Source: Thalia democratica
Lineage: Eukaryota
Assembly: GCA_965202585.1 (NCBI GenBank)
Contig: OZ241826.1
Location: 19,282,001-19,346,000 of the forward strand
Direction of reading: 5' to 3'
DNA length: 64,000 nt
Part shown: piece after piece, positions 1 through 64,000 of the stretch
Position numbering within the stretch: position 1 is the first letter of the stretch
How the letters are laid out: each line of letters opens with the position of its first letter
The notes under the pieces: generated by a model
Databases searched by the model: none
Told to the model about the DNA's origin: nothing
What the model saw: only the letters and a program-made list of their open reading frames with translations
Program-made: the position numbers and the translations under genes

Positions 1-54
1 AGACAAATATAGAAAAAACCAATACTCACATAACTTAGAATCACTTAATAGTTT

Positions 55-430
55 GTTAAGGTCATATTTCAAACTAAATGTTTTTATTGTTTCGACCAAA
101 CACAATAAAGTGACGGGTATAAACACAAACTTTGATTACCAGAACTTTATCTCCAACACGACTAGCACTAAACTTACTAGTACTAAAATATTCAGATTCA
201 GTTTGTTAAAAAATTAAAGTAAATTTTCTTGCTCTACATGAAAAACCTTCTACGTTTTGTTAAAATGCCCATTAGTTACAAACAATTTATTATTCATACT
301 AACTGCAAAATATTTATACTTTCTTTCAACCAAAGGAGATAAAAACCACCACTGATGATCATACGCTTCTACTGACTTCAAATTACCTAGTAGCTTATAA
401 AAATACGCATTTGATATAATATAGCTCTTT
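55..430 (-). pseudogene. Kelch-B-like pseudogene fragment (C-terminal Kelch repeats)
   Basis: Minus strand reads NLKSVEAYDHQWWFLSPLVERKYKYFAVSMNNKLFVTNGHFNKT*KVF, then after a shift RKFTLIF*...SKFSASRVGDKVLVIK...HFIVF. This is colinear with Kelch-B SVEAYDHHENKW...NKMFV...YNKTWEVF..RKFT...SSACCFGNKVVLL...HQFILY, with stops and a frameshift. Confidence 0.75.
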
Positions 431-1235
431 ACTAAATAACATTCTTAAATTTCTCAGTACATAAAAATGTTTAAACTTAAATTGGGAAATACCAGTAAAA
501 CAGAGTGCAAAATCTGAATATACATTGCAACTCTTAATTTTTAATAAAAAAAATTAAATAATAGTTTATTTTGTGTTATTTATGACAATGTGAAAAATTT
601 GTCTTTTATTGTGAAGCTAACATTTGTAATACAATATTTAAAACATAAGCGTAAAACAAAGTACTAACCAAAATTAGTGACTTTCTTGTTTTATAATTAG
701 AAAAACATTTTTAATGAAATGTATAAAAAATACTTAATTAAACAGTTCCAAACAAAACAATTTGGCTACAAACTTAACCAAAAAATAAAATAAATTTAAT
801 TTTTAATAACAAACTAACAACAGGCGTAAACTATTTTTTTAAACTTGATTAAAAAATATATATATCTACGGTTATTTTAATGTTCACAACAACAAGTGAT
901 TTCGTCAAAGTTTCCAAAATAAACAATGAAACCTTTTGAGTTTTAAACTCATTCAAAAATACTTTTGTAAACACTTTTGGTTGACTAATTATTAATAAAA
1001 ATTTCCATTTTTTAAAATGTGCAAATTTTGTAGCTGGAAAATTTTTGTATGGTTTATAAATTATTTCGATAAAATTTTTATGAAATTACAACATTTTGAC
1101 GTAATATTTGAAAAATTTAAACTAAATTTTTCTTAATATCATAAATTTAATAACTTTCTATGAATTTTTTGTAAAATATTTTAAAAGAAAATCATATTTA
1201 ACTGCTTTTTTATAAGAATTTTCTTTAAAGTATTA

Positions 1236-1600
1236 TAGGGGGTGCACCGGAAACAAGAAACTAGTCAAAACATGCCCCTGGTGGAAAGCTTTCATTTGTA
1301 AGATACAAGTGTTTTTTTTTAATTTTCTCACACAAAAATAACTTAAACTTATGCAGAAACAAAGTTATTTTAATTCAATTTATAAACAACAATTTATTTA
1401 AACGACAGTTTATTTAGATTAAAAATAAATAAACAAAGTAACAGGCCAAACGACGGTTATACGCGAGTTTATTTTTGAATGTTTTTTAATCATTATGATT
1501 TAGCATCTGAAAAACTTTCTAAAAAATTTTTTATACAAATTAACTTACCTTTCAAACAAATTACATAATCAGATATAACGCAAAAAATAACAAGTTAAAT
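1236..1600. mobile_element. Dispersed ~360-bp repeat, probable DNA-transposon MITE relic
   Basis: Aligns by eye with 28047-28420 and 45214-45590 (shared ccagtcaaaac..gcccctgg.tgaaagcttt and aatcagata.aacg motifs). Superfamily not determinable. Confidence 0.55.
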
Positions 1601-3582
1601 TATAGTTGTAAAACTACTAGCTTAACTAAAAATATACCTTAATTATTTTTAATTCACTAAATTTAGACTAATTAACTTTTATAAGTTTGGCTACACTTTC
1701 TAAACTGCAGTAAAATTTTATGAACTAAAACACTACAATGTGCCTTTACAGACTTATAACTATTTTAAACAAGTTTTATACTTCAATTTTAGTACTGTCA
1801 ATTTTAAAAAGTTTGTAAAACTAAAATGTATTTTATGGTGATATATATCTAAGTTTTACATTAAACTCTATTATCTTTTAAAATTTAATCTTAGCAAAAT
1901 AAGTAGTATACTATATTCTTTACATTTAATTTTAAAACAACATATGATAAAAGTAGAAGTTTTTAGTTGTTCATGAACTAAATAGTGTTTAGTAGAACTG
2001 TTTGAAACAAAAAAAAAATACAAGCGATGTAACTGTGTTTTATTTATGTTGTTGTTTTTATGTTAAACATTTTAGTAAAAATTATGTTATTAGAAACATA
2101 ATCAGTGTTTTTATAAAACTTAAGTTTAATGATTAATTCTACTAGCAAGCTCAATAAAAACAAATTTTGCATCTGAACTAAATTGTTATTGAAAAACAGT
2201 TAACCTAAATAAACAAACAGTTTTACTATACTAAAAAAACGACAAAATTGAGGAAAAAAATGGGGATGTTTGAAAATAAGTAAAAAAATCAGTAACTTGG
2301 AAAAAATGTCAGATTTTGTCTGTTTAACAAAATTCCTTATTTACCAAAGCCTTATAAAAGTAAAAATGTAATTAAACATCCTCTAAAGTCAGACTAAAAC
2401 TGCAACATATTCCTAAAAAATTACAAAATTACCTACTTTTGAATGCCTTCATCTAGTAAAAATTAGTGTAATTACACAGATAACCTAAAAATCACAAACA
2501 GTTTTTAGTATTGATGATCTGTTGCAAGGACACTTGGATAGTGAAATTATGATGCATACACAAAATTAAACTTGCAGAATTTCAGAATCAAATCTTTTTT
2601 TTTGCTTAACTAAATAGTTAAGTTCTTTATAATTAGGTTCTAAGTTTAGTATCTTGTGTAACAAATTTTTGTGTATACTTTACCTGTTTATAACTTTCTC
2701 AAAATTGTTAAAATTTGAAAAGTGGTTGTAAGACAGATATATGCCATGGTTAAGTTTACTCGTTTTTTGAATTTTTTGTAGAATAACTGAAGTTTTTAAA
2801 ATAAAAAAAAAAGGTCTGTTTGTTGCAAATTTATAGTTAATGGTTATAGAAAATATAAAATTGAAAACTTTATATAGTTTTAAGTGTTTGATTGTGTGTA
2901 TTAAAACACTTTGAATTAAGAATCTGATTTAGAAAAGTCAGGAAACCTTTAATAAAATGTTAGAAAAAAGTTATGAATTTTTTCTCAGCTTGATCTGTGG
3001 CAACCCTGATGTACAGATAATAAAATGGTTATCACCAGTTTATCATGCGCAGTTTTTAAAGTTTTCTGGATTTGTTATTTAAACTCTCACAACTTTAAAA
3101 AATAAGGTTTTATATTATATCTAAACGTCAAGTATGTATTGCAAAAACTTGTTTTCAGTCATGCTCTTTTTAATTTAAAATTTAAAAAACATGTTTACAT
3201 CATATAATAAATTTCAGACAATATTACTAAATAAGTTAACTAAATACAATGGACATATAAAAGAGTAGCTCGTACATAGATTCTTCTCCTAATGTGTGTA
3301 AAACCAGTACCCTTATAATTTAAAACACGAGAAGTAAAAATGTTTAGTTCCAAAAAAAAAATTAGACAGCTACTCTTAAACAATTACCGTACTATTTTAT
3401 ATACAAATCATAAGATTTAAAAAAAATTTACTTATACTATTTTAAAAGATATGGCTTGTAATGTTGACAATACAGTTAACCTATAAAATACAAGTTATGA
3501 ATAAAGTTATACAAACATATAAGTATAATATAAGAATTGAAGCTAAGTATCTTAAAGTTTATGACTCTTTAATGTACAACTA

Positions 3583-3900
3583 AAATAGGGTTACTAAAAA
3601 AAACCTGAATCCTGTAAAAACCCGGAACTCCAAATAATTTTTCTCTTGTAAAGTGGTGAATATTGATAATTTACAAAAATCTGTCATATACAAATAATTT
3701 GTTCTGTATCGATTACAATTCTATTTGTTTTAAAACACATTAAAAGTAGCATTAACGTTTTTTTTTTTGAATATGTTTATACTGTTTATCACCAAAAAGT
3801 TAACTTTATACTAAAAATGTATAAATAAACTTGTAATTTAAAATTAAGAAAAAAAAAACCTAAAAAAATTTTAAAGTTGTTTGTCAAACCTGTTTAATTA
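3583..3900. mobile_element. Degenerate MITE, AGGGTTGCCA-ended family
   Basis: Starts tagggttactaaaaaaaacctgaatcctgtaaaaacccggaa, the same aaaacctggaa subterminal pattern as 6342 and 8379. Confidence 0.45.
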
Positions 3901-4712
3901 AACATACTTAATATTTTAAAACCTAAAACTTTTGATTACTTGTATAAAACAAGTTAATATTTTTTAACGATTGTTAGACACAAGTATGGTTCCCACTCAA
4001 AACTTGCAATAAAAGGGATTAAATAACAAAATACTTAAATCTAAACTTTTTTCATATTTGCTGACCAATATTCAATTATACAACCAAGTTTTTGTGGTGT
4101 TTTTTTGATTTATTGTGGTAATTTTGAATTATGTTTAGTAGCAAATTGATTAGAGTGTTCAGATTTAAAACATCTAGGAACACACTATTAACGTTTTTTT
4201 ATAGATCAATAAATTTGTAGTAACCAAGTTTTTAAATTTTTAAATTCTTATCAGTTAAAAAAAGACTGTATTTAAATCTAACTTAAAAACCTTAACAAAA
4301 TAATATTGTATTTTATACATTTTTTTACCTTTTTTTTAGTTATTAGTTCATAAGTTGAAATAAAATAGCAAACTAATTATTTTTATGATGCAAGTTAGGC
4401 AAACATACTTATTTATAAAAATAAATCAGATTTTAAAAGTAAATAACTAGTGTTTTTAATTTTTGGTAAATGCTAAAAGCATGGTTTCAGTATATTTTAA
4501 ATTATTTTTTTGGTAAAAAACTAAATTAAATAAAATTATTAAAAAAATTGCTTTTTTTACAAGTTTTTATTATCAGTTATATGATATCATTGCATTAGTT
4601 ATAATTGTGGTAGATAGAATTTTGATTTAATTTTTTAATCAATAAAAATTTTAGTATTATACAAAGCTGGGCTTAGTACTCATAAAAAACAGTCATTTCT
4701 GATAATATATTT

Positions 4713-4940
4713 TGGGAGCCGCTCAACTCCAACCGTGATTATTTCTCACATGATCAAATTTGAGAACTGCTTGCCGACCAAGGGTAAAGGTTTGTGGTAA
4801 CAGTATAGTAAAAAATACATTTAAAAAACAATGAGAAAAAAAAAGAATAAATAAATGAATAAATAAACATCAGGAATCAAAAAGTTGTTGGTTGAATTTG
4901 TGCCTAGCTGGTATTTAATTGGGTGGGAAATGATCGCGGC
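4713..4940. mobile_element. MITE with GC-rich palindromic ends (same family as 41930-42175)
   Basis: gggagccgctcaactccaaccgtgattatt...gggtgggaaatgatcgcggc matches the reverse complement of 41930-42175 along its length. Confidence 0.7.
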
Positions 4941-6341
4941 TTAAAATTATAGTTATTTTAAGCATTCTAGTTTTGTTTAAACTAAATAACCTATATTAAA
5001 GTAAATACATATTATGATGTCGCACCATTATAGTGCTGAAAATGTTTGGTTAACCTTATTTTCATATTTCCGCTCTATGTCTTTTTTAACTATTCATGTT
5101 TAAATTAAAACTTAATTTCAAAAAAATAATCCTTTAGTCTTTAACATTTTTATTTATAATCATACTAAAATAAAGATTTTTCGCACAATGTTCAACTAAA
5201 GTAAGAACGTGCTTAATACATAAAACAAAAACAGATATTTTGTAAACAAAAGCGATTAAATATTTAATCTTTATTAGTCTATGACGAATAAATTTAACTT
5301 TGTTGTATATATAGCTTGTTTAAAACATTTGGTTTAAATGCTTCGGATGCAATTTTCTCACGTTCAGCCATGCGTAACATAAACTATTTATTTCCCTTCA
5401 GAATTACTAGTGCATCATTCTACTCAAAACTTCCTACAGGTAGCACTAGCCTTATGGTTTACCTAAACTTTTACTGTTTTAAATGTTTCACATAGAGTAT
5501 TTATAAAGAATATTTTTGTTTGTCATAAGTCTTTTTTTGTTTTGTATTAAAACAGTTAATAATTTTTCAAACCATAAATATATAAAAACAATCTAGGTTT
5601 AAGTTTAATTTATTTGATAAGTTACTAATAATTGTAAGTAAGTTAAAATCTAATTGATTTAAACCAAGTATTAAAATATATACAATTAGACTTTATAGAT
5701 ATTGTCTTTATCATAACACAATTTAAGTTTTTTTTTTTATTATATGTGTTTCACTAGATTAGAATCATTAACTTAAATTAAATATAAAAAGACTTGAATA
5801 ATTCTTTCTAGAATACTTTAAAAAAGTTTTTTTTATAGGATTTTTGGTCAGAACTTAGCTAAAAGTTGTTTACTCATAGCTTTTAAGTTGTGAAAAACCT
5901 CAATCTAAAAGGTATTTGTATTTATTTTATCTAGTTGTTAATAAGCAAAAAAAAAATTAAGTATTTTGTTTAATATCTCTAATAGTTATATTGAAAACTA
6001 ATAAATATAGTACTAACTGCTGGATTATTCAAGTATGTAGAAACAAATTTTAAAAGAAGTTAATTTATACTTACAGCTTGTCAAAAGAATCAAGGAAACC
6101 AACCTGTCTTTAACAAACTTCATCAAAGGAAGTTGGACTAAAAACTGAAGTGTTTTAACTTAATATTACTATTTTTTACTTAAATTATTTAAAGTATAGC
6201 ATTAGTTACGGTCATAGAAGGGTGTCACAGTGTATTAACATGTTAATTTTACATTCAATGTTTTTAGTCTAGCTAGCAGTTGTTATTACTGTTTAGTAAG
6301 TTTCAAATTAGATTGTAAAAATTAACACTGAAAAAAATAGG

Positions 6342-6712
6342 GAGGGTTGCCACAAAACCTAGAATCCTAGAAAAACCTGGAATTTGACAATTTAGTCTAA
6401 AACCCTGGAATTATAAACATTTAAATTTTTTATTTGTAGGTGAAGTAGTGAAACTTTAATATGACACAAAACATCTATCACTTAAGTAAAAAAATTGTTA
6501 ATAGTCTTAATAGTCTAGTTAAATGTGTTTTTTCTTAAAAAATTGTATATAGTAGTTTTACATTATATTTGCAATGCATTTATACTATTTAACTCATTTT
6601 TTTTACCTTTAACTGAAATTTAAATTAACAAAAGACCCAAAAACATGTTTTTTTAAAACCTAAAAGAAATTTTCAAAACCTAAAAACAAATAGCTAAACA
6701 TAAACAACAACC
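6342..6712. mobile_element. Degenerate MITE, AGGGTTGCCA-ended family
   Basis: agggttgccacaaaacctagaatcctagaaaaacctggaattt at the left end, decayed caaccatg at the right end. Homologous to 8379-8762. Confidence 0.6.
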
Positions 6713-7407
6713 ATGTAAAGAGTAAAGCAGGTTCCGTATAAAAGAATTTAGTAAAACAAATATTTTTTCGTATTCTTACTTAGTGTTAAACAATTCTTGT
6801 TCGTTAAAACAAAGCAATATATATTGAATTTCTTTTGATGCTAGTATTTTTCCATTCTTACACAAAACCAACAAAAAGTTAAGTTAAAATTTTATCAATG
6901 CCTCAACAACAAAAATATATCCAAACACACTACTTTTATCCTTCAATTGCTAAAATTTACCATATTCAAAATTTTTAAATAATAAAAATCTAAGAAAATT
7001 TGTTAAATTCAAATGATAACTTTTAACACTAAAGTTAAATTCAGCCCTGGTATTATATTTGCACTTAATTTAATAACCAATATTGTTGTTTGACCACTTT
7101 AGTATTCTTCTCATTACATCAAAAATTTTTAATGAATATTTTTTTTCAAAGGTAAACAACTGTCATGAAAGTATAGACTGATATTAAGAAATGGATGTAT
7201 ATAATTCTTTTAGCATCAAACTTAAAGTTGAACTACAAAAGACTAAATAATATTCAAAATGTTAATTAATATACTTAGTTAATCTATTTGTTAAAATATT
7301 ATAAACGTTTTACATTTTTTGTTAATGAAATTTTTCAACTAACTTTAAATTAAATGCAATAAGTATAAAAATTTTAGTGTTAAAAATATCTAGTTTCTAG
7401 TAACATA

Positions 7408-7760
7408 AGGGTTGCCACACTCTCAGTAAGCTCAGGACCGTTTGAAACTTTCAAAGATCCCAGAATGACTTAGGATCACTCAAGCTAGTTAAAAATTTTA
7501 AAAACTTATATCAGCATGTTTATTTTAGATAAAGACAGGATAATTTAACAAATGTTTCAAAATCACAAGCTAGTTTATTCTGGATCTAAAATAGGAGTTA
7601 GTTATTCCATTTTCAATATTTTGATATTTTAATTTTGCAAAAATTTGAATTATAAAATTTCTCAAAGTTTTCATTTATTCATTTTTAAAGGTTATAAAAT
7701 AAACTCTGGATGACTGAGGAGTTTTGAAGGTTATTCAGTATAGTTTTTTTTTTACTCAAA
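7408..7760. mobile_element. Degenerate MITE, AGGGTTGCCA-related subfamily
   Basis: Begins agggttgccacactctcag. Related ctcagg/gctagtt motifs recur at 8205-8330 and 9715-9770. Right boundary uncertain. Confidence 0.4.
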
Positions 7761-8378
7761 GAATAGCAACCATGTGACATTTTTCTGATATTTTAAATGC
7801 TGGGAAGGGCAAGTCCGGTATCTAATAAAAATAATTACAAGAACTAAACATTTATAAAACCGATTTTTTTTTTATCATAGTCAAAAGTAAATGATATATA
7901 AATAAAAATTTCAATAATACTCATTGATAAAAGTTAAATTCTTATACTTGAAAGTAAAATGAATGGGTTATTGTGAACTAGTAAATTTATTTTAAGTATG
8001 TAACTTTAGCTTGTTTAAAGAAATATTTTTAGGGTTTAAAAAATTTCACATTTAAAGTATTTTTTATCGTTTGCTTTGGCTTATTTTTTCTAAAAAAATA
8101 TTATCAATAATTATTTAATTTTTATATTTATTTGAGTGTGTTTGTTCTGATTTTAACAAGTAATGATAAAATGTAAGAAAAAAGGCTAATATTTAAATTA
8201 ATACAGAGTTGTCACAACCTTTAGGCTAGTTTGAACATTTAAATGTTTTTTTTTGAATAACTCAGGTTGGTTGAGTTTTTTTAACTATTTTCAAAAATTA
8301 AGCTAGTTGGGAGTTTTTCTAAAATTTCAGGTTATTTTTAATGGTATCAAAAACTGTTTTTATTAAATTTGTTTTTAA

Positions 8379-8762
8379 CAGGGTTACCACAAAACCTGAA
8401 ATTTTACAATTTAAGCTAAAAACTCTTCGAAATTGTGAAATTTTGAAAAAAAAAAGCCTAGAATTTTAAACAGTAATCACTACAAAACCTGGAGTTTTTA
8501 GCAATATTTATCTTTTAAGTAGTAAAATTTTGGTTTCTATCATATAGATATTTTAAAAACATTTTTCATCATTAATTTTATTAATAAAAACACATTTAAA
8601 GTAGCTTTACTTACCATTTTAATTTTAATATACTACTTAACACCATTTTAAAACTTAAAGTTTCATTTAATCTAAAAATAGTCACAAACAAGTGTACTTT
8701 AAAAAGCCTTGGAAAATTTTAGAAAACCTGGAAGAAAATTCTTAAAAACCAGTAACATCACT
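8379..8762. mobile_element. Degenerate MITE, AGGGTTGCCA-ended family
   Basis: cagggttaccacaaaacctgaaatttt...aaaacctggag...aaaacctggaag. Same layout as 6342-6712. Confidence 0.55.
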
Positions 8763-9496
8763 GTTTTTTCGTCTAGCTTTGAAGTCCTTATATGAGACAG
8801 TTATTTTTTTTTAGGTTTCAAGCCTTTATTAACTACATAAAAGTCATTTTTTTTTTAGTTTACACATATTTTCTAACAAATTAAAGGTGATTTAATAAAG
8901 CTATTTTATTGTATCTAACACATTATCAAAATAATTTTGCTGTGTCACACAATTTAGGTAGATTAGAACTTTTGAAAAAACCCAGGGTGGTTGGATTTGC
9001 TCAGGCTCTGATTTTTTGTATTTTTAAAACATGTTTTTTTTTTGTTTTACAAATAATTGTTATTTTAATTTTTTATAGGTGTTTAGTTTTTAGGTTTTAA
9101 GTTTGATAAAAATCATGCTAGTTTTTGAAAATCTTTGAACTTTAATTTCATAAAAGTCAAGCTTTATAAAATTATACTTTATAAATAGCAAGAAATTGAT
9201 TCCGATAAGGCTTAAAAACTTGTAATCTCATTTCTTATTTCTAATAAATTACTGAATGATTATTACAGTTTGATCAGATGAATTTGTAATTAGCTGAATT
9301 AGAGAGTTTTTTTTTAATTTTAAATAGCCCCAAACAATATTAAGTAATAAGAATAAAAAATTTTTATTTAACGCTTAAATTAAAAAACTAAAAATAAAAC
9401 CTAAGTATCCTGTAAATAACAGAATGTGATTTATCATTTATCTTTATTTACAGTAAAGTATTTTGATATTTTTTATAAGTTCTTGAGTTTTTCACT

Positions 9497-9658
9497 TAAC
9501 CTTAAAACTTCTAATAAATTTAAATTATAATTAAGATGTATTTGTATGTTTTAAAATAAACTTATTCTATAGTTTTTTACTAAACCTTAAAACTTATAAA
9601 ACATTTAAAATATAATTAAAATGTTTATACATGTTTTAAAATAAACTTATTCTATAGT
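9497..9658. repeat. Local tandem duplication, 2 x ~85 bp
   Basis: ccttaaaactt...tgttttaaaataaacttattctatagt occurs twice head-to-tail. Confidence 0.8.
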
Positions 9659-10830
9659 CAAATTAACTTAAGTCAAGTGCAGTTTGAATTTATTTTAAAT
9701 ACTTATTGAAACTCAAGCTAGTATATAACTATAATTTCAGGATAACTTTAAGAAATTCTGGCTAGTTTAGGCGTTTTAAAACTTCAGACAAATTTTATTA
9801 AAACTGTCTTAAATTTTGTCTCTAGTAAATTAAGTTTGTAATCTCTTGTTTGTAAATTATAGGTTATCAATCTTAACTAAGAGTGTTAGGTTTTAGTTTT
9901 TGACTTTGAATACTATTTTTAAAATTTATATTGTTAAGAATTTAAGTCTGATATAAGTATGTGTTATAGAATATTAGTTGAACATGCTTTAATAACCTAC
10001 TTGGTTTTTTCTAGAATTTACAAAGATATTACATTAGAATTATGGTTTTTAAGGTATATAAAAACTATATAATCTTACCATATATAAATTAAGAAATTTA
10101 ACTTTTATTTAGAAAACCAACCTAAAAGTACTGTTTCTAGTGCTTACTTTAGTGTGCTTAGTTAATTGAACGTTCCACTAGAAAGATATATTTAAATAAA
10201 TTTCAGCACAACTTTTTAATGCATGGTATTAAAATAGAGTTTTAATAGACCATATAAATTAAGTTTTAAATAGGTAAATATATATTTTTTTTTACCAAAC
10301 AGGTATGTCTAAAATTTAAGATAACATTTTTTGAAATATTTGTTATAAATAAATAGTATAAAAAGTTTTGAAAATTGATTGTTTTCATTAGTTAACTCTT
10401 TTTATAAGTACTAATGTTTAAAAATTATTCAAATAAAAAAATAGGATTAATTACTTGAAACTTTTTATTCTTCAAATTGCAATAATTGTATCATCTAAGA
10501 TTTTAAAAGGTATCCAATTGTGATGCGACTCGATAATTAAAAGGTTCATCGTGCACCAAGTCCTAGGACTAAATATTTTGAGCGTATTTTTTTTATTGTC
10601 TTCAATTAACAAAAAATGTATAACTGTATAACAATTTATTTGTGAAGCTGTTTTAAAATAGATAGTGTTTTATTTAATGTTTGTTTGAATTTTTGTTTTA
10701 TGGTTTTCTATATCAAACTAGTTTATATAATTTTTTAAACATACATACTCGTATGAGAGTAAATTATATACTTTTAGTATTCAAAAACATGTTTTACAGA
10801 AGTCTTATATTTATGATTAATAACTTAAAA

Positions 10831-13800
10831 ATGGACAACAACAAAACTCTAAAAGATGACGGTTGTGAAGTAAGTTTATTTTACAATGTTGTGTAGTTTA
10901 TAAAAACTTAAATACAGAACAGTACTAAAATTTTAGACATGTTTTTTATTTTTAGTACATAGCTCGTTGCAAGTTACAAATAAACTTTTTTATTAAGTTT
11001 TAACCGAATATAAAATAACATACTTTTTTTAAATAGTTTAATAAAACAACAGAATAAATCTACCCTTGGAGAAGATTTAGCTGTGTGCGAGCTTGAAACC
11101 TGTGGAAAGCGAGATCTTAAAAGTAGTTTTTATGGAAAGAAAAGATTCTGTTCAAACAGCTGCGCTCATGCTTACTCAGCTAGCTGTCGCAAGAAAAAAA
11201 GAGAAAAGAAGGAAGTTCGACCGAAAAAGGTAAGAATTTATTTTTTGCTGAAATTTGCTTGAGGTTATTTCTTCGAAAAACGTAGGAGGAGGTAGATTTT
11301 AAGTGATTTCTATTTGTTCGCCGTGTTAGTTTGTGCGTCCTCTAAGGAACATATTGTCTTCTCCAACTTTGACCGGCTGTATCTCAAATGTTGTTTTTAG
11401 TTTAAAACATCTTTATAAAGCTACAACTAGCTTAGTTATAGTTTAATAATATAAGACTAAATACCTAATTTAGCTTTTCTCCTATACCCACATTATATAT
11501 ATTTTAAGTATTGAAATCATAATTACCACGAATTTCAGCAAGCTTATAGGAAAAAGGAAACGATAGCAACTAATGGCAGTAACTCACAAAGACCACCTAT
11601 CAGCATGACTATATCTAGGGTTAGTTTAAATTCTAAAGTTTTCGTAAAACTAAAAAATATCTAGAGACAGTTTTTTATAAAACCTTCTATTTTCCTGAAT
11701 AATGTAGTTAAGTGATTAGATGTGTATAATTACTGTTTTATTAGTATTTCAATCGTAAAAACTTCTAGGTTTATCGTAAAAAATGGAAAGTGACAAAAAT
11801 AGTTAGTGACATCCATTCAGATATACAAAATTACGAACCAAAAAAGGCAACAACTTCAGCGGATGCACAGGTAATTTAAAAAAGTTAATTATGTGTTTGT
11901 AGTTACCTCCGTTATATAAATAAAAACATATACCAACAGCAACTAATAACTTTAATTGAAAAGAGTATATAAAATATAAAAATTCTGATTAGTTATTTGT
12001 TAAAGCTTACAGTTATTATTACACGTTATTTAGTTTCAATACTTTAAATACTTGTTATACATAGAATTAATTATTTTATTGATCCAACTTTCAGATTGGG
12101 AGAAGAAAAAGAAAAGAAACAGATATTAGTGATTCAATACAACCGACTATCGAAAGGAAAAAACAAAAAATTTCCACCACCGAAAAGGTAACTTTAAAAC
12201 TATTTTATTTTTAGTTCACTTTAAAAATTAACTTTTTACTACTATTATTTTTAAACAGTTTTCTAATGACTAGTAAAAATATTTTTATTCATACGTTATC
12301 ATTTATAACAAGATAATATCAATCATGCGTATAGTTACACTAAATAGTGGACTTATAAATTTAAGCATTTAATTTAAACTGAATTATAGTATTTAAACTA
12401 AAACGAAATTAATTAACAACAGCAAGAAAACTTCTATGCAACATGTGAGTGGCACAAATGTGGAGTGAGGAAACTCAGGAAAGATTTCATTGGAAAAAAG
12501 AGATTTTGCTCAACACAATGTGCACACGCGTTTTCAGGAAGCAGAGGGGGTAAAGGTGGAAAAGATAAAAAGAAAATTAAACGAGAAATAAAAATTGAAA
12601 AGAAGTGTGAACCACGATCAAGAGTAAAAAGGCAGCGATTAAATAAAAAAATATTGGCTGAAAACAATGCTATACAAGAAGTAGCAGAACAATTAAATAT
12701 GGAAACAGTGGATGATCAACAAGAAACAGCAGATCAAATTGAAACTCCTGCAGATAAGTAAGCAGTTTAATTATTTGTTAGAATAAACTTTTAAAAACAA
12801 TGTAGCTAAATTTAGAAACTACTTATGTACATTAAATAAATGCTATAATACTGTATATATATATATATTTTGAAGTTTTAACAAGGTTTTCTATTAACTC
12901 ACGTAAAACAAAAATCTTTAAAAGTTTATTTTTGCATATAGTTTATTTTTTACATTAAAAGCCTAAAAGAGTATACAACAACTTTTCCTTAACTTATGTT
13001 TACCTTTTGACTTTTTTGCAGTGAGAACGACCATTACCAAAGACAATATCCTGATCTACCAAGAAAAAGTAACTTCTGGAAAGAAGTCTTTCACAATGGA
13101 TTTCATGGTGGTGATTATTACAATGATTATTTAGATGGGCATTGTCATGAAATTCTTGATCGAATTTATATGGTCCTTTCACAAAAATATTACATGAACG
13201 CTTTCAAATCAGTCTTTGAGGTTAGTACAAAACTTAATGAAATATTTGATAAAAATTTGTTTATAAAATTGATTAAACTAAAAATTATTTGTTTTTAACA
13301 GCCACTCTTGAAAAGTATGAAGACACATGAACCAGAACTCACTAAGCAAGAGTTGAAATTGCGAAAGTACGAAATATTCGATAGACTCGTCGTGGCAGTG
13401 ATTGGCGCCTTCAACAAATATGGTGTTGAGTGTTACAACTTGTTCAGCAACAACGGAACCCACCAACCAAATCCTGAGTTTGATGAAAGCAAAAAGGATG
13501 ATCTGGAAGATCGACTTTATTCACACCTTAGAGACGAATTCATTGATTTACTCGAAAACCAGCAAAGTGAAAACGAGCTCGGTTCAGACGAACTCGACAG
13601 ATGCCTGCAAGGATTCACTGACCTTGTTGACAGTGATGCAATTTACCAGACTTCCATCATTATGAACATCATCAAAGGTATTATTCAAATTTATACAATA
13701 TGTCGTATATAAAAATTAACTACACTTTTACCGATGTTTTATTCAATTTTGCATATTATATTATTTTAATATTATTATTGCATACACATAATTTGAAAAT

Positions 13801-14098
13801 CTGTTTAGCGGTGAAACTGAGTAATTATAATTTAGGTAGTAAACTACATTTTAAACATATGAATCTTTAATTTAAACTGATTCCTGTGATATACTTGTTT
13901 CAACCATATATCTGATCAGGTTACCAAATTCCTGCTGATCCAGTAAAACACCTTAAAAGTGCAGTTGCCGGCATCTTGATGGAAAATTTCAAAAAACAAA
14001 GGTTCTTTGTAAAGCGCTCGAAACAAGAAACTACTGCTGTTTCTAAGAAAGCCAGGAGTTCAGGATACATGTCAGATTTTGCTGACGGGGACTGCTAG
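10831..14098 (+). CDS. Nine-exon gene, 526-aa nuclear protein with two FCS-type zinc fingers and an unknown C-terminal domain
   Basis: join(10831..10869,11053..11229,11539..11619,11769..11870,12095..12187,12423..12757,13022..13220,13302..13677,13920..14098) = 1581 nt. All introns are GT-AG, phases are consistent and there is no internal stop. Starts MDNNKTLKDDGCE, ends DFADGDC*. Fingers: CELETCGKRDLKSSFYGKKRFCSNSCAHAYS and CEWHKCGVRKLRKDFIGKKRFCSTQCAHAFS. Several K/R-rich NLS-like tracts. Confidence 0.88.
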
Positions 14099-14840
14099 AG
14101 AGAAAAAGTGTTATGCTAACACGACTAAGTATTAATACTTTTAGCAAAAAATTTATTTCTAAATTAGCATGAAGTTGTAGAATTAGTTATCTCTTAGTTT
14201 TTATAGTTAATAATAAAAGTTTTTGTATAAATACTTTTTCTGAAAGACTATCTATTGTCCAAAAAATTGCTATAGTTTAAGAAAGTAGAACTAGTTTTAA
14301 TAAAGTATGCGATTTTTTAATACTGGTCAGAATTTCTATTATCTTATTTAGTGCTGGTGTGTTAATGTATCAATAAATAAAAATATAAAAACTCTACGGC
14401 ATGTTTCGTAAATTTATAGACTATCTATAAAAGTACATATTTCTGATATAATATAAAATTTTAGTAAAAGTTCTTAAACTTTGAAATGTTACCTTAAAAC
14501 ATTTGATTTAATATCTAAAAATATAATTTAGAACTACTTTTCAAAAATTTTTATTTAAAATCGAAGGTGTAAAACTGTTTAGCCTATTGTATTAGCCTTA
14601 TTTTAACTATTACTTCACTTAGTAAAAACTTACGTATGTATTTTGTTTTATGACCTCTGAGCCTAAGTTTTATGCTAACAAAAATATTTAAGCTAATGAT
14701 TTCAAAGCATAAGCTAAATTGTCAGCTTTTGAATAACAACTTATTTCTTGCTAGCTGGGTACAAGATCGACCACTTATATTGAAGTTTAAACAATAAATT
14801 TCTAAAGAGCTTCACACTTAAGGAGCCTTTATACAATTAT

Positions 14841-15022
14841 GACAAAAGTTAAATTGTTAAAAAGCTTATTACTTAACAATTGTTTCACGCTAGAGCGATG
14901 ATCACAAGTAAAAAAGTAATTAAACTTACTTTTTGTCTTTGTTTGTTTACTTTATTTTTACTTGTGATCATCGCTCTAGCGTAAAAAAATTGTAAAGTAA
15001 TAAACTCAATTTAACTTTTGTC
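14841..15022. repeat. 182-bp fold-back (imperfect palindrome)
   Basis: acgctagagcgatgatcacaagtaaaaa (from 14887) pairs perfectly with tttttacttgtgatcatcgctctagcgt (ending 14982). Outer gacaaaagttaaattg (14841) pairs with caatttaacttttgtc (15007-15022). Confidence 0.85.
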
Positions 15023-15514
15023 TAAATCGACAACTTATATACAAAAAAATTCTTAAAATATTTTGTTTAATATTTTTTGCCACTCATTTATAAAAACTAA
15101 AATTTCCGTTTTTATAACGTGTGAAATTTTCAAACCTGATTTATCTAACCCATCTAATAAAAACTAGAAACTAAGCACCAACGCAAATTGTACACTTGAA
15201 TAATTTAAGAGAAATATTAAAGTTAACACTTTGTTTTGATCGATATTTTTGTTGCAATATTAACTTATTAGTTTTAATTCCATTTAGAAACTGACTGATC
15301 TAAAGCTCATTAAATACTTACATATAACCTGCAAAATTGAATATTTTTGCACTATTTTTATTTTAAACCTAGGTTTTCGAACTTTTTTTAAAGACCCTTT
15401 TTAAAAAAGAGCTATTACCCTGTTTAAATAATTACTCAAAAACTACCATTAAAAACGCCTAAGACCTTTTTTTAGCTCTTATCTTCAACTCAAGAATATC
15501 TAGTATAAGTTTCA

Positions 15515-15598
15515 AATCATGACCTCATGGCCCCTAAATTTCTGCCATGGACCCCGATGGGGCCACTTTGCCCACTATAGGAAACCCTGCTCTAAACG
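15515..15598 (-). mobile_element. Terminal relic of a CAGGGTTTCC-ended DNA transposon (hAT-like)
   Basis: GC-rich island. Minus strand reads cagggtttcctatagtgggcaaagtggccccatcggggtcccatggc, resembling hAT MITE ends. No partner end found. Confidence 0.4.
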
Positions 15599-16784
15599 TT
15601 GTTAAGTAAGCTTCATGAACAAGTTTTGAAGTTAAGTTTATTAAAGTTTTAAAATTTTTTACCTTGTAGTTCTTATTAAAAGTTAGCAAACATATAATTA
15701 TAAAATTACTTTCTATAAGCTTATTGATTTTATTTTTGTTATATACCACTTAGACAAAACATCATCAAAGCAAGTTTGAAATAAATTGTCCTAAAAATAA
15801 TCAAAATAAAATTTTAAACTAAAGTAGCATGAATCTATAAGTTAAATAAAAACAGTTCACTTGTACTAATTAGTCCTTAAACACAGGCTACCTTAATATA
15901 AAGCACTTTCCTACATACAACTACTACATGGTAGAAGTTTGCTCGCATAAACTTTTTATGACGCATTCTAAGCGCTACAGCGACGTCATGCGTTTTTATT
16001 TCGCGAATTGAATCGTCGATTTTGTCCAAAAATACTTGCTATAAATTAATAACTAATGAAAGTTATTCCATATTTTTATTTTGGTCAAAACTTTGCAGCA
16101 AGCACAAGCTTGTTAAAATTATTCAAGTTTTTAAAAATTCTGACCCTGAATATTTTGTTTGCCTTAAATTAAAATTAATAATTAAACATATTTTTTGAAA
16201 AGTTATTGTTTAGAAATAAAATTTTTATTTTTCTATAAACGTAAAAAATTTAGTATAGAAATTTTGAACTAAATTTAACTAAAGCTTTTTACAAGTAAAT
16301 TAAATTTACTAACTGCATTGGTTATCATGTCTACTTTATTAAGGCACAAAGTTTGTTTAATTATTATTTTATTAACGTTTAAGTTTGGTATTATTCTGTT
16401 ATTAAAAAGTAAATAATTCAACAATTAAAGTTAAGTTGAGTGCTTATAAAAATAATTTATGTAATTAGTTACTAAAAACACAAAAAGTGTTTATTTTTTG
16501 CTTTTAAAAAATGGTTTAATTAGATCGCAATTTTTTGTAAGCAGAAATGGTCCACGTTTGAAAAGCTGATAAAACTGAAGAATATTTAAATTTTTAAATA
16601 AAGTGGTGTTACTGTTTGAGAACTTTAATTTATTACGGAATGTGCAAAATTAATTAGAAACTTTGCTAATTTATTATTATAAAATATCTTAAAAAAGATA
16701 CTCGAAATTTAAAACGTTTAGTAGTTTTTAATACATATAAAGTACTTAAATATTTATTTCTTTAATATACAACAGAAATTGATT

Positions 16785-17483
16785 AAATTTTGTTTACTAG
16801 GCCATGAAGTTTTAGAAACTTGTACAATAAAACTTTACATTTACAAAAATCTTTTAATTTTAATTTGGAATGTAATTACCCTTAAAAGATCAGTACTGTA
16901 ACTTAAAGTTAAATTAAAAAACAGTTCTATGTTGTTACAACAGAAACAAATTTTAATGTTCTCTATTTGTTATTATTATAGTAAGTACTTAATGGGCCAG
17001 ATATTTTTATTGGCGGGCCAAATCTGGCTCTCTGGCCGTTAGCTGCACACTCGTACATTACACAGTTAACTATAGAATTTTTAAAATGTGTAAACAAAAT
17101 AAAAGTATCTTTGTATTATTTTATACTAATTTATTTAATTAATTTCTAAACATGCTGAAGGTCGTAGAAATAAATAAAACACTGTCATAGTAGTTTCTTT
17201 TAGACAGTAGGAATAAATATATAAATTACGATTAGTTTTTGAATGCAGTCAGATTTGGCCCGCCAATAAAATATCTGGCCCATTAAGTATTTACTCTAAT
17301 AATAAAAAATAGAGAACATTAAAATTTTTCTGTTTTAAAAACATAGAACTGCTGTTTAATTTTACTTTAGCTTACAGTATTGCTTTTTTAATGATCACTA
17401 CATTGCAAATTAAAACTAAAAGAGTTTTTGTAAAGTTTTATAGTACAAGTTTCTAAAACTACATGGCCTAGTAAACAAAATTT
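16785..17483. repeat. Long inverted repeat, ~245-bp arms and ~220-bp spacer
   Basis: aaattttgtttactaggccatg...gggccagatatttttattggcgggccaaatct (16785-17025) is the reverse complement of agatttggcccgccaataaaatatctggccc...catggcctagtaaacaaaattt (17251-17483). Roughly 85-90% identity by eye. Confidence 0.9.
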
Positions 17484-19119
17484 ATTAAGTTCTATCGCTA
17501 AAATCATTTTTTTTGTAATCTCTTTACGCTGACTAAAAAAATATGCATTTGTAGCAAAGAAAACATTTTTTTAACACAAATATAAGTATATCATAAGTAT
17601 AAAGTTAGTTACTAGTAGTTTACTGGGTACTGGTTTATTGTTTTTAATTATTTTTATCATAAATAGTAAAAATACAACTGAATGTGTACTATTTATTGTA
17701 AAAAAACTGTTTGGTATAAAATCTGAAGGTTTCTTAAGTTCTTCTTGATTTGCCCATTCAAATCTTTTCGGCTAATGTTTCATGCACTAGTTATTCAAAC
17801 ATTGAGGTTTTGTTTATGCAGCTTCAGACATCAATTTAAGGTTGTATTAGACGTTTTTTTTTTAATATAATAACTAACTAACTCAATGATCGTTATATTT
17901 TGTTTAACAATTAGCAAATCTACTTTCCCCACAAAAAAGGTTGTTTAAAAGTTCTAGATATCCAATAAAAATTCGACGCAACTGTTACGTGTTATCTAGT
18001 TTGTTCGTAATAAAATACTAAATAAAATTATCATTCTAAACAGTTAACAAAGGAATAGTTTTATAAAAGCTATTTACTATAATATTTTTATTGTAGTCTT
18101 CATTACAAAAACGTGAATGCGATTTATATTAAAACCTTGTTTTTCAAACTTCTCATTTAAGTTTTAACAAATATTAAAGCCAGTGTAAAAACCTTTTATT
18201 TACTTACAGTGCAAAGCTCGGTGGTTGTACTCATAGCTTACGTTCAACTAATGCACTGTTAGTAGAAAAAATTTATTTCTTTGTTTTCGAATTTACTGGT
18301 AAGTTACAAAAGCGAAGTTTCTTAGTTTTTTCAAAAGTAACTTGATCCGCATCTGGCAAGTTCTCAGCTTATTATCAATTAGGATCTGGCCGGATCCGGA
18401 TCTTTGTCTTGGTAAATCACTAAATATAGATAGAGAAAGGTTAAATGATTTTAACTTTTAGTAATTTGAATATAATTTATTGGCTTATCACACATTTTTT
18501 ATTTAATACTCGAACTTAGAAAGATTGATATTGGAAAACAAAAATTTAAATTTATACAACGATAAATTAAGTCGTTTTTAAGTACACGTTTTTTATTTTG
18601 TTTTTAAACAAAAGTATATTTAATCCAGTGGAAGTAAAAAACTAAACCAGTTAAGATAGAATGTTTATTAGTTTTTTTAAAATATTTGAAACTAAGTATT
18701 GACTATGAAATAACTGTTTTAAATCCTTAATTATCAATGTTATATTTAGTTTGTTTAGATGTTGCGTATCGCGACCAGACCTATCTCCGGTATATTTTTA
18801 AACCAATCTTATTGTTACATTACTACTTTTGAATAAAGTTTGATTTCAGCTGCATTTTAGATTCAACATTTTTAAACGTAGTAAGTAGAACTTTGTTCAT
18901 TAATTAAACTTATTAACAAGACCGAGTTAATTATGATTTTTTTGTTGTAGACTATGTTTGTTACAAATGTTTGTTTTATTCAAATATTGTATTGTATGTT
19001 TATAATATTCTTACTAATTATAAATAACTATTAATTAATTTTTTATTCCTTTTGAGATGAGACTATTATAGTTATTTCTAAACAATTAGTAGGCAAAATT
19101 TATAAGTACAAGTTTTTTT

Positions 19120-19672
19120 ATTATTTTAGTTATGTTAAGGTTTCTGTTATAAGTTGAAGTTACTACTAAATTAATCAGTATTTATATAATACTTAAGCTT
19201 CATTATTTTATCACTTTTTACAATTATATTTAAAAAAAATGTTTGCATCTGAACTAAATTGTTTTTTGGATACTTAAATTTTAATTTTGTGATTTTTAAA
19301 AACAATAGAATTTTCATACAAAAAACTATAGACATTTTTAATTTGTTTTATAGAAATAAGAATAATTTCTTTGTAATTTTATGAAAAATTTATGTTTATA
19401 AAAGATATAATTTCGTTTGTTAAAAAACAGTTTTTTTTTACAAGCTTTTAAAGTTTTTTAGCTAGAATTAAAATGAATTTGTCTGTTCTATCAACGCTTC
19501 TTGCTTAGCTTTTTAGAAGCTACGACCATTTTGTATTCGTATCCAAAGTAAACTTAAACAAAATGTCATCAGGAACTTTCTGATATTTCTGAGTTTCATA
19601 CAAAACAGAAGACTGACTAAAAGTCAGTACAATAATGTAATTAACAGAAAATATATAAACAGTTAAGTATTA
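19120..19672 (-). repeat. Left arm of inverted repeat flanking Kelch-A (decayed Kelch-B-like sequence)
   Basis: Reverse complement of 21530-22100 (e.g. gtttgcatctgaactaaatt / aatttagttcagatgcaaac; atgtcatcaggaactttctgatatttctga / tcagaaatatcagaaagttcctgatgacat). Confidence 0.9.
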
Positions 19673-20087
19673 AGAAGTGATTAGTTTTTTATTATGATTA
19701 GTTTAGTTTACTTTAGTGATTTTAAAACTTTATGTAGGCAAAAACTACTAAGAAAAGATTTTTATATTAATTTATTTATGTTATAGTTTTAATCGATAAC
19801 CTGATAATAATAAGTCTTTGAATATATTAGTGCGTTTATTGTACAACAGATCATTTTCAAAATAAAAAAACATACGAAAAAGCAAAAAATATAACAAAAA
19901 GAATCCATAGAAAATAAACAAATACATAGGAAATGTTATTAACGTTTATATAAAAAGGTTCTAAACAACTAAATTACTGTGCAAATTTATAAACAACTAT
20001 CGAACGTTACATTTTACGTAAACAAAAGACTGAACAAACATTTGTAAGTCAATATATAAACACATTTATCATTTTCTGTTATGTAGC

Positions 20088-21059
20088 TTATACTTTGTAA
20101 TATTTGATACAAGATGGGCAAATAGAGCTTTGAGTAATTTCAATTGTATTACAACAAATGTTTGACCATTTTTCTTGATCTACATCATACATGTAAATAA
20201 TTGAATTTTTCAAATTATCATAAAAATGATAAAAAACAACTATATTATTTCCAATACTAAAAGCGTCAATCCAACAACTTGTTATAGTTGGTAGTTTTAA
20301 ACTAGATTTTAAGGTTGCAAACTTCCTTGAAAAACTGTCAAAAAGTTCACTGGTTGTGGTACTATACCCACCAATAACAAACATTTTGTTACCCATACTA
20401 ACTGCAGAATGATCATGTCTTTTTTCAATCATATCAGGTAAAAACTTCCATTTATTTTCATGATGATCATATGATTCTACTGATAATAAAATTCCAGTGT
20501 CATTAAAACCACCTGTAATAACAATTTTACCTTGGAAAACTGTACAAGCAGCACTACTTCTATTTACATTCAAATCTGCTACTTTGTTCCTTTTAAAAGT
20601 GTTGATATTATAACTATAACATGAACTAAGATTTGTATCACTGCTTTCAATCCATCCTCCGATTATAAACAGCCTTCTCATGAACGAACTAAGACAATAA
20701 TAAAACCGTTCCTTGAAGTATACATAGTGGTGTTTCCAAGCTTTTGTTTTTTCGGAATAAATTTCAACAGACGTACAAGAGCTATTTAACTTTTTGTAGC
20801 GATTTACGCAATCAAGAAAAGCATATATTTTAGAATTTATAGTTACAGCTTTCAAAAAATTATGTTGTTTCACCGTTGAAGGAAACTCATTTACTTCAAA
20901 ACTAGGTATTTCAATTTCTTCTACTTGATTCACAACTTTACCATTTCTGTCTCTTCCTCCAAAAACAAGAATACTGAAACCTTCTTGGTTACAATATCTA
21001 TTTTCATACAAAACATTTGGTACAAAAGGAGAAGTTAAAAATTTACTCTTTGATGTCAT
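20088..21059 (-). CDS. Kelch-repeat protein A, 323 aa, intact, no BTB/BACK domain
   Basis: Kelch GG/W repeats (LFIIGGW, IVITGGF..SVESYDHHENKW, MFVIGG). Single exon preceded by a tttag acceptor 7 nt upstream of the ATG (exon starts 21066). Confidence 0.9.
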   Translation of the reverse strand: MTSKSKFLTSPFVPNVLYENRYCNQEGFSILVFGGRDRNGKVVNQVEEIEIPSFEVNEFPSTVKQHNFLKAVTINSKIYAFLDCVNRYKKLNSSCTSVEIYSEKTKAWKHHYVYFKERFYYCLSSFMRRLFIIGGWIESSDTNLSSCYSYNINTFKRNKVADLNVNRSSAACTVFQGKIVITGGFNDTGILLSVESYDHHENKWKFLPDMIEKRHDHSAVSMGNKMFVIGGYSTTTSELFDSFSRKFATLKSSLKLPTITSCWIDAFSIGNNIVVFYHFYDNLKNSIIYMYDVDQEKWSNICCNTIEITQSSICPSCIKYYKV

Positions 21060-21529
21060 AGTGAACCTAAATAGAGTGTAGTGCTAAATAGCAGTAAATA
21101 TTTATTAATTTGAAATATAATTGATCGTATAAGAAATAAACTCTGTATATTTATTATCATGTTAGTAATAAATTATTTAGCTTAGAAAATAACCAAATAA
21201 TAAACAAATTACTACATTTAAATAACAATTGATATTTTGTTTTTACAAATACAATAGATATCTGGTTAGATTTTTGTACATAATTTATTACAAAAATAGT
21301 TTTTTTTTTGAATAATTTTTTTGAAAATTTTTGATAGTTTTTTTACATTTATTAATTTTTTTAAATTAATTTTAGATTTTCTATAGCCCTGTTAAAGGGG
21401 GCATTGAGAAAAAATTCAGGAAAACCTTATCTAAACTTATAAACATCATTGGTAATGTAAAGAAACCGTATCTGTAAAATCACTGTTGTAAGCATATGTA
21501 GTTTTATTAAAAAGAAAGTTTTTTTTCAA

Positions 21530-22100
21530 AATACTTAACTGTTTATAAATTTTATGTTACTTATATTATTGTAATGTCTTTTAGTCAGTGTTGTCTTTTG
21601 TATCAAATTCAGAAATATCAGAAAGTTCCTGATGACATTCTGTTTAAGTTTACTTTGGACTAAAATACAAAATGGTTGTAGGTTCTAAAAAGCTAAGAAA
21701 GAAGCGTTGATAGAATAAAGAAAATTCATTTTAATTCTAGCTAAAAAACTTAAAAGATTGTAAAAAAAAAAATGATATACTCATAAAGTACTTTGACACA
21801 AACGAAATTATATATGTTTAAAACATAAATTTTTGATAAGATTTTAGTGTATTCATTTTTATTTCTATAAAAAAAATTAAAAATGTTTATAGTTTTTTGT
21901 ATAAAAATTAAGTTGAGAAGTTTAGTTTTTGTTTTAAAACTCACAAAATTAAAACTTTAGTATCGAAAAGTAATTTAGTTCAGATGCAAACATTTTTTTA
22001 AATATCATTGTAAAAAGAAATAAAATAACGGAATTTAAGTGTTAACTAATAAATGATTAATTTAGTAGTAACTTAAACTTATAATAGAATGTTAACATAA
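21530..22100 (+). pseudogene. Right arm of inverted repeat, decayed Kelch-B-like 5' coding sequence
   Basis: Reads QKVPDDILFKFTLD (cf. Kelch-B SQVTNDVVFKFTFD), then TKLYMF (cf. KELYVF), with many stops. Confidence 0.65.
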
Positions 22101-25100
22101 AAAGCAACAAAATAAGTAATACCTACTTTCTTTTAATTTTTTTATTGTCAAACTACTTAATTAGTGAAATTTACGAAGTTACACTGATGAAATTGACTTC
22201 TTTTTCTATCATAAGTAAACTTTAACACAGTAGCTTTAGCTTTTTGGAAGCAGTGTATATTTTGGTACAAGATTAATGACTGATTACAATTCGTTTTAAC
22301 TCAAAATGAAAAACTGTAAGGCTAGTGAAAAACTGCTATACTTATGAAATACTTTTGCATAAACGTAATTAAATTTTTATAAACATTTATTTTAAGATAA
22401 AGTTAGTGTATAATAATTAGTCCTACATGAAATACAATGAAATTGTGTTCAACTTTTTCTAAAAAAATTGTCTTTGTAAGTTTACTTTTACTTTAAAACT
22501 CACATATTAAAATTAAAAATATCTGATGAAAATTTAGTTGTTTAAAACCGTATTTTTTAGGACTGCATAAAATAATAAAACAGTTGAACAAAAGCAATAA
22601 TTTAGTTAGTAATATCTAAAACTTATACTAAAAAATTTGTTTAAAAATCACAAAATTTGTTAAATACAAATAAGTTAAAATTTATTATAATTTTTTTTTG
22701 TAAAACAGTTCTAATAGAAACTACTTATTTCATGACTTATTTAAACAATAAGATCTTTTGTCCAAGTTATTGTTTTTAACCTTAAATAAAGAAACGAGTA
22801 TACTACTTCTTTTTAAAAAAATAACTTAGTTAAAAAGCTAATATAACTTAATGTAAAATTTAAAAAAAAATACTAAAACCAAAAAACTATTTAAATTAAT
22901 ACATTTAAATTTAATATATGATATAGAACTGTAGGATTTTAAAACGTTAGGAAATATTTTAATGTTTTATTACCACAAAATTTATAAATTTATTTCGTAA
23001 AATTTCTTAAATCTTATTAGCTAGTAAATGTGTAGTTTTCAAAGTCTTTACGAAAAATTTGTACTACTAAACTAAAAAACTTCAATTTAAATTTAACAAA
23101 AATTCAAAAAAGATTACAATTAAGGTTTGAATACATATAATAAAATCAATAAATTAACGTATTTAAGCGATTAAATTAATTAGGCACTTCTTTTTTTTAT
23201 CACAAAACTAATTGTACCTATTAAACAGTTATTTTATGCATTCATTAGTTTGTAATGTGATAGAAAACTTCAATATAAATTTTAAAAAGTCTTTTTTTAT
23301 CTTAGTAGTAAAGCTGTAGACATATAAACAAGTAAGACTATCTAGTAAAACAATCAGTAAGAAACTTTGATTTTGGTTTATTAAAACCCTTTAAGAGCTA
23401 AATCTTATAATTTCATAAATCAGTTATAAATGTCAAACATACAAAATAATCATAAAACTTTATCATACTTTAGAAAAGAAAAAAGTAGAAAATAAAAAAT
23501 AAGCAGTTCTAATACAATTAAGCATATTTAATATAAAAATATCATCAATTAAAAGTTTGAAAATTTTTTTAACATTTCTCCATTTGTAACGTAAGTTATC
23601 GAAAATGTGGTCAAAAAGATAAAATAGATGAAATTTTTTTTGCATAATATAAAAGATATATTTGTTTACTTTTACATTAAGATAGCAAAAAATAGTTCGT
23701 ATAAGAAGTACTTTTTGTTATGTTTTAAAACGTATTAAAGGTTTAGTTTAAAGAAAACTAATTTAATATTTCTCTCTAACACAAAGTTGAATACTGGCTA
23801 CAATTAGTTTTTAAAATTCTGCTGAGAAATAGTATAATATATTAACATAAATGAATAATGAAAATTATTAAACTATGTTACATAAAGCCGCTTAAACAAT
23901 TTTTTTTAATTTATTTGACGTAAATATTTTTTTTTAACTAACTACCTCGTATATTTTTTCAATGATGTTAATATTTATCGTTCGATTTCGTTTGAATCTC
24001 AGGTCGTCAAGTTATTTTAATTAAAAATAAATTATTTTTTTTAATATGAATGATTGTACTTTTGATACTTGTAACGATATCAAATGTTTTTTTTTTCCCA
24101 TTTAGAACCTTTAAAAAACCTTAATTTACTTATTTGTTTTTTCATCAAGCCTTAAAAAAAAAGTTCACGTTTGTTGTCCGTCGTTATTCAAAAATAAATT
24201 ATTTTATTCGCTAAGTTATTTGAACTTGATCTGCTTAACTAATTTTTTTTACATATCATTGAATATGTTTTTCTAACAATAAGACAAGTTAGTCACTAAT
24301 TATAGTAAGTACTTTGTTTTAAGTTTCTTGTCTAAAAAATGTTTTGTTATTCTCGTTAGCTTCACAATGTAGAGTAGAACTTTCTCGTTGTCATGAAAAA
24401 CAAGAAAAAGATTTATATTTAAGTTTAACCATTATTAACAATTAATATAAAGTAGTTATTCTTTTTTGGTACACATATATATATATATATATATACATAA
24501 TTTAGCTTCTTTTTTTTTCCTTAAAGTATTTATTTTTAACAGAGCTCTGTTGAAGTGTGTTATCCCGTTAACGCACAGAAACATGTGTTAGTGTAATAAA
24601 GTAAAAATAATGTTTAACTTGTTATTTTTATACAATCCACTGAACTTGTTTCGCTTGGATCTAAGTAAACAAACTAAAAAAAATCTATTTTCAAATAGTT
24701 AGACATTATCGATACAAATGAAAGTAAAGGTATTGAATTTTTGAAACTGGAAAAATAACACTTATTGATTTGCATATTTACTTTAATTTTATCAAGACAA
24801 GCATTTTCTGTCTAATTATTATTGTCATTAAATAGTTTTTATATAGGACTTAAAAAAAAGTAAACTAAAGGATATTACTTGATAACATGAAGTGAAATTT
24901 TAACATATTACACAGTTTCAACATAATTTAAAAGTTACTGTTATATTATTGTATTGTACGTTTTTGCTATAATTAAATGATTCTAATATTAAATTGAATT
25001 ATATTATTAAACAAATTACAGGTATTTAGTGATAACTATGACTGTAGAATTTAAACTATAAATGTTGCATTGTCGAAAAATTTATTTTATTTTAAGTTTA

Positions 25101-25521
25101 ACTATCTAAGTTGTAGGAGGTAATAAAAACAAAATAAACTACATTCAAATTTTTTTCTTTGTTTTTAGCCTGTAATTTATTAACTTCTCAATAATTATTT
25201 TTTTTGTTTTAAAACATTTTAATACTTTCAGAGACAAATCCAAATTAAAGAAATCTAAACCAACATGAAGTCTCAAGAGAAATTTTAAGTTTTTCTGGAA
25301 AACAATTATGTATTTTGTGTATGCTTCAAGACTTTTATAACACATCTTATGTAAAAAAATCATAAATAATTATGAATTTTTCCAGATACTAGATTGATAG
25401 AGAATCTAACGAGATATTCAACACAATAAAAAATTTTTAACTAAATTTAGTTTTGATTTTATATCTTGCTTTCCGTTTAATGCCTTTAAATTCAAAAAAA
25501 AACTTAAAAAACAAAAAAAAA

Positions 25522-26322
25522 TCAATACTTTTGTTTACAACGTAAAGATTTATTTATGAACAAAGCTAAAAGAAAATGAAAACTAAATAAATAAGAACAA
25601 AAACACATTATACATTCACCTAACAAAAATTGCTCGATAAAACGTAATGAATAAATCTTCAAACTAAAAGTTTCATTCTTTGTATCATACAAAATAAACT
25701 GATGAGTGTTGTCCGATAAAATGTTTAATAACACAACTTTATTTCCAAAACAACAAGCACTAGATTTCCTTACTTCAAACTTTTTAAAATCAATTTCACA
25801 GTTAATTGAAGTAAACTTTCTTGTTATACTGTTAAAAACCTCCCAGGTTTTATTATATCGTACAGCAGTTACAAACATTTTGTTACCAACGCCAACTGAA
25901 GAATGACCGCATCTTCTTTCGATCATGTTGGGTAAACAAGTCCATTTGTTTTCATGATGGTCATATGCTTCTACTGAATTCACTAAACTTAAAAGGCCTG
26001 GAGAAAATTTACTGCCTCCACTAACAACAATTTTACCTTCAAAAACTGTGCCTGTCCCGGACAGTCTACTTTTGTTCATTCTTGCTATACCATACCAATT
26101 TTTTAGTTTGAAATCGTATTTGTGACTCAGCTCACCATATTTATTGAAGACATATAGTTCTTTTAAAAATAGAAAATTATTAGTCCATCTACAAAATTCT
26201 GGAAAGTTAGAGGAAGAATTCTGAAAAACTACCCCTTTTGAACAAAAGTAATCACAGAAGCTAGCTTTGATGAACATTTTGTCGTTAAAAACAGGCTGGA
26301 TGGTTTCTTCATTAAGTAGCAT
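25522..26322 (-). CDS. Divergent Kelch-repeat protein B, copy 1 (5' frameshifted, possible pseudogene)
   Basis: 266-aa ORF with IVVSGG..SVEAYDHHENKW..NKMFV. The upstream homologous frame (MICSQSSILHQNRHCSQ, ATG near 26450) is cut off by a net +16-nt insertion near 26329-26348. Confidence 0.75.
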   Translation of the reverse strand: MLLNEETIQPVFNDKMFIKASFCDYFCSKGVVFQNSSSNFPEFCRWTNNFLFLKELYVFNKYGELSHKYDFKLKNWYGIARMNKSRLSGTGTVFEGKIVVSGGSKFSPGLLSLVNSVEAYDHHENKWTCLPNMIERRCGHSSVGVGNKMFVTAVRYNKTWEVFNSITRKFTSINCEIDFKKFEVRKSSACCFGNKVVLLNILSDNTHQFILYDTKNETFSLKIYSLRFIEQFLLGECIMCFCSYLFSFHFLLALFINKSLRCKQKY

Positions 26323-28046
26323 AGACTTGGTTGGTTTCTTTATTAAGCACTTTTAAGAAACTTTTATCAAAAGTAAACTTGAACACCACATCATTGGTTA
26401 CTTGAGAGCAATGTCTGTTTTGATGCAAGATAGATGACTGACTACAAATCATTTCAATTTTAGCTGAAAAATTGTAAGAACTCACAAAAACAAAAACTTA
26501 GTTGGAAAGTGTAGTTACCTTTGAAGAATTACTTAATTTTTATACCTTTACAACATTTTTTAACTACTCAAAAGTGTATTAATTTCAAATACAGACGAAT
26601 GAAAAGTTAACACTTTTCAAATGAATAATACTAAATTAATACAGTAACGTGTTGAAGTAATGAAAAAAAAAGTAAAACATTTAACTACCAAATTAAATAT
26701 GTCTCCTTAATAGTTTAATTGTTGTTCAGATATGTATATTTTGAAACAAGTAATTTTATATATTAATTTGTTTGTAATGAATAGTAAAACTACAATTCAT
26801 CGATTTTTTTTGAAATAGCATAAATCTTATGAATAGAACTTTGAAAGTAAGAAATTTGACTTAAATATAAGTCCGCTTATAAGTTATAATATATTTTAAG
26901 AATCTGTTAGCGTGTAAACATCCTTTTGGAGCTAAATACACAAAATATATAAATAACCAAAACCTTACATACCCACTAAGTAAAAAAACTATCATATAGT
27001 TATTTTTATCAGTGCACAAGCAGTTTTTGTTTCATTTAGCACAATTAAAAAATACATCAATTAGTAAAAATTTGTACAAAAAATTTACAAATGATGTCGT
27101 AAGTGAACAAAAAGTGTTTCTAAATAAACAAACTAATTTAGAGTAGGGGCGTGTCTAGATCTTCATCATTGGAGTTGCACAATCTTTTTGTTTGAAAATA
27201 AAGTATTTTCTGTAGAAGCTTTTCATAATAGACACTATAATATAATATAGCTCTCTATTAGATAACTGTCTATAATTTCTATAAAAACGTTTAAACTTTA
27301 GAAGTTTAGAAAAGACCAGTGAATAGAACTAAAAATCTTAATATGTAATCCAGTTCTTTACTTTTTACTAAACAAAAGCTTAAAAATAATCCTTATTCCT
27401 GTTTTTAATTACAATATGAAAATTTTGTCTTACATTGTGAAACTAACATGAATAATATAATATTTTATACGTAAGAAACTTAAGACAAAGTACCAATCAA
27501 AATGACTAGTTAAGTCTTAATGATAGAAAAAAATGTTCAATGATATGTAAAAAAAAAATTAGTTAAAGAGTTCCAATTAAAATACTTAAGCTAAAAACTC
27601 AATTTAAATCAGAAACAAACTTTATTTCTGAAAACAAATTGACAAAAGACGTGAACCACTTCTTACAACTTGATGAGAAAAAATAGGCTTTTTAATGTTA
27701 AAAAATTAAATTATTGTATGATTCCGTCTCAAGTATGCAAAGTTAAAAATGAAACCCTTGGAGTTGTATAATCATTCAAATATCCTCTTATAAACACTTT
27801 TGAATGACCAATTTTAGAATGAAGTTCTATTTTAAAAATTGATCACCTTTTGTAGATATAAAACTTTTGTATAATTTATATTTTATTTCGACAAAAAACT
27901 TATAAAAAGTACTTCATTTTGACGTATTTATTCAAAAAAATATGAATTAAACTTTACATAATAACTAAACTGATATAAATTTTTAGTGAGTTATTTAAAA
28001 CGTAAACCATATTCAATCACTTTTTATGATGCTTTTTTCAATTTTA

Positions 28047-28420
28047 TATCGGGTCGATAGTCAACAGAAAACCAGTCAAAACGAGCCCCTGGTTGAAAGC
28101 TTTTGTTAGTAGAATGCAAATGCTTTTATTTAATTTGTTTACATTAAGTTAACATAAAGTTATGCGGAAATAAAGTATTATCAAAATAAATTAATAAAAA
28201 AACATTAAATTGTTGACTGTTTGCTTAAAACAGCTCGATATAAAATAAATTAAGAAATTTTTCATGCTGTAAAAATTTAACTAAATGTCTGTCGTACGCC
28301 GAGTTTATATTTCTTAACATTATGATTTAGCTTCTAAATATCTTATAAACATTTTCCATACAAATTGTCTTACTTTTCAAACCAACTACCTAATCAGATA
28401 AAACGTAATAAAGAACAAAA
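28047..28420. mobile_element. Dispersed repeat, same family as 1236-1600
   Basis: Direct similarity to 1236-1600. Carried into unit 2 at 45214-45590. Confidence 0.55.
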
Positions 28421-29972
28421 TAATTTAAAATTGTTAAGTTATTAGCTTGTTTTAAAACACACTTAAACTTATTTCAATTCTTTAACTTTTAACTAAGAGA
28501 CTTTCATAAGTTTATGTACATTTTTCAAGTCAAAGTAAAATTTGATAACCACATGACTACCTTGTGTCATTTTATATTTACAATCAATTCTTAGACTTAT
28601 GAAACTATTCTAAATAAAGTTCATATTTAAATCTCAAATTTAGTTGTCGATATCTCAAAAAAATTAATAAACAAAAGTGTGTTCTATGGTAATATGTCAA
28701 TTAAAACTCTGAAAAATTATTTTTTTTACAAAAAAAAAACAAGGGTAACAATTGAAAACTTTAATATGAGTTTATTGATAACTACTTAAAATTGTTAAAA
28801 CATGAGTTGTGTATGCTATTAAAATAAGCCTTGCATTACAACCTAATAAATCTTTCGAGTGCATAAACTGTTTCATTTTAATAATTCATAGTGTAGATTT
28901 TTATAATAGGCTCGGAGGTTTAAATAAAGTATAGATGTGTTAAATTGCTCTTTGTAATAGTCTTTATTAAAAACTTTCGTAGTAAAAATTTATTTCTTCG
29001 AGAACAGACCTTTACTTATATAACAAGTTTCTGGTAACTTTAATTAAAATATGATATTCAATCCTTTTCTTTATGCTAATACATTTTATTTTTCTAACAA
29101 AATAATTAATTTATTTATGAGTTTGTAAATTATTGGTATCAAAAAAATAGTTAATTTTTATTCGTCATACAACTTTGATTGTACCTGTGAGTGACGGGCA
29201 AGAATAATTAGTAGTATTATTTTTTATGCCGGAAATCTAAAACTACTTTTACGCGCCTCACCGTAATGCTAAATATAAAACAGAAAAAAAGAAAAGATCA
29301 TGCAGTTTCGTAGTTAATATGTATTAAATAAATGTATAATCATTTAGTTAACTGACAACCAAATAAAAGTTAAATTTTATAGAAATTATACAAGTATTAA
29401 ACCAAAGCTAGTTGTGTACATACTGTTTTCAATCGAGTAACTAGGCGCGGGTTTGATTTGTCTGCGAAGCACAGTCTTCCGAACTTAAAGATTTTTTTTA
29501 TTATAACAAACTATGACATGAAAAAAAAAACAGATTAAAAGTTCAATCAACACATGTTAAGCTAATTGGTTTACACTATTTTTAGAGGCTTTTTAGTTGT
29601 CAGTGTGGATATAAAACAATAAACTACTAGACTTTTATTACTAAGTGTTTTAATGACGAGATAGAAAAAAAAACTAAAAAATAATCTGTCTATGTTGTCA
29701 AAAATTTTTTTTTAATTTAACTAAAAATGGTACAATACGATTGTAAGCATATAAAATTTTAGAAACTATATATTTCAAATGTTAAAAAGTATTTTATGAA
29801 AATAATCTCACACGTTTATAATTTCTAAAGCACTTAGTTTATAGTTTTTTAAAAAATACTTCAGTTATAACATATGTCAACCTAGCAAAAAAAAAAACTG
29901 TTTTTTTAAAAAAACAAAAGCTATAGAATAATAAATTATTTTAAAGTTCTTGTTCGTTTTTCCATCACATCA

Positions 29973-32861
29973 TTAGTATTCCTTTTCCTACAAATAATTA
30001 AATAAATTATAATAAGCATGAACAAATAAAAGTTATTATCTTGCTTATATGAAAATGTAAGCTATGGAAATTTCTGGATTACTTAAATACAGCAAATAAA
30101 TCCTAGAGACTAAACATTCAAAATAATAAGTACTTATCTATTATAAATGTTTAATTTAATAACTTAAAACTGTTAGAAACATAGTAGTATAAATTTACTT
30201 TAAATGTTACTAAAAGTATAACAAGCACAAACCATATTATTATTAATATTTGTTGTGTTTGTATCATTATTTGACGCTAGAAAAAAATCTTCGTTGGCAC
30301 TATTAAAAACAAAATTAAAATAAAACTTTAACAAATTAAATGTAAAAATATTTAGCAGTTATTTATTAATAATTATGTTTATTAGTAGCATAGTTAGTAT
30401 ATTCTTTTAATTTTTGGTGCGAATATTAATTCACAAAGTGTGTGTAAGATACGAATAGTATTACTAACATTTAATGTGCCATAAGTTTAAGTATTTAAAA
30501 AAAAATAAAAAACAAACTTTATATTTTTAATCTTATTACCAAATAACTAAAGTACTGCGTATAATAAAAAAATATAGTTTATTCACTAGCTATGTGTAAA
30601 AAGATACGAAAACTCTTATATCTTAAACTTTTATAAGCTTAGTTGAAAAAACTTACTCACATTTTGTTTTGGATTACGGCTTGTTCTTCTTTATCTTTTT
30701 AAAAGCGTTTATAATAGTTATTTATTACCGCATGTTTTTTTATATTTTTTTTATACTTTGCCTTAGGACTTTCATTACTTTCCTCTTTTTTGACCGAGTC
30801 TGTGGACTTTCCATTCTAAAAATATTAGTTTAGAATAACCCAAGGTTGTATTTGAGCTATATTAATTAATACTTTACTTAAATTAAATTACAACAAAATT
30901 TATTTTTATTTTCTTAGTTAGCTTGTGAAAAATATCTTTCTAAAAAAAATATATTTTTCTAAACTTTCAAAATATATGTGTTAGATTTGTAATCTAATGT
31001 AATATAGCTTTTAAATGACTTGGAATTTTTAATTTTTATTGAAACTTAACACCTGTGTGCATACTATTTATCTTAGTCATGATAAAGCATTGGCATCATA
31101 AAACAGAAATAAGATAAAATTTAGTTTATTTTTTAAAAAGCTAATAACTAGTAGAACAATAAAACTATAGATAAATAAACATACCAATACTTTCAGATCA
31201 GGAAAATGTTTTAATAGAAACCTAGAAAAATATTTATTGGTATTGTATGTTCTAGTACTTAAAATAATAACTAATGTAAAACGTTTTTTACTTAAAGTAG
31301 AAAGTTTTTGTAATGCTAGTGGATAACATTATGTTTTTAAGACTTTTGCATTATTAATGTTTACACTAAAAAACTTATAGAACAAAAAAGTCTGTATAAG
31401 TACAAGTAGGATTCAAAAACTTTAATGTCTCCGTATTTTTTTAAATCGTATTGAAATAAAAAAAAAGGCGTTTTAAGGATAACTATCACTTAATAACTAC
31501 GAACAAGCGTTTTTTTTTTTTCTGTAAAATAAAAAAATAAATAACAACATTAAACTAAGTTTATGTTTCATATCTACTTAGGCTTTAAGTGTATAATCTT
31601 TAAGACATTCAAACTTATAACGGAAAAAGGTAACACTATTTTTATTCAAGCTATAAAGTAAAGAAAAATAATTGATTTTGATAGGGTTAAATTAAACGAA
31701 ATTACAGCTAAATAATTTAAATATAATAAACAAACACAAACTTAGTTTCTTTTTCTTCGAACATTTGCAGCACCTTTTGTTTATTATTTGATCTTTGCTG
31801 AGGCCTGTTTAAATTTGTTTGTTAAAATTAATTTTTAAGTACATATGAAATATCTAGATATTTAATTAGTCTACAAATAATACGTTTTACAAAGCTAAAT
31901 TACTTTACCAACTTTATTTACAAAACGTTATAATTGATTAAATAAAATACCAAAAATCGACAATTAGTGCTGTCAAAGTGTTATATATAAACACCATATT
32001 TATAACTAGTTAAGTAAGAAACTTAAAAATAATAATTAGTGTTACTAAAATCGAAATATAAAGATCGAATCAAAAATACAATTAAGATTAATAATCATAA
32101 GCTTCAATAGCTTAAGGCTGACAATCTTAAAGCATATTATTCCTAATTTATAAAATAAATATAGTTCTACAGATACTAAAAATTATAGAAAAGTTTTTAA
32201 CTTATATTACTTTAAAAACAAACTTTTGTTTTGTGTAAAAATTCAAAAGTTACTTTAACTAACCACAAGCTGTTCAAGTTAATTTCTTCATTTCTTTTGT
32301 AATTTGCAATTCTTGTAAGTTCCAACCAGCAAACAAAAGATGAGCATCTTGATCGAATGTTAATTCGTAGTTTGTATAATAAAAAACAAACGTTATTTTA
32401 CAAAATCAAGCTTAATATTTTATATTCACGGTTAGAAGCATATATTACTATTACTTTTTGAGATTCAATAGCCTACAACCTTATCAATAGCTTCTCCAAA
32501 CGAAGACAGTACTGATTGGTTTAAGTTTTGCTATTTAAATACTGCAGTCGTCTGTATAAAATTACACTTTGTTAAAGTCTAAAGCTTTGCAAAGTTTCAA
32601 CTAGACAGTAAAAAAATCTTTGAAAACAGTATAAGAGTAATTTTTAAGGTTCTAAAAACTATTATTTACATATAAGTGTATTTATAAAGCTTTAAAATTA
32701 ATAATTTTGTTAATCACACTTTATGGTAACACTAATTTTTTTTAAGTGATCTCCATTTTAGCTACCATGTAAGCAAGATGTTTAATATCACAAATCCTCC
32801 TTACAGTATGCCTCAAAAGTTTGACATTAAGATCTGGCATCATACACTCCAACACTAACAT
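29973..32861 (-). pseudogene. Gene C copy 1, 5'-truncated and disabled
   Basis: Homologs of the last eight gene C exons are present. Lesions: donor lost after MLVLECMMPD..VAKME, in-frame TAG in the 32480-32551 exon, acceptor AG>AT near 32369, 1-nt indels, TAT>TAA. The two most 5' exons are removed by the duplication junction. Confidence 0.85.
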
Positions 32862-33849
32862 CTGTAATGATGTAAATTACTAAAGTGGTTTTTAATAAAG
32901 GAGTGATCAATATAATCATTTTTGACGTATATATAAATATTTTGGTTTGAAAAATCATCATGATATTTTTGTGATTAATGTCTAAAATTAAAAACTAAAA
33001 CGATAAAATAAGTCGTTTTAAAGTAGACGGTTTTGTTTTTCTTTCTAAACAAAAGTACTTTTAATCCAGTGGAAGTAATAAACTAAACCAATTATTCAAG
33101 TATTTTTATAATTAACACATTGAAACTAGGTACTTTGAAAAAAACTGTCAGTTTTTATATCCTTAATTAACAACAATTTTATATTTAGTTTGTTTAGCTG
33201 CTACGTATCCCACCCACATCAACAACCGGTTTTCATTTATTTATAAATTAATTTTGTTGTTAAATCACTAATTTTAAACAAAGTTTAATTTTTGCTGCAG
33301 TAGTTTTGAATTTTTGATTCATTAATTTACGTAGTAAGTAGAACTATGTTCATTAAGTAGACTTCTTAACCGAGGTCGAGTTTATTATAGTTTATTTATT
33401 TAGACTATGTTGGTGTTTAATTTTTTTTTTAATATATTATGCTTATGGTTACGATTATTAATTCTTAATTATCTTTTATTCGACCTTTATAGTGATTTTT
33501 AAACTTTCTGTAGGCAAAACTACAAGAAAAAATTTTTATATTATTTTATTTGTGTTAAAATTTCAATAACCTTATAATAATAGGCCTTTGAATATATAAG
33601 TGCGTTTGTTGTACAACAAGATATTAAAAAAAAAAAAAACGAGTGAGCAAGTACTCTAACAAAACAAATTCATAAAAAATAAACTAATACTTAAAAAATG
33701 TTATTAACGTTTATACAACAATGTTCTAAACAACTAAAATATTGTAAAAATATATAAACAATTATGAAACGTTACAATTTGAAAATAAAAAACTGAAGAA
33801 AAATTTGAAAGTCAATATACAAACATATTAATCATTTTTGTTATGTAGC

Positions 33850-34820
33850 TTATACTTTGTAATATTTGACACAAGATGGGCAAACAGAACTTTTAGTAAT
33901 ATTTATAGTATTACAACAAACTTTTGACCATTTTTCTTGATCTACATCATACATGTAAATAATTGATTCTTTCAAATTATCATAAAAATGATAAAAAACA
34001 ACAATATTATTTCCAATACTAAAAGCGTCAACCCAACATCTTGTTATAGCCGGAAGTTTTAAACTAAATTTTAAGGTTAAAAACTTCCTTGAAAAACTAT
34101 CAAATAGTTCACAGCTTGTGGTACTATACCCACCGATAACAAACATTTTGTTACACATACTAACAGCAGAATGATCATCTCGTTTTTCAATCATATTAGG
34201 TAAATAAGTCCATTTGTTTTCATGATGATCATATGATTCTACTGATTTCAAATCTACATTGTCATTAAAACCACCCGTAATAACAATTTTACCTTGATAA
34301 ACTGTACAAGCAGCATTACGTCTGGCTACATTCAAGTCTGCTACTTCATTCCTGTTAAATTATTCATTTCATAAAAATAACACGAACTTAGTTTTGTATC
34401 ACTGCTTTCAATCCATCCTCCGATTATAAACATCTTTCTCATGAACGAACAAAGACAATAATAAAACCGTTCCTTGAAATATACATAGTGGTGTTTCCAA
34501 GCTTTAGTTTTTTCAGAATAAGTTTCAACAGACGTACAAGAGCTATTTAACTTTTTGTAGCTTCTTACGGAATCAAGAAAAGCATATATTATAGAATTTG
34601 TAATTGATACTTTCAAAAAATTATGTTGTTTCACCATTGAAGGAAACTCATTTACTTCAAAACTAGGTGTTTTTATTTCTTCTACTTGATTCACAACTTT
34701 ACGATTTTTGTCTCTTCCTCCAAAAACAAGAATACTGAAACCTTCTTGGTTACAATATCTATTTTCATACAAAACATTTGGTACAAAAGGAGAAGTTAAA
34801 AATTTACTCTTTGATTTCAT
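33850..34820 (-). pseudogene. Kelch-repeat protein A copy 2, split by a 1-nt deletion
   Basis: Two ORFs (34341-34820 and 33850-34335) together match Kelch-A end to end. A T4 run in copy 1 is T3 here (~34356-34358). Confidence 0.85.
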
Positions 34821-37464
34821 GGTGAACCTAAATAGAGTAAAGTGCTAAATAGCTGTAAATGTTTATTATAATTATAATTTGATAGTATAAGAAAAAACTC
34901 TGTATATTTAGATTCATGTTAGTAATAAAGAATTCAACTTAGACAATAACCAAATAGTAAACAAATTACTTCATGTAAATAACAATTGATATTTTGTTTT
35001 TACAAATACATTAGATATGTGGTTAGATTTTTGTACATAGTTTAATATTTTTGTTTTTAAAACTAGGTAGTTTTAACTCATTACAAAAAATAAACTCAAA
35101 AAAAAAAATTGTTTTTTGATAGTTTTTTACATTTATTAAATTCTTTAAATTAATTTTAGATTTTTTAGAGCCATGTCAAAGGGGGCATTTAAAAGTAATG
35201 TTTAGGAAAACCTTATCTAAACTTTTAAACATCAACAACAATGTAAATATACCATATCTGTAAAATCACTGTTGTTAACATATGTAGTTTTATTAAGAAA
35301 AAAATTTTGTTAATACTTAACTATTTATAAATTTTCTGTTATTTATATTACTGTAATGTCTTTTACTTAGTCTTGTTTTTTGTATTAAATTCAGAAATAT
35401 CAGAAAGTTCCTAATGACATTCTGTTTAATTTAACTTTGGACAAAAATTCAAAATGATTGTAGCTTCTAAAAAGCTAAGAAAGAAGCGTTGATAGAACAA
35501 GGAAAATTCTTTTCAATTCTAGCTGAAAAACTTAAAAGATTGTAAATAAAAACAGATATACTTATAAAGTACTTTGACACCAACGAAATTATATCTGTTT
35601 TAAACATAAATTTTTGATAAGTTTAAAGTTTGTTTGTTTTGATTTCTATTAATAATATTAAATATGTGTACAATTTTTTGGATAGAAAATAAGTTAAGAA
35701 ATTTAGTTTTGTCACAAAATTTAAATTTAAGCATCCGAAAAATAATTTAATTCAGATACATTTTATTCAAATATAATTGTAAAAAGTAATAAAATAACTG
35801 AACTTAAGTCTTAACAAAATAACTGATTAAATTAGTAGTAACTTTAATTTATAATAGAATAATAACATAAAAAACAACAAAATAAGTAATACCTTCTTTC
35901 ATTTAACTTTTTTATTGTCAAACTACTTAATTAATGAATTTTACGAAGTTACATTGATGGTATTGACTGCTTTTTCTATCATAAGTAAACTAGAGCATTA
36001 GCTTTTTGAAAGCAGTGTATATTTTGGTACAAGTTTAATGACTGATTACAATTCATATCAACTCAAAATTAAAAACTGTAAAGCTAGTAAAAAACTGCTA
36101 TACTTATACAAGACTTTTGCATAAACAAAATTAAATTTTTATAAACATTCAATTTAACATAATATTAGAGTAAATATAATTTTGGCTCTACATGAAATAC
36201 AATAGAATTGTGTTCAAATTTTTCTAACAAAAAATGTTTTAGAAAGTTAACTTTAACTTTTAACTCACATATTAAAAGTTAAAATATATAAACAAAATTT
36301 AAATTTTTAAAACCGTGTTTTTTGGGACTGCATAAAATAATTCAATAGTTGAACTTAAGCAATATTAAAACATCATTAATTTAGCTAGTAATAACTAAAA
36401 CTTATACTAAAAAAGTTGTATAAAAAGTCACAAAATTTGTTAAATACAAATAAGTTAGAATTTATTATTATTTTTTTTGTAAAACAATTCTAATAGAAAC
36501 TACTTAGGTCATGACTTATTTAAACAATCAGATCTTGTGTCCAATTTTTTGTTTCAGACCTAAACAAAAAAAATAGTATACTATTTCTTTTCAAAAATAG
36601 TTTAATGTAAAATCTAAAAAAAAGAAATTAAAAAAACAAAAAACTTATTTAAATTTAATATAATCAAATTTATTATATGATTTAGAACTGTTAGATTTTA
36701 AAACGTTAGAGAAAATTTTAATATTTTATAAGCAGAAAATTTATAAATTTATTTTGTAAATTTTCTTTAATCTTATTAGCTAGTAAATGTGTAGTTTTTA
36801 AAGCCTTTACGAAAAATATGTACTACTCAACTAAAAAATTCAAAAAAGATTACAATTACGGTTTGAATACATAAAATCAAATCAATAAATTAACGTATTA
36901 AGCGATGAAATTAATTAGGAACTTCTTTTGTTTTATAACAAAACTAATTTTACCTATTAAACATTTTTTTTTTTGCATTCAGTAGTTTGTAATGTGATAC
37001 AAAACTTCAATTTAAACATAATTAAGTCATTTTTTATGTTAATAGTGAAGATGTAGACATATAAAAAAGTAAGACTATCTAGTATAACAGTCAGTAAGTA
37101 ACTTTGATTTTGGTTTATTAAAACCCTTTAAGAGCTAAATCAATTAATTTCATAAATCAATTATAAATATCAAACATACCAAATAACTTTTAAACTTTAT
37201 TAAACTTTAGAAAAGAAAAAAATAGAAAATAAAACATAAGCAGTTCTAATTCAATTTATCATATTTTATATATAAAATAATCAATTAAAAGTTTTAAAAA
37301 ATATATAACATTTTATTATTTATAACGTAAGTTATCGAAAATGTGGTCATATAAATAAATTAATTGAAATTTCCTTTGCATAATACAAAATATATATTTG
37401 TTTACTTTTACATTAAGATAGCAAAAAAAAGTTTGTATAAGATGTACTTTTTGTTATGTTTTGT

Positions 37465-37730
37465 TTTTATGAAAACAAGTGAACTAAAATGATTTAAATA
37501 AGACATAAACATTCTCAGTTAGTGAGTACCAATTTTTTGTAATTAATGGAAATTTTGGTGTACAATATAGTAGCATTTGGAGGTTTTCGATTGTATAACC
37601 AGAAAGTTTATTCTTACTAGATGCGAAATTGATAATAAAAAAGTTAAAGTTATGTTAAGTGATTTTTCACTAGGTTATGTATTTGTTTATAAATATTTTT
37701 TGGTTATTTAGCTTTTGTTGTGATATATTT
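37465..37730 (+). pseudogene. Kelch-B-like pseudogene relic on the + strand
   Basis: Reads FYENK*TKMI*IRHKHS...LEVFDCITRKFILTRCEIDNKKVKV, cf. Kelch-B HENKWTCLPDMIERRCGHS...WEVFDSITRKFTSINCEIDFKKFEV. Confidence 0.75.
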
Positions 37731-39723
37731 TTTTGGGAAGTTTAGGTTTTAATGTGAAGAGAAATAAACAAAACTGTTTAATGAACGATAAATAAAATCG
37801 CTATAACTATTTGGTCCTATAATCTGGAGTACTTTTTGGTTATCGATTTGTACGCCATTGGAATAAAGTTTGAATTCAATGTCCTAAACCTTAAAATTTA
37901 TGTATAATAAATAGATACGACCTTAAATAAAAAGGTACATATCAATAATAATATGAAATATTTTATATAACTTAGTTTGACTCACTTAATAATTTATAGT
38001 TCTATTTGTTTAAAAAAAATTAAAATTTAAAATTAATTCTTTCAAACAATTTATAAATGACTCAATTTTTCAGAACATTGTATATTTCATGCTTCTTTCG
38101 TCAGTTGTAAACTAAGCAATAAAAATAAAATTTCAAATCTAGCTTATATAGTGAAAATGCAATTACCATAATTAATAATAAAGCAAAGAGCAATTAACAA
38201 TACACTAATACTTCTAAATACAACGAAACTAAAAAATTAATAAAACAGAGCAACAATTTTTAAAACAATTTTAAAAATAATTAAAAAACTTTTTAAGAAA
38301 ACAACGAAACAGTATAATCAAAATCATTATGTTTACACAAGTTTTCTTATAAAAATACAAATGGCCTCAAGTTAAATTAAATCAGAAATGTGAAAACAAT
38401 TTTTAATAATTTTAAATCTGTTTAAATTATAATTTCTCCCACAACCTTGATATATAAATAAATTTAAAAATATATTTAAATATTAAAACAACTTTTTTTA
38501 GCTTTATATCAGTAGAAAATATTGCATGCGTTATTCTTTTAAAAACACTACAACACTATTAAGTTACTTGTCTATAAAATGTTTTGTTATTCTCGTTAGC
38601 TTCACAATGTAGAGTAGAACTTTTTCATTGTCATGAAAAACAGGAAAAAGATTTATATTTAAGTTTAACCATTACTAACAATTAATATACAATAATTAAT
38701 AGTTTTTTTTTTGTATATATATATTTATATATATTAAAGGTTTTATAAAAAGTTCTGATCGATAGTGCTCGACAAATTAAATTGAAGCTAAATATTTATC
38801 TTAGTAAAAGTATTGAATTTTTGAAACTGGACAAATAACACTTGTTGATTTGCATATTTACTTTAATTTTATCACGACAAGCATTTTCTGTCGAATTATT
38901 ATTGTCATTAAAGTACTTTTCTTATAGGACTAAAAAAAGTAAACTAAAGGGTATTACTTATTAACGTAAGGTAAAATTTTAACATCTTACACAGTTTCAA
39001 CATAATTTAAAAGTTGCTGTTATATTCTTGTATTGTAAGTTTTTCCTAAAATTAAATGATTCTACTATTAAATTAATAGAATATTATAATTAAACAAATT
39101 ACAGGTATTTAGTGATAACTATAACTGTAGAATTCAAACTGTAAATGTTGCATTTTCGAAAAAAAAAGTTACTTTATTCTAAGTTTATGTATCTAAGTTG
39201 TATGAGGTAATAAAAACAAAGTAAACTACATTTAAATTGTTTTCGTAGTTTTTAGCCTGTAATTTATTAACTTCTCAATAATTGTTTTTTGTTTAAAAAC
39301 ATTTTAATATTTTCAGAGACAAATCAAAATTTAAAAATCTAAACCAACATAAAGTCTCAAGAGAAAGTTTAAGTTTTTCTGGAAGACGATTATGTATTTT
39401 GTGTACGCTTCAAGACTTTTATCAAACAACTTATGTAAAAAAGTTATAAATTATAAAGAATTTTTCCAGATACTAGATTGATAGAGACTTTAACAAGATA
39501 TTCAAGACAATAAAAAAAAATTAACGGAATTAGTTTTGATTTTATATCATGCTTTCCGTTTAATGCCTTTAAATTCAAAAAAACTTAAATGACATAAAAG
39601 TTCAATACTTTTGTATACAACGTAAAGATTTATTAATGAACAAAGCCAAAATAAAATGAAAACTAAATAAATAAGTACAAAACACATTATACATTCACCT
39701 AACAAAAATTATTTGACAAAATG

Positions 39724-40515
39724 TCATGAATAAATCTTCAAACTAAAAGTTTCATTCTTTGTATCATACAAAATAAACTGATGAGTGTTGTCCGATAAAA
39801 TGTTTAATAACACAACTTTATTTCCAAAACAACAAGCACTAGATTTCCTTACTTCAAACTTTTTAAAATCAATTTCACAGTTAATTGAAGTAAACTTTCT
39901 TGTTATACTGTCAAAAACCTCCCAGGTTTTATTATATTGTACAGCAGTTGCAAACATTTTGTTGCCAATGCTTACTAGAGAATGACCGCATCTTCTTTCG
40001 ATCATGTCAGGTAAACAAGTCCATTTGTTTTCATGATGGTCATATGCTTCAACTGAATTTACTAAACTTAAAAGGCCTGGAGAAAATTTACTGCCTCCAC
40101 TAACAACAATTTTACCTTCAAATATTGTGCATGTTCCGAACAGTCTACTTTTGTTCATTCTTGCTATACCATACCATTTTTTTAGTTTGAAATCGTATCT
40201 GTGACTTAGCTCACCATATCTATTGAACACATATAGTTCTTTTAAAAATAGAAAATTATTAGTCCATCTAAAAATTTCTGGAAAGTTAGAGGAAGAATTT
40301 TGCAAAACTACCCCTTTTGAAGATAGGTAATCACAGTAACTAGCTTTGATGAACATTTTGTCGTTAGAAACAGGCTGGGTGGTTTCTTTATTAAGTAGCA
40401 TAGACTTCTTGACTTTTAAGAAACTTCTATCAAAAGTTAATTTGAACACCAAATCGTTGGTTTCTTGAGAGCAATGTCTAGTTTGGTACAAGATAGACGA
40501 CTGACGACAATACAT
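39724..40515 (-). CDS. Divergent Kelch-repeat protein B, copy 2 (~263 aa)
   Basis: Open frame MYCRQSSILYQTRHCSQ...SLKIYS*. Start placed at 40515, after the ttttcag acceptor at 40527-40529 that is conserved in copy 1. The longer ORF-track start (40611) is a stop codon in copy 1. Confidence 0.8.
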   Translation of the reverse strand: MYCRQSSILYQTRHCSQETNDLVFKLTFDRSFLKVKKSMLLNKETTQPVSNDKMFIKASYCDYLSSKGVVLQNSSSNFPEIFRWTNNFLFLKELYVFNRYGELSHRYDFKLKKWYGIARMNKSRLFGTCTIFEGKIVVSGGSKFSPGLLSLVNSVEAYDHHENKWTCLPDMIERRCGHSLVSIGNKMFATAVQYNKTWEVFDSITRKFTSINCEIDFKKFEVRKSSACCFGNKVVLLNILSDNTHQFILYDTKNETFSLKIYS

Positions 40516-41365
40516 TTTAATTTTAGCTGAAAAACTGTAAGAACTCACAAAATTACATTTACATGTAGTTACCTTTGAAAAATTACTTAATTTTTTATAC
40601 CTATACAACATTTTTAAACTAATAAGAAGGATATTTATTTAAAATACAGACGAATGAAAAATTAAAACTTTTCAATAAAATAATACTAAATTAATACAGT
40701 AACGTGTTGAAGTAATGAAAAATAAGTTAAACAATTAACTACCTAATTAAATATGTCTTCTTAGTAATTTAAGTGTTGTTCAGATATTTATATTTTGAAA
40801 CAAGTTATTTTATACATTAAAAAGTTTTTAAATGTAATAATTAGTAAAATTATAACTCATCTATTTTTTTTTAATGAATTAGCATAAATCTTAAGAATAG
40901 AACTTTGAAAGTAAGAAATTTGACTTAAATATAAGTCAGCTTATAAGTTATAATATATTTTAAGAATCTGTTAGCGTGTAAACATCCTTTTGGAGCTAAA
41001 TACACAAAATATATAAATAACCAAAACCTTACAACCCACTAAGTAAAAAACAATCATATAGTTATTTTTATCAGTGAACAAGCAGTTTTTGTTTCATTTA
41101 GCACAATTAAAAAATACATCAATTAGTAAAAATTTGTACAAAAAATTTACAAATGGTATCGTAAGTGAACAAAAAGTTTTTCTAAATAAAGAAACTAGTT
41201 AAGAGTAGGGGCGTGTCTAGATCTTTATCATTGGAGTTACACAATCTTTTTGTTTAAAAATAAAGTATTTTCTGTAAAAGCTTTTAATAATAGACACTAT
41301 AATATAATATAGTTTTCTACTAGATAACTGTCTAAAATTTCTATAAAAACGTTTAAACTTTAGAC

Positions 41366-44300
41366 CAGGGGTCGGCAAACTGCGGCCCGCGGGCCAAATG
41401 CGGCCCTCAAAGGGTAAATCTGTGGCCCGCGAGCACGTTTATTTTTTGAATGGAATGCGGCCCGCGGAAGAAAATTTTTTGGCCCGCGAGAGTGTAAATG
41501 TGGCCCGCTGAGCAAAAAAAAAATTTAAGTAGACTCGTTTTGGTTTTTTGTTTAATTTTATTAAATTCTTTTTAATTCCCTGTTTAACATTTTAAAACAA
41601 TCAAAAAACTTCACAGTATCAGCTTAAAAGTGTATAAAAGACAGAATAGCATTCCACTAGGTTTTTTCTTAGTTTCATCATAACTTTCTTCTTACAACAG
41701 CAAGTTTAGGTATTTTTTACATGTTTTTAAAACTAAGTTTTTTTTTTGTAGACGTTTTATAACAAAAAGTTATATTTGATTGTGCACAAAAACATTTAAA
41801 ATAACATATAGTAAAAAAAAATGTTTATTTTATTTTGATTTTTACACATTTTGATATTTTTATAAGTTATTTTACCACTTTAGACTAATCCCTACGCACA
41901 CGAATGTACAAAGATGCTCATATTTTAATCGGCATACTGACAATTCCCACCCGCGATCATTTCCCACCCGATCAAATCCAATCCGCGCACAATTACCACT
42001 CAAAAATGTTTTTAACTTTTTATGTTTATTCCTTTATTTTTTAATATTTTGTTTTATTTTCATTAGTATTAATTTATAATTTACCATTACTGTTACCCCT
42101 AACCCTTGGGTTGGTAAGCGGTTCTCGGGTTTGATTTAGTGGAAAATGATCGCGGGTTGGAAATGAGCGGTTCCCATTTTAAACCACGTTTTATTTAATA
42201 CTTAAATTAGATTAAGTTTAGTTAATTCATAATTTTCTAAAATTATTGTTTATACCTGTAGTATCTAAATGTGTAAAGCCACATTTAAAACTATACATGA
42301 TATGAATTAAAATATCTTTTGATAGGTATACATTTTCATATTTCAAACAATGTTTTTTTGACAAACTAAATTAATCTTTATGCACTAATATACACAGTTA
42401 CTGTTTTTTTGAATTACTTCTTTAGTACAAACTAAATTTAGGGAAGGTAAATTTATAAGGTTTGTATATTGTTAATCAAAATAGCTCAAATTCAAGCAAA
42501 TAAATAACTAAAAGTTGCAACACACTCAAACTATGACTATCTGTCGATTTCAAATCTCAAGTCAATTTAGTCATTTTTTCAGTTTTTAGTTTGAACAAAT
42601 ATTTGTATACTAAATATTAGGCTAGTTTTTGGTTATTAGGCAGGCTTTTTTGCTTTATGAATGGCAAATTAAATTTATGATGTATGTTTTGTTCAATTTA
42701 CAGTGTTGGTTTGAAGTATAATGTATTAACTTCAAGTCTTACAGCTAAAAAAGTTTGAAATATTATTTATATAATGGTATACATATAGGTGAGTGTGAAC
42801 ATTTAGTGTTGCTAAAAAACTTGAATCCCAGAAAAGCTTGGAACTTGAAAAATTGTGCTTAAAAATTCTAGAAAAACCTTGAATTTGAGATTTTGTGAAA
42901 AATACTGGAATTTAAAAAATCTTTTACGTGTAAAGTATGAAATTTCGATTTGATACAAAAATTTACTTTATAGATACTTTTTATAAACACATTAAAAGTA
43001 GTTTAACAGTATTTATTTAGTATTGCTATATTACTAAAGACAGTTTTTTATTAAATGTGATTTACCTTTATACCAAAAAAAGAAGCAGAATATTATACTT
43101 TCAAAAACTTTATGTAAGTGCATTGCATATTTGCTTTTATAACGCCTTTACCTTTTGTTGTGCATTAAAACTAAACCTAGAATTTTTTTTAAATATCAAA
43201 GTCAGTAAAAACACCTCTAATAAAAACTCTCAGATGAGCAATGTTTGTTGTACCAGTTCACTCATCTTAACAGATCGATTAAAGTTTTAATTTGATTTAT
43301 GTAGCTTTAGAATATTAGCGATATACTAAACACGACTTCTTGTTGTCATTGAAGAAATAAGCAAAAAAAAATTACTACCGCCAACATAAGTTCTTAAAAA
43401 AGTTTTTAATTCTAAACGGTATCTTCTTTTTAGTAATTATTTTTTATACTTTATAACTTGCCTTAACAGTTTTTTCTGATTAGTCTGTAGTAACTGAATA
43501 TAATCAATTACTTTATTGAAACTTACTAAAGCTTTTTTTTTTGTTTCTCGCAATAACTCCAAACTAACGTTTTTTAGTTTTTATAGCTCGTCTTATATTT
43601 CACATTTACTCTTGATATACAACATCTTTATTGCAGATAAAGAATTGTTATAATGTTCAATAAAAAAATAAGTTTTTCTACTTTATTGATGGCATAATAA
43701 ATTTTTAAATTTTGTTAAAAATGTTTAAAAAACGTAATTGTCCATTTAAGCTGACTTATGATACTATTTTTACTATATATATAATTCACTGTTAATAAAC
43801 TTCGTTATTTCTTTATTTTGTGACTTTATTTCAAAAAAGGTTGCCAAACATACAGTCTATTTATAAAAAAAAATAATTCAAACTAGGTTAAACTTGTTTG
43901 AAACATTTAAAAGAAACTCAGGTAAACTTTTATTTCAAACACTTTAAATAAATCTTCGAATTCTCAGAACAGTTTTTATGACTGTAGTGTAGTAAACTAA
44001 TTGTAATTTTTTCTGGTCTAATTATACACTGTGTACTTTTTATACTGAAGATATTTTAGTTAGGTATCTGAGCTTAATTAATTGCAAGTTTTTTTCACTT
44101 TTCTAAAGTGGAAACCCTGTTGAAAGCTAATTAATTACTAATAAGGTACTATATTATAGTATTCTAGCTTTAATTATTTTAAAAACAAGTACACAGTTAA
44201 TTAAGACTTAAGTATATTTGTCAATGTACAATTTACTCCAATACATTATTATAACTAAAAAAGGCATTCTATATGTAGCTAAATTTATAAATAAACTAAT

Positions 44301-44463
44301 AATAGCATAATTAATAAAGTGAACAAAAGTAAAACTTTCTTTAATGTGACTAAAACTAAAATCAAAAGATTATTCAAATATCACTATAACTAAAACTGCG
44401 GCCCGCGAAGATTTTGGAAATTTGAAATTTGGCCCGCGAGCACCAACTGCCTGCCGACCCCTG
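41366..44463. mobile_element. Non-autonomous hAT DNA transposon, 3098 bp
   Basis: Perfect 12-bp TIR CAGGGGTCGGCA, 8-bp TSD ctttagac (41358-41365 and 44464-44471), GGCCCGCG subterminal repeats. Empty paralogous site ctttagaa at 27296-27303. No transposase ORF. Confidence 0.95.
41930..42175. mobile_element. MITE nested inside the hAT element
   Basis: Inverted ends cccacccgcgatcatttcc / ggaaaatgatcgcgggttgg. Homolog at 4713-4940. Confidence 0.8.
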
Positions 44464-45213
44464 CTTTAGACATTTAGAAAAAAAAAGTAAATAGAACTAA
44501 AAATCTTAATATGTAATCCAGTTCTTTACTTTTTACTAAACAAAAACTTAAAAATAATCCTTATTCCTGTTTTTAATGACAATATGATAATTTTTTCTTA
44601 CATTGTGAAACTAACATGAATAACAAAATATTTTATACATAAGAAACTTAATACAAAGTACCAATCAAAATAAGTAGTAAAGTCTTAAAGATAGAAAACA
44701 AAAATCAATGGTATGTAAAAAACAAATAGTTAAAGAGTTCCAATTAAACTACTTAAGCTAAAAACTCAATTTAAATCAGAAACAAACTTTATTTCTGGAA
44801 ACAAATTGACAAAAGACGTGAACCACTTTTTTTACAACTTGATGAAAAAAATAGGCTTTTTAATGTTAAAAAATTAAATTATTGTATGATTCCGTCTAAA
44901 GTATGCAAAGTTGAAAATGAAACCCTTGGAGTTGTATAATCATTCAAATATGCTCTTATAAAGACTTTTGAATGACTAATTTTAGAATGAAGTTCTATTT
45001 TTAAAATTGATCAACTTTTGTAAATATAAAACTTTTGTATAATTTATATTTTCTTTCGACAAAAAACTTATAAAAAGTACGTCATTTTGACGTATTTATT
45101 CAAAAAAAAACTTTACTTAATATTCAAAAACAACCAAATTAGTATAAATTTTTAGTGAATTATTTAAAACGTAAACCATATTCAATCACTTTTTATAATG
45201 CTTTTTTCAATTT

Positions 45214-45590
45214 TATAGGGGTTCGATGGTAAACAGGAAACCAGTCAAAACACGCCCCTGGTTAAAAGCTTTTGTTAGTAGGATGCAAATTCTTCTATTT
45301 AATTTGTTTACATTGAGATAACTTATAGTTATGTAGAAATTAAGTACTATCAAAATCAATTAATAAAAAACACTAAATTGTTGACTGTTTGCTTAAAACA
45401 GCTCGATATAAAATAAATTAAGAAATGTTTCATGCTGTAAAAATTTAGCTAAATGTCTGTCGTACGCCGAGTTTATTTTATTTTTTCTTAATATTACGAC
45501 TTAGCTTCTGAAAAATTTTATAAAAATTTTTCATACAAGATGTCTTACTTTTTAAACCAACTACGTATTCAGATAAAACGTAAAAAAGAA
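45214..45590. mobile_element. Dispersed repeat, same family as 1236-1600
   Basis: Paralog of 28047-28420. Confidence 0.55.
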
Positions 45591-46582
45591 CACGTTAAGT
45601 TAAGGTTGTTAAGTTATTAGACTCATTTTCTTTATAGTAATGCATGGTATAAAAAATCAAGAAATTAATTAAAAGAGAATCAGTTACTAAGAAATAATTT
45701 AACAAAATAATGAAGTAGCTAAGCTAAGATTGTAATTTATTGGTTTTAAAAAACTAGTTAATTTTTATTTGTCATACAACTTGGGTTGAACCTGTGAGTG
45801 ACGGCAAGAATAGTTGGAAGTTTTTTATGCCAGACATCTAAAACTATTTTTACGCGGGTCACCGTAATGCTAAATAATTATACAGAAAAATAGAAAACCT
45901 CTTGCAGTTTTGTAGTTAATATGTATTTAATTAACGTATAATCCTTTTAGTTAACTGACAACCAAATAAAAGTAATATGTTATAGAAATTATAAAAGTAT
46001 TAAATCTTAGCTAGTTGTGTACATACTATTTTCAAGCGAGTAACTAGGCGCGGGTTGGATTTGCTCTGCGAGGCGAAGTTTTCCGAACTTAAAGGTTTGT
46101 TATATTATAACAAACCATGTACGACATAAAAACAAAATAACAAACTTAAAGTTCAATCAACGTTTGTTAAGCTAATTGGTTTGCACCATTTTTAGAGGTT
46201 TTTTAGTTGTCAGTGTGTATATAAAACTATAAACTACTAGACTTTTATTACTAAGTGTTTTAATGACGAGATAGAAAAATAAACTGAAATATAATCTGTC
46301 TATGTCGTCAAAAACTTTTTTTTTAATAATTAAACTAAAAATGGTACAATACGAATGTAAGCATATAAAATTTTAGAAACTATATACTTTAAATGTTGTA
46401 AAGCATTTTATGAAATTAATCTCACATGTTTATAATTTGTTAAGCATTTAGTTTATAGATTATAAAAAATACTTCAGTTATAACATATGTCAACCTAGCA
46501 AAAAAAACTGTTTTTTTAAACAAACAAAAGCTATAGAATAAGGAATTATTTTAAAGTTCTTGTTTGTTTTTCCATCACATCA

Positions 46583-49500
46583 CTAGTATTCCATTTCCTA
46601 CAAAAATAAAATAAGTTATAATACGCATGTACAAATAAATGTTATTATCTTGTTTATATGAAAATGATAGCTATAAAAATTTCTGGATTACTTAAATAAA
46701 GCAAATAAATTCAGAGACTAAACATTCCAAATAATAAGTACTTATCTATCTTAAATGTTTAATTTAATAACTTAAATATGATTGAAACACAGTAATATAA
46801 ATTTAATTTAAATGTTAACAAAAGTATAATAAGGACAAACCATATTATTATTAGTATTTGTTGTGTTTGCATCATTATTTGTCCCTAGAAAAAAATCTTC
46901 ATTGGCTCTATAAAAAACAAAATTAAAATAATATTTTAATAAATTAACTGTAAAAATAATTAGCAGTTATTTATCTATAATTATGTTTATTAATAGCATA
47001 GTTAGTATATTTTTTGAATTTTTGGTGCAAATATTAATTCACAAAGTATGTGTAAGATACGAACAGTATTACTAACATTAAATGTACCATAATTTTAAGT
47101 ATTACAAAAGAAAATCTTATTTTGTCTTATTACCAAATAATTAAAGTACTGCGTATAATAAAAATTATAGTCTATTCACTAGCTATGTTTAAAAAGATAC
47201 GAAAACTTTTATATTTCAAACTTTCAAAAGCTTACTTGAAAAAGTTACTTACATTTTGTGTTGGATTACGGCTTGTTCTTCTTTATCTTTATAAAAGCCT
47301 TTAAAATAATTATTTATTACCGTAAATTTTTTTATATTTTTTTTATACTTTTCTTTAAGACTTTCATTACTTTCCTCTTCTTTGACCGAGTCTGTGGACT
47401 TTCCGTTCTAAAAAATATTAATTTAGGATAACCCAAGGTTGTATTTCAGTTATATTAATTAATAATTTACTTAATTAAAATTACAAGAAAATTTATTTTT
47501 ACTTCCTTAGTTAGCTTGTGAAAAATATATTTCTAAAAGAATTATATTATCCCTAAACTTAAAAAATATATGTGTTAGATTTGTAATCTAATGGAATCTA
47601 AGCTTTTAAATGACTTAGAATTTTTAATTTTTATTGAAATTTAACACCTGTAAACATACTATAAACCTTAGTCATGATAAAGCATTGGCATCATAAAAAA
47701 GAAACAAAATAAAAATTAGTTTATTTTTTTAAAAAGCTAATAACTAGTAGAACAATAAAACTATAGATAAATAGATATTTGATCTAAACGAACTTACCAA
47801 TACCTTCAGATCAGGAAAATGTTTCAATAGAAACCTAGAAAAATATTTATTGGTATTGTATGTTTTAGTACTCGCAATAACAACTAATGTAAAACGTTTT
47901 TGTAATGCTAAAGATTAACATTACGTTTTTAAGACTTTTGCATTATTAATGTTTACACTAAAAAACTTATAGAACAAAAAAGTCTATATAAGTGCAAGTA
48001 GGATTTAAAAACTAAACTGTCTCCGTATTTTTTTAAGCGTATTGAAATAAAAAAAAAAGCGTTTTAAGGATAACTGTCACTTAATAACTACTAACAAGCG
48101 TTTATTTCCGTAAAATAAAAAAAATAAATAACAACCTTAAACTAAGTCTATTTTTTCATTTCTACTTAGGCTTTAAGTCATTATAGTCTTATAGTCTTTA
48201 AGACATTTAAACTTAAAACGTTAAAAGCTAACACTAATTTTATTCAAGCTAAAAAGTAGAGAAAATAACAGATTTTGATAGGGTTTTAAATTAAACACAA
48301 TTACAGCCTATTAATTAAAATATAATAAACGAAAACAAACTTAGTTTCTTTTTCTTCAAACATTTGCAGCACCTTTTGTTCATTATTTGGTCTTTGCTGA
48401 GGCCTATTTAAATTTATTTGTTAAAAATAACTTTTAAGTACGTATAAAATATCTAGATATTTAATTAGTCTACATATAAGACCTTTTACACAAAGCTAAA
48501 TTACTTTACCAACTTTATTTACAAAACATTATAATTGATTAAATAAAATACCAAAAATCGACAATTAGTGCTGTCAAAGTGTTATATATAAACACCACAT
48601 TTTTAACTAGTTAAGTAAGAAACTTAAAAATAATAATTAGTGTTATTAAAATCGAAATATAAAGATCGAAACAAAAATACAATTAAGATTAATAATCATA
48701 AGCTTCAATAGCTTAAGGCTGACAATCTTAAAGCATATTGTTCCTAATTTATAAAATAAATATAGTTCTACAGATATTAAAAATTAAAGAAAAGTTTTTA
48801 ACTTAAATTACTTTAAAAGCAAACTTTTGTTTTGTGTAGATATTCAAAAGTTACTTTAACTAACCATAAGCTGTTCAAGTTAATTTCTTCATTTCTTTTA
48901 TAAATTTGCAATTCTTGTAAGTTCCAACCAGCAAACAAAAGATGAGCATCTTGATCGAATGTTAATTCGTAGTTTGTATACTAAAAAACAGTTTTATTAT
49001 AGAAAATTAAACTTACTTTTTTATACCCACTGTTAATAGTATTTGTATATTATTAATACTTTGTGAGAATTATAGCTTAAAACCTTATCAATAGCTTCTT
49101 CTAAATTCCAGACTGATTGATTAATGTTTTGCTTGTTCATTACTGCAGTCGTCTAAGCAAAATACTCGGACTTAGACTTTTCACTTTGACAGTAATAGTT
49201 TAAATTAGATTTAAGCTCACTGTTAACAGCGTATATTTGTTGAATATTAGACATATATATCATTTTGTGAGAATTTATAGCTTAAAACCTTATCAATAGC
49301 TTCTTCTTAGAAAGACAGTACTGATTGTTAAAGTTTTGCTAATTTAATACTGCAGTCGTCTGTGCAATTTACACTTTGTTAAAATCTTAAGCTTTGCTAA
49401 GTTTTAACTTGACAGTAATAAAAATGATTAAAACTGTTTAAGAGTAACTATTAAGATTTTAAAAATAGTTATTTGTATACAAATGTATATATAAAGTTTT

Positions 49501-50728
49501 AACCTTAATAATTTTGTTTATCCACTTAACGGTAACACCATTTTTTTTTAAACAACCTACCTCCTTTTTAGCTACCATATAAGCCAGATGTTTAACATCG
49601 CAAATCCTTCTGACGATGTGCCTCAAAAGTCTGACATTGAAATCTGGCACCATACACTCCAAGACTAACATCTGTAAGGTATTAATAACTGAAGTTTATT
49701 TAATGAAAGGGTTATGAATATAATCATTTGTGAGGTATAAACAACAATCTTAATGAAGATATTATCCGAATATGATTAATATTTAAAACTTTATTAATAA
49801 AATGTAATAAATAACCTACAAATTTTCAAATTAAAATCATTTTAATTATCTAAAAATTATTTGCTATAAATAAACATACTAAAAATATAACTCGTTACCG
49901 ATGGTTTAATTTATTATAAAATTTTATCATGAAATCTGGTTTAGTAACTATACTTTATTTGACTCCAATTTATTGAATAAAAAATAATACAGTTTAGTAA
50001 AACTTACATCGGAACAATTCGCTTCAATTTGATCTGCTAATTTTTCAAAAATGTAAGGACAGTTGAAGTTGATAAATTCTCCTTGTGTTGAGCGGTTTTT
50101 GATATGCCTGAACAAAACTGACAGATCCAATCTTTTGTGAGTATGATTGTAAACATCGCTTATACAATTCTATAAAAAAATAACTAGAAGATAAAAAAAT
50201 ATTGTATTAAACACACATCATTCACTTATTTCTATTATAAAATATTTAGCAAATATTTAGATTATTAACTGTTTCAGTTTGTAACCAATACAAAGTAAAA
50301 CTTTTATTCTACTGAAGTTAACTCCATTTCATAAAATGTACAAACTACCAAAATAAATATCAGTTTTATATTATATATTTAAAGTCTAAATATCCTCAAG
50401 ATTGTTATATGCAAGTTACTGTATATCTTGAAGAGTTATGGTATGTTTCATTAAAATATTAAATCTCTGAATTGGTTAAATCTTAAACTAAAGATGTACT
50501 GTAGACTTATATTTAACTACAAAAGTTAATTAAAAGAGTTGTTACCTGAAACATACTCGTATCAACAGAAAAGTTTGGGAAGTTTGAAGTAACTTCGCAT
50601 AATGTCATTGGAATACCAGTATTGACAAAACTACTCAAAGTACTTTTTAACTCTAAAATGATACTTTCTGCCACATTTTTGTTGACGCACAGAACGCAAA
50701 ATACCAATTCATCGACGTCTCTGTAAAC
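46583..50728 (-). CDS. Gene C copy 2: multi-exon gene of unknown function, at least 325 aa, 5' end not located
   Basis: complement join of 50546..50728, 50008..50169, 49561..49671, 49084..49152, 48865..48980, 48341..48403, 47798..47834, 47253..47407, 46841..46907, 46583..46597 = 978 nt. All GT-AG, phases consistent, open to EMEY*. Synonymous-rich differences from copy 1 in the MLVLECM exon. Confidence 0.75.
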
Positions 50729-50821
50729 CTGCAAGTTACAACAAAGCATTAAAATATTTTAACTTTTGTTTTAATTCCACCTAAACTTTATATTTGCAAA
50801 GTATAAATTGTTTAACCTTAA

Positions 50822-51037
50822 ACAAAAACATCGGCGAAAGTCAGCAGAGCAGAATGCCTGGACTTTCGTTTGCCGTGAGACAAGCTCAAGTTTAACAATA
50901 GTGTTGATCACGCCAATTTGATCATCAGACCGCAACGTTTTTCGGTTGTGACTGACTGATGAGTCCTAATAAGGACGAAACCGGTCTCAGTCTACCAAAA
51001 CTTGTGGTCTGATGATCGATTTAGCGTGATCAACTCT
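50822..51037 (+). mobile_element. 216-bp ribozyme-bearing insertion (Penelope-like/retrozyme-like)
   Basis: Flanked by the exact direct repeat attgtttaaccttaa (50807-50821 and 51038-51052). GC-richer than the flanks, self-complementary, and contains a hammerhead core. Confidence 0.8.
50950..50992 (+). ncRNA. Minimal type I hammerhead ribozyme
   Basis: Stem I GACUGA/UCAGUC; core CUGAUGA (50956-50962); stem II GUCC-uaauaa-GGAC; GAAA (50977-50980); palindromic short stem III ACCGGU; predicted cleavage after GUC at C50986. Confidence 0.92.
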
Positions 51038-51271
51038 ATTGTTTAACCTTAATTATAAAAGGTCATAAAGATGTAATAAAGGTTTTAAAATTTTTTTCTA
51101 ACTACAGTTCTTAAAAAAAACAATCGCAGCTAAAACTAAAATTGTGAAATTTGTTTTACTAACAACTTCAATAAGTATATACTATAAAAATCAAAAGCAT
51201 ACCCTAGTATATGTTTTGAATCGTTTTTCGATGCGGTACTTAAGGTAGTTATAACCGTAGTAAGACTTCAA

Positions 51272-51298
51272 ATGGACCTGAATAAGAAGTTGACAAAG
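51272..51298 (+). CDS. Putative first coding exon (MDLNKKLTK) of an unresolved + strand gene
   Basis: a-ATG-g context, strong AAG/gtaagt donor, CpG-enriched sequence just upstream. Downstream exons not identified. Confidence 0.3.
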
Positions 51299-52229
51299 GT
51301 AAGTATAGGCTTAGATTAAAAACAAAAAAAAACAATAACAATACAATAAAACTAGAAAAGAAAAGTCAAAAAATCTTAGTTTTTATTTACTTGTTAAACA
51401 TCTATAGATTTATTCTTTACAAAAATATTTAAATTTGACCAATAATGAATATTATTATATCAGATTAACTTACTTTGAAGCCGAAGAATACTTGGTTAGT
51501 AGTATTCATTTTTGTATTTAATTTTTTCAGCGGTCTAAGGTATTTTAAATCTGTAACTAAAGTTATTATAGTAATAAATATTTTATAGAGAGTATTGAGA
51601 AATTTTAGAATCTTTTTTAGCAGTGAAATAAAGTGTAAAAAGTTGTAATTTTATAAATTACTACGATTAAAAAAAAATTATCTTGTTAACCATAATGACT
51701 TACTTATAACAAAATAATGAAATGGTTCATTTATAAACTTATAACTTAAAATTTTAATTACATTATTATTTTCTTACAGAAAAACTTTAAATTTAATGTA
51801 AGTAGTTACTATTTCTTAAAATATGTTAATTGCAATTAAAGAGTTTTTATACTTATATATAAACGTCAGTCTGATTTGCATATTTGATAAATCAGAATTT
51901 TTTTGTTTTTTTTTAATTAGAACTATAAAAACTTTTTTTTTGACTAATTAATAACATGTTTGGGTAGGTAGGTTGGAAATAAGGGTACAAATAAAAAATA
52001 CAACAAAAACGGATTTTAAAAAATACCTTAGTGAGCAAATAGCTAAACTTGACTAACATTTAAATAAACCTTCTTAACTTAAGTATTTATCTTTGAAAAC
52101 TTACAAATACTTAACAAAAAAATTCAAAAGTTAAAATCTAAAACTATCTAATAACTGTTCAACTAAACTAATGATTGAAAAACTTTTTGAAATGTTCACA
52201 TATTAAGTGTAGACTGTTTAAATTACATT

Positions 52230-53830
52230 TTGTATATATCATTATGCTTTCAAACTTATTTAATAAAATAAAAATTAAAACTAAAAAAAAACACGTTATC
52301 ACATGTATCAACTACAGGATTGAACAAATAAAACAGTTTTTATTTTTTATAGTTTTTTCAAATCCTGTTAAAACCTTAAAAAACTAGCTAAAACCAGTTT
52401 TATCTAGATTTATTCAGCTCTGATGATATCTTGGCAAAAACTAAAGTTTTAACTGGCACTAACTAGTTAGTTTTAAGATTTTTATGTACTAATGAGAATA
52501 AGCTTATTTAAGTATTACTTATATATTGTATTTTTAGCTTTAAAAAGGTACTCAAGTTTTGGTTTACTAAAAAAAATTGGTCTATATACATTCTATTATT
52601 ATAAATAACTATAAAATTAAATTGTTAAGTTGCAAAAAAAAAATGTAAAATATTTGAAAACATTTTAGCACAAACTAGGTAGACTACTTCTTTAGTATGA
52701 TATCTCAAAATTATAAATAACAGCCTTGAGTAACATTTCTTTTAATAACTAAAACTATATAAATTTGGCCTCAAGTAACAACCTCAAGCAACTATAACCT
52801 CTAAGTGGTCATTTTTGAAAGTTTGTGATTTTTTGAATACTTTAAATAAGGTTGTACATAACAGTAAAACACAGTTAATGTTTAAATATAAAAAACAGTT
52901 AATATACTACAACAGCTAAGTTAGGAATAAAACTAAAAATAAAAAAATTAACAAAAAAGGGTTAAAAAAAATAACCTGAGTCAGAAAATTAGACTAATTT
53001 TTTATATCTATATTCTTAATTTAAGTATTTTTCTCTTAAAATTTATAAACAACTTTTCAAAAAAATTTAAAAGTTCAAATTTATAAATATCCAATAATTG
53101 TTTAACTTAAGTAATGATAAAAAATTATTTAAACATTTAATTAAAAAAATAATATACTATTTAAAATACATTTCGAATTTATGATTATAGTTTAGAATTA
53201 ATTTTAGTAAAATTAAACTCAAAACTAAAAAAAAAGCAAGTTAACACATGTATGTTCCATATGATTAAATAAATACTTTTTTTCATAGCTACTTTAGTTC
53301 AAGCCAAAAATTGAAAGAAACTAGCTAAAACCAGTTTTATCTTGTTTTGACCGGTTTTTATGAAATTTTGGTAAAAACTAAAGTTTTAAAATACAACTAG
53401 TTAGTTAATTAAAGATATTTTATGTACTAATGGATATTAGCTAACTAAAGTATTACCTATAAATCAAATTAATACTTTTTTGGCTTTGCAAAGTACTCAA
53501 GTTTTATTTTTACTAAAAATTTAGGTCCGTGTACATTCTGTTATTATAAATAACGATAAAGTTAAATTGATAAGTGTCAAAAAAAACTATAAAAACTTGT
53601 GCTTAGAAAATCTAAAAAATCCATTTTGGCTTAAATCAGATGAGCTAGATAGTTAAAGTAGAGATACAGCCTTAAGTAACAATTTTTTATCAACTAAAAC
53701 TATACAACTTTAGCCTCAAGTAACAACCTTAAGCAACAGTTACCTCTTAATAGTCATTTAAAAAAGTTTGTGAACTTTTTGAAAACTTTAAATAAGCTTG
53801 TGTATAACATAGAAAAACAGTAACTGATTA
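52230..53830. repeat. Tandem duplication, ~650-bp blocks at ~940-bp spacing
   Basis: aaactagctaaaaccagttttatct (52381 / 53318) and gcctcaagtaacaacct (52768 / 53713) recur colinearly. Confidence 0.8.
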
Positions 53831-54229
53831 GATAAAAAATTTGATTTAAACAATTCAGTCTTTTACAAGTTCGAAACTGTTGATAAGCCTTAATATTTAT
53901 CTTACTTAAAATAAAATTGCAATATTTAATTCAAAAATATAGCACAAAATTATTAAAAGTTTCCTTCTTCAAAAAGTATGAGTAAGAATAAAATGTAAGT
54001 AAAACATTTACTTTTAGTTTAAAACTAGTATTTACTGTTTAAACATGGGGCATAACACAAAATAAAACTTCTGCAAGTTTTCAAAAAAATTATAATTTGG
54101 TCGCTTACACTTTATTTTAACACCTAAAATTTATTAAGAAAGCACAAACAAATATACTACAACAAAAAAGATATAATTGAACATTTTTATCAAAAATAAA
54201 ATATCCTATTTTATTTTCATCTTTTTAGG

Positions 54230-54829
54230 TGGGTTGCACAATAATGCCAAACAAACAGTGAGTTTTTAAGATAATTTAAAGAGAACAGGTCTAAGTTGCA
54301 CGAAGAAAAATTGCAGAAGGTTACTAAATTGCATGAAGGGACTACACTGCAAGAAAACAAAATAGTACGAGTGCACAAAATTGAAAAAAGCCAAAATTGC
54401 ACAAAGCCAAATTTGCACTAAGCCAAATTTGCACGAAGCAAAATTTGCAAGAGGGTACAAATTTGCACGAGGGAACAAAATTGTACAAAGATTATTTTGC
54501 ACCAAGGGTTAACTTTGCACGATAGTAAAAGAATACAGAAAAAATAAACTAAATAAAGTACAGAATAATAAAATTAAATAATTATTTAACAAAAAACCAA
54601 AAGAAAAAAAAACTGACGGAGGTTAGGTTAGTAAAAGTGATAAAAAAAACTAAAATTAAAAAATAAGCAATATAATTAGTAAAAAGGTTAAATGTGCGAA
54701 AATTAAATTTTCAAAAATGTTTTCGAGGATTTTTATCTTCTTGCAGTTTTATCTCATCGTGAAAAAGTATAATCATGCAATTTTGAGCATTCGTGTAATT
54801 TTGTCCCTTCGTGACATTTCGTACGCTCC
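54230..54829. mobile_element. MITE-like element with arrays of ~16-18-nt subterminal repeats
   Basis: Repeated aaa(a/t)ttgcac(g/a)a units on the left, inverted tcgtg(c/t)aattt units on the right, central ggttaggttag. Confidence 0.65.
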
Positions 54830-56734
54830 TACAAACTTGACAGCTAATCAATTCAAAATATAAAAAATAATAAAACATTTATTAGAATATACTCATTAAA
54901 AACTTACTTTAAGTTATATAACAGAATAGGATATAGACTAAATTTGTTGAGTATGTGCTAACTCTAACTTAAAACTAAAAAGGAGATATAACTAAAATAT
55001 CAAACTGTTTAAAAATGTTAAAGTAGATAGCTTTACTGTAAAAATTCTAACTAACTAAACTGACTTATATTCTTAAAATCTTATTTAAAAGATGATTTTT
55101 CAATATTCAAAATATTTTTTTTATGTATATGCATTCATTATTAATATCTAAAAAGTTATAAATGAATGATGTAACTAATATATTCAATATATTAAACTTT
55201 TTTAATTTTTTATAGTTTCAATTGAAATACTTTTTTGTTAAATTGTTTAATTGTGCACCTTTAAACTGTGCATCTACAAACTTGTACACTCAAATTTATT
55301 GTATTTATGAATTTTAGGCTGAGTTTCTTTACGGACTTTCAAACAAAAGTATAATATAAATTTAAAGCATTATGTCATTAATACATTTTTATTAACTTAA
55401 TTTTTTAAAAATAGTTTATGTATATTATATATTTTTGAATATTAAAACTTACTATTTAAGATATTTTTATGACAAGAAGCATTGCATACAGCTTAATCTT
55501 TTTCACTATATTACATAGAAATTAGAATGCATATTCTTTATTCAATAGCAAATAGACAATCCTTCTAATAATATTTTAAACTTAAATCGTTTACATTATT
55601 TTTAAGGTAAAACTTTAGTTGAAAGTTTCATGAACACATTTAGATGGGTTTACTACCAATGATTGACTTAGATTTTAAGTTTATTGTGTTAGTTAAAGTT
55701 AAGTAAAACTTAAAATACAAATAACTTGAGTACAAAGGTACATCTAAATAAATAAAAGAATATATAGTATTTTAGCACAAGTAGATTTTAAGCAACACAT
55801 GTAACTTATCTTTGGAGGCTTTAAAAAGAACAAAAAAAAAATGTAAAACAAGTTATTATAAAATGTTATTATTGCATAATGATTTATCTAAAAAATATAC
55901 TTTAATTTTTTTTAACTCTAAAGAACAAAATAAAAACATACATATAAGTAACTAAATCATTGTCTTCTAACTAAAATTAATAGAAACTGTATTCAATGAA
56001 ATTTTCTTATATTAGATAAACTACTAAAACATACACATATAAAACCATGACAAAAATATAAGCTATTTTTGAAAAACCTTAATAAACTGTATTAAAATAC
56101 ATTTATACAAATAGTTTTATTTAATTTAAGGTTTAAGCAAAGTTGCATCAGTTAAATAGTAGTCTTATACACATGAGTGATTTATTTCATCAATAAATCT
56201 ATTATATAAGTGCCAAGTAACTTAATAACTCATACTTAATCTAATTAGATTAAACATTTTTCTGTCTTTGTTAATGATGCAAAAATAAATAGTTTAATTA
56301 AGCATTTTTATTGCTTAATGTAAAAAGATAAACTGAATTTTAGAAACTGTTTTGTTTTCTGTTTAACTGTAGCATATATTAATTGTAATTTTATACATCA
56401 GGTTATATTACTTATATTGTCTTAAAAAGTTTTTGCTAAGATTAATGTAGCAGTGTAAAAATAACAAAAAACATATGGGAAATTTTAACTAAAAATTTTT
56501 ATATAAATCTACTTATAAAAGATTAGCATAAAGGTTTGGAAATGTTAAGACACAAAATTCAAGATTTAAAAAAGTTTTATTAAACTTTGAACATTATTAG
56601 TGATCATCTTTTAGAACTTCTTGTTATACTTAAATGATAATCAAAAAAATATCATCGAGTTATAATAATTAAACAGAAAAAGCAATTACTTAAATAACAA
56701 ACTTTAAAACTTTGCTAACACACAGACATTTAAA

Positions 56735-56925
56735 CATTTTTATCATGTAAATTTAAAAAATTGTTTCAAATTCAATTTCTGTTAAAATTTTAAAGACCTG
56801 GCCAGAACTTTTAAAAATTAGAGTATCATTTTTTATCATGTAAATTTAAAAAAACTATTTAAAATTCAATTTCTGTTAAAATTTTATAGGCCTGGCCAGA
56901 TTTTTTAAAATTATAGTAGCATTTT
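56735..56925. repeat. Local tandem duplication, 2 x ~90 bp
   Basis: atcatgtaaatttaaaaaa...ttcaatttctgttaaaatttta..cctggccaga occurs twice. Confidence 0.8.
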
Positions 56926-57335
56926 TTAAGTAAAAAGTAAGCTTTTATACATATCAAATTTTAAATCAAGGTAATAGACATCTTTTTAAACATTTTAACA
57001 GCATTTGGAACAATATAATATACCAGAAATAAGTTTCTAAAAAAGATTTGTTATTTAGTTTTGTTGTGTAAACATTTAGAATTTGTTTTGATTACTCCTA
57101 CATTGTTTGCTTTAGTGATAATACCAGTATTTTCATGACTATACTAAAAATAAAAATTCAAAAAATTTGGGCAACCAGGACACCTATTAATAATGAATAC
57201 CCATTAAAAGTCCCACCGCTAGATAGACACTAAGCAGATCAATGAATGCTATAATTATATATGTTTTCCATTTTATGTGTTCCATTGTTTTTGAAGTTTT
57301 ATGATTTATGTTTTTTTTCTTTCTTTTTAATTTCG

Positions 57336-57409
57336 AAAGGCTTTGCGGAACCCCTGAGAGGCGTCGCGGAACCCTAGGGTTCCGCGGAACCCCATTTCAG
57401 AAGCACTGA
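57336..57409. mobile_element. Right end of a hAT (Charlie-like) element, relic
   Basis: gcggaacccctgag..gcggaaccctagggttccgcggaaccccatttcagaagcactg, a typical hAT terminal motif ending CACTG. Left end not found. Confidence 0.55.
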
Positions 57410-57565
57410 AGTACATAATTTGTCTAAAATTTAGCTGAAATATTAACTTTTTTTTTTTACACAAAAATAAAATCAAATACTATAAACTTATTTGTTGTAA
57501 ACTTATTTAAGTAAAATGTAATCAATACAGCTTAAATACAATCTTGTGTTGTTATATATTTTTAG

Positions 57566-58391
57566 AACGGAAAATCTACAAACTGGGTCGAAGAAAAGGA
57601 AAGTAATGAATGCTTTAAATCAAAATATCTAAAAAAATATGCGGTAATAAATAAGTAAATCAAATGTTTCTATAAAGATAAACACGAAAAAGCTGAGATC
57701 CAAAAGAAAATGTAAGTACATCTTTTAATTTTTAAACATTAATGTCTAAAATGGTACTATCATTAAAGTTTGTGTAGTTTTTGTGCACATAGCTAGTTAA
57801 TGAAATAAAACTAACATTGTATGCTGTACTCAAATTATTTCTTAACTAAATAAAAAATGTAAAAGTTTTTTTTTTCTGATATATTTAATTTTTTGGCACA
57901 TTAAACCCTAGTAATACTTTTTTGTATATAACGTACATTTTGTTATGTAATATCTTGTACAAAAACTAACGGATTATAAATATCTAAGCTTTTTAAACTT
58001 AATAATAAATAAAATATTTATAAGTAATTTTAAATTAAATCTTAGTTATTATTTCAATTTTTTTTTAGAGCTGAGGAAGTTTTCTTTCCAGTGCCAAATA
58101 ATGATGCAAGCACAACTGATACAAATAATGATATGGTTTGTGGTTGCTATACTTTTAGTTAAATTTAAATTAAATTCATATTATTATGTTTTAATCAGTT
58201 AAAGTTATCAAAAACAACATTTAAAATAGATAATTATTTAATACTTAGAATGTTCAATCTCTAGGGCTTATTTACTTTATTTAAGTCATCTAAAGTTTTC
58301 TATAACAAACTTTTTTAAAATAAACAACATAATAACATTTTTTTGCTTATGTTGCATTTTGTTTTAATATTTCGAGGAAATGGAATACTAA
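57566..58391 (+). pseudogene. Gene C paralog, inverted, last three exons
   Basis: Exons 57566..57711 (NGKSTNWVEEKESNE.., TAA at 57656), 58069..58135 (AEEVFFPVPNNDASTTDTNNDM) and 58377..58391 (EMEY*) match the gene C exon boundaries. Confidence 0.8.
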
Positions 58392-58879
58392 TGATGTGAT
58401 GAAAACACAAACAGGAATTTTAAAATTATTTCTTATTCTACAAATTTTGTTTGTTTAAAGAAATGATTTTCTATTTTACCTATAGGTTGACATATGTTAT
58501 AACTGAAATATTTTTTATAATCTTATAAGTTAAGTGCTTTACAAGTTATAAATATGTGAGATTATTTCCATAACTGATTTTTTAAATTTTTAGATCTTAT
58601 AGTCTAATAAACTACTATGCTCTTAATCGTTTTGTACTATTTTTAGTTTTATGAAAAACAGAAAATAATTTCTGACACCATAGACAAACTAGTTTTTTTT
58701 TTTTTTGTCTCATCATTAAAATACTTGATAAGTAGTAATAAAAGTATTGTAGTTTATATTTTTATGTTTACACTAACAGCTCGAAAACCTCCGAAAATAA
58801 TGTAAACAAATTAGATTAACAAGTGTTGATGAAATTTTAAAACCTATTATGTAATTTCTGTCGTATATAGTTAATTAGT

Positions 58880-59760
58880 TCTAAAGCCCATTTCAAAGGT
58901 CGGCAGACTAACCATGAAGACCAAATCTAATCCGCGTCTAGTTACTAGCAAAATTTAAATGCTTTTATAACTACTAAAACAAATAATATTATTTTACTTG
59001 TTAGTTAACTAAAAGGATTACATAAATATTATTTATATTAAATACTAAACTGCATGAGGTTTTTTCGTATTGTATTCAGCATAACAGTGACCCGCGTAAA
59101 AATAGTTTTAGATGTCTGGCATAAAAAGTACTTCTAAATATTCTTGCCCGTCACTTATACTAGGGTACAGTTATAAGACATATAAATGTTTACTAGTTTT
59201 TTCGATATCAATAAATTACAAACTCTTTCAATATGATAACACTAAGATACTTCATTAGATTGTAAAATGATTTGTAAATAACTAATTATAAATCGATTAC
59301 TTTTTTAACTTTTTTACCATGCATCAATATAAAGAAGAGGACTCTGTATATACTTTAACTTGTCGATTAAATATGCCGCAAACTTGTTATATAGTTAAAG
59401 GTTTGTCAATGAAGAAATATAGTTTTAACTATACAAGTTGTCAATAAAGACTATTACGTAGAGAAGTTTAACACAAATATACTTTATTTGAAATGTTTAA
59501 GCTGATAATAAAAATACAAACTTTGATTTATTATAATGAAACAGTTCAAATTCTCTAAAGAATTATGATGTTGTAATGCAAAACAGTAAAGTAAACGGGT
59601 GCACGACTATACAAGTTCAAGCAATTTGAGTTTCGACAACTCAAGTTTTAACAATTTTGAATAAATATGAATAATCTCTTATTAAAGTATTGGAATGTTG
59701 CCCTTGTTTTTTTTTATAAAACTAAATTTTCAAAGTTTTATTTTTCTAAAATTCAAATAT
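58880..59760 (-). repeat. Inverted paralog of 28690-29490
   Basis: ccgcgtctagttact, cccgcgtaaaaatagttttagatgtctggcataaaaa and ttgcccttgttttttt match the reverse complement of the 28690-29490 / 45700-46090 sequence. Confidence 0.8.
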
Positions 59761-60076
59761 ATAACAACTTGTCCAAATTATTCAATTCTATAAACTTTCA
59801 ACTTTTCTCAGGGAAATAAATAAATTACTTGTTGATATTATTACTTGTATAAACCTTTTAAAAATAATGTAACTTTTTTTATCAAAAATAATTAGATTAA
59901 AATACAGTTCTTTATTAGAAAACCAACATTTTAAACGAAACTACCCAGGAATTAATTGTTACATAAAATAAAGTAGTGTAATTAAAAACAACATACTTAT
60001 CTTGGTATTTATGTTGTTTTTTATTAGCTATCATCAATAATAAAATAAATTTTAGAGTTTTTGTACACTTTAATGC

Positions 60077-60821
60077 ATTATCTAAGCTCAAGTATCCTTT
60101 CTGTTTAATGCTAATGTACTGAATACTATCTTAAACGTATACAAATTTCATCGTTTTTCATATCAATTTTTTTTATTACAGCTATATTGATAAAATGAAT
60201 TAGAGTCGAATATTACCGAAGTAGATATTGCTACCAAGATGAAGCTGATAACATTCTGTTTAATTTTGATTATGATATATGTAATAAATAATGACTGTAG
60301 CTTTTTAAAAGTAAATATTTAAAACTAAAATCAGGAGATATTAAGACTGATTCTAAAGACGAGTTGTTAAAACTTGCCATGCATTTACTACAAAATTCAC
60401 AAAACACTTATAACTCTTCATGAAAGTACAAATGTATCCCCACTGAAACATCGGAGATATTTTTAAAAAATTTTTTATGCCTTTTGAAGATAAGTAACTG
60501 CAGAAATCAGCTTTGATGAACAACTCGTCTTTACAATCAGTCTTAGTATTTCCTGATTTTAGTTTTAAATATTTCTTTACTTTTAAAAAGCTACAGTTAT
60601 TATTTATTACATATATCATAATCAAAATTAAACAGAATGTTATCAGCTTCATCTTGGTAGCAATATCTACTTCGGTACAAAACATAAATTCGACTCTAAT
60701 TCATTTTATCAATATAGCTGTAATAAAAAAATTGATATGAAAAACGATGAAATTTGTATACGTTTAAGATAGTATTCAGTACATTAGCATTAAACAGAAA
60801 GGATACTTAAGCTTAGATAAT
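60077..60821. repeat. Near-perfect hairpin (arms 60077-60368 and 60519-60821, 150-bp loop) made from a Kelch-B-like pseudogene 5' end
   Basis: Arms differ by only a few substitutions and two small indels. Minus strand reads VLYRSRYCYQDEADNILFNFD and CSFLKVKK...ELFIKADFCSYLSSKG, cf. Kelch-B ILYQTRHCSQ..SFLKVKK..KMFIKASYCDYLSSKG. Confidence 0.92.
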
Positions 60822-61044
60822 TAGTTTCAAAAATTTTAAACTCAATGTTCATGTTAAAAACTATCAGGAAAGAAACTATGATTAAGACTATCAGAAAAAA
60901 AAAGGCTATGATTTGAATACTATACTTACCTAGGTTGATGTTTTAAGTCCGTATTAAAGAAACTATAATACGAAATAAACTTGTTATAACTTAAAATAAA
61001 CTTTTTGTACTAAAATAAATTCAAGCTAAATTATTATATCAATT

Positions 61045-64000
61045 ACATTCAAAAACTAATCGTAATTTATATATTTATTCCTACTGTCTAAAAACAATTA
61101 CTATGACTATATTTTATTTATTTCTGCGACCTTCAACATGTTTAGAAATTAATTAAATAAGTTTGTGTAAAATAGTACAAAGATACTTTTATTTTGTTTA
61201 CACATTTTAAAAAATATATAGTTAACTGTGTAATGTAGGAGTGTGCAGCTAACGACCAGAGAGCCAGATTTGGCCCGCCAATAAAAATATCTGGCCCATT
61301 AAGTGTTTACTATAATAATAAGAAATAGAGAATATTAAAATTTGTTTCTGTTGTAAAAACATAGAACTGTTGTTAACTACATTGCAAATTAAAATTAAAA
61401 GAGTTTTTGTAAAGTTTTATATTACAAGTTTCTAAAACTACATGGCCTAGTAAGACAAAATTTAATCAAGTTCTATCGCTAAAATCTTTTTTTGGTAATC
61501 TCTTTACGCTGACTAGAAAAAATGCGCAATTGTAGCATAGAAAATATTTTTTTTTAACACAAATATAAGTATATCATAAGTATAAAGTTAGTTACTAGTA
61601 GTTTACTGGGTACTGGTTTATTGTTTTTAATTATTTGTATCTTAAATAGTAAAAATACAACTAAATGTGTACTATTTATTGTAAAAAACTGTTTGGTATA
61701 CAATCTGAAGGTTTCTTAAGTTCTACTTGATTTACCCATTCAAATTTTTTCGGCTAGTGTTTCATGCACTCGTTATTCAAACATTGAGATTCTGTTTATG
61801 CAGCTTCAGACATAATCTTTAATTTGTGTTAGACAGTATTTTTATTAAACTTATTAGTTTGTATTAGAGGTTTTTTTAATTCAATATAAAAACTTACTTA
61901 GCTCAACAATCATTATGTTTTGTTTAACAATTAGCAAATCTACTATACCCACAACAAAGTTTGTATAAAAGTTTTAGATATCCTATAAAAATTCGACGCA
62001 ACTGTACCGTGTTATCTAGTTTATTCGTTACATATTACAAAATAAATTTATCTTTCTAAACAGTTAACAAAAGTAAAGTTTTACAAAAGCTATTTACTAT
62101 TATGTTTTTATTGTAGTCTTCATTACAAAAACGTGAATGCGATCTATATTAAAACCTTTTTTTTTAAACTTCTCATTTAAGTTTTAACAAATAGTAAAGC
62201 AAGTGTAAATATCTTTTATTTACTTACAGTGCAAAGCTCGGTGTTTGTACTCATAGCTTACATTTAACTAATGCACTGTTAATAGAAAAAAATGATTTCT
62301 TTGTCTTCGATTTTACTGGAAAATTACAAAAGCGAAGTTTCTTAGTTTTTCAAAAGTAACTTGATCCGCATCTGGCAAATTCTCAGCTTTTTGTAGAATT
62401 AGGATCTGGCCGGATCCGAATCTTTGTCTTGGTAAATCACTAAATATAGATAGAGAAGTCTTAAATGATTTTAACTTTTAGTAATTTGAATATAGTTTTA
62501 TTGGCTTATCACACATTTTTTATTTAATACTCGAACTTAGAAAGACTGTTATTGGAAAACAAAAATTTAAATTTATACAACGATAAATTAAGTCGTTTTT
62601 AAGTACACGTTTTTTATTTTGTTTTTAAACAAAAGTATATTTAATTCAGTGGAAGTAATAAATTAAACCAGTTAAGATAAAATGTATATTAGTTTTTTTT
62701 AAATATTTGAAACTAGGTATTGACTCTGAAATAACTGTTTTAAATCCTTAATTATCAATGTTATATTTAGTTTGTTTAGATGTTGCGTATCGCGACCAGA
62801 CCTATCTCTGGTATATTTTTAAACCAATCTTATTGTTACATTACTACTTTTAAATAAAGTTTGATTTCAGCTGCATTTTAGATTTAACATTTTTTAATGT
62901 AGTAAGTTGAACTTTGTTCATTAATTAGACTTATTAACAAGATCGAGTTAGTTATGAATTTTTTATTGTAGACTATGTTTGTTACAAATGTTTGTTTTAT
63001 TCAAATATTATATTGTATGTTTATAATATTTTTATTAATTATAAATAACTATTAATTAATTTTTTATTCCATTTGAGATGAGACTTTTATAAGGATTGCT
63101 AAACAATTAGTAGGCAAAATTTATAAGTACAAGTATTTTTTATTATTTTAGTTATGTTAAGGTTTCTATTATAAGTTGAAGTTACTACTAAATTAATCAG
63201 TATTTATATAACACTTAAGCTTCATTATTTTATTACTTTTTACAATTATATTTAAAAAAATGTTTGCATCTGAACTAAATTGTTTTTTCGATACTTAAAT
63301 TTTAAGTTTGTTATTTTTAAAAACAATAGAATTTTCATACAAAAAACTATAGACATTTTTAATTTGTTTTATAGAAACAAAAATAATTTCTCTGTAATGT
63401 TATGAAAAATTTATGTTTATAAAAGATATAATTTCGTTTGTTAAAAAACAGTTTTTTTTACAAGCTTTAAAGTTTTTTAGCTAGAATTAAAATGAATTTG
63501 TCTGTTCTATCAACGCTTCTTGTTTAGCTTTTTAGAAGCTACCACGATTTTGTATTCTTATCCAAAGTAAACTTAAACAAAATGTCATCAGGAACTTTCT
63601 GATATTTCTAAATTTCATACAAAACAGAAGACTGACTAAAAGTCATTACAATAATATAATTAACAGAAAATATATAAACAGTTAAGTATTAAGAGGTGAT
63701 TAGTTTTTTATTATGATTAGTTTAGTTTACTTTAGTGATTTTTAAACTTTCTGTAGGCAAAAACTACTAAGAAAATATTTTTATATTAATTTATTTATGT
63801 TATAGTTTTAATCGATTACCTGATAATAATAAGTCTTTGAATATGTTAGTGCGTTTATTGTACAACAGATCATTTTCAAAATAAAAAAACATACGAAAAA
63901 GCAAAAAATCTAACAAAAAGAATCCATAGAAAATAGACAAATACATAGGAAATGTTATTAACGTTTATAAAACAAGGTTCTAAACAACTAAATTATTGTG
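61045..64000. repeat. Segmental duplication unit 3 (partial), close paralog of 17030-19981
   Basis: 61265-64000 is colinear and highly similar to 17251-19981, including the left IR arm (~63140-63695). 61045-61265 is the reverse complement of 17030-17245. Confidence 0.92.

Follow-up and report, generated by a model that had tools for sequence, protein, structure and literature searches.

The window, a stretch of 64,000 nucleotides from Thalia democratica (contig OZ241826.1, positions 19,282,001 to 19,346,000 of the forward strand; C1:19.28-19.35 Mb in the coordinates used below), carries at positions 10831-14098 of its plus strand a gene with nine exons and eight introns, every intron being bounded by GT...AG (Table 1). 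The coding sequence of 1581 nt closes with a TAG stop and specifies a protein of 526 aa. This is a real, intact protein-coding gene: dozens of paralogs retain the same exon boundaries, reading frames, and splice sites, and two of its exons stay open over 125 and 111 codons. Such long open exons are not expected by chance, since at a G+C content of ~23% about 9% of random codons would be stops (chance estimate ~7e-6 for 125 codons). The short first exon and its GT donor retain 84-95% nucleotide identity in three near copies of the gene; further in-frame ATGs lie upstream of this exon, and the assigned start is putative. Two sequencing runs hold the stretch, and as the contigs of both extend across introns, these runs are genomic and silent on splicing. 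The homology searches reported here were made with exon pieces of the 526-aa protein.

Table 1. Exons of the gene, in positions of the window
Feature	Positions	Strand	Content
Exon 1	10831-10869	+	putative start codon, 13 codons MDNNKTLKDDGCE
Exon 2	11053-11229	+	phase 0; FCS finger 1, then basic tract RKKKREKKEVRPKK
Exon 3	11539-11619	+	part of basic, low-complexity linker
Exon 4	11769-11870	+	part of basic, low-complexity linker
Exon 5	12095-12187	+	part of basic, low-complexity linker
Exon 6	12423-12757	+	phase 0; FCS finger 2, Gly/Lys-rich basic tract, then acidic stretch
Exon 7	13022-13220	+	start of family-specific C-terminal domain
Exon 8	13302-13677	+	core of predicted helical C-terminal domain
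Exon 9	13920-14098	+	last predicted helix, basic spacer, acidic tail, TAG stop

A first-pass annotation of this DNA had recognized twin C-x4-C...GKKRFCS-x2-CAHA fingers, both placed at the start of an exon in phase 0, and these are indeed present, as C-ELET-C-G-x9-GKKRFCS-NS-CAHA (finger 1) and C-EWHK-C-G-x9-GKKRFCS-TQ-CAHA (finger 2). Their assignment to the PHC/L3MBTL2-type FCS fingers is borne out by both Pfam and PDB matches. In the HMMER comparison that the annotation had proposed, finger 1 reaches 27.2 bits (E 4.2e-6) with the Pfam zf-FCS_1 profile (PF21319), whose curated cut-off is 26.6 bits, whereas finger 2, with the full motif present, falls under this threshold (17.5 bits, E 4.5e-3). 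A phmmer search of the PDB recovered the FCS fingers of L3MBTL2 (2w0t, E 7e-5) and PHC1 (2l8e, E 1e-3), which are the closest solved relatives of finger 1. Other than FCS, exons 2 and 6 show no convincing Pfam match; the MYM-type zf-FCS of the ZMYM proteins (PF06467), which usually forms tandem arrays, has no match in either exon, even at E <= 10. With the L3MBTL2 finger there is a common core, aVCE..CG...F..K.KRFCS.sC..sYS, relative to whose C-x2-C the first knuckle of the window fingers contains a two-residue insertion; the second half, F-C-S-x2-C, agrees exactly in both. Each of the 28 family fingers inspected (28/28) retains the four Cys together with the KRFCS core, and these Cys would be the zinc ligands of fingers with an atypical C-x4-C knuckle.

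The earlier suggestion of an internal exon duplication gains support from the relationships among these fingers. The two are 50% identical, are each other's closest relatives, and have the derived C-x4-C knuckle in common. A divergent paralog on contig 5, which together with metagenome relatives forms a separate clade, combines a single canonical C-x2-C finger with the same C-terminal domain, and this argues that the C-x4-C twin form is derived, by internal duplication. More specifically, a finger exon that had already acquired the C-x4-C knuckle was probably duplicated after the split from this single-finger C-x2-C paralog. The identical 8-mer splice acceptor that had been offered as a sign of the duplication does precede both fingers (...AACAACAG stands before each of the two phase-0 exons), but it is weak as evidence, as the acceptors differ in other subfamilies (ccaacag or ctaacag versus aacacag or ccacag) and stand 11 and 7 codons upstream of the first Cys.

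The basic, NLS-like tracts previously pointed out after the fingers are likewise found in the protein (RKKKR, RRKRK, KDKKKIKREIKIEKK, and KRQR). The linker encoded by exons 3-5, with its RRKRK and KKQK tracts, has a pI of 10.3; these exons and their splice sites are conserved in the near copies, with exon 5 being prone to indels. In exon 6, finger 2 is succeeded by a basic tract of pI 10.9 and then by an acidic stretch of pI 4.1.

The C-terminal region of ~245 aa, which the first-pass annotation could not place, is still unrecognized: it belongs to no Pfam family, has no match in a profile search of the PDB, and returned nothing usable from the ESM Atlas, which also held nothing for the contig-5 paralog. 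An AlphaFold2 model of a homologous exon 8+9 stretch (pLDDT 79.8, pTM 0.74) presents the second half of the domain as a six-helix bundle, and exon 7 is predicted, with low confidence and from a paralog model, to be helical. A Foldseek comparison of the C-terminal model with AFDB and PDB gave no convincing fold match (best E 0.25-0.39, TM <= 0.41). We interpret the region, from these models, as a probable family-specific all-alpha domain. A likeness to G-alpha (ESM Atlas rows at 0.87) was dropped as being weak and of low recognition. A model of the whole domain from the paralog L023, in which intron 7 is read through in frame, was poor (pLDDT 60.2, pTM 0.41): the insert encoded by the intron was drawn as a long, artificial helix, and a fold search with this model was meaningless. 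A homodimer prediction for the exon 8-9 domain, for which the family alignment was unused, scored 0.00 and speaks neither for nor against oligomerization.

Within this domain, exon 7 is the best conserved part, with ~70% identity across subfamilies and 66 matches in the genome. The intron that follows it is conserved in the paralogs and the metagenome relatives, and many paralogs carry exons 8 and 9 as one fused exon. Exon 9 combines a last-helix motif, YQIPxDPxK.L.KA...FKKQ+FF, with a conserved acidic tail, Y-M-SDFADGDC, directly before the TAG. The tail motif SDFxDxD[W/C/F] and the stop are conserved across all subfamilies and the metagenome relatives, and thus fix the C-terminal end of the protein. 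This family-wide conservation leaves an extension to further domains unsupported, and the absence of SAM and MBT domains described earlier holds in the gene and nearby, where further exons encoding them were looked for and not seen. No exon of the gene matches SAM at E <= 10, none of the 25 genomic matches to SAM_1 lies near the window or any family locus listed, and the matches to MBT (PF02820) in the genome are confined to C1:77.35 Mb and C1:54.04 Mb, neither of them close to a listed family member.

The single odd gene that the first-pass annotation implied proves to be one of ~45-60 copies of an undescribed, lineage-restricted family. Exon 8 has matches at 59 loci in the genome at E <= 2e-10, mostly in clusters, and ~45 of these 59 are full-length and stop-free. 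At least 32 loci possess both fingers, with at least 32 FCS1-type and ~45 FCS2-type exons that always keep the same order and strand. The window gene itself is part of a segmental duplication that spans at least 7.5 kb and matches C1:18.85 Mb at 96% identity. The sister copy there, its nearest at 96% nucleotide identity, has a premature TGA by which the conserved tail is lost; the copy on contig 8 is truncated and has undergone rearrangement, and those on contigs 9 and 4, as extracted here, go out of frame around exons 5-6. Pseudogene clusters also occur in the family, for example, at C1:41.08-41.17 Mb and C2:80.0-80.3 Mb. Copies on contigs 8 and 6 with long open frames were considered as cases of intron loss, which was rejected in favor of in-frame read-through of intron 7 (81 nt). 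An origin as a retrocopy or as a gene encoded by a transposon was rejected too: the copies are intron-containing segmental duplicates, and the flanking ORFs lack Pfam matches.

The family copies are under purifying selection, though constraint is only moderate. The dN/dS of the window gene against three near copies is 0.45-0.53, and nine independent pairs drawn from 20 intact contig-6-type copies give 0.45, with 138 synonymous changes where ~78 would be expected under neutrality (z ~7.6). Among the near copies, exons are conserved more than introns. Omega is highest in exon 8-9, and a value above 1 is seen for one exon only, from 9 changes. Individual copies do decay, as the tail-removing TGA in the nearest copy shows.

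In public protein data, the family is represented only by anonymous metagenome fragments, a result in line with the lineage restriction proposed earlier. Two very large protein searches returned no transcript-derived protein with the C-terminal domain; one of these used a 268-aa alignment, since full-length relatives of 526 aa would have fallen outside the length window of that search. Within the literature library searched, no paper joins an FCS zinc finger with an ascidian. The family appears to be restricted to a tunicate lineage, and the mitochondrial code marks the genome as that of a tunicate.

We favor, with a rough probability of 0.55, the view that these genes encode nuclear adaptors that bind nucleic acid or chromatin, in a fast-evolving multigene family that has expanded in a tunicate lineage. 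Each member would join one or two PHC/L3MBTL2-type FCS fingers and Lys/Arg-rich tracts to a ~245-aa all-alpha domain with an acidic-aromatic tail. The protein is predicted to be nuclear, and its KRFCS-cored fingers and basic tracts may attach to RNA, DNA, or chromatin largely irrespective of sequence, while the helical domain and tail might recruit or regulate some partner. The family would have expanded through segmental and tandem duplication, evolving quickly under moderate constraint. The conserved KRFCS core and the basic finger pI, both as in PHC, make nucleic-acid binding without sequence specificity the likeliest activity by analogy. The fingers of Ph/PHC1 have been shown to bind with little sequence specificity. 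FCS fingers have been described as binding DNA and RNA with no known specificity, with their basic pI noted, and it is still considered unclear whether DNA, RNA, or protein is the true ligand (review PMC13449738).

This view has to be weighed against the possibility, favored by the first-pass annotation, of a Polycomb-linked adaptor or decoy, whose fingers would link the helical domain to PRC1/PRC2 or act as competitors of genuine FCS proteins. The kinship of the fingers with those of L3MBTL2 and PHC1, and their 51% identity to the finger of the genome's own FCS+MBT gene (C1:77.347-77.358 Mb), are consistent with such a role, as is the demonstration that the FCS finger of Scm directly binds the Tudor domain of Pcl and can thus act as a protein interface (Protein Sci 2026, PMC13746325). 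However, FCS is the only convincing Pfam match in exons 2 and 6, SAM and MBT are lacking, and ~45-60 fast-evolving copies would be unexpected for a protein in fixed stoichiometry with a conserved complex. At least 59 clustered loci are better accommodated by an expanded, fast-evolving family than by a dedicated adaptor or decoy; no link to PRC1 was found, and the decoy role lacks support. We consider this explanation quite improbable, and the window protein is best read as something other than a Polycomb subunit.

The clustering, multiplicity, birth and death, and pseudogene clusters would also suit a repertoire for genome defense or transposon/RNA control, analogous to the expanded KRAB/ZAD/FiNZ families, in which conflict drives turnover and the helical domain serves as the effector or the variable target-recognition part. 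The fairly high omega of 0.45-0.5, with its peak in exon 8-9, points in the same direction. Yet no region is shown to have omega above 1, given the 9 changes behind the only such exon value; the flanking ORFs have no transposon link; and FCS fingers have no known ability to read sequence. This reading is considered unlikely. Much the same holds for the window copy being a silent or decaying duplicate within an unstable, recently duplicated region of a family that may otherwise be functional. The segmental duplication (at least 7.5 kb) and its 96% identity to a region whose copy bears a premature TGA, the truncated or rearranged contig-8 copy, and the contig-9 and contig-4 copies out of frame around exon 5-6 would fit such decay, as would the genomic nature of the runs holding the stretch and the lack of a transcript-derived protein in the large protein searches. 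Against this, all nine exons of the window copy are open, its splice sites and full conserved tail are intact, and synonymous changes are in excess between it and its copies. The boldest reading, namely, a new class of chromatin/RNA regulators of pelagic tunicates in which a doubled FCS finger freed from SAM/MBT and a new helical fold with an acidic-aromatic tail of its own form a conflict-driven (transposon or RNA control) or developmental repertoire of ~50 genes, strikes us as a long shot.

FCS fingers are otherwise known almost exclusively from Polycomb proteins, where a single copy serves as an accessory module. The present family places the finger in a different setting: present once or twice, with an altered knuckle, free of SAM and MBT, beside an orphan helical domain, and in tens of constrained genes. 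It thereby offers a natural experiment on an FCS finger acting by itself, though the finding is at present descriptive and founded on sequence and models. Polyhomeotic and its relatives PHC1-3 have the same KRFCS basic core and basic finger pI as the window protein; however, they combine HD1 (directly ahead of the finger), FCS, and a C-terminal SAM and exist in one to three copies, whereas the window protein lacks SAM, has an unrelated helical domain as its C-terminal module, and belongs to a family of tens. L3MBTL2 and the genome's FCS+MBT gene have C-x2-C and MBT repeats, in contrast to the two C-x4-C fingers without MBT found here; MBT repeats likewise mark the FCS proteins Sfmbt and MBTD1. 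Scm, whose Tudor-binding finger is the basis of the adaptor reading (PMC13746325), has MBT and SAM domains, and the window protein has neither. In their genomic behavior, the KRAB-, ZAD-, and FiNZ-ZNFs offer an analogy: they too are clustered, subject to birth and death, and present in tens of copies, which in the window family go with a constant private C-terminal module. Those proteins, however, deploy tandem DNA-reading C2H2 arrays, whereas the window family uses one or two FCS fingers of the treble-clef type.

The nine-exon gene in the window (tabulated below) has introns that are all of the GT...AG kind and a coding sequence of 1581 nt, closed by a TAG stop, that specifies 526 aa. The motif C-x4-C-G-x9-GKKRFCS-x2-CAHA, described in the first-pass annotation, is present exactly as written in exons 2 and 6, each of which is preceded by ...AACAACAG. 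The zf-FCS profile recovered finger 1 at 27.2 bits, above the Pfam zf-FCS_1 cut-off of 26.6 bits, and finger 2 at 17.5 bits, while the sole matches in a PDB sequence search were FCS fingers, those of L3MBTL2 (2w0t, E 7e-5) and PHC1 (2l8e, E 1e-3); alignment to the solved FCS fingers places a two-residue insertion within the first zinc knuckle of the window finger. With G+C at about 23%, chance would very rarely leave exons of 111 and 125 codons free of stops; judged from the sequence, these exons, the Pfam score and the PDB matches indicate a signal that exceeds chance, and the fingers appear to belong to the FCS class, their knuckle being atypical. The basic tracts proposed to follow the fingers were likewise found: the linker (pI 10.3) and the stretch after finger 2 (pI 10.9) carry RKKKR, RRKRK, KDKKKIKREIKIEKK and KRQR, and are succeeded by an acidic stretch (pI 4.1) and then the mildly acidic C-terminal region (exons 7-9, ~245 aa).

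Features of the window gene (positions in the window; spliced candidate exons from a reading of 10500-14400) and of other loci in the assembly (C1, C2, etc., contigs; L012, etc., fetched loci)
Feature	Position	Strand	Remarks
Exon 1	10831-10869	+	
Exon 2	11053-11229	+	FCS finger 1, phase 0
Exon 3	11539-11619	+	
Exon 4	11769-11870	+	
Exon 5	12095-12187	+	
Exon 6	12423-12757	+	FCS finger 2, phase 0
Exon 7	13022-13220	+	
Exon 8	13302-13677	+	
Exon 9	13920-14098	+	
Near copy L012	C1:18.85 Mb		96% nt over at least 7.5 kb, including introns and flanks
Near copies	C9:49.95 Mb, C4:60.89 Mb		88-89% nt
Partial copy L015	C8:10384500-10392500 (10.39 Mb)		Truncated and rearranged
Distant-member cluster	C1:95.2-96.0 Mb		
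Distant-member cluster	C2:87.2-88.5 Mb		Only FCS2-type finger seen
Distant-member cluster	C2:79.6-80.4 Mb		Many members with stops
Distant-member cluster	C6:7.6-9.7 Mb		
Distant-member cluster	C6:68.6-69.1 Mb		
Distant-member cluster	C1:41.08-41.17 Mb		Pseudogenes
Most divergent paralog, L016	C5:33651000-33656500 (33.65 Mb)	-	Exon 8 ~31% identical
Canonical FCS+MBT gene	C1:77347608-77358212		
Finger exon of FCS+MBT gene (in L029)	C1:77358123-77358212		31.7 bits on Pfam
Mitochondrial COX1 (L021)	C1833:8315-9631		Ascidian code
Degenerate nuclear COX1 copies	C4:56.84-56.94 Mb, C757:31596-32138		Many stops

The C-terminal region, which the first-pass annotation could not place, stays unrecognised: there was no Pfam family for any window-gene exon or any of 32 homologs, no match in PDB sequence and profile searches, and nothing usable in an ESM Atlas search. 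AlphaFold2 modeled the whole region poorly (pLDDT 60; the target was a paralog with in-frame intron read-through) and the exon 8+9 part acceptably (pLDDT 79.8, pTM 0.74; the target was a metagenome relative that shares 52% identity with window exon 8, used with a 32-row alignment). The latter part is predicted to form six helices, a loop and the tail being disordered; no convincing fold match for this model emerged from Foldseek searches of AFDB clusters (best E 0.25) and the PDB (best E 0.39) or from an ESM Atlas shape search, in which one row reached TM 0.51 by query and 0.15 by the 750-aa permease hit, and the rest at most 0.40.

The protein ends in the motif Y-[LM]-SDFxDxD-[WCF], followed directly by the stop, and this tail is conserved in all subfamilies and relatives; the C-terminus is therefore fixed, which speaks against SAM or MBT exons being hidden further downstream. 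In genome-wide scans for these domains, MBT occurs only at C1:77.35 and 54.04 Mb, and none of the 25 SAM_1 hits lies near any family member. The first of these MBT loci belongs to a canonical gene of the L3MBTL2/Sfmbt/Scm kind (FCS+MBT), whose finger has C-x2-C spacing (CECCEIVKAREQFYANKKRFCSKSC); ~10 kb downstream of this finger, on the same strand, lie the two best of three MBT hits.

A six-frame search of the 801.8-Mb assembly, in which the window occupies C1:19,282,001-19,346,000, with exon queries gave 101, 104, 66 and 74 matches for exons 2, 6, 7 and 8, respectively, which coincide in loci with order and strand kept. By the exon-8 search, 59 loci lie at E <= 2e-10, ~45 of them full-length without stops; at least 32 loci have an FCS1-type exon (paralogous to that of finger 1) 1.3-4.2 kb upstream of an FCS2-type exon (paralogous to that of finger 2). 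Retroposition was ruled out as the origin of the copies by the introns present in them, and duplication therefore took place at the DNA level. In the case of L012, window 8608-16139 corresponds to C1:18852000-18859500, a segmental duplication on the same contig at a distance of ~440 kb, whose length is a lower bound as the alignment reaches both ends of the fetched locus. In L015, the homolog of window 12530-14416 (end of exon 6 to exon 9) abuts the homolog of window 3130-6039, pointing to a rearranged partial duplicate. Flanking ORFs had no Pfam matches. Two stretches, 10541-10681 (just upstream of exon 1) and 11246-11386 (intron 2), show a summed depth of ~50,000-90,000 versus ~300 elsewhere in contigs of X1 and X2, the only sequencing runs found to contain this sequence, both of them genomic; they resemble short repeats of very high copy number, and a repeat comparison found no relation between them.

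The near copies keep all splice sites and frames, their exons are more conserved than their introns, and Nei-Gojobori dN/dS of the window gene against three of them is 0.45, 0.47 and 0.53. In 21 fetched contig-6-type copies, the four main exons are free of stops wherever they aligned (in locus L047, the FCS2 exon aligned across 56 of 95 residues only). Among the 20 such copies with all four regions, nine independent sister pairs show 267 nonsynonymous and 138 synonymous changes, ~78 synonymous ones being expected under neutrality, with omega at 0.45 overall and 0.37-0.51 by region. The omega value, the synonymous excess and the conserved exons together argue for a family constraint that is real but moderate. 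Decay does reach individual copies: in the 96% identical sister on C1, the Ser codon of the conserved tail, seven codons ahead of the normal stop, has undergone TCA>TGA.

The C5 paralog combines the C-terminal domain of the family, here with exons 8 and 9 fused, with a basic tract and just one finger, whose spacing is canonical (CEWCGEEKLKSSFWGKTTFRFCSQNC). Its last exon is markedly G+C-richer than the window gene, and metagenome assemblies contain near-identical and ~90% identical counterparts of the paralog (P0022, P0005). In a maximum-likelihood tree built from the C-terminal region, the expanded clade stands apart from a 'C5-type' clade that takes in four metagenome relatives (support 100/98). 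C-x4-C, GKKRFCS and CAHA are common to all FCS1-type and FCS2-type fingers, the types being ~50% identical mutually. Given the single C-x2-C finger at C5, these shared features and the tree split, the insertion that made the knuckle C-x4-C and, after it, the duplication of the finger exon are derived within the family, and the C5 paralog may be its conserved founder. The internal exon duplication suggested at first pass is thus supported by the shared C-x4-C fingers and the separate clade of the single-finger paralog. The identical 8-mer acceptor cited for it is indeed present but adds little, because finger-exon acceptors in other subfamilies differ and also lie at unequal distances from the first Cys.

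Beyond this genome, phmmer with exon 8 against 1.84 billion representative proteins gave eight hits, all ORF fragments (68-187 aa) from ENA metagenome assemblies, and a profile search of 5.8 billion clusters, which covered protein lengths of ~147-469 aa, added six fragments of this type; neither search matched UniRef or NCBI proteins. Two fetched metagenome contigs keep intron 7 and are therefore genomic. Certain fragments nearly match copies in this genome, and others share only ~37% identity with the contig-5 gene; the family therefore also occurs in related species. Read with the ascidian code (AGR = Gly and TGA = Trp where these residues are expected; ATA = Met), the mitochondrial COX1 gives a clean translation, identifying the organism as a tunicate; degenerate nuclear COX1 copies are also present. 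Its closest matches (92% and 88%) are entries of source 'merc', which we take to be a marine eukaryote transcript catalogue.

These genes constitute a constrained family whose basic proteins combine a single or double FCS finger with a family-specific helical domain. In Ph/PHC1, the finger uses a conserved basic residue to bind DNA and RNA, for which no specificity is known (PMC13449738). The KRFCS core is kept in every family finger inspected. We propose that the protein would act as a nuclear, multivalent nucleic-acid or chromatin binder, with the helical domain and acidic tail engaging a putative partner. While this mechanism is generic, the family is a clean, well-delimited new one in a little-studied animal; its architecture, orphan domain and expansion to tens of genes are undescribed in the databases searched and the literature surveyed. 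Membership in PHC, Scm, Sfmbt, L3MBTL2, MBTD1 or ZMYM was rejected, since tests for the SAM, MBT or MYM features that define these families found none. In comparison with the L3MBTL2 finger, the window finger has two extra residues in the first zinc knuckle, and whereas the genome's own FCS+MBT gene has a C-x2-C finger, the twin fingers of the family are C-x4-C.

Follow-up and report, generated by a model that had tools for sequence, protein, structure and literature searches.

Three long inverted repeats in a Kelch gene supercluster of Thalia democratica

Gene content of the window and its supercluster

The window, i.e., the whole stretch of 64,000 nucleotides analyzed here, is a slice of a supercluster of about 0.7 Mb that consists of multi-gene cassettes and lies on a single chromosome (C1:18.74-19.46 Mb). 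The host is an animal with a genome of 801 Mb and a GC content of 23%. The genes of the cassettes are the stand-alone propeller genes Kelch-A and Kelch-B, 'gene C' with multiple exons, and a zinc-finger gene of the FCS type. A literature search for an expansion of the Kelch family in tunicates retrieved no papers.

An intact, intron-free Kelch-A gene encoding a stand-alone propeller of 323 aa is located at 20088-21059 on the minus strand (Pfam Kelch_1, E 2.6e-29). The Kelch-A gene of cassette copy 2 (33850-34820, minus strand) is split into two ORFs through a frameshift near codon 154. There are 18 copies of Kelch-A on C1, most of them with open frames. Two copies of Kelch-B were identified on the minus strand by tblastn and Pfam, one with a shortened propeller (25522-26322) and one of 295 aa (39724-40611). 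In the Kelch ORFs of the window Pfam recognizes Kelch repeats, but no BTB or BACK domain, as is the case for stand-alone Kelch beta-propellers; homologs of about 320 aa contain Kelch domains only. An earlier note on this DNA had listed Kelch relics on both strands (55-430, minus; 37465-37730, plus). Both were recovered by tblastn. The minus-strand relic spans 241-393 (E 4e-8); the other, short and Kelch-B-like, lies on the opposite strand at 37580-37663 (61%, E 7e-4) and is rated as marginal because the match comprises only 28 aa.

The array has grown via many segmental duplications, with nearly half of the copies inverted. Self-BLAST placed about 23 of the 53 duplicated-segment pairs inside the 64-kb window in inverted orientation, among them a copy of the 'gene C' block (57415-59743, minus strand; 70% to 28699-30975). 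Together with the junctions of the three inverted repeats described below, these pairs point to inverted copying as a routine mode of rearrangement of the array. In a 2-Mb Kelch array on C5, the scored Kelch copies are likewise divided between the strands (55 plus, 32 minus). A paralogous segment at C1:18.80 Mb (P2) carries extra inverted repeats with arms of 1.3 kb and 1.7 kb.

Anatomy of the inverted repeats

The three long inverted repeats reported in the earlier note (16785-17483, 19120-22100 and 60077-60821, here IR1, IR2 and IR3) were recovered within a few bases by a repeat finder, by self-BLAST and by a stricter BLAST. Their arms are copies of nearby sequence of opposite orientation that belongs to the duplicated unit, which makes them inverted segmental duplications.

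The left arm of IR1 (A, 16784-17026, 243 bp) is 87.7% complementary to the right arm (A', 17250-17484). The single-copy loop between them (L, 17027-17249, 223 bp) is inverted relative to cassette copy 3 of the window (61046-61261). Left arm and loop are colinear with the ancestral single-copy unit, here inverted, and older cassettes contain arm A plus loop once only. The right arm is the first part of a block (17247-19981) that is repeated directly at 61262-64000. IR1 represents the head-to-head junction of an inverted and a direct cassette fragment which have about 243 bp in common. IR1 is present in copy 1, and copy 3 shows the single-arm state.

The arms of IR2 (19130-19671 and 21530-22100) are about 560 bp long, 82% identical, and enclose the intact Kelch-A ORF. 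The ancestral arm (21530-22100, minus strand) is non-coding, lies 470-1040 bp upstream of the Kelch-A start codon and occurs in about 16 cassettes; three-frame reading revealed no ORFs in it. The derived arm (19130-19671, plus strand) is an inverted copy of this upstream region, placed downstream of the gene. It is bounded on the left and on the right by direct repeats (DR1, 19025-19143, and DR2, 19671-19789, both plus strand; 71%, E 1.5e-16). In cassette copy 2 the upstream arm is present (35261-35892) and the downstream inverted arm is absent; the counterpart of the direct repeats is single there (33457-33564) and represents the empty site. Copy 3 has the derived arm at 63164-63691 (plus strand), with its partner just past the window end at 65551-66103 (extended coordinates). 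Only four cassettes have an arm in the downstream placement, and these arms are 96-100% alike; the downstream arm arose once and is now found in four cassettes. The other plus-oriented copies of the arm lie upstream of plus-strand Kelch-A genes and are therefore parts of whole inverted cassettes.

IR3 consists of two arms of about 300 bp (60077-60368 and 60519-60821) that are 94% identical with gaps, and 99% identical in two ungapped blocks. It adjoins the inverted 'gene C' block. The right arm (minus strand) and the loop of about 150 bp (60369-60518, minus strand), which is part of a Kelch-B-type N-terminal coding remnant, are colinear with the 5' ends of Kelch-B genes. A 110-aa ORF (60353-60685) runs through this arm and matches Kelch-B (E 6e-9). 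An older cassette (L004) has the same 5' part followed by Kelch-repeat coding sequence. This colinearity sets the polarity, with the right arm being ancestral and the left arm (60077-60368, plus strand) derived. IR3 is a fold-back inside a Kelch-B-type gene, in which an inverted copy of the gene's own 5' part has replaced the propeller-coding part.

The earlier note had considered two of the repeats to be made of Kelch-family sequence. This holds for IR3, which derives from the N-terminal part of a Kelch-B-type gene, and not for IR2, whose arms, compared with shuffles, are not significantly similar to the coding sequence of Kelch-A or Kelch-B, nor to the 5' region of Kelch-B (z 0.8-1.6); tblastn with Kelch-A and Kelch-B and three-frame reading likewise gave no direct similarity. 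The sole link between the IR2 arm and Kelch is transitive and covers roughly 100 of 560-650 bp. It runs via a neighboring diverged tandem unit (22126-22800, minus strand), which aligns with the arm at z 18 and with the 5' region of Kelch-B at z 12, and in which the stretch 22205-22318 resembles Kelch-B residues 25-62 (E 3.6e-6).

Origin and age of the repeats

The repeats are probably best explained as three separate old scars of inverted copying in the lineage of one cassette subfamily, which were later duplicated passively. A genome rich in fold-back elements also suggests fold-back or MITE-type transposons, or one transposon inserted twice in opposite orientation. Elements of this type are present in the window itself (14836-15027 and 50890-51047), at L001:9343-9987 and in the control DNA, which comprised 20 random 10-kb pieces of the genome (200 kb). 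The two control fold-backs are members of dispersed families, for which a first look gave 3105 and 709 candidates, and all other fold-backs examined in the window and the controls are dispersed transposons as well. Like MITEs, the three repeats are hairpin-shaped DNA of a few hundred bp. Unlike MITEs, they are not dispersed over chromosomes: their arm sequences are confined to C1:18.74-19.46 Mb, apart from a few other Kelch clusters with distant relatives at about 70% identity, and since the arms are restricted in this way IR1, IR2 and IR3 are not transposons. The arms also hold fixed positions within the cassette, and in each repeat the ancestral arm belongs to the regular make-up of the cassette. 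A transposon origin was therefore rejected; it is largely refuted and hardly credible. Non-transposon local inverted repeats number three in the 64-kb window versus none in the 200 kb of controls (conditional P about 0.014), which is not a fair test because the window was chosen on account of these repeats, and because the proper yardstick would be other tandem arrays.

Chimeric long reads sometimes create near-perfect palindromes, and the DNA runs available for checking probably share their sample with the assembly, so that IR3 might be suspected of being an assembly artefact. Against this, one DNA-run unitig crosses the junction of flank and arm, and a second reaches 30 nt across the junction of arm and loop (one short of the 31 nt required). 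The depth of the arm unitig is about 1.7 times that of unique sequence, and the left arm, the loop and the inner part of the right arm recur in a diverged paralog. IR1 and IR2 also have replicates in paralogous copies. An artefact was rejected on these grounds and is given next to no probability.

Complex rearrangements with inverted duplications and fold-back junctions in segmental duplications are known from human genomic disorders, where they are attributed to replication-based template switching of the FoSTeS/MMBIR type. The window resembles these cases in the inverted copies of nearby sequence at block junctions, in IR2 as an inverted templated insertion flanked by duplicated target, in the short spacers between the arms of IR1 and IR3, and in a short direct repeat at a deletion junction in P2. 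It differs in the old age of the events (6-18% divergence) and their fixation in the germline, within a gene array of a marine invertebrate, and in that the junctions, with the exception of the later arm deletion, are too decayed for single-base microhomology. The template-switch origin proposed in the earlier note stands in outline. At IR2 a templated inverted insertion, a flanking duplication and an empty site in a paralog were all found, and an inverted insertion of 540 bp bounded by a direct duplication of about 120 bp is as expected from two replication template switches. Here about 540 bp of non-coding Kelch-A upstream sequence would have been copied in reverse to a site downstream of the gene, and about 120 bp of the target duplicated; a likely route is a switch of replication from its template to the opposite strand nearby, which was copied, followed by a return to a position a little behind the exit point. 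We infer this route from the structure of the junctions only. IR1 and IR3 show just the head-to-head junction geometry, with spacers of 150-223 bp, and similar structures could result if broken inverted copies were rejoined by NHEJ, or if cassettes that were inverted beforehand recombined with each other.

The same note had called the process recurrent. Three separate events did take place; they are, however, old and were later copied passively by segmental duplication rather than generated afresh in place. Positions 14539-23726 of the window correspond to C1:18740182-18749311 at 95.6% identity, and as this paralogous block carries both IR1 and IR2, the two were inherited together. The intact gene exactly between the arms of IR2, and the retention of this arrangement in four cassettes, might indicate a working arrangement in which the arms let the Kelch-A segment flip or pair the ends of a long Kelch-A transcript. 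This is very improbable: arms of only 82% identity are a poor substrate for recombination, Kelch-A has the same orientation in all four two-arm cassettes, the downstream arm is absent from most intact Kelch-A copies, and recent block duplication (91-96%) accounts for the presence of the arrangement in four cassettes.

The age of IR3 is seen from P2, the flanks of which are 94.6% identical to those of IR3. P2 retains 56 nt of the right arm in addition to the loop and the complete left arm, and is without the outer 246 bp of the right arm, a stretch bounded by the 7-bp repeat TTAGTTT. IR3 thus predates this paralog, which later lost one arm. Since P2, which differs by 5.4%, is younger than the hairpin, the near-identity of the hairpin's arms is most simply explained by gene conversion from arm to arm. 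In large palindromes, e.g., those of primate sex chromosomes, such conversion keeps the arms uniform, and the arms of IR3 are likewise more similar than would be expected from its age; the scale is different, about 300 bp as compared to kilobases to megabases, and at IR3 the conversion is only inferred. Alternatively, the 99% blocks could stem from selection to maintain the hairpin in perfect form, in which case a function would be indicated.

Hairpin RNA and the meaning of the locus

The earlier note had further proposed that the repeats couple the expansion of the family to RNA-based dosage control. In the corresponding scenario IR3, and perhaps IR1 and IR2, would be a hairpin RNA (hpRNA) or endo-siRNA locus, in which a Kelch-B-type promoter drives a stem of about 300 bp and the resulting siRNAs dampen the Kelch family. 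The minus-strand transcript of IR3 is indeed predicted to fold into an almost perfect stem of this length (dG -455 kcal/mol, z -68), whereas IR1 (88%) and IR2 (82%) would give imperfect stems. The source of the IR3 arms is the 5' part of a Kelch-B-type gene whose upstream region is retained, and their 99% blocks are more alike than expected for a structure older than the paralog. Piwi/Argonaute domains were detected at several loci of the genome; a Pfam search for the Dicer dimerization domain gave no match, but neither did its control in any genome, so that this negative carries no weight. There is also a precedent for hpRNAs born from the family which they silence (10.1101/2021.08.05.454923).

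The sequence of the arms speaks against this scenario. In 154 kb of cluster sequence no exact match of at least 17 nt was found between the IR3 arms and intact Kelch genes, the truncated paralog being the only match, and genome-wide, where identity was the only measure of complementarity, the arms are at most 72% identical to anything else. With no siRNA-length identity to the intact Kelch genes of these 154 kb, IR3 argues against their regulation by dsRNA. Moreover, its arms represent the N-terminal part preceding the propeller and not the Kelch repeats, the arms of IR1 and IR2 contain no Kelch coding sequence, and P2 lost one arm with no obvious consequence. An hpRNA locus is thus considered unlikely, the proposed dosage control is unsupported, and no evidence for a function of the repeats was found.

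In Drosophila simulans, Nmy and Tmy are hpRNA suppressors of the Dox family that make siRNAs and are strongly complementary to their targets (10.1101/2021.08.05.454923; PMC10292708; PMC10317233). IR3 is similar in being a long inverted repeat that stems from one gene of a rapidly expanding family and could fold into a long hairpin RNA; it differs in that no siRNA-length identity to intact family members was found. It is improbable, though conceivable, that IR3 is a living hairpin-RNA gene, born by fold-back in a Kelch-B-type gene, kept perfect by selection or gene conversion, and silencing an unsampled Kelch-B subfamily or its own truncated paralogs. If so, it would be a deuterostome counterpart of the Dox/Nmy system of Drosophila. 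If the hairpin made siRNAs against the expanding family, the pattern of a gene family breeding its own RNAi suppressor would extend from flies to a chordate relative, and a handle on the role of the very large stand-alone Kelch family would be gained. The evidence at hand gives the locus a more modest value: as three old, passively inherited scars, the repeats illustrate neatly how a fast-evolving tandem array is shaped by inverted template switching and fold-backs, and IR3 adds the caution that the near-perfect arms of a palindrome need not be young.

Organization of the Kelch array

The window extends over C1:19282001-19346000, has a G+C content of about 23% throughout and belongs to a supercluster of duplicated cassettes on chromosome C1. 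Only eight ORFs of at least 90 aa are present in the 64 kb, and five of these encode Kelch-repeat proteins without BTB or BACK. An intact copy of Kelch-A, a stand-alone Kelch propeller gene of 323 aa, is located on the minus strand at 20088-21059; a second copy (33850-34820) is broken into two ORFs of 159 and 161 aa by a frameshift near codon 154, and a third, also intact, lies just beyond the window end. Copies of a second such gene, Kelch-B, occupy 25522-26322 and 39724-40611. The nearest database relatives are Kelch-only proteins of about 320 aa from marine metagenome assemblies (50-54% identity). The family of stand-alone, intron-free Kelch propellers of about 325 aa is very large, with 5694 first-look candidates in the animal's own genome. 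All 124 copies that were scored had E values below 1e-90; they occur on both strands, most with open frames, and 87 of them lie at C5:77.25-79.24 Mb (55 plus, 32 minus). Eighteen Kelch-A subfamily members fall within C1:18.74-19.41 Mb; 15 are minus-strand copies and 3 are plus-strand copies. Kelch arrays occur on C1, C2, C4, C5 and C10. Kelch relics had been proposed for both strands of the window; that at 241-393 (minus) was confirmed by tblastn, whereas the one at 37580-37663 (plus) was recovered but is marginal.

Self-BLAST paired 17247-19981 with 61262-64000 (91%), 19680-23726 with 33457-37462 (85%, the Kelch-A cassette), 24723-27302 with 38803-41364 (90%, Kelch-B), 27296-28453 with 44464-45629 (90%), 29095-32562 with 45700-49163 (88%, the multi-exon "gene C"), and 28699-30975 with the reverse of 57415-59743 (70%). 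Inverted pairs account for 23 of the 53 duplicate pairs in the window, so inversion is commonplace among the copies made in this array.

A 158-bp fold-back (76%) was also observed at 50890-51047. Elsewhere on C1, two Kelch-A cassettes at C1:18805073-18812811 stand in opposite orientation, 84% identical and 4.3 kb apart, and a larger inverted repeat with 1.3-kb arms (87%) surrounds a truncated Kelch-B-type remnant in the paralogous region C1:18799170-18803467 (L002:2170-3461 and 5124-6467).

Local character of the inverted repeats

The three long inverted repeats described in the earlier note, here IR1, IR2 and IR3, are real, and their positions hold to within a few bases. In a search of the whole 801-Mb assembly the strong matches of each fell entirely inside C1:18.74-19.46 Mb, with weaker matches (about 70% identity) in a few other Kelch clusters at C2 6.4-9.2 Mb, C4 16.6-16.7 Mb and C1 12.4 Mb. 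With arm matches confined in this way to the supercluster and a few related clusters, identification of the repeats as transposons was rejected.

The other fold-backs checked were all members of dispersed families. That at 14836-15027 (192 bp) belongs to a MITE-like family with at least 536 candidates, whose terminal repeat of about 94 bp also occurs as solo copies at many loci. A 645-bp palindrome (96%) at C1:18749343-18749987 (L001:9343-9987) is a high-copy transposon with at least 495 candidates and consists of two terminal repeats of about 320 bp; many copies are 98-100% identical, so it was recently active. Two control fold-backs, from twenty random 10-kb pieces (200 kb in total), came from dispersed families with 3105 and 709 candidates. 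The count of non-transposon, local inverted repeats is therefore three in the 64-kb window versus none in 200 kb of controls (conditional P about 0.014), but the window had been chosen because of these repeats, and the controls were random pieces, whereas other tandem arrays would make the fair comparison.

Structure and history of the three repeats

The stretch 14539-23726 is 95.6% identical to C1:18740182-18749311, at the exact end of which the 645-bp palindrome is inserted. Both IR1 and IR2 are carried by this paralog, and both are therefore older than the duplication.

The arms of IR1 (16784-17026 and 17250-17484, 87.7% identical) enclose a 223-bp loop. The unit of arm plus loop is single in older cassettes, and the full palindrome is found only in the window and its 95.6% paralog. 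In copy 1 about 100 bp of inverted "rest" are followed by A, L, A' and "rest"; copy 3 (61046 onward), which has a single arm, runs L', A', "rest". Two cassette fragments thus meet head to head in IR1. IR1 may have been derived by deletion from a large repeat of the type seen in P2, a paralog at C1:18.80 Mb whose inverted repeat of 1.3-kb arms contains both orientations of the IR1 unit, 1.7 kb apart, or it may have arisen on its own.

IR2 (arms 19130-19671 and 21530-22100, 82%) encloses Kelch-A. On the minus strand its arm sequence occurs in about 16 copies, always upstream of a minus-strand Kelch-A, which is its ancestral position. Six copies are on the plus strand. Two of them, at C1:18888103 and 18808926, precede a plus-strand Kelch-A and so are parts of whole inverted cassettes. 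The remaining four, downstream of Kelch-A at window positions 19103 and 63124 and at C1:18744739 and C1:18804462, are 96-100% alike; the downstream inverted arm therefore had a single origin and was then copied with its block. On either side of the inverted insert (19144-19670), the stretches 19025-19143 and 19671-19789 form a direct repeat (71% identity, E 1.5e-16); cassette copy 2 has this sequence once (33457-33564), without the insert. This junction structure points to two successive template switches in replication, which would have left an inverted templated insertion and a duplicated target. The arms contain no ORFs, and neither the coding sequence of the two Kelch genes nor the Kelch-B 5' region resembles them significantly (z 0.8-1.6). 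They are related to the adjoining tandem unit 22126-22800 (z 18), which includes a piece like Kelch-B residues 25-62 (z 12); the part of each arm traceable to Kelch-B is at most about 100 bp and includes no Kelch-repeat sequence. Upstream of Kelch-A, 21149-22706 is itself duplicated in tandem, in units of about 570 bp whose 60% identity marks the duplication as old.

IR3 (arms 60077-60368 and 60519-60821, loop of about 150 bp) lies in a Kelch-B-type gene. DNA-run unitigs span the junction of flank and left arm (59963-60119), another (60286-60446) extends 30 nt past the arm/loop junction, one less than the 31 nt needed to score as a bridge, and the collapsed arm unitig has a depth of 59-68 versus 34-44 for unique neighbours. 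The right arm and loop are colinear with Kelch-B 5' ends (40226-40532 = 60403-60723), and the 110-aa ORF 60353-60685 is similar to residues 40-138 of Kelch-B (E 6e-9). In L004, an older cassette that immediately precedes the window in the opposite orientation, the same upstream blocks and 5' part lead directly into Kelch-repeat coding sequence, and therefore the left arm is the derived piece: the 5' part of the gene was copied in inverted orientation and took the place of the propeller-coding part.

The arms of IR3 are 94% identical with gaps, and identity to the partner arm rises to 99% in the blocks 60077-60173 and 60214-60315. The sole gap reflects 7 nt deleted in the left arm only (60174-60213 versus 60678-60724), the longer form being kept in the right arm and in a distant paralog. 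In the paralog C1:18801644-18802131, whose flanks match the window at 94.6%, the left arm and loop are present, but the right arm consists of its inner 56 nt; the missing outer 246 bp are bounded by the 7-bp repeat TTAGTTT. The hairpin therefore predates the split, and the paralog later lost the arm. Given this age, the 99% blocks are best explained by arm-to-arm conversion; the alternative is that selection for a perfect stem keeps the arms alike.

An origin by inverted template switching, as the earlier note had it, is thus reasonable, and for IR2 is backed by the junctions. Its "recurrent" process corresponds to three events, but all are old and were later copied passively.

The proposed double-stranded RNA role and the nature of the array

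That a gene family can give rise to hairpins that silence its own members is known from the Dox family of Drosophila simulans and its Nmy/Tmy hairpins (10.1101/2021.08.05.454923; PMC10292708; PMC10317233). A minus-strand transcript of IR3, if made, would be predicted to form a stem of about 300 bp (dG -455 kcal/mol, z -68). Argonaute/Piwi genes are present in the genome; a Dicer domain search gave no match, nor did its control search, and it is hence uninformative. Across 154 kb of the cluster, no Kelch gene shares an identical run of 17 nt or longer with the IR3 hairpin, and the truncated paralog alone gave such matches; among its other matches in the genome, identity does not exceed 72% even for the best. 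Kelch coding sequence is absent from both IR1 and IR2. The proposal that the repeats couple Kelch expansion to RNA-based dosage control finds no support here, and the sequence evidence counts against a regulatory reading. Structurally, the inverted repeats are ordinary for a gene array as dynamic as this one, with IR3 as one candidate hairpin that would be worth a look given RNA data from the species.

Follow-up and report, generated by a model that had tools for sequence, protein, structure and literature searches.

A hammerhead-tipped hairpin in Thalia democratica is probably a broken retrozyme insertion with Penelope-like scars

A minimal hammerhead in a short insertion

The window, a 64,000-nt stretch of Thalia democratica DNA (contig OZ241826.1 of assembly GCA_965202585.1, positions 19,282,001 to 19,346,000), contains a 216-bp insert (50822-51037) lying between exact 15-bp direct repeats and carrying a hammerhead ribozyme on the plus strand. 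The first-pass annotation had described a complete minimal type I core here, and all of its parts are present in the sequence, in the type I order (with an open stem I) of CUGAUGA, GAAA and a U-H cleavage triplet:

50938-51009 (core 50950-50992), plus strand: minimal type I hammerhead ribozyme, from the Rfam HH9 alignment and direct reading
50950-50955 (GACUGA) with 50987-50992 (UCAGUC), plus strand: stem I, 6 bp, read from the sequence
50956-50962, plus strand: CUGAUGA core, read from the sequence
50963-50976, plus strand: stem II, 5 bp, with loop AAUA
50977-50980, plus strand: GAAA, read from the sequence
50980-50985, plus strand: stem III palindrome ACCGGU, read from the sequence
C50986, plus strand: C17, at the end of the GUC triplet, with predicted cleavage 3' of it

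An Infernal search with the Rfam hammerhead models, which the annotation had proposed as a check, aligned Hammerhead_HH9 (clan CL00010) end to end over 50938-51009, with 35.3 bits and an E-value of 4e-07. This is below the HH9 gathering score of 52 because the stem III loop is missing; the match is therefore reported at E-value thresholds only, and a default Rfam scan, run over the entire window with gathering thresholds, is empty. The pairing of the 5-bp stem II and the 6-bp stem I is backed by covariation with a second hammerhead family in the same genome, described below.

Stem III consists of the palindrome ACCGGU and nothing else, as originally described. A closed stem III is not available to this hammerhead in the nearest-neighbour energy model, where an ACCGGU hairpin would have a forbidden 2-nt loop, and by this model stem III is formable solely between two ribozyme copies and not as a monomer hairpin. 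For hammerheads with a short helix III, cleavage is reported to be poor in the monomer and efficient in the dimer (PMC7229834). When two ribozymes were folded together, RNAcofold returned a domain-swapped duplex, the double hammerhead being a crossing topology beyond what that program can score. With a single ribozyme, a stem III that needs a second one, and no partner in cis, the window copy probably lacks catalytic activity, except where RNA of the family might pair with it in trans.

The 231-nt stretch from 50822 to 51052 has a predicted minimum free energy of -102.9 kcal/mol, compared with -52.6 +/- 4.7 for shuffled sequences (z -10.7). The predicted fold recovers both hairpins that had been annotated: the long one, pairing 50890-50937 with 51001-51047 in arms of ~46 bp (given earlier as ~50), and the second at 50832-50876. 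The copy is solitary at the locus, with no other in the window.

Relative to the closest minus-strand ORF (50513-50749), the ribozyme lies in antisense and at least 73 bp upstream, in agreement with the earlier placement. This ORF starts with ATG, has 78 codons, and lies 73 bp from the left end of the insertion. It is likely the first exon of what the annotation called gene C, with the insertion in the gene C upstream region.

A dispersed family with a ~335-nt unit

A genome-wide count of copies, also proposed at the outset, showed that there are many. A 49-nt string covering the ribozyme plus stem I occurs 1358 times in the 800-Mb assembly at up to three mismatches, and its reversed control not at all, and the hammerhead is therefore not a chance arrangement. 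The 231-bp query gave 2282 first-look candidates in the same assembly, with those scored being 79-90% identical, and an internal 166-nt probe taken from eight longer copies gave 1783 candidates, many of them 99-100% identical. The flanks of 30 copies are mutually unrelated, with homology restricted to 230-590 bp, and the copies therefore do not belong to some longer element with coding capacity. Attachment to Penelope ORFs had been raised as a possibility, but because the flanks of 43 insertions are unrelated, the copies do not abut such an ORF.

The family unit is a 335-336-nt tandem repeat, with a 328-nt variant, and contains one minimal type I hammerhead. We number it (u) from the nucleotide 3' of the cleavage site, using a natural unit (L054:1039-1374) as the reference:

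u1-57: stem I 3' strand plus the 'B' segment
u58-133: hairpin domain
between the hairpin domain and the ribozyme: other sequence, ~150 nt
u~287-336: ribozyme

Unit GC content is 43.5%, in a window of 24% GC. The unit has no open reading frame, the longest stop-free run in a trimer being 61 codons, and no LTR, PBS or PPT; its only terminal direct repeats are the unit itself. Arrays reach at least seven units, and the repeats within one array are identical. The predicted fold of the unit is branched and not rod-like (z -4.3), so that the "tiny retroelement" with a rod-like fold that had been proposed does not describe the family.

One array (L052-L058; G000:C5:12358315-12363942) has ~2 inverted and at least seven direct units of 336 nt. 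Comparison of six complete direct units and one inverted unit revealed zero differences, and another array is ~0.6% different. The identity within L052-L058 would fit a single insertion event that copied one template, either repeated or circular.

Among dispersed old copies, divergence is 7.8% in the ribozyme and 8.5% in the arms (p = 0.44), and this comparison detects no post-insertion constraint on the ribozyme. The intactness of the core in the window copy (50/50 nt) is therefore compatible with chance.

Make-up of the window copy

Alignment to the unit shows that the insert is made of two partial copies in opposite orientations, with outer ends that we refer to as p1 and p2 (defined in the next section):

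50807-50821: left target-site duplication copy, ATTGTTTAACCTTAA, an exact match to 51038-51052
50822-50940, minus strand: inverted arm, the reverse complement of u~128 to u12, with p2 as its outer end (BLAST to L054:1039-1374)
50937-50940: arm junction, 4 nt (GTTT) fitting either arm, from the overlap of the two BLAST alignments
50937-51047, plus strand: direct arm, 5'-truncated and carrying the ribozyme, u287-336 followed by u1-61, ending at p1
51038-51052: right target-site duplication copy, whose first 5-8 nt also match the unit sequence at p1

In BLAST alignments to the same natural unit, window positions 50940-50824 match u12-126 with 94% identity, 50937-50986 match u287-336 with 100% identity, and 50987-51047 match u1-61 with 92% identity. 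The inverted arm includes the complement of the native hairpin of the unit (50832-50876) and the left arm of the long hairpin (50890-50937), and the direct arm reads through an uncleaved ribozyme site. The copy thus holds ~2/3 of a unit, divided between two arms, and is ~6% diverged from young units. It had been described as a 216-bp mobile unit in its own right; it is instead a single broken insertion of a ~335-nt tandem-repeat retrozyme.

This make-up accounts for the striking shape of the insert. The hairpin arms are 46 bp long because both fragments contain u12-57, and the ribozyme is at the tip because the direct arm starts ~20 nt upstream of it. The arm junction falls inside ACAAGTTT, an 8-nt self-complementary part of extended stem I and the longest stretch over which stem I makes the inverted and direct arms look alike. 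The long hairpin is thus an overlap of arms, a by-product of insertion and not the native RNA fold.

The direct repeat is exact at both ends, as first reported, although 5-8 nt of it (ATTGTT...) also match the 3' end of the element itself as microhomology. The real target duplication may be 13 bp plus microhomology instead of 15 bp.

Each two-armed insertion has one p1 and one p2 end

We compared 43 distinct insertions, and 38 of them (88%) are two-armed, with the inverted arm on the left (5' side) and the direct arm on the right. All 38 have one outer end at p1 and the other at p2, and p1/p1 or p2/p2 combinations never occur:

~u57 (u47-74): p1 outer end, ...CCUAUUGUU
~u131 (u125-137): p2 outer end, ~75 nt further, ...UUUUUUGUUGAU

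The window copy served as the query that recovered the first 30 copies, which are thus biased toward its shape; the ~12 two-armed insertions recovered with the internal 166-nt probe, which is unbiased for ends, all follow the same rule. Orientation is equally regular among the places listed for the 49-nt signature, where 16 closely spaced ribozyme pairs are all (16/16) arranged minus then plus. In the predicted fold, p1 and p2 lie on either side of a two-hairpin domain that the helix UGAUCAAC/GUUGAUCG (u41-48 with u128-135) closes, such that the two are adjacent there though 75 nt apart in sequence.

In contrast to the outer ends, the inner junctions vary, with arms joined at u91/u23, u121/u109, u163/u146, u35/u253, in the stem II loop, and elsewhere, through 1-8 nt of microhomology; at the junctions just named, the arms overlap by 1-4 nt. 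The wide variation of these positions indicates that the copies derive from independent insertion events. Target duplications are 9-16 bp in the 43 insertions (mode 13, median 13), and exactly 13 bp in 14 of the 29 with a clear duplication; in a chance control using mismatched flanks, the mean was 5.4 and the 95th percentile 8. At the ends, target and template share 0-8 nt of microhomology, and the window copy is at the upper end of this range, which is why its target seems to "mirror" the element.

These data bear on whether the hairpin-shaped form of ~216-225 bp is a propagating sub-family, in which the RNA that is copied and inserted again would itself be a rod tipped by the ribozyme. Copies L002, L006, L010, L022, L025 and L028 have the same arm junction as the window copy, as do ~7 of 26 short copies overall, and the top 30 genome matches all have that general shape; descent from a hairpin-shaped master copy would also yield a shared junction. 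We attribute the shared junction to the 8-nt self-complementary stretch ACAAGTTT, where recurrence is expected, and the common shape of the top 30 to query bias. Moreover, other copies are joined at u35/u253, u50/u243, u30/u267 or in the stem II loop, L006 combines the common junction with a direct arm of 1.3 units, the outer ends are always p1 and p2 of the unit, and the young copies that are 99-100% identical are 335-nt tandem units and not hairpins. A hairpin sub-family is therefore unlikely, and because other insertions join their arms elsewhere, the hairpin shape is made anew at each insertion and not inherited.

A resident Penelope-like element leaves similar scars

There are at least 69 GIY-YIG matches in the genome, and we examined one autonomous family of Penelope-like elements (PLEs) with reverse transcriptase motifs (YIDD), a CCHH motif and, at the C terminus, a GIY-YIG domain. 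Its open frames are 779-918 aa, the copies are 96-99% alike, and the nearest neighbours of the ORF in a language-model comparison are RVT_1/GIY-YIG clusters of animals. The loci are:

L073, G000:C8:46438000-46447999
L074, C9:31604000-31613999
L075, C1:2652000-2661999
L076, C5:59766000-59775999

The PLE insertions are head-to-head or partial tandems. All three complete insertions (3/3) show a 13-bp duplication and an inverted arm, and in each of them just one of the two ends has a tail, of ~70 nt; their plain end is at ...UUUAUGUU, and the other end is ~70 nt further. PLE insertions are known for partial tandems and 5' truncation, for a neighbouring inverted copy that is itself 5'-truncated and for target duplications of variable length, and they often have a tail of 30-40 bp at one end only (PMC8557442, citing Arkhipova 2006). 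The retrozyme insertions carry the same scars as this resident PLE, which they match also in the most frequent duplication length and in how long the tail is.

Minimal hammerheads are typical of the terminal repeats (pLTRs) of PLEs (PMC8557442), Xenopus retrozymes resemble PLE pLTRs (preprint 10.64898/2026.07.22.740005), and there are many PLE copies in this genome. The insert might thus be a fragment of the pLTR of an autonomous PLE and not a separate non-autonomous element. We regard this as very unlikely, as homology among the 30 loci stops after 230-590 bp with unique flanks beyond, no ORF adjoins the copies, and the unit forms its own arrays of at least seven identical repeats. Furthermore, no hammerhead lies within 3-4 kb of the ORFs of the examined PLE family (cmscan E <= 0.01, 40 kb), and BLAST of this one family against the retrozyme unit gave no similarity beyond a stray 53-bp match 3.5 kb from the ORF. 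As the retrozyme and the examined PLE share neither sequence nor ribozyme, we infer the mobilising partner solely from the scars.

Long inverted arms flanked by a direct repeat could also suggest a MITE or foldback DNA transposon enclosing a hammerhead, or a product of LINE-mediated twin priming. LINE-1 twin priming produces 5' inversions. Both explanations appear very unlikely for this insert. The arms are non-terminal and unequal (119 and 111 nt, with 46 bp in common), duplications range in length from 9 to 16 bp, and multi-unit tandem insertions exist; there is also no poly(A) or LINE-type 3' tail, and an 88% share of two-armed insertions with a tail at one end only is a PLE and not a LINE trait. 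We dropped both the MITE and the LINE readings on the grounds of duplication length, end structure and the absence of poly(A).

A proposed route of insertion

Taken with the PLE-like scars, the make-up of the window copy suggests that a non-LTR hammerhead retrozyme of ~335 nt probably inserted here through target-primed reverse transcription of the PLE type and was dead on arrival. This upholds, from the sequence evidence, the broader claim of the first-pass annotation that a non-coding, ribozyme-bearing retroelement of Penelope or retrozyme type was probably mobilised in trans. We envisage that a staggered cut with a spacing of ~13 bp would expose two DNA 3' ends. With plus-sense retrozyme RNA as the template, one of these ends would prime cDNA synthesis at p1 and the other at p2. 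Microhomology, often within self-complementary stretches of the ribozyme, would then link the two cDNAs, which are of the same sense; in the window copy, joining at the self-complementary stem I would give a hairpin with the ribozyme at its tip.

Longer insertions have arms of more than one unit, which means that the template can be longer than a single unit; for these arms it may be a multimeric or circular RNA, or there may be template switching. Rolling-circle copying would fit the arrays of identical units. In one insertion, adjacent units differ at 4 positions and the arms at 2, and given these 2-4 differences, template switching or heterogeneous multimers may instead be involved.

We also speculate, with considerable doubt, that the two 3' ends of one staggered cut prime at two fixed sites of one folded RNA domain, and that the retrozyme mimics the initiation domain of a PLE in structure but not in sequence. 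The position of p1 and p2 at the base of one predicted helix (u41-48/u128-135, closing a ~75-nt domain) could explain the one-of-each rule. If two-site priming is true, the thousands of retrozyme insertions are a natural readout of the PLE integration mechanism.

Family sequences in RNA libraries

Contigs from a marine metatranscriptome tile the unit with 0 mismatches, and one of them contains a head-to-tail joint. These contigs are compatible with transcription of the family; being assembled, they are blind to RNA ends, to strand, to circle versus multimer, and to RNA versus carried-over DNA. None of the RNA runs searched contains the window locus, and we found no sign of transcription or constraint for the window copy. 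Runs X6-X8 contain 37-63% of the words of the locus. Unit words are present in three marine metatranscriptome runs from one study (X1, X2 and X5) and in runs X6-X11 from four organisms, with shares of 0.32-0.88. The presence of these words suggests that the retrozyme family is common to related pelagic animals or populations.

Relationship to known retrozymes and retroelements

The window insertion is nothing out of the ordinary among animal non-LTR retrozymes, which were described in 2020 (Cervera & de la Pena 2020, PMC7229834). Like those metazoan elements, the family consists of non-coding tandem repeats within the ~170-400 bp range, with a type I hammerhead in each unit, a moderate GC content (43.5%, below ~45-50%), no LTR, PBS or PPT, and target duplications of more than 4 bp. 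As for the published elements, family sequences occur in RNA libraries, which in this case means contigs alone. The window copy differs in having two partial arms instead of a full unit, and the ribozyme is of the minimal form seen in PLEs and amphibians, with a palindromic stem III, whereas the canonical invertebrate form has a stable helix III. Tunicates are not named in the retrozyme papers searched (including PMC7229834), and a literature search directed at tunicates returned no paper on tunicate retrozymes.

The hammerhead resembles the dimer-dependent ribozymes of newt and axolotl satellite 2 and of PLE pLTRs, in which helix III is too short alone and the palindromic loop can pair with a second copy. 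It differs from them in that the window copy has no second ribozyme in cis.

The retrozyme insertions resemble those of PLEs (Craig et al. 2021, PMC8557442) in their 5' truncation and partial tandems, in the adjacent inverted copy that is also 5'-truncated, in having a tail at just one end and in duplications of variable length; with the resident PLE they share a 13-bp duplication and a tail of ~70 nt. Unlike PLEs, the retrozyme has no ORF, and its tail is ~75 nt compared with the published 30-40 bp; the PLE family that we examined has no sequence similarity to the retrozyme and no hammerhead. The inversions recall those of LINE-1 twin priming, in which an inverted 5' piece is joined through microhomology to a direct 3' piece between target duplications. 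However, the internal site where the inverted arm of the retrozyme starts is fixed and lies 75 nt downstream of the end of the direct arm, there is no poly(A), and the two-armed form is the rule (38/43) and not the minority.

As a decayed and truncated copy, the locus itself is of little weight. The family extends the known distribution of animal retrozymes by a lineage, and it is linked to PLEs here by insertion architecture, whereas the published derivation of vertebrate retrozymes from PLEs was argued from sequence similarity and co-occurrence (preprint 10.64898/2026.07.22.740005). What is new is modest, namely that the p1/p2 rule is strict and that the resident PLE matches it; having one p1 and one p2 end in every two-armed insertion is a simple, countable constraint on models of PLE integration.

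A second hammerhead family

The genome contains a second dispersed hammerhead family, represented by L077-L082 (for example, G000:C1:63623120-63626141), with the ribozyme near position 1500 of each locus. Its members have the same core and stem II as the retrozyme family but different flanks, and a 22-nt flank marker has 1796 genome matches. All six pairs of stem I are changed, from GACUGA/UCAGUC to GC(C/U)UGC/GUAGGU, with every position paired, and this compensatory change supports the hammerhead fold. The family first became apparent in the read lay-out, where loose ends appeared to either side of the ribozyme.

Follow-up and report, generated by a model that had tools for sequence, protein, structure and literature searches.

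Inverted duplications produced by fold-back or template switching leave a short single-copy spacer between their arms, according to the fold-back model. Young plant MIRNA genes reportedly formed by inverted duplication of their target genes, and the ampliconic palindromes of the human Y chromosome are said to be kept uniform by gene conversion from arm to arm. In Drosophila, hpRNA loci such as hp-CG4068, Nmy/Tmy and the hp-tHMG cluster (PMC10317233; PMC10292708) are marked by siRNAs that depend on Dcr-2 and pair with their targets along their whole length, and by primary transcripts that increase when dcr-2 is mutated (PMC10317233). We analysed an inverted repeat in a 64,000-nucleotide stretch of DNA (hereafter the window; C1:19282001-19346000 of an 801-Mb genome, G+C 20–29%) that invites comparison with all of these. 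As in the Drosophila loci, a gene fragment has been duplicated in inverted orientation, giving a stem of several hundred base pairs and a short loop close to an amplified, fast-evolving gene family; unlike them, the hairpin has a stem without full complementarity to the paralogs examined. It shares with young plant MIRNA genes the model of origin and arms that are homologous to the parent gene beyond a small-RNA site, but whereas those genes retain extended near-identity to the parent, the hairpin is about 63–72% identical to its nearest intact paralogs. Similar to human Y palindromes, its arms resemble each other more closely than would be expected for a structure of its age, with a junction common to diverged copies and ~98% identity between arms within a copy; however, the arms are 0.3 kb around a 150-nt spacer, compared with arms of 9 kb to 1.45 Mb on the Y chromosome, and contain no intact genes. 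Its inverted arrangement, its short unique centre at which a gene is truncated and the presence of several such junctions in one unstable region are features of fold-back duplications. On balance, we consider it likely that the hairpin is an unselected pseudogene palindrome, generated by fold-back or template-switch duplication, converted in the copy in the window (W) and decaying by deletion in a sister copy (P).

The inverted repeat occupies 745 bases (60077-60821) and was recovered both by repeat search, in which it falls into four blocks that are 95–100% complementary, and by alignment of the arms (Table 1). Aligned end to end with the reverse complement of the right arm, the left arm shows 285 matches, 6 substitutions and 13 gap columns, the latter representing three indels of 1, 8 and 4 bp; relative to both the right arm and copy P, the left arm carries 8-bp and 4-bp deletions and a 1-bp insertion. 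Few arm differences at this position were what the original prediction had described, and the alignment bears this out. Pairing continues for three bases beyond the annotated ends, to 60074 on the left and 60824 on the right. The predicted fold of the minus-strand RNA has an energy of −455 kcal/mol, far beyond chance expectation (mean of shuffled sequences −138 ± 5; z = −68), and arms of ~292–303 nt are thus predicted to be capable of forming an extended, near-perfect RNA duplex.

Table 1. Coordinates of the hairpin, its flanks, its sister copy and intact relatives. Positions refer to the window unless prefixed by a sequence name; percentages are substitution divergence between W and P.
Feature	Position	Strand	Description
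Left arm	60077-60368	+	Inverted duplicate of the initial ~296 nt of the gene fragment; the + strand carries the gene sense
Loop	60369-60518	-	150 nt; single-copy continuation of the Kelch exon fragment
Right arm	60519-60821	-	Intron tail, splice acceptor, ATG, then the 5' portion of a BTB-less Kelch exon, pseudogenized
Splice acceptor	AG at 60719-60718	-	TTATTACAG, then C across the boundary; after the intron tail
ATG	60704-60702	-	Start of the fragment, aligning with paralog starts
TAG stop, codon 3	60698-60696	-	Disables the fragment
Most conserved stem patch	60219-60269 (mirror about 60622-60672)	+	Only stretch 84-88% identical to other Kelch paralogs
Segment deleted in P	60566-60827	.	262 bp; bounded in W by TTAGTTT direct repeats
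Sister copy P	C1:18801644-18802131 (L002 about 1500-1988)		Paralogous locus, 540 kb from W
Left flank	59705-60076	+	Shared with P alone; 8.7%
Right flank R	60848-62128	+	In P direct (right of the hairpin) and inverted (left of the hairpin)
W-P divergence, further-left block	58602-59740		8.8%
W-P divergence, left flank	59705-60087		8.7%
W-P divergence, left arm			About 7.4%
W-P divergence, loop			2.7%
W-P divergence, right flank R			1.8-2.5%
Intact relative L007	L007: 762-1583	-	273 aa; begins MNLYKSSVLYQIRHCYQNDADYILFKF
Intact relative in the window	39724-40611	-	BTB-less, single-coding-exon Kelch paralog

Read on the minus strand, the right arm and loop match the 5' portion of a coding exon of the BTB-less Kelch type. 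The fragment is 44–50% identical at the amino-acid level (tblastx) to the starts of intact single-coding-exon Kelch paralogs; BTB-less genes of this kind encode about 270–295 aa here, and several minus-strand ORFs of the window encode Kelch-repeat proteins. Homology with the paralogs spans the entire loop and ends at the start of the left arm, indicating that the gene is cut ~330 nt into its coding exon and runs on as its own reverse complement. This agrees with the original prediction of a Kelch gene 5' end, with splice acceptor, ATG and the motifs named there, that continues into an inverted copy of itself. The description of the gene as truncated holds, but its assignment as Kelch-B-like does not, since a 19-nt segment that the fragment shares with paralogs is absent from the Kelch-B of the window, placing it closer to the L006–L009 type, with its nearest relatives being of the kind seen in L007–L009. 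The fragment is moreover a pseudogene: it is dead because of the TAG at codon 3, further stops (TAA, TAA and TAG after ...FDYDICNK) and a +1 frameshift that separates its first part from SFLKVKK. No open frame bearing Kelch repeats was found in the fragment, in which only the N-terminal region preceding the repeats is present. A 110-aa ORF across the right arm and loop (60353-60685, minus strand) had no Pfam match and is a chance frame picked up past the frameshift.

A decayed copy of the hairpin, P, lies in a paralogous locus. It has the left arm, identical left-arm/loop and loop/right-arm junctions and the same loop, with 4 substitutions in 150 nt. Only ~47–56 nt of its right arm are left, and these join the same right flank directly through the microhomology TTAGTTT. 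This 7-nt motif occurs twice in W, at 60559-60565 and 60821-60827, and once in P, which lacks the intervening 262 bp. The loss from the right arm of P is thus a deletion at microhomology, such as palindromes are expected to undergo. P also carries, where its left arm ends on the outer side, a non-autonomous hAT-like MITE of ~790 bp (L002 711-1499; C1:18800854-18801642) with the TIR CAGGGGTCGGC and an 8-bp TSD (ATCTAAGC/GTCTAAGC); a first look across the genome gave more than 3,800 candidate relatives of this element, with up to 89% identity.

Comparison of the two copies revealed that the palindrome, which the original prediction had taken to be young, predates the W/P duplication, because P shares the junctions, the loop and two derived right-arm substitutions. 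At the two sites in question (alignment columns 289 and 306), the derived base is common to the two right arms, those of W and P, and the base of four outgroup paralogs is retained in both left arms; separation of the arms must thus have preceded the W/P split. Nonetheless, the arms of W differ from each other at 2.1% of sites, compared with about 7.4% between the left arms of W and P, so that arms within W are more alike than left arms across copies that share their inner junctions, the pattern by which gene conversion is recognized. Divergence between W (58602-62236) and the P locus (C1:18792844-18803575) is a mosaic, at 8–9% left of the palindrome centre and 2–3% from the loop rightwards. 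The change in divergence coincides with the boundary between left arm and loop, much as would be expected had the paralog served as template for repair of a central break. This mosaic calls for at least one conversion event, between the loci (right block), between the arms of W, or both. Arm identity is consequently no clock of age, and no single date can be derived from a W–P divergence that is 2–3% in one part and 8–9% in another. Polarized substitutions were also lopsided, with 11 derived in P versus 3 derived in both arms of W; the numbers are small, but the imbalance could hint at slower change in W, which would count against the reading preferred here.

The hairpin lies in a stretch of ~720 kb (C1:18.74-19.46 Mb) in which segmental duplications, both tandem and inverted, are clustered. 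Dozens of occurrences of left-flank and R-like sequences were found in this interval, with R-like sequence present at least 15 times in the cluster, and Kelch 5' ends occur at least 40 times, in the C1 cluster and on C2, C4 and C5. The window itself has further inverted junctions with short spacers, at 16774-18220 and at 19142-19676/21525-22089, and inverted duplication is evidently a frequent mutational outcome in this genome. In W the arm that was duplicated measures no more than about 296 bp, but judging from the arrangement in P the ancestral arm was probably longer and took in flank R, and the inverted R of P may be a remnant of a once larger palindrome. W lacks, at 59705-59740, 6.5 kb that are present in the P locus (C1:18793947-18800509), the inverted R copy included; the sides of this gap overlap by 36 bp, as after deletion between direct repeats. 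Between 52 and 64 kb of the window, the region around the hairpin, we detected no family-matching ORFs, no recognizable exons and no Rfam match.

We propose that in this cluster an inverted duplication, by fold-back or template switching, would have cut off a BTB-less Kelch paralog after ~330 nt of its coding exon. The gene fragment may have been dead beforehand or may have decayed after the duplication. A later duplication of the palindrome and the sequence around it would have produced the loci W and P (C1:18.80 Mb). Deletion between the two 7-nt direct repeats would have removed most of the right arm of P, and the hAT-like MITE would have inserted at the outer limit of the left arm of that copy. 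The arms of W would have been held ~98% alike, most simply by arm-to-arm gene conversion. The hairpin is, in this account, most likely the inert scar of an inverted duplication, with no selected function.

Two other origins were considered for the structure and rejected. Palindromes with short spacers are a known artefact of long reads, and the hairpin could in principle be an assembly fold-back created by chimeric reads. However, 6 substitutions and 3 indels distinguish the arms, a kind of evidence that the original prediction had already invoked against an artefact; the paralogous locus P has the same junctions; and independent short-read contigs assembled from public runs (sample S1) bridge two left-side junctions with 0 differences, crossing from the left flank into the arm at 59963-60119 and from the left arm into the loop at 60286-60446. 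The arm/loop junction is also present, with 3 differences over 161 nt, in a run from a second study that is labelled as a different organism. Short-read contigs collapse both arms (depth is zero at 60210-60270), such that they can confirm unique junctions only; at the two right-hand junctions, contig depth is present and no bridging records are listed. The hairpin is not an assembly artefact, an explanation to which we attach next to no probability. A foldback or MITE-type transposable element would likewise have long terminal inverted repeats around a short centre. This explanation is hardly credible either: the whole-genome search returned only two copies, both in one paralogous context, the ends have no target-site duplication (AATGC/ATTATC at one, versus GATAAT/TAGTTT at the other) and the arms come from a gene.

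Whether the hairpin silences anything turns on its targets and its transcription. Its anatomy would allow it to form long dsRNA, as the original prediction had emphasized, but the close coding paralog that this reading calls for does not exist in the genome: in a search of all 801 Mb, only the hairpin itself and the decayed copy P exceeded 86% identity. Targets had been expected among closer paralogs elsewhere; the other Kelch 5' ends, at least 40 in number, are all at most 72% identical to the hairpin over about 245 nt, with patches of 45–92 nt at 75–88%, and across the coding fragment, identity to the closest intact paralogs is about 63%. Nor did any stem 21-mer have a perfect match among the Kelch paralogs examined, the check that the original prediction had proposed for the arm; the best had 1 mismatch. 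The longest exact matches to the Kelch sequences examined were 16 nt in the stem and 18 nt in the loop, and full complementarity of siRNAs to at least one target gene was not found in comparison with these paralogs. P, which shares exact stretches of 28–68 nt with the hairpin, is the sole sequence with runs of 21 nt or more. Every 21-mer within 1–2 mismatches of the intact-type paralogs L005 and L007–L009 lies in the conserved stem patch, and two more with 2 mismatches, at 60574-60575, match L006. Weak miRNA-like effects through this 50-nt patch are conceivable from the sequence.

A functional hpRNA or endo-siRNA gene, in which transcripts would fold into dsRNA and be processed by Dicer into siRNAs that repress the amplified Kelch family in trans, would fit the architecture of Drosophila hpRNAs, which originate from the genes they target and frequently keep young, amplified families in check (PMC10317233). 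The amplification of the Kelch family here and the near-matching 21-mers of the patch also speak for it. Set against these are the low identity of intact paralogs and the shortness of the exact stem matches; selection did not preserve P, at any rate, since the greater part of one of its arms is gone, and the differences between the arms of W show no G:U bias towards either strand (3/6 are wobble-compatible on the + strand and 1/6 on the - strand). In addition, no public RNA run contains the hairpin, or indeed the intact Kelch-A exon, in an index of 31-mers from assembled contigs, which is blind to 21–23-nt RNAs and loses structured and low-level RNAs, making this a weak negative. Taken together, such a gene is improbable. 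We regard as very doubtful the more specific possibility that a working hpRNA in a non-arthropod animal restrains an amplifying BTB-less Kelch family through the patch despite 1–2 mismatches. If that were true, the arms would be kept alike because pairing matters, and the locus would parallel the Dox/Nmy-type conflict systems of Drosophila simulans. Lacking a role, the hairpin might instead be a proto-hpRNA that is transcribed at some level and diced, with no effective target beyond itself and P. The near-perfect stem of about 290 bp and the exact stretches common to P and the hairpin are consistent with this, as are the Argonaute/Piwi and RNase III-domain genes of the genome: a domain search located Piwi-domain genes at about 8 loci and RNase III domains at C6:54.80 Mb and C1:57.78 Mb, and because the genome encodes both, a transcript through the locus would probably be diced. 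Searches for Dicer_dimer and RdRP gave no match, but neither did their controls. This possibility is nonetheless unlikely, given that public RNA runs offer no trace of the hairpin and that neither a promoter nor a host transcription unit was identified, the surroundings from 52 to 64 kb showing no recognizable exons.

As things stand, the palindrome is an ordinary structural scar. It offers a clean small-scale case in which the identity of palindrome arms misleads on age and in which decay proceeds by microhomology deletion, and it illustrates that near-perfect arms alone are a poor criterion for naming hpRNA genes in a palindrome-rich genome. Should small RNAs be found, the locus would represent an hpRNA outside arthropods that is tied to an amplified gene family.

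Several further observations concern the surroundings of the hairpin and the RNAi-related genes. Elsewhere in the window (16774-18220), a second fold-back junction places an inverted part of R (R 225-653) against a direct copy (R 441-1419) with 84–85% identity, and this junction is itself duplicated in another cluster unit, at C1:18742401-18743856. Inverted repeats with 82–88% identity (19142-19676 and 21525-22089) surround an intact Kelch-A exon (20088-21059, minus strand); the right one contains, at 21629, a 21-mer with 2 mismatches to the conserved patch of the hairpin. The end of flank R (62127-62240) consists of a ~113-bp dispersed repeat with at least 25 copies on many chromosomes, at 78–89% identity. 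The tiny contig C1620, which may be a contaminant or symbiont contig, has (at 499-765) an entire RNase III domain within an open frame of 240 aa, bacterial in size. At C8:51627842-51628750, a full-length Piwi domain lies inside a single uninterrupted open frame of 946 aa, which may represent an intronless Argonaute/Piwi gene; the other Piwi-domain loci are split into exons.
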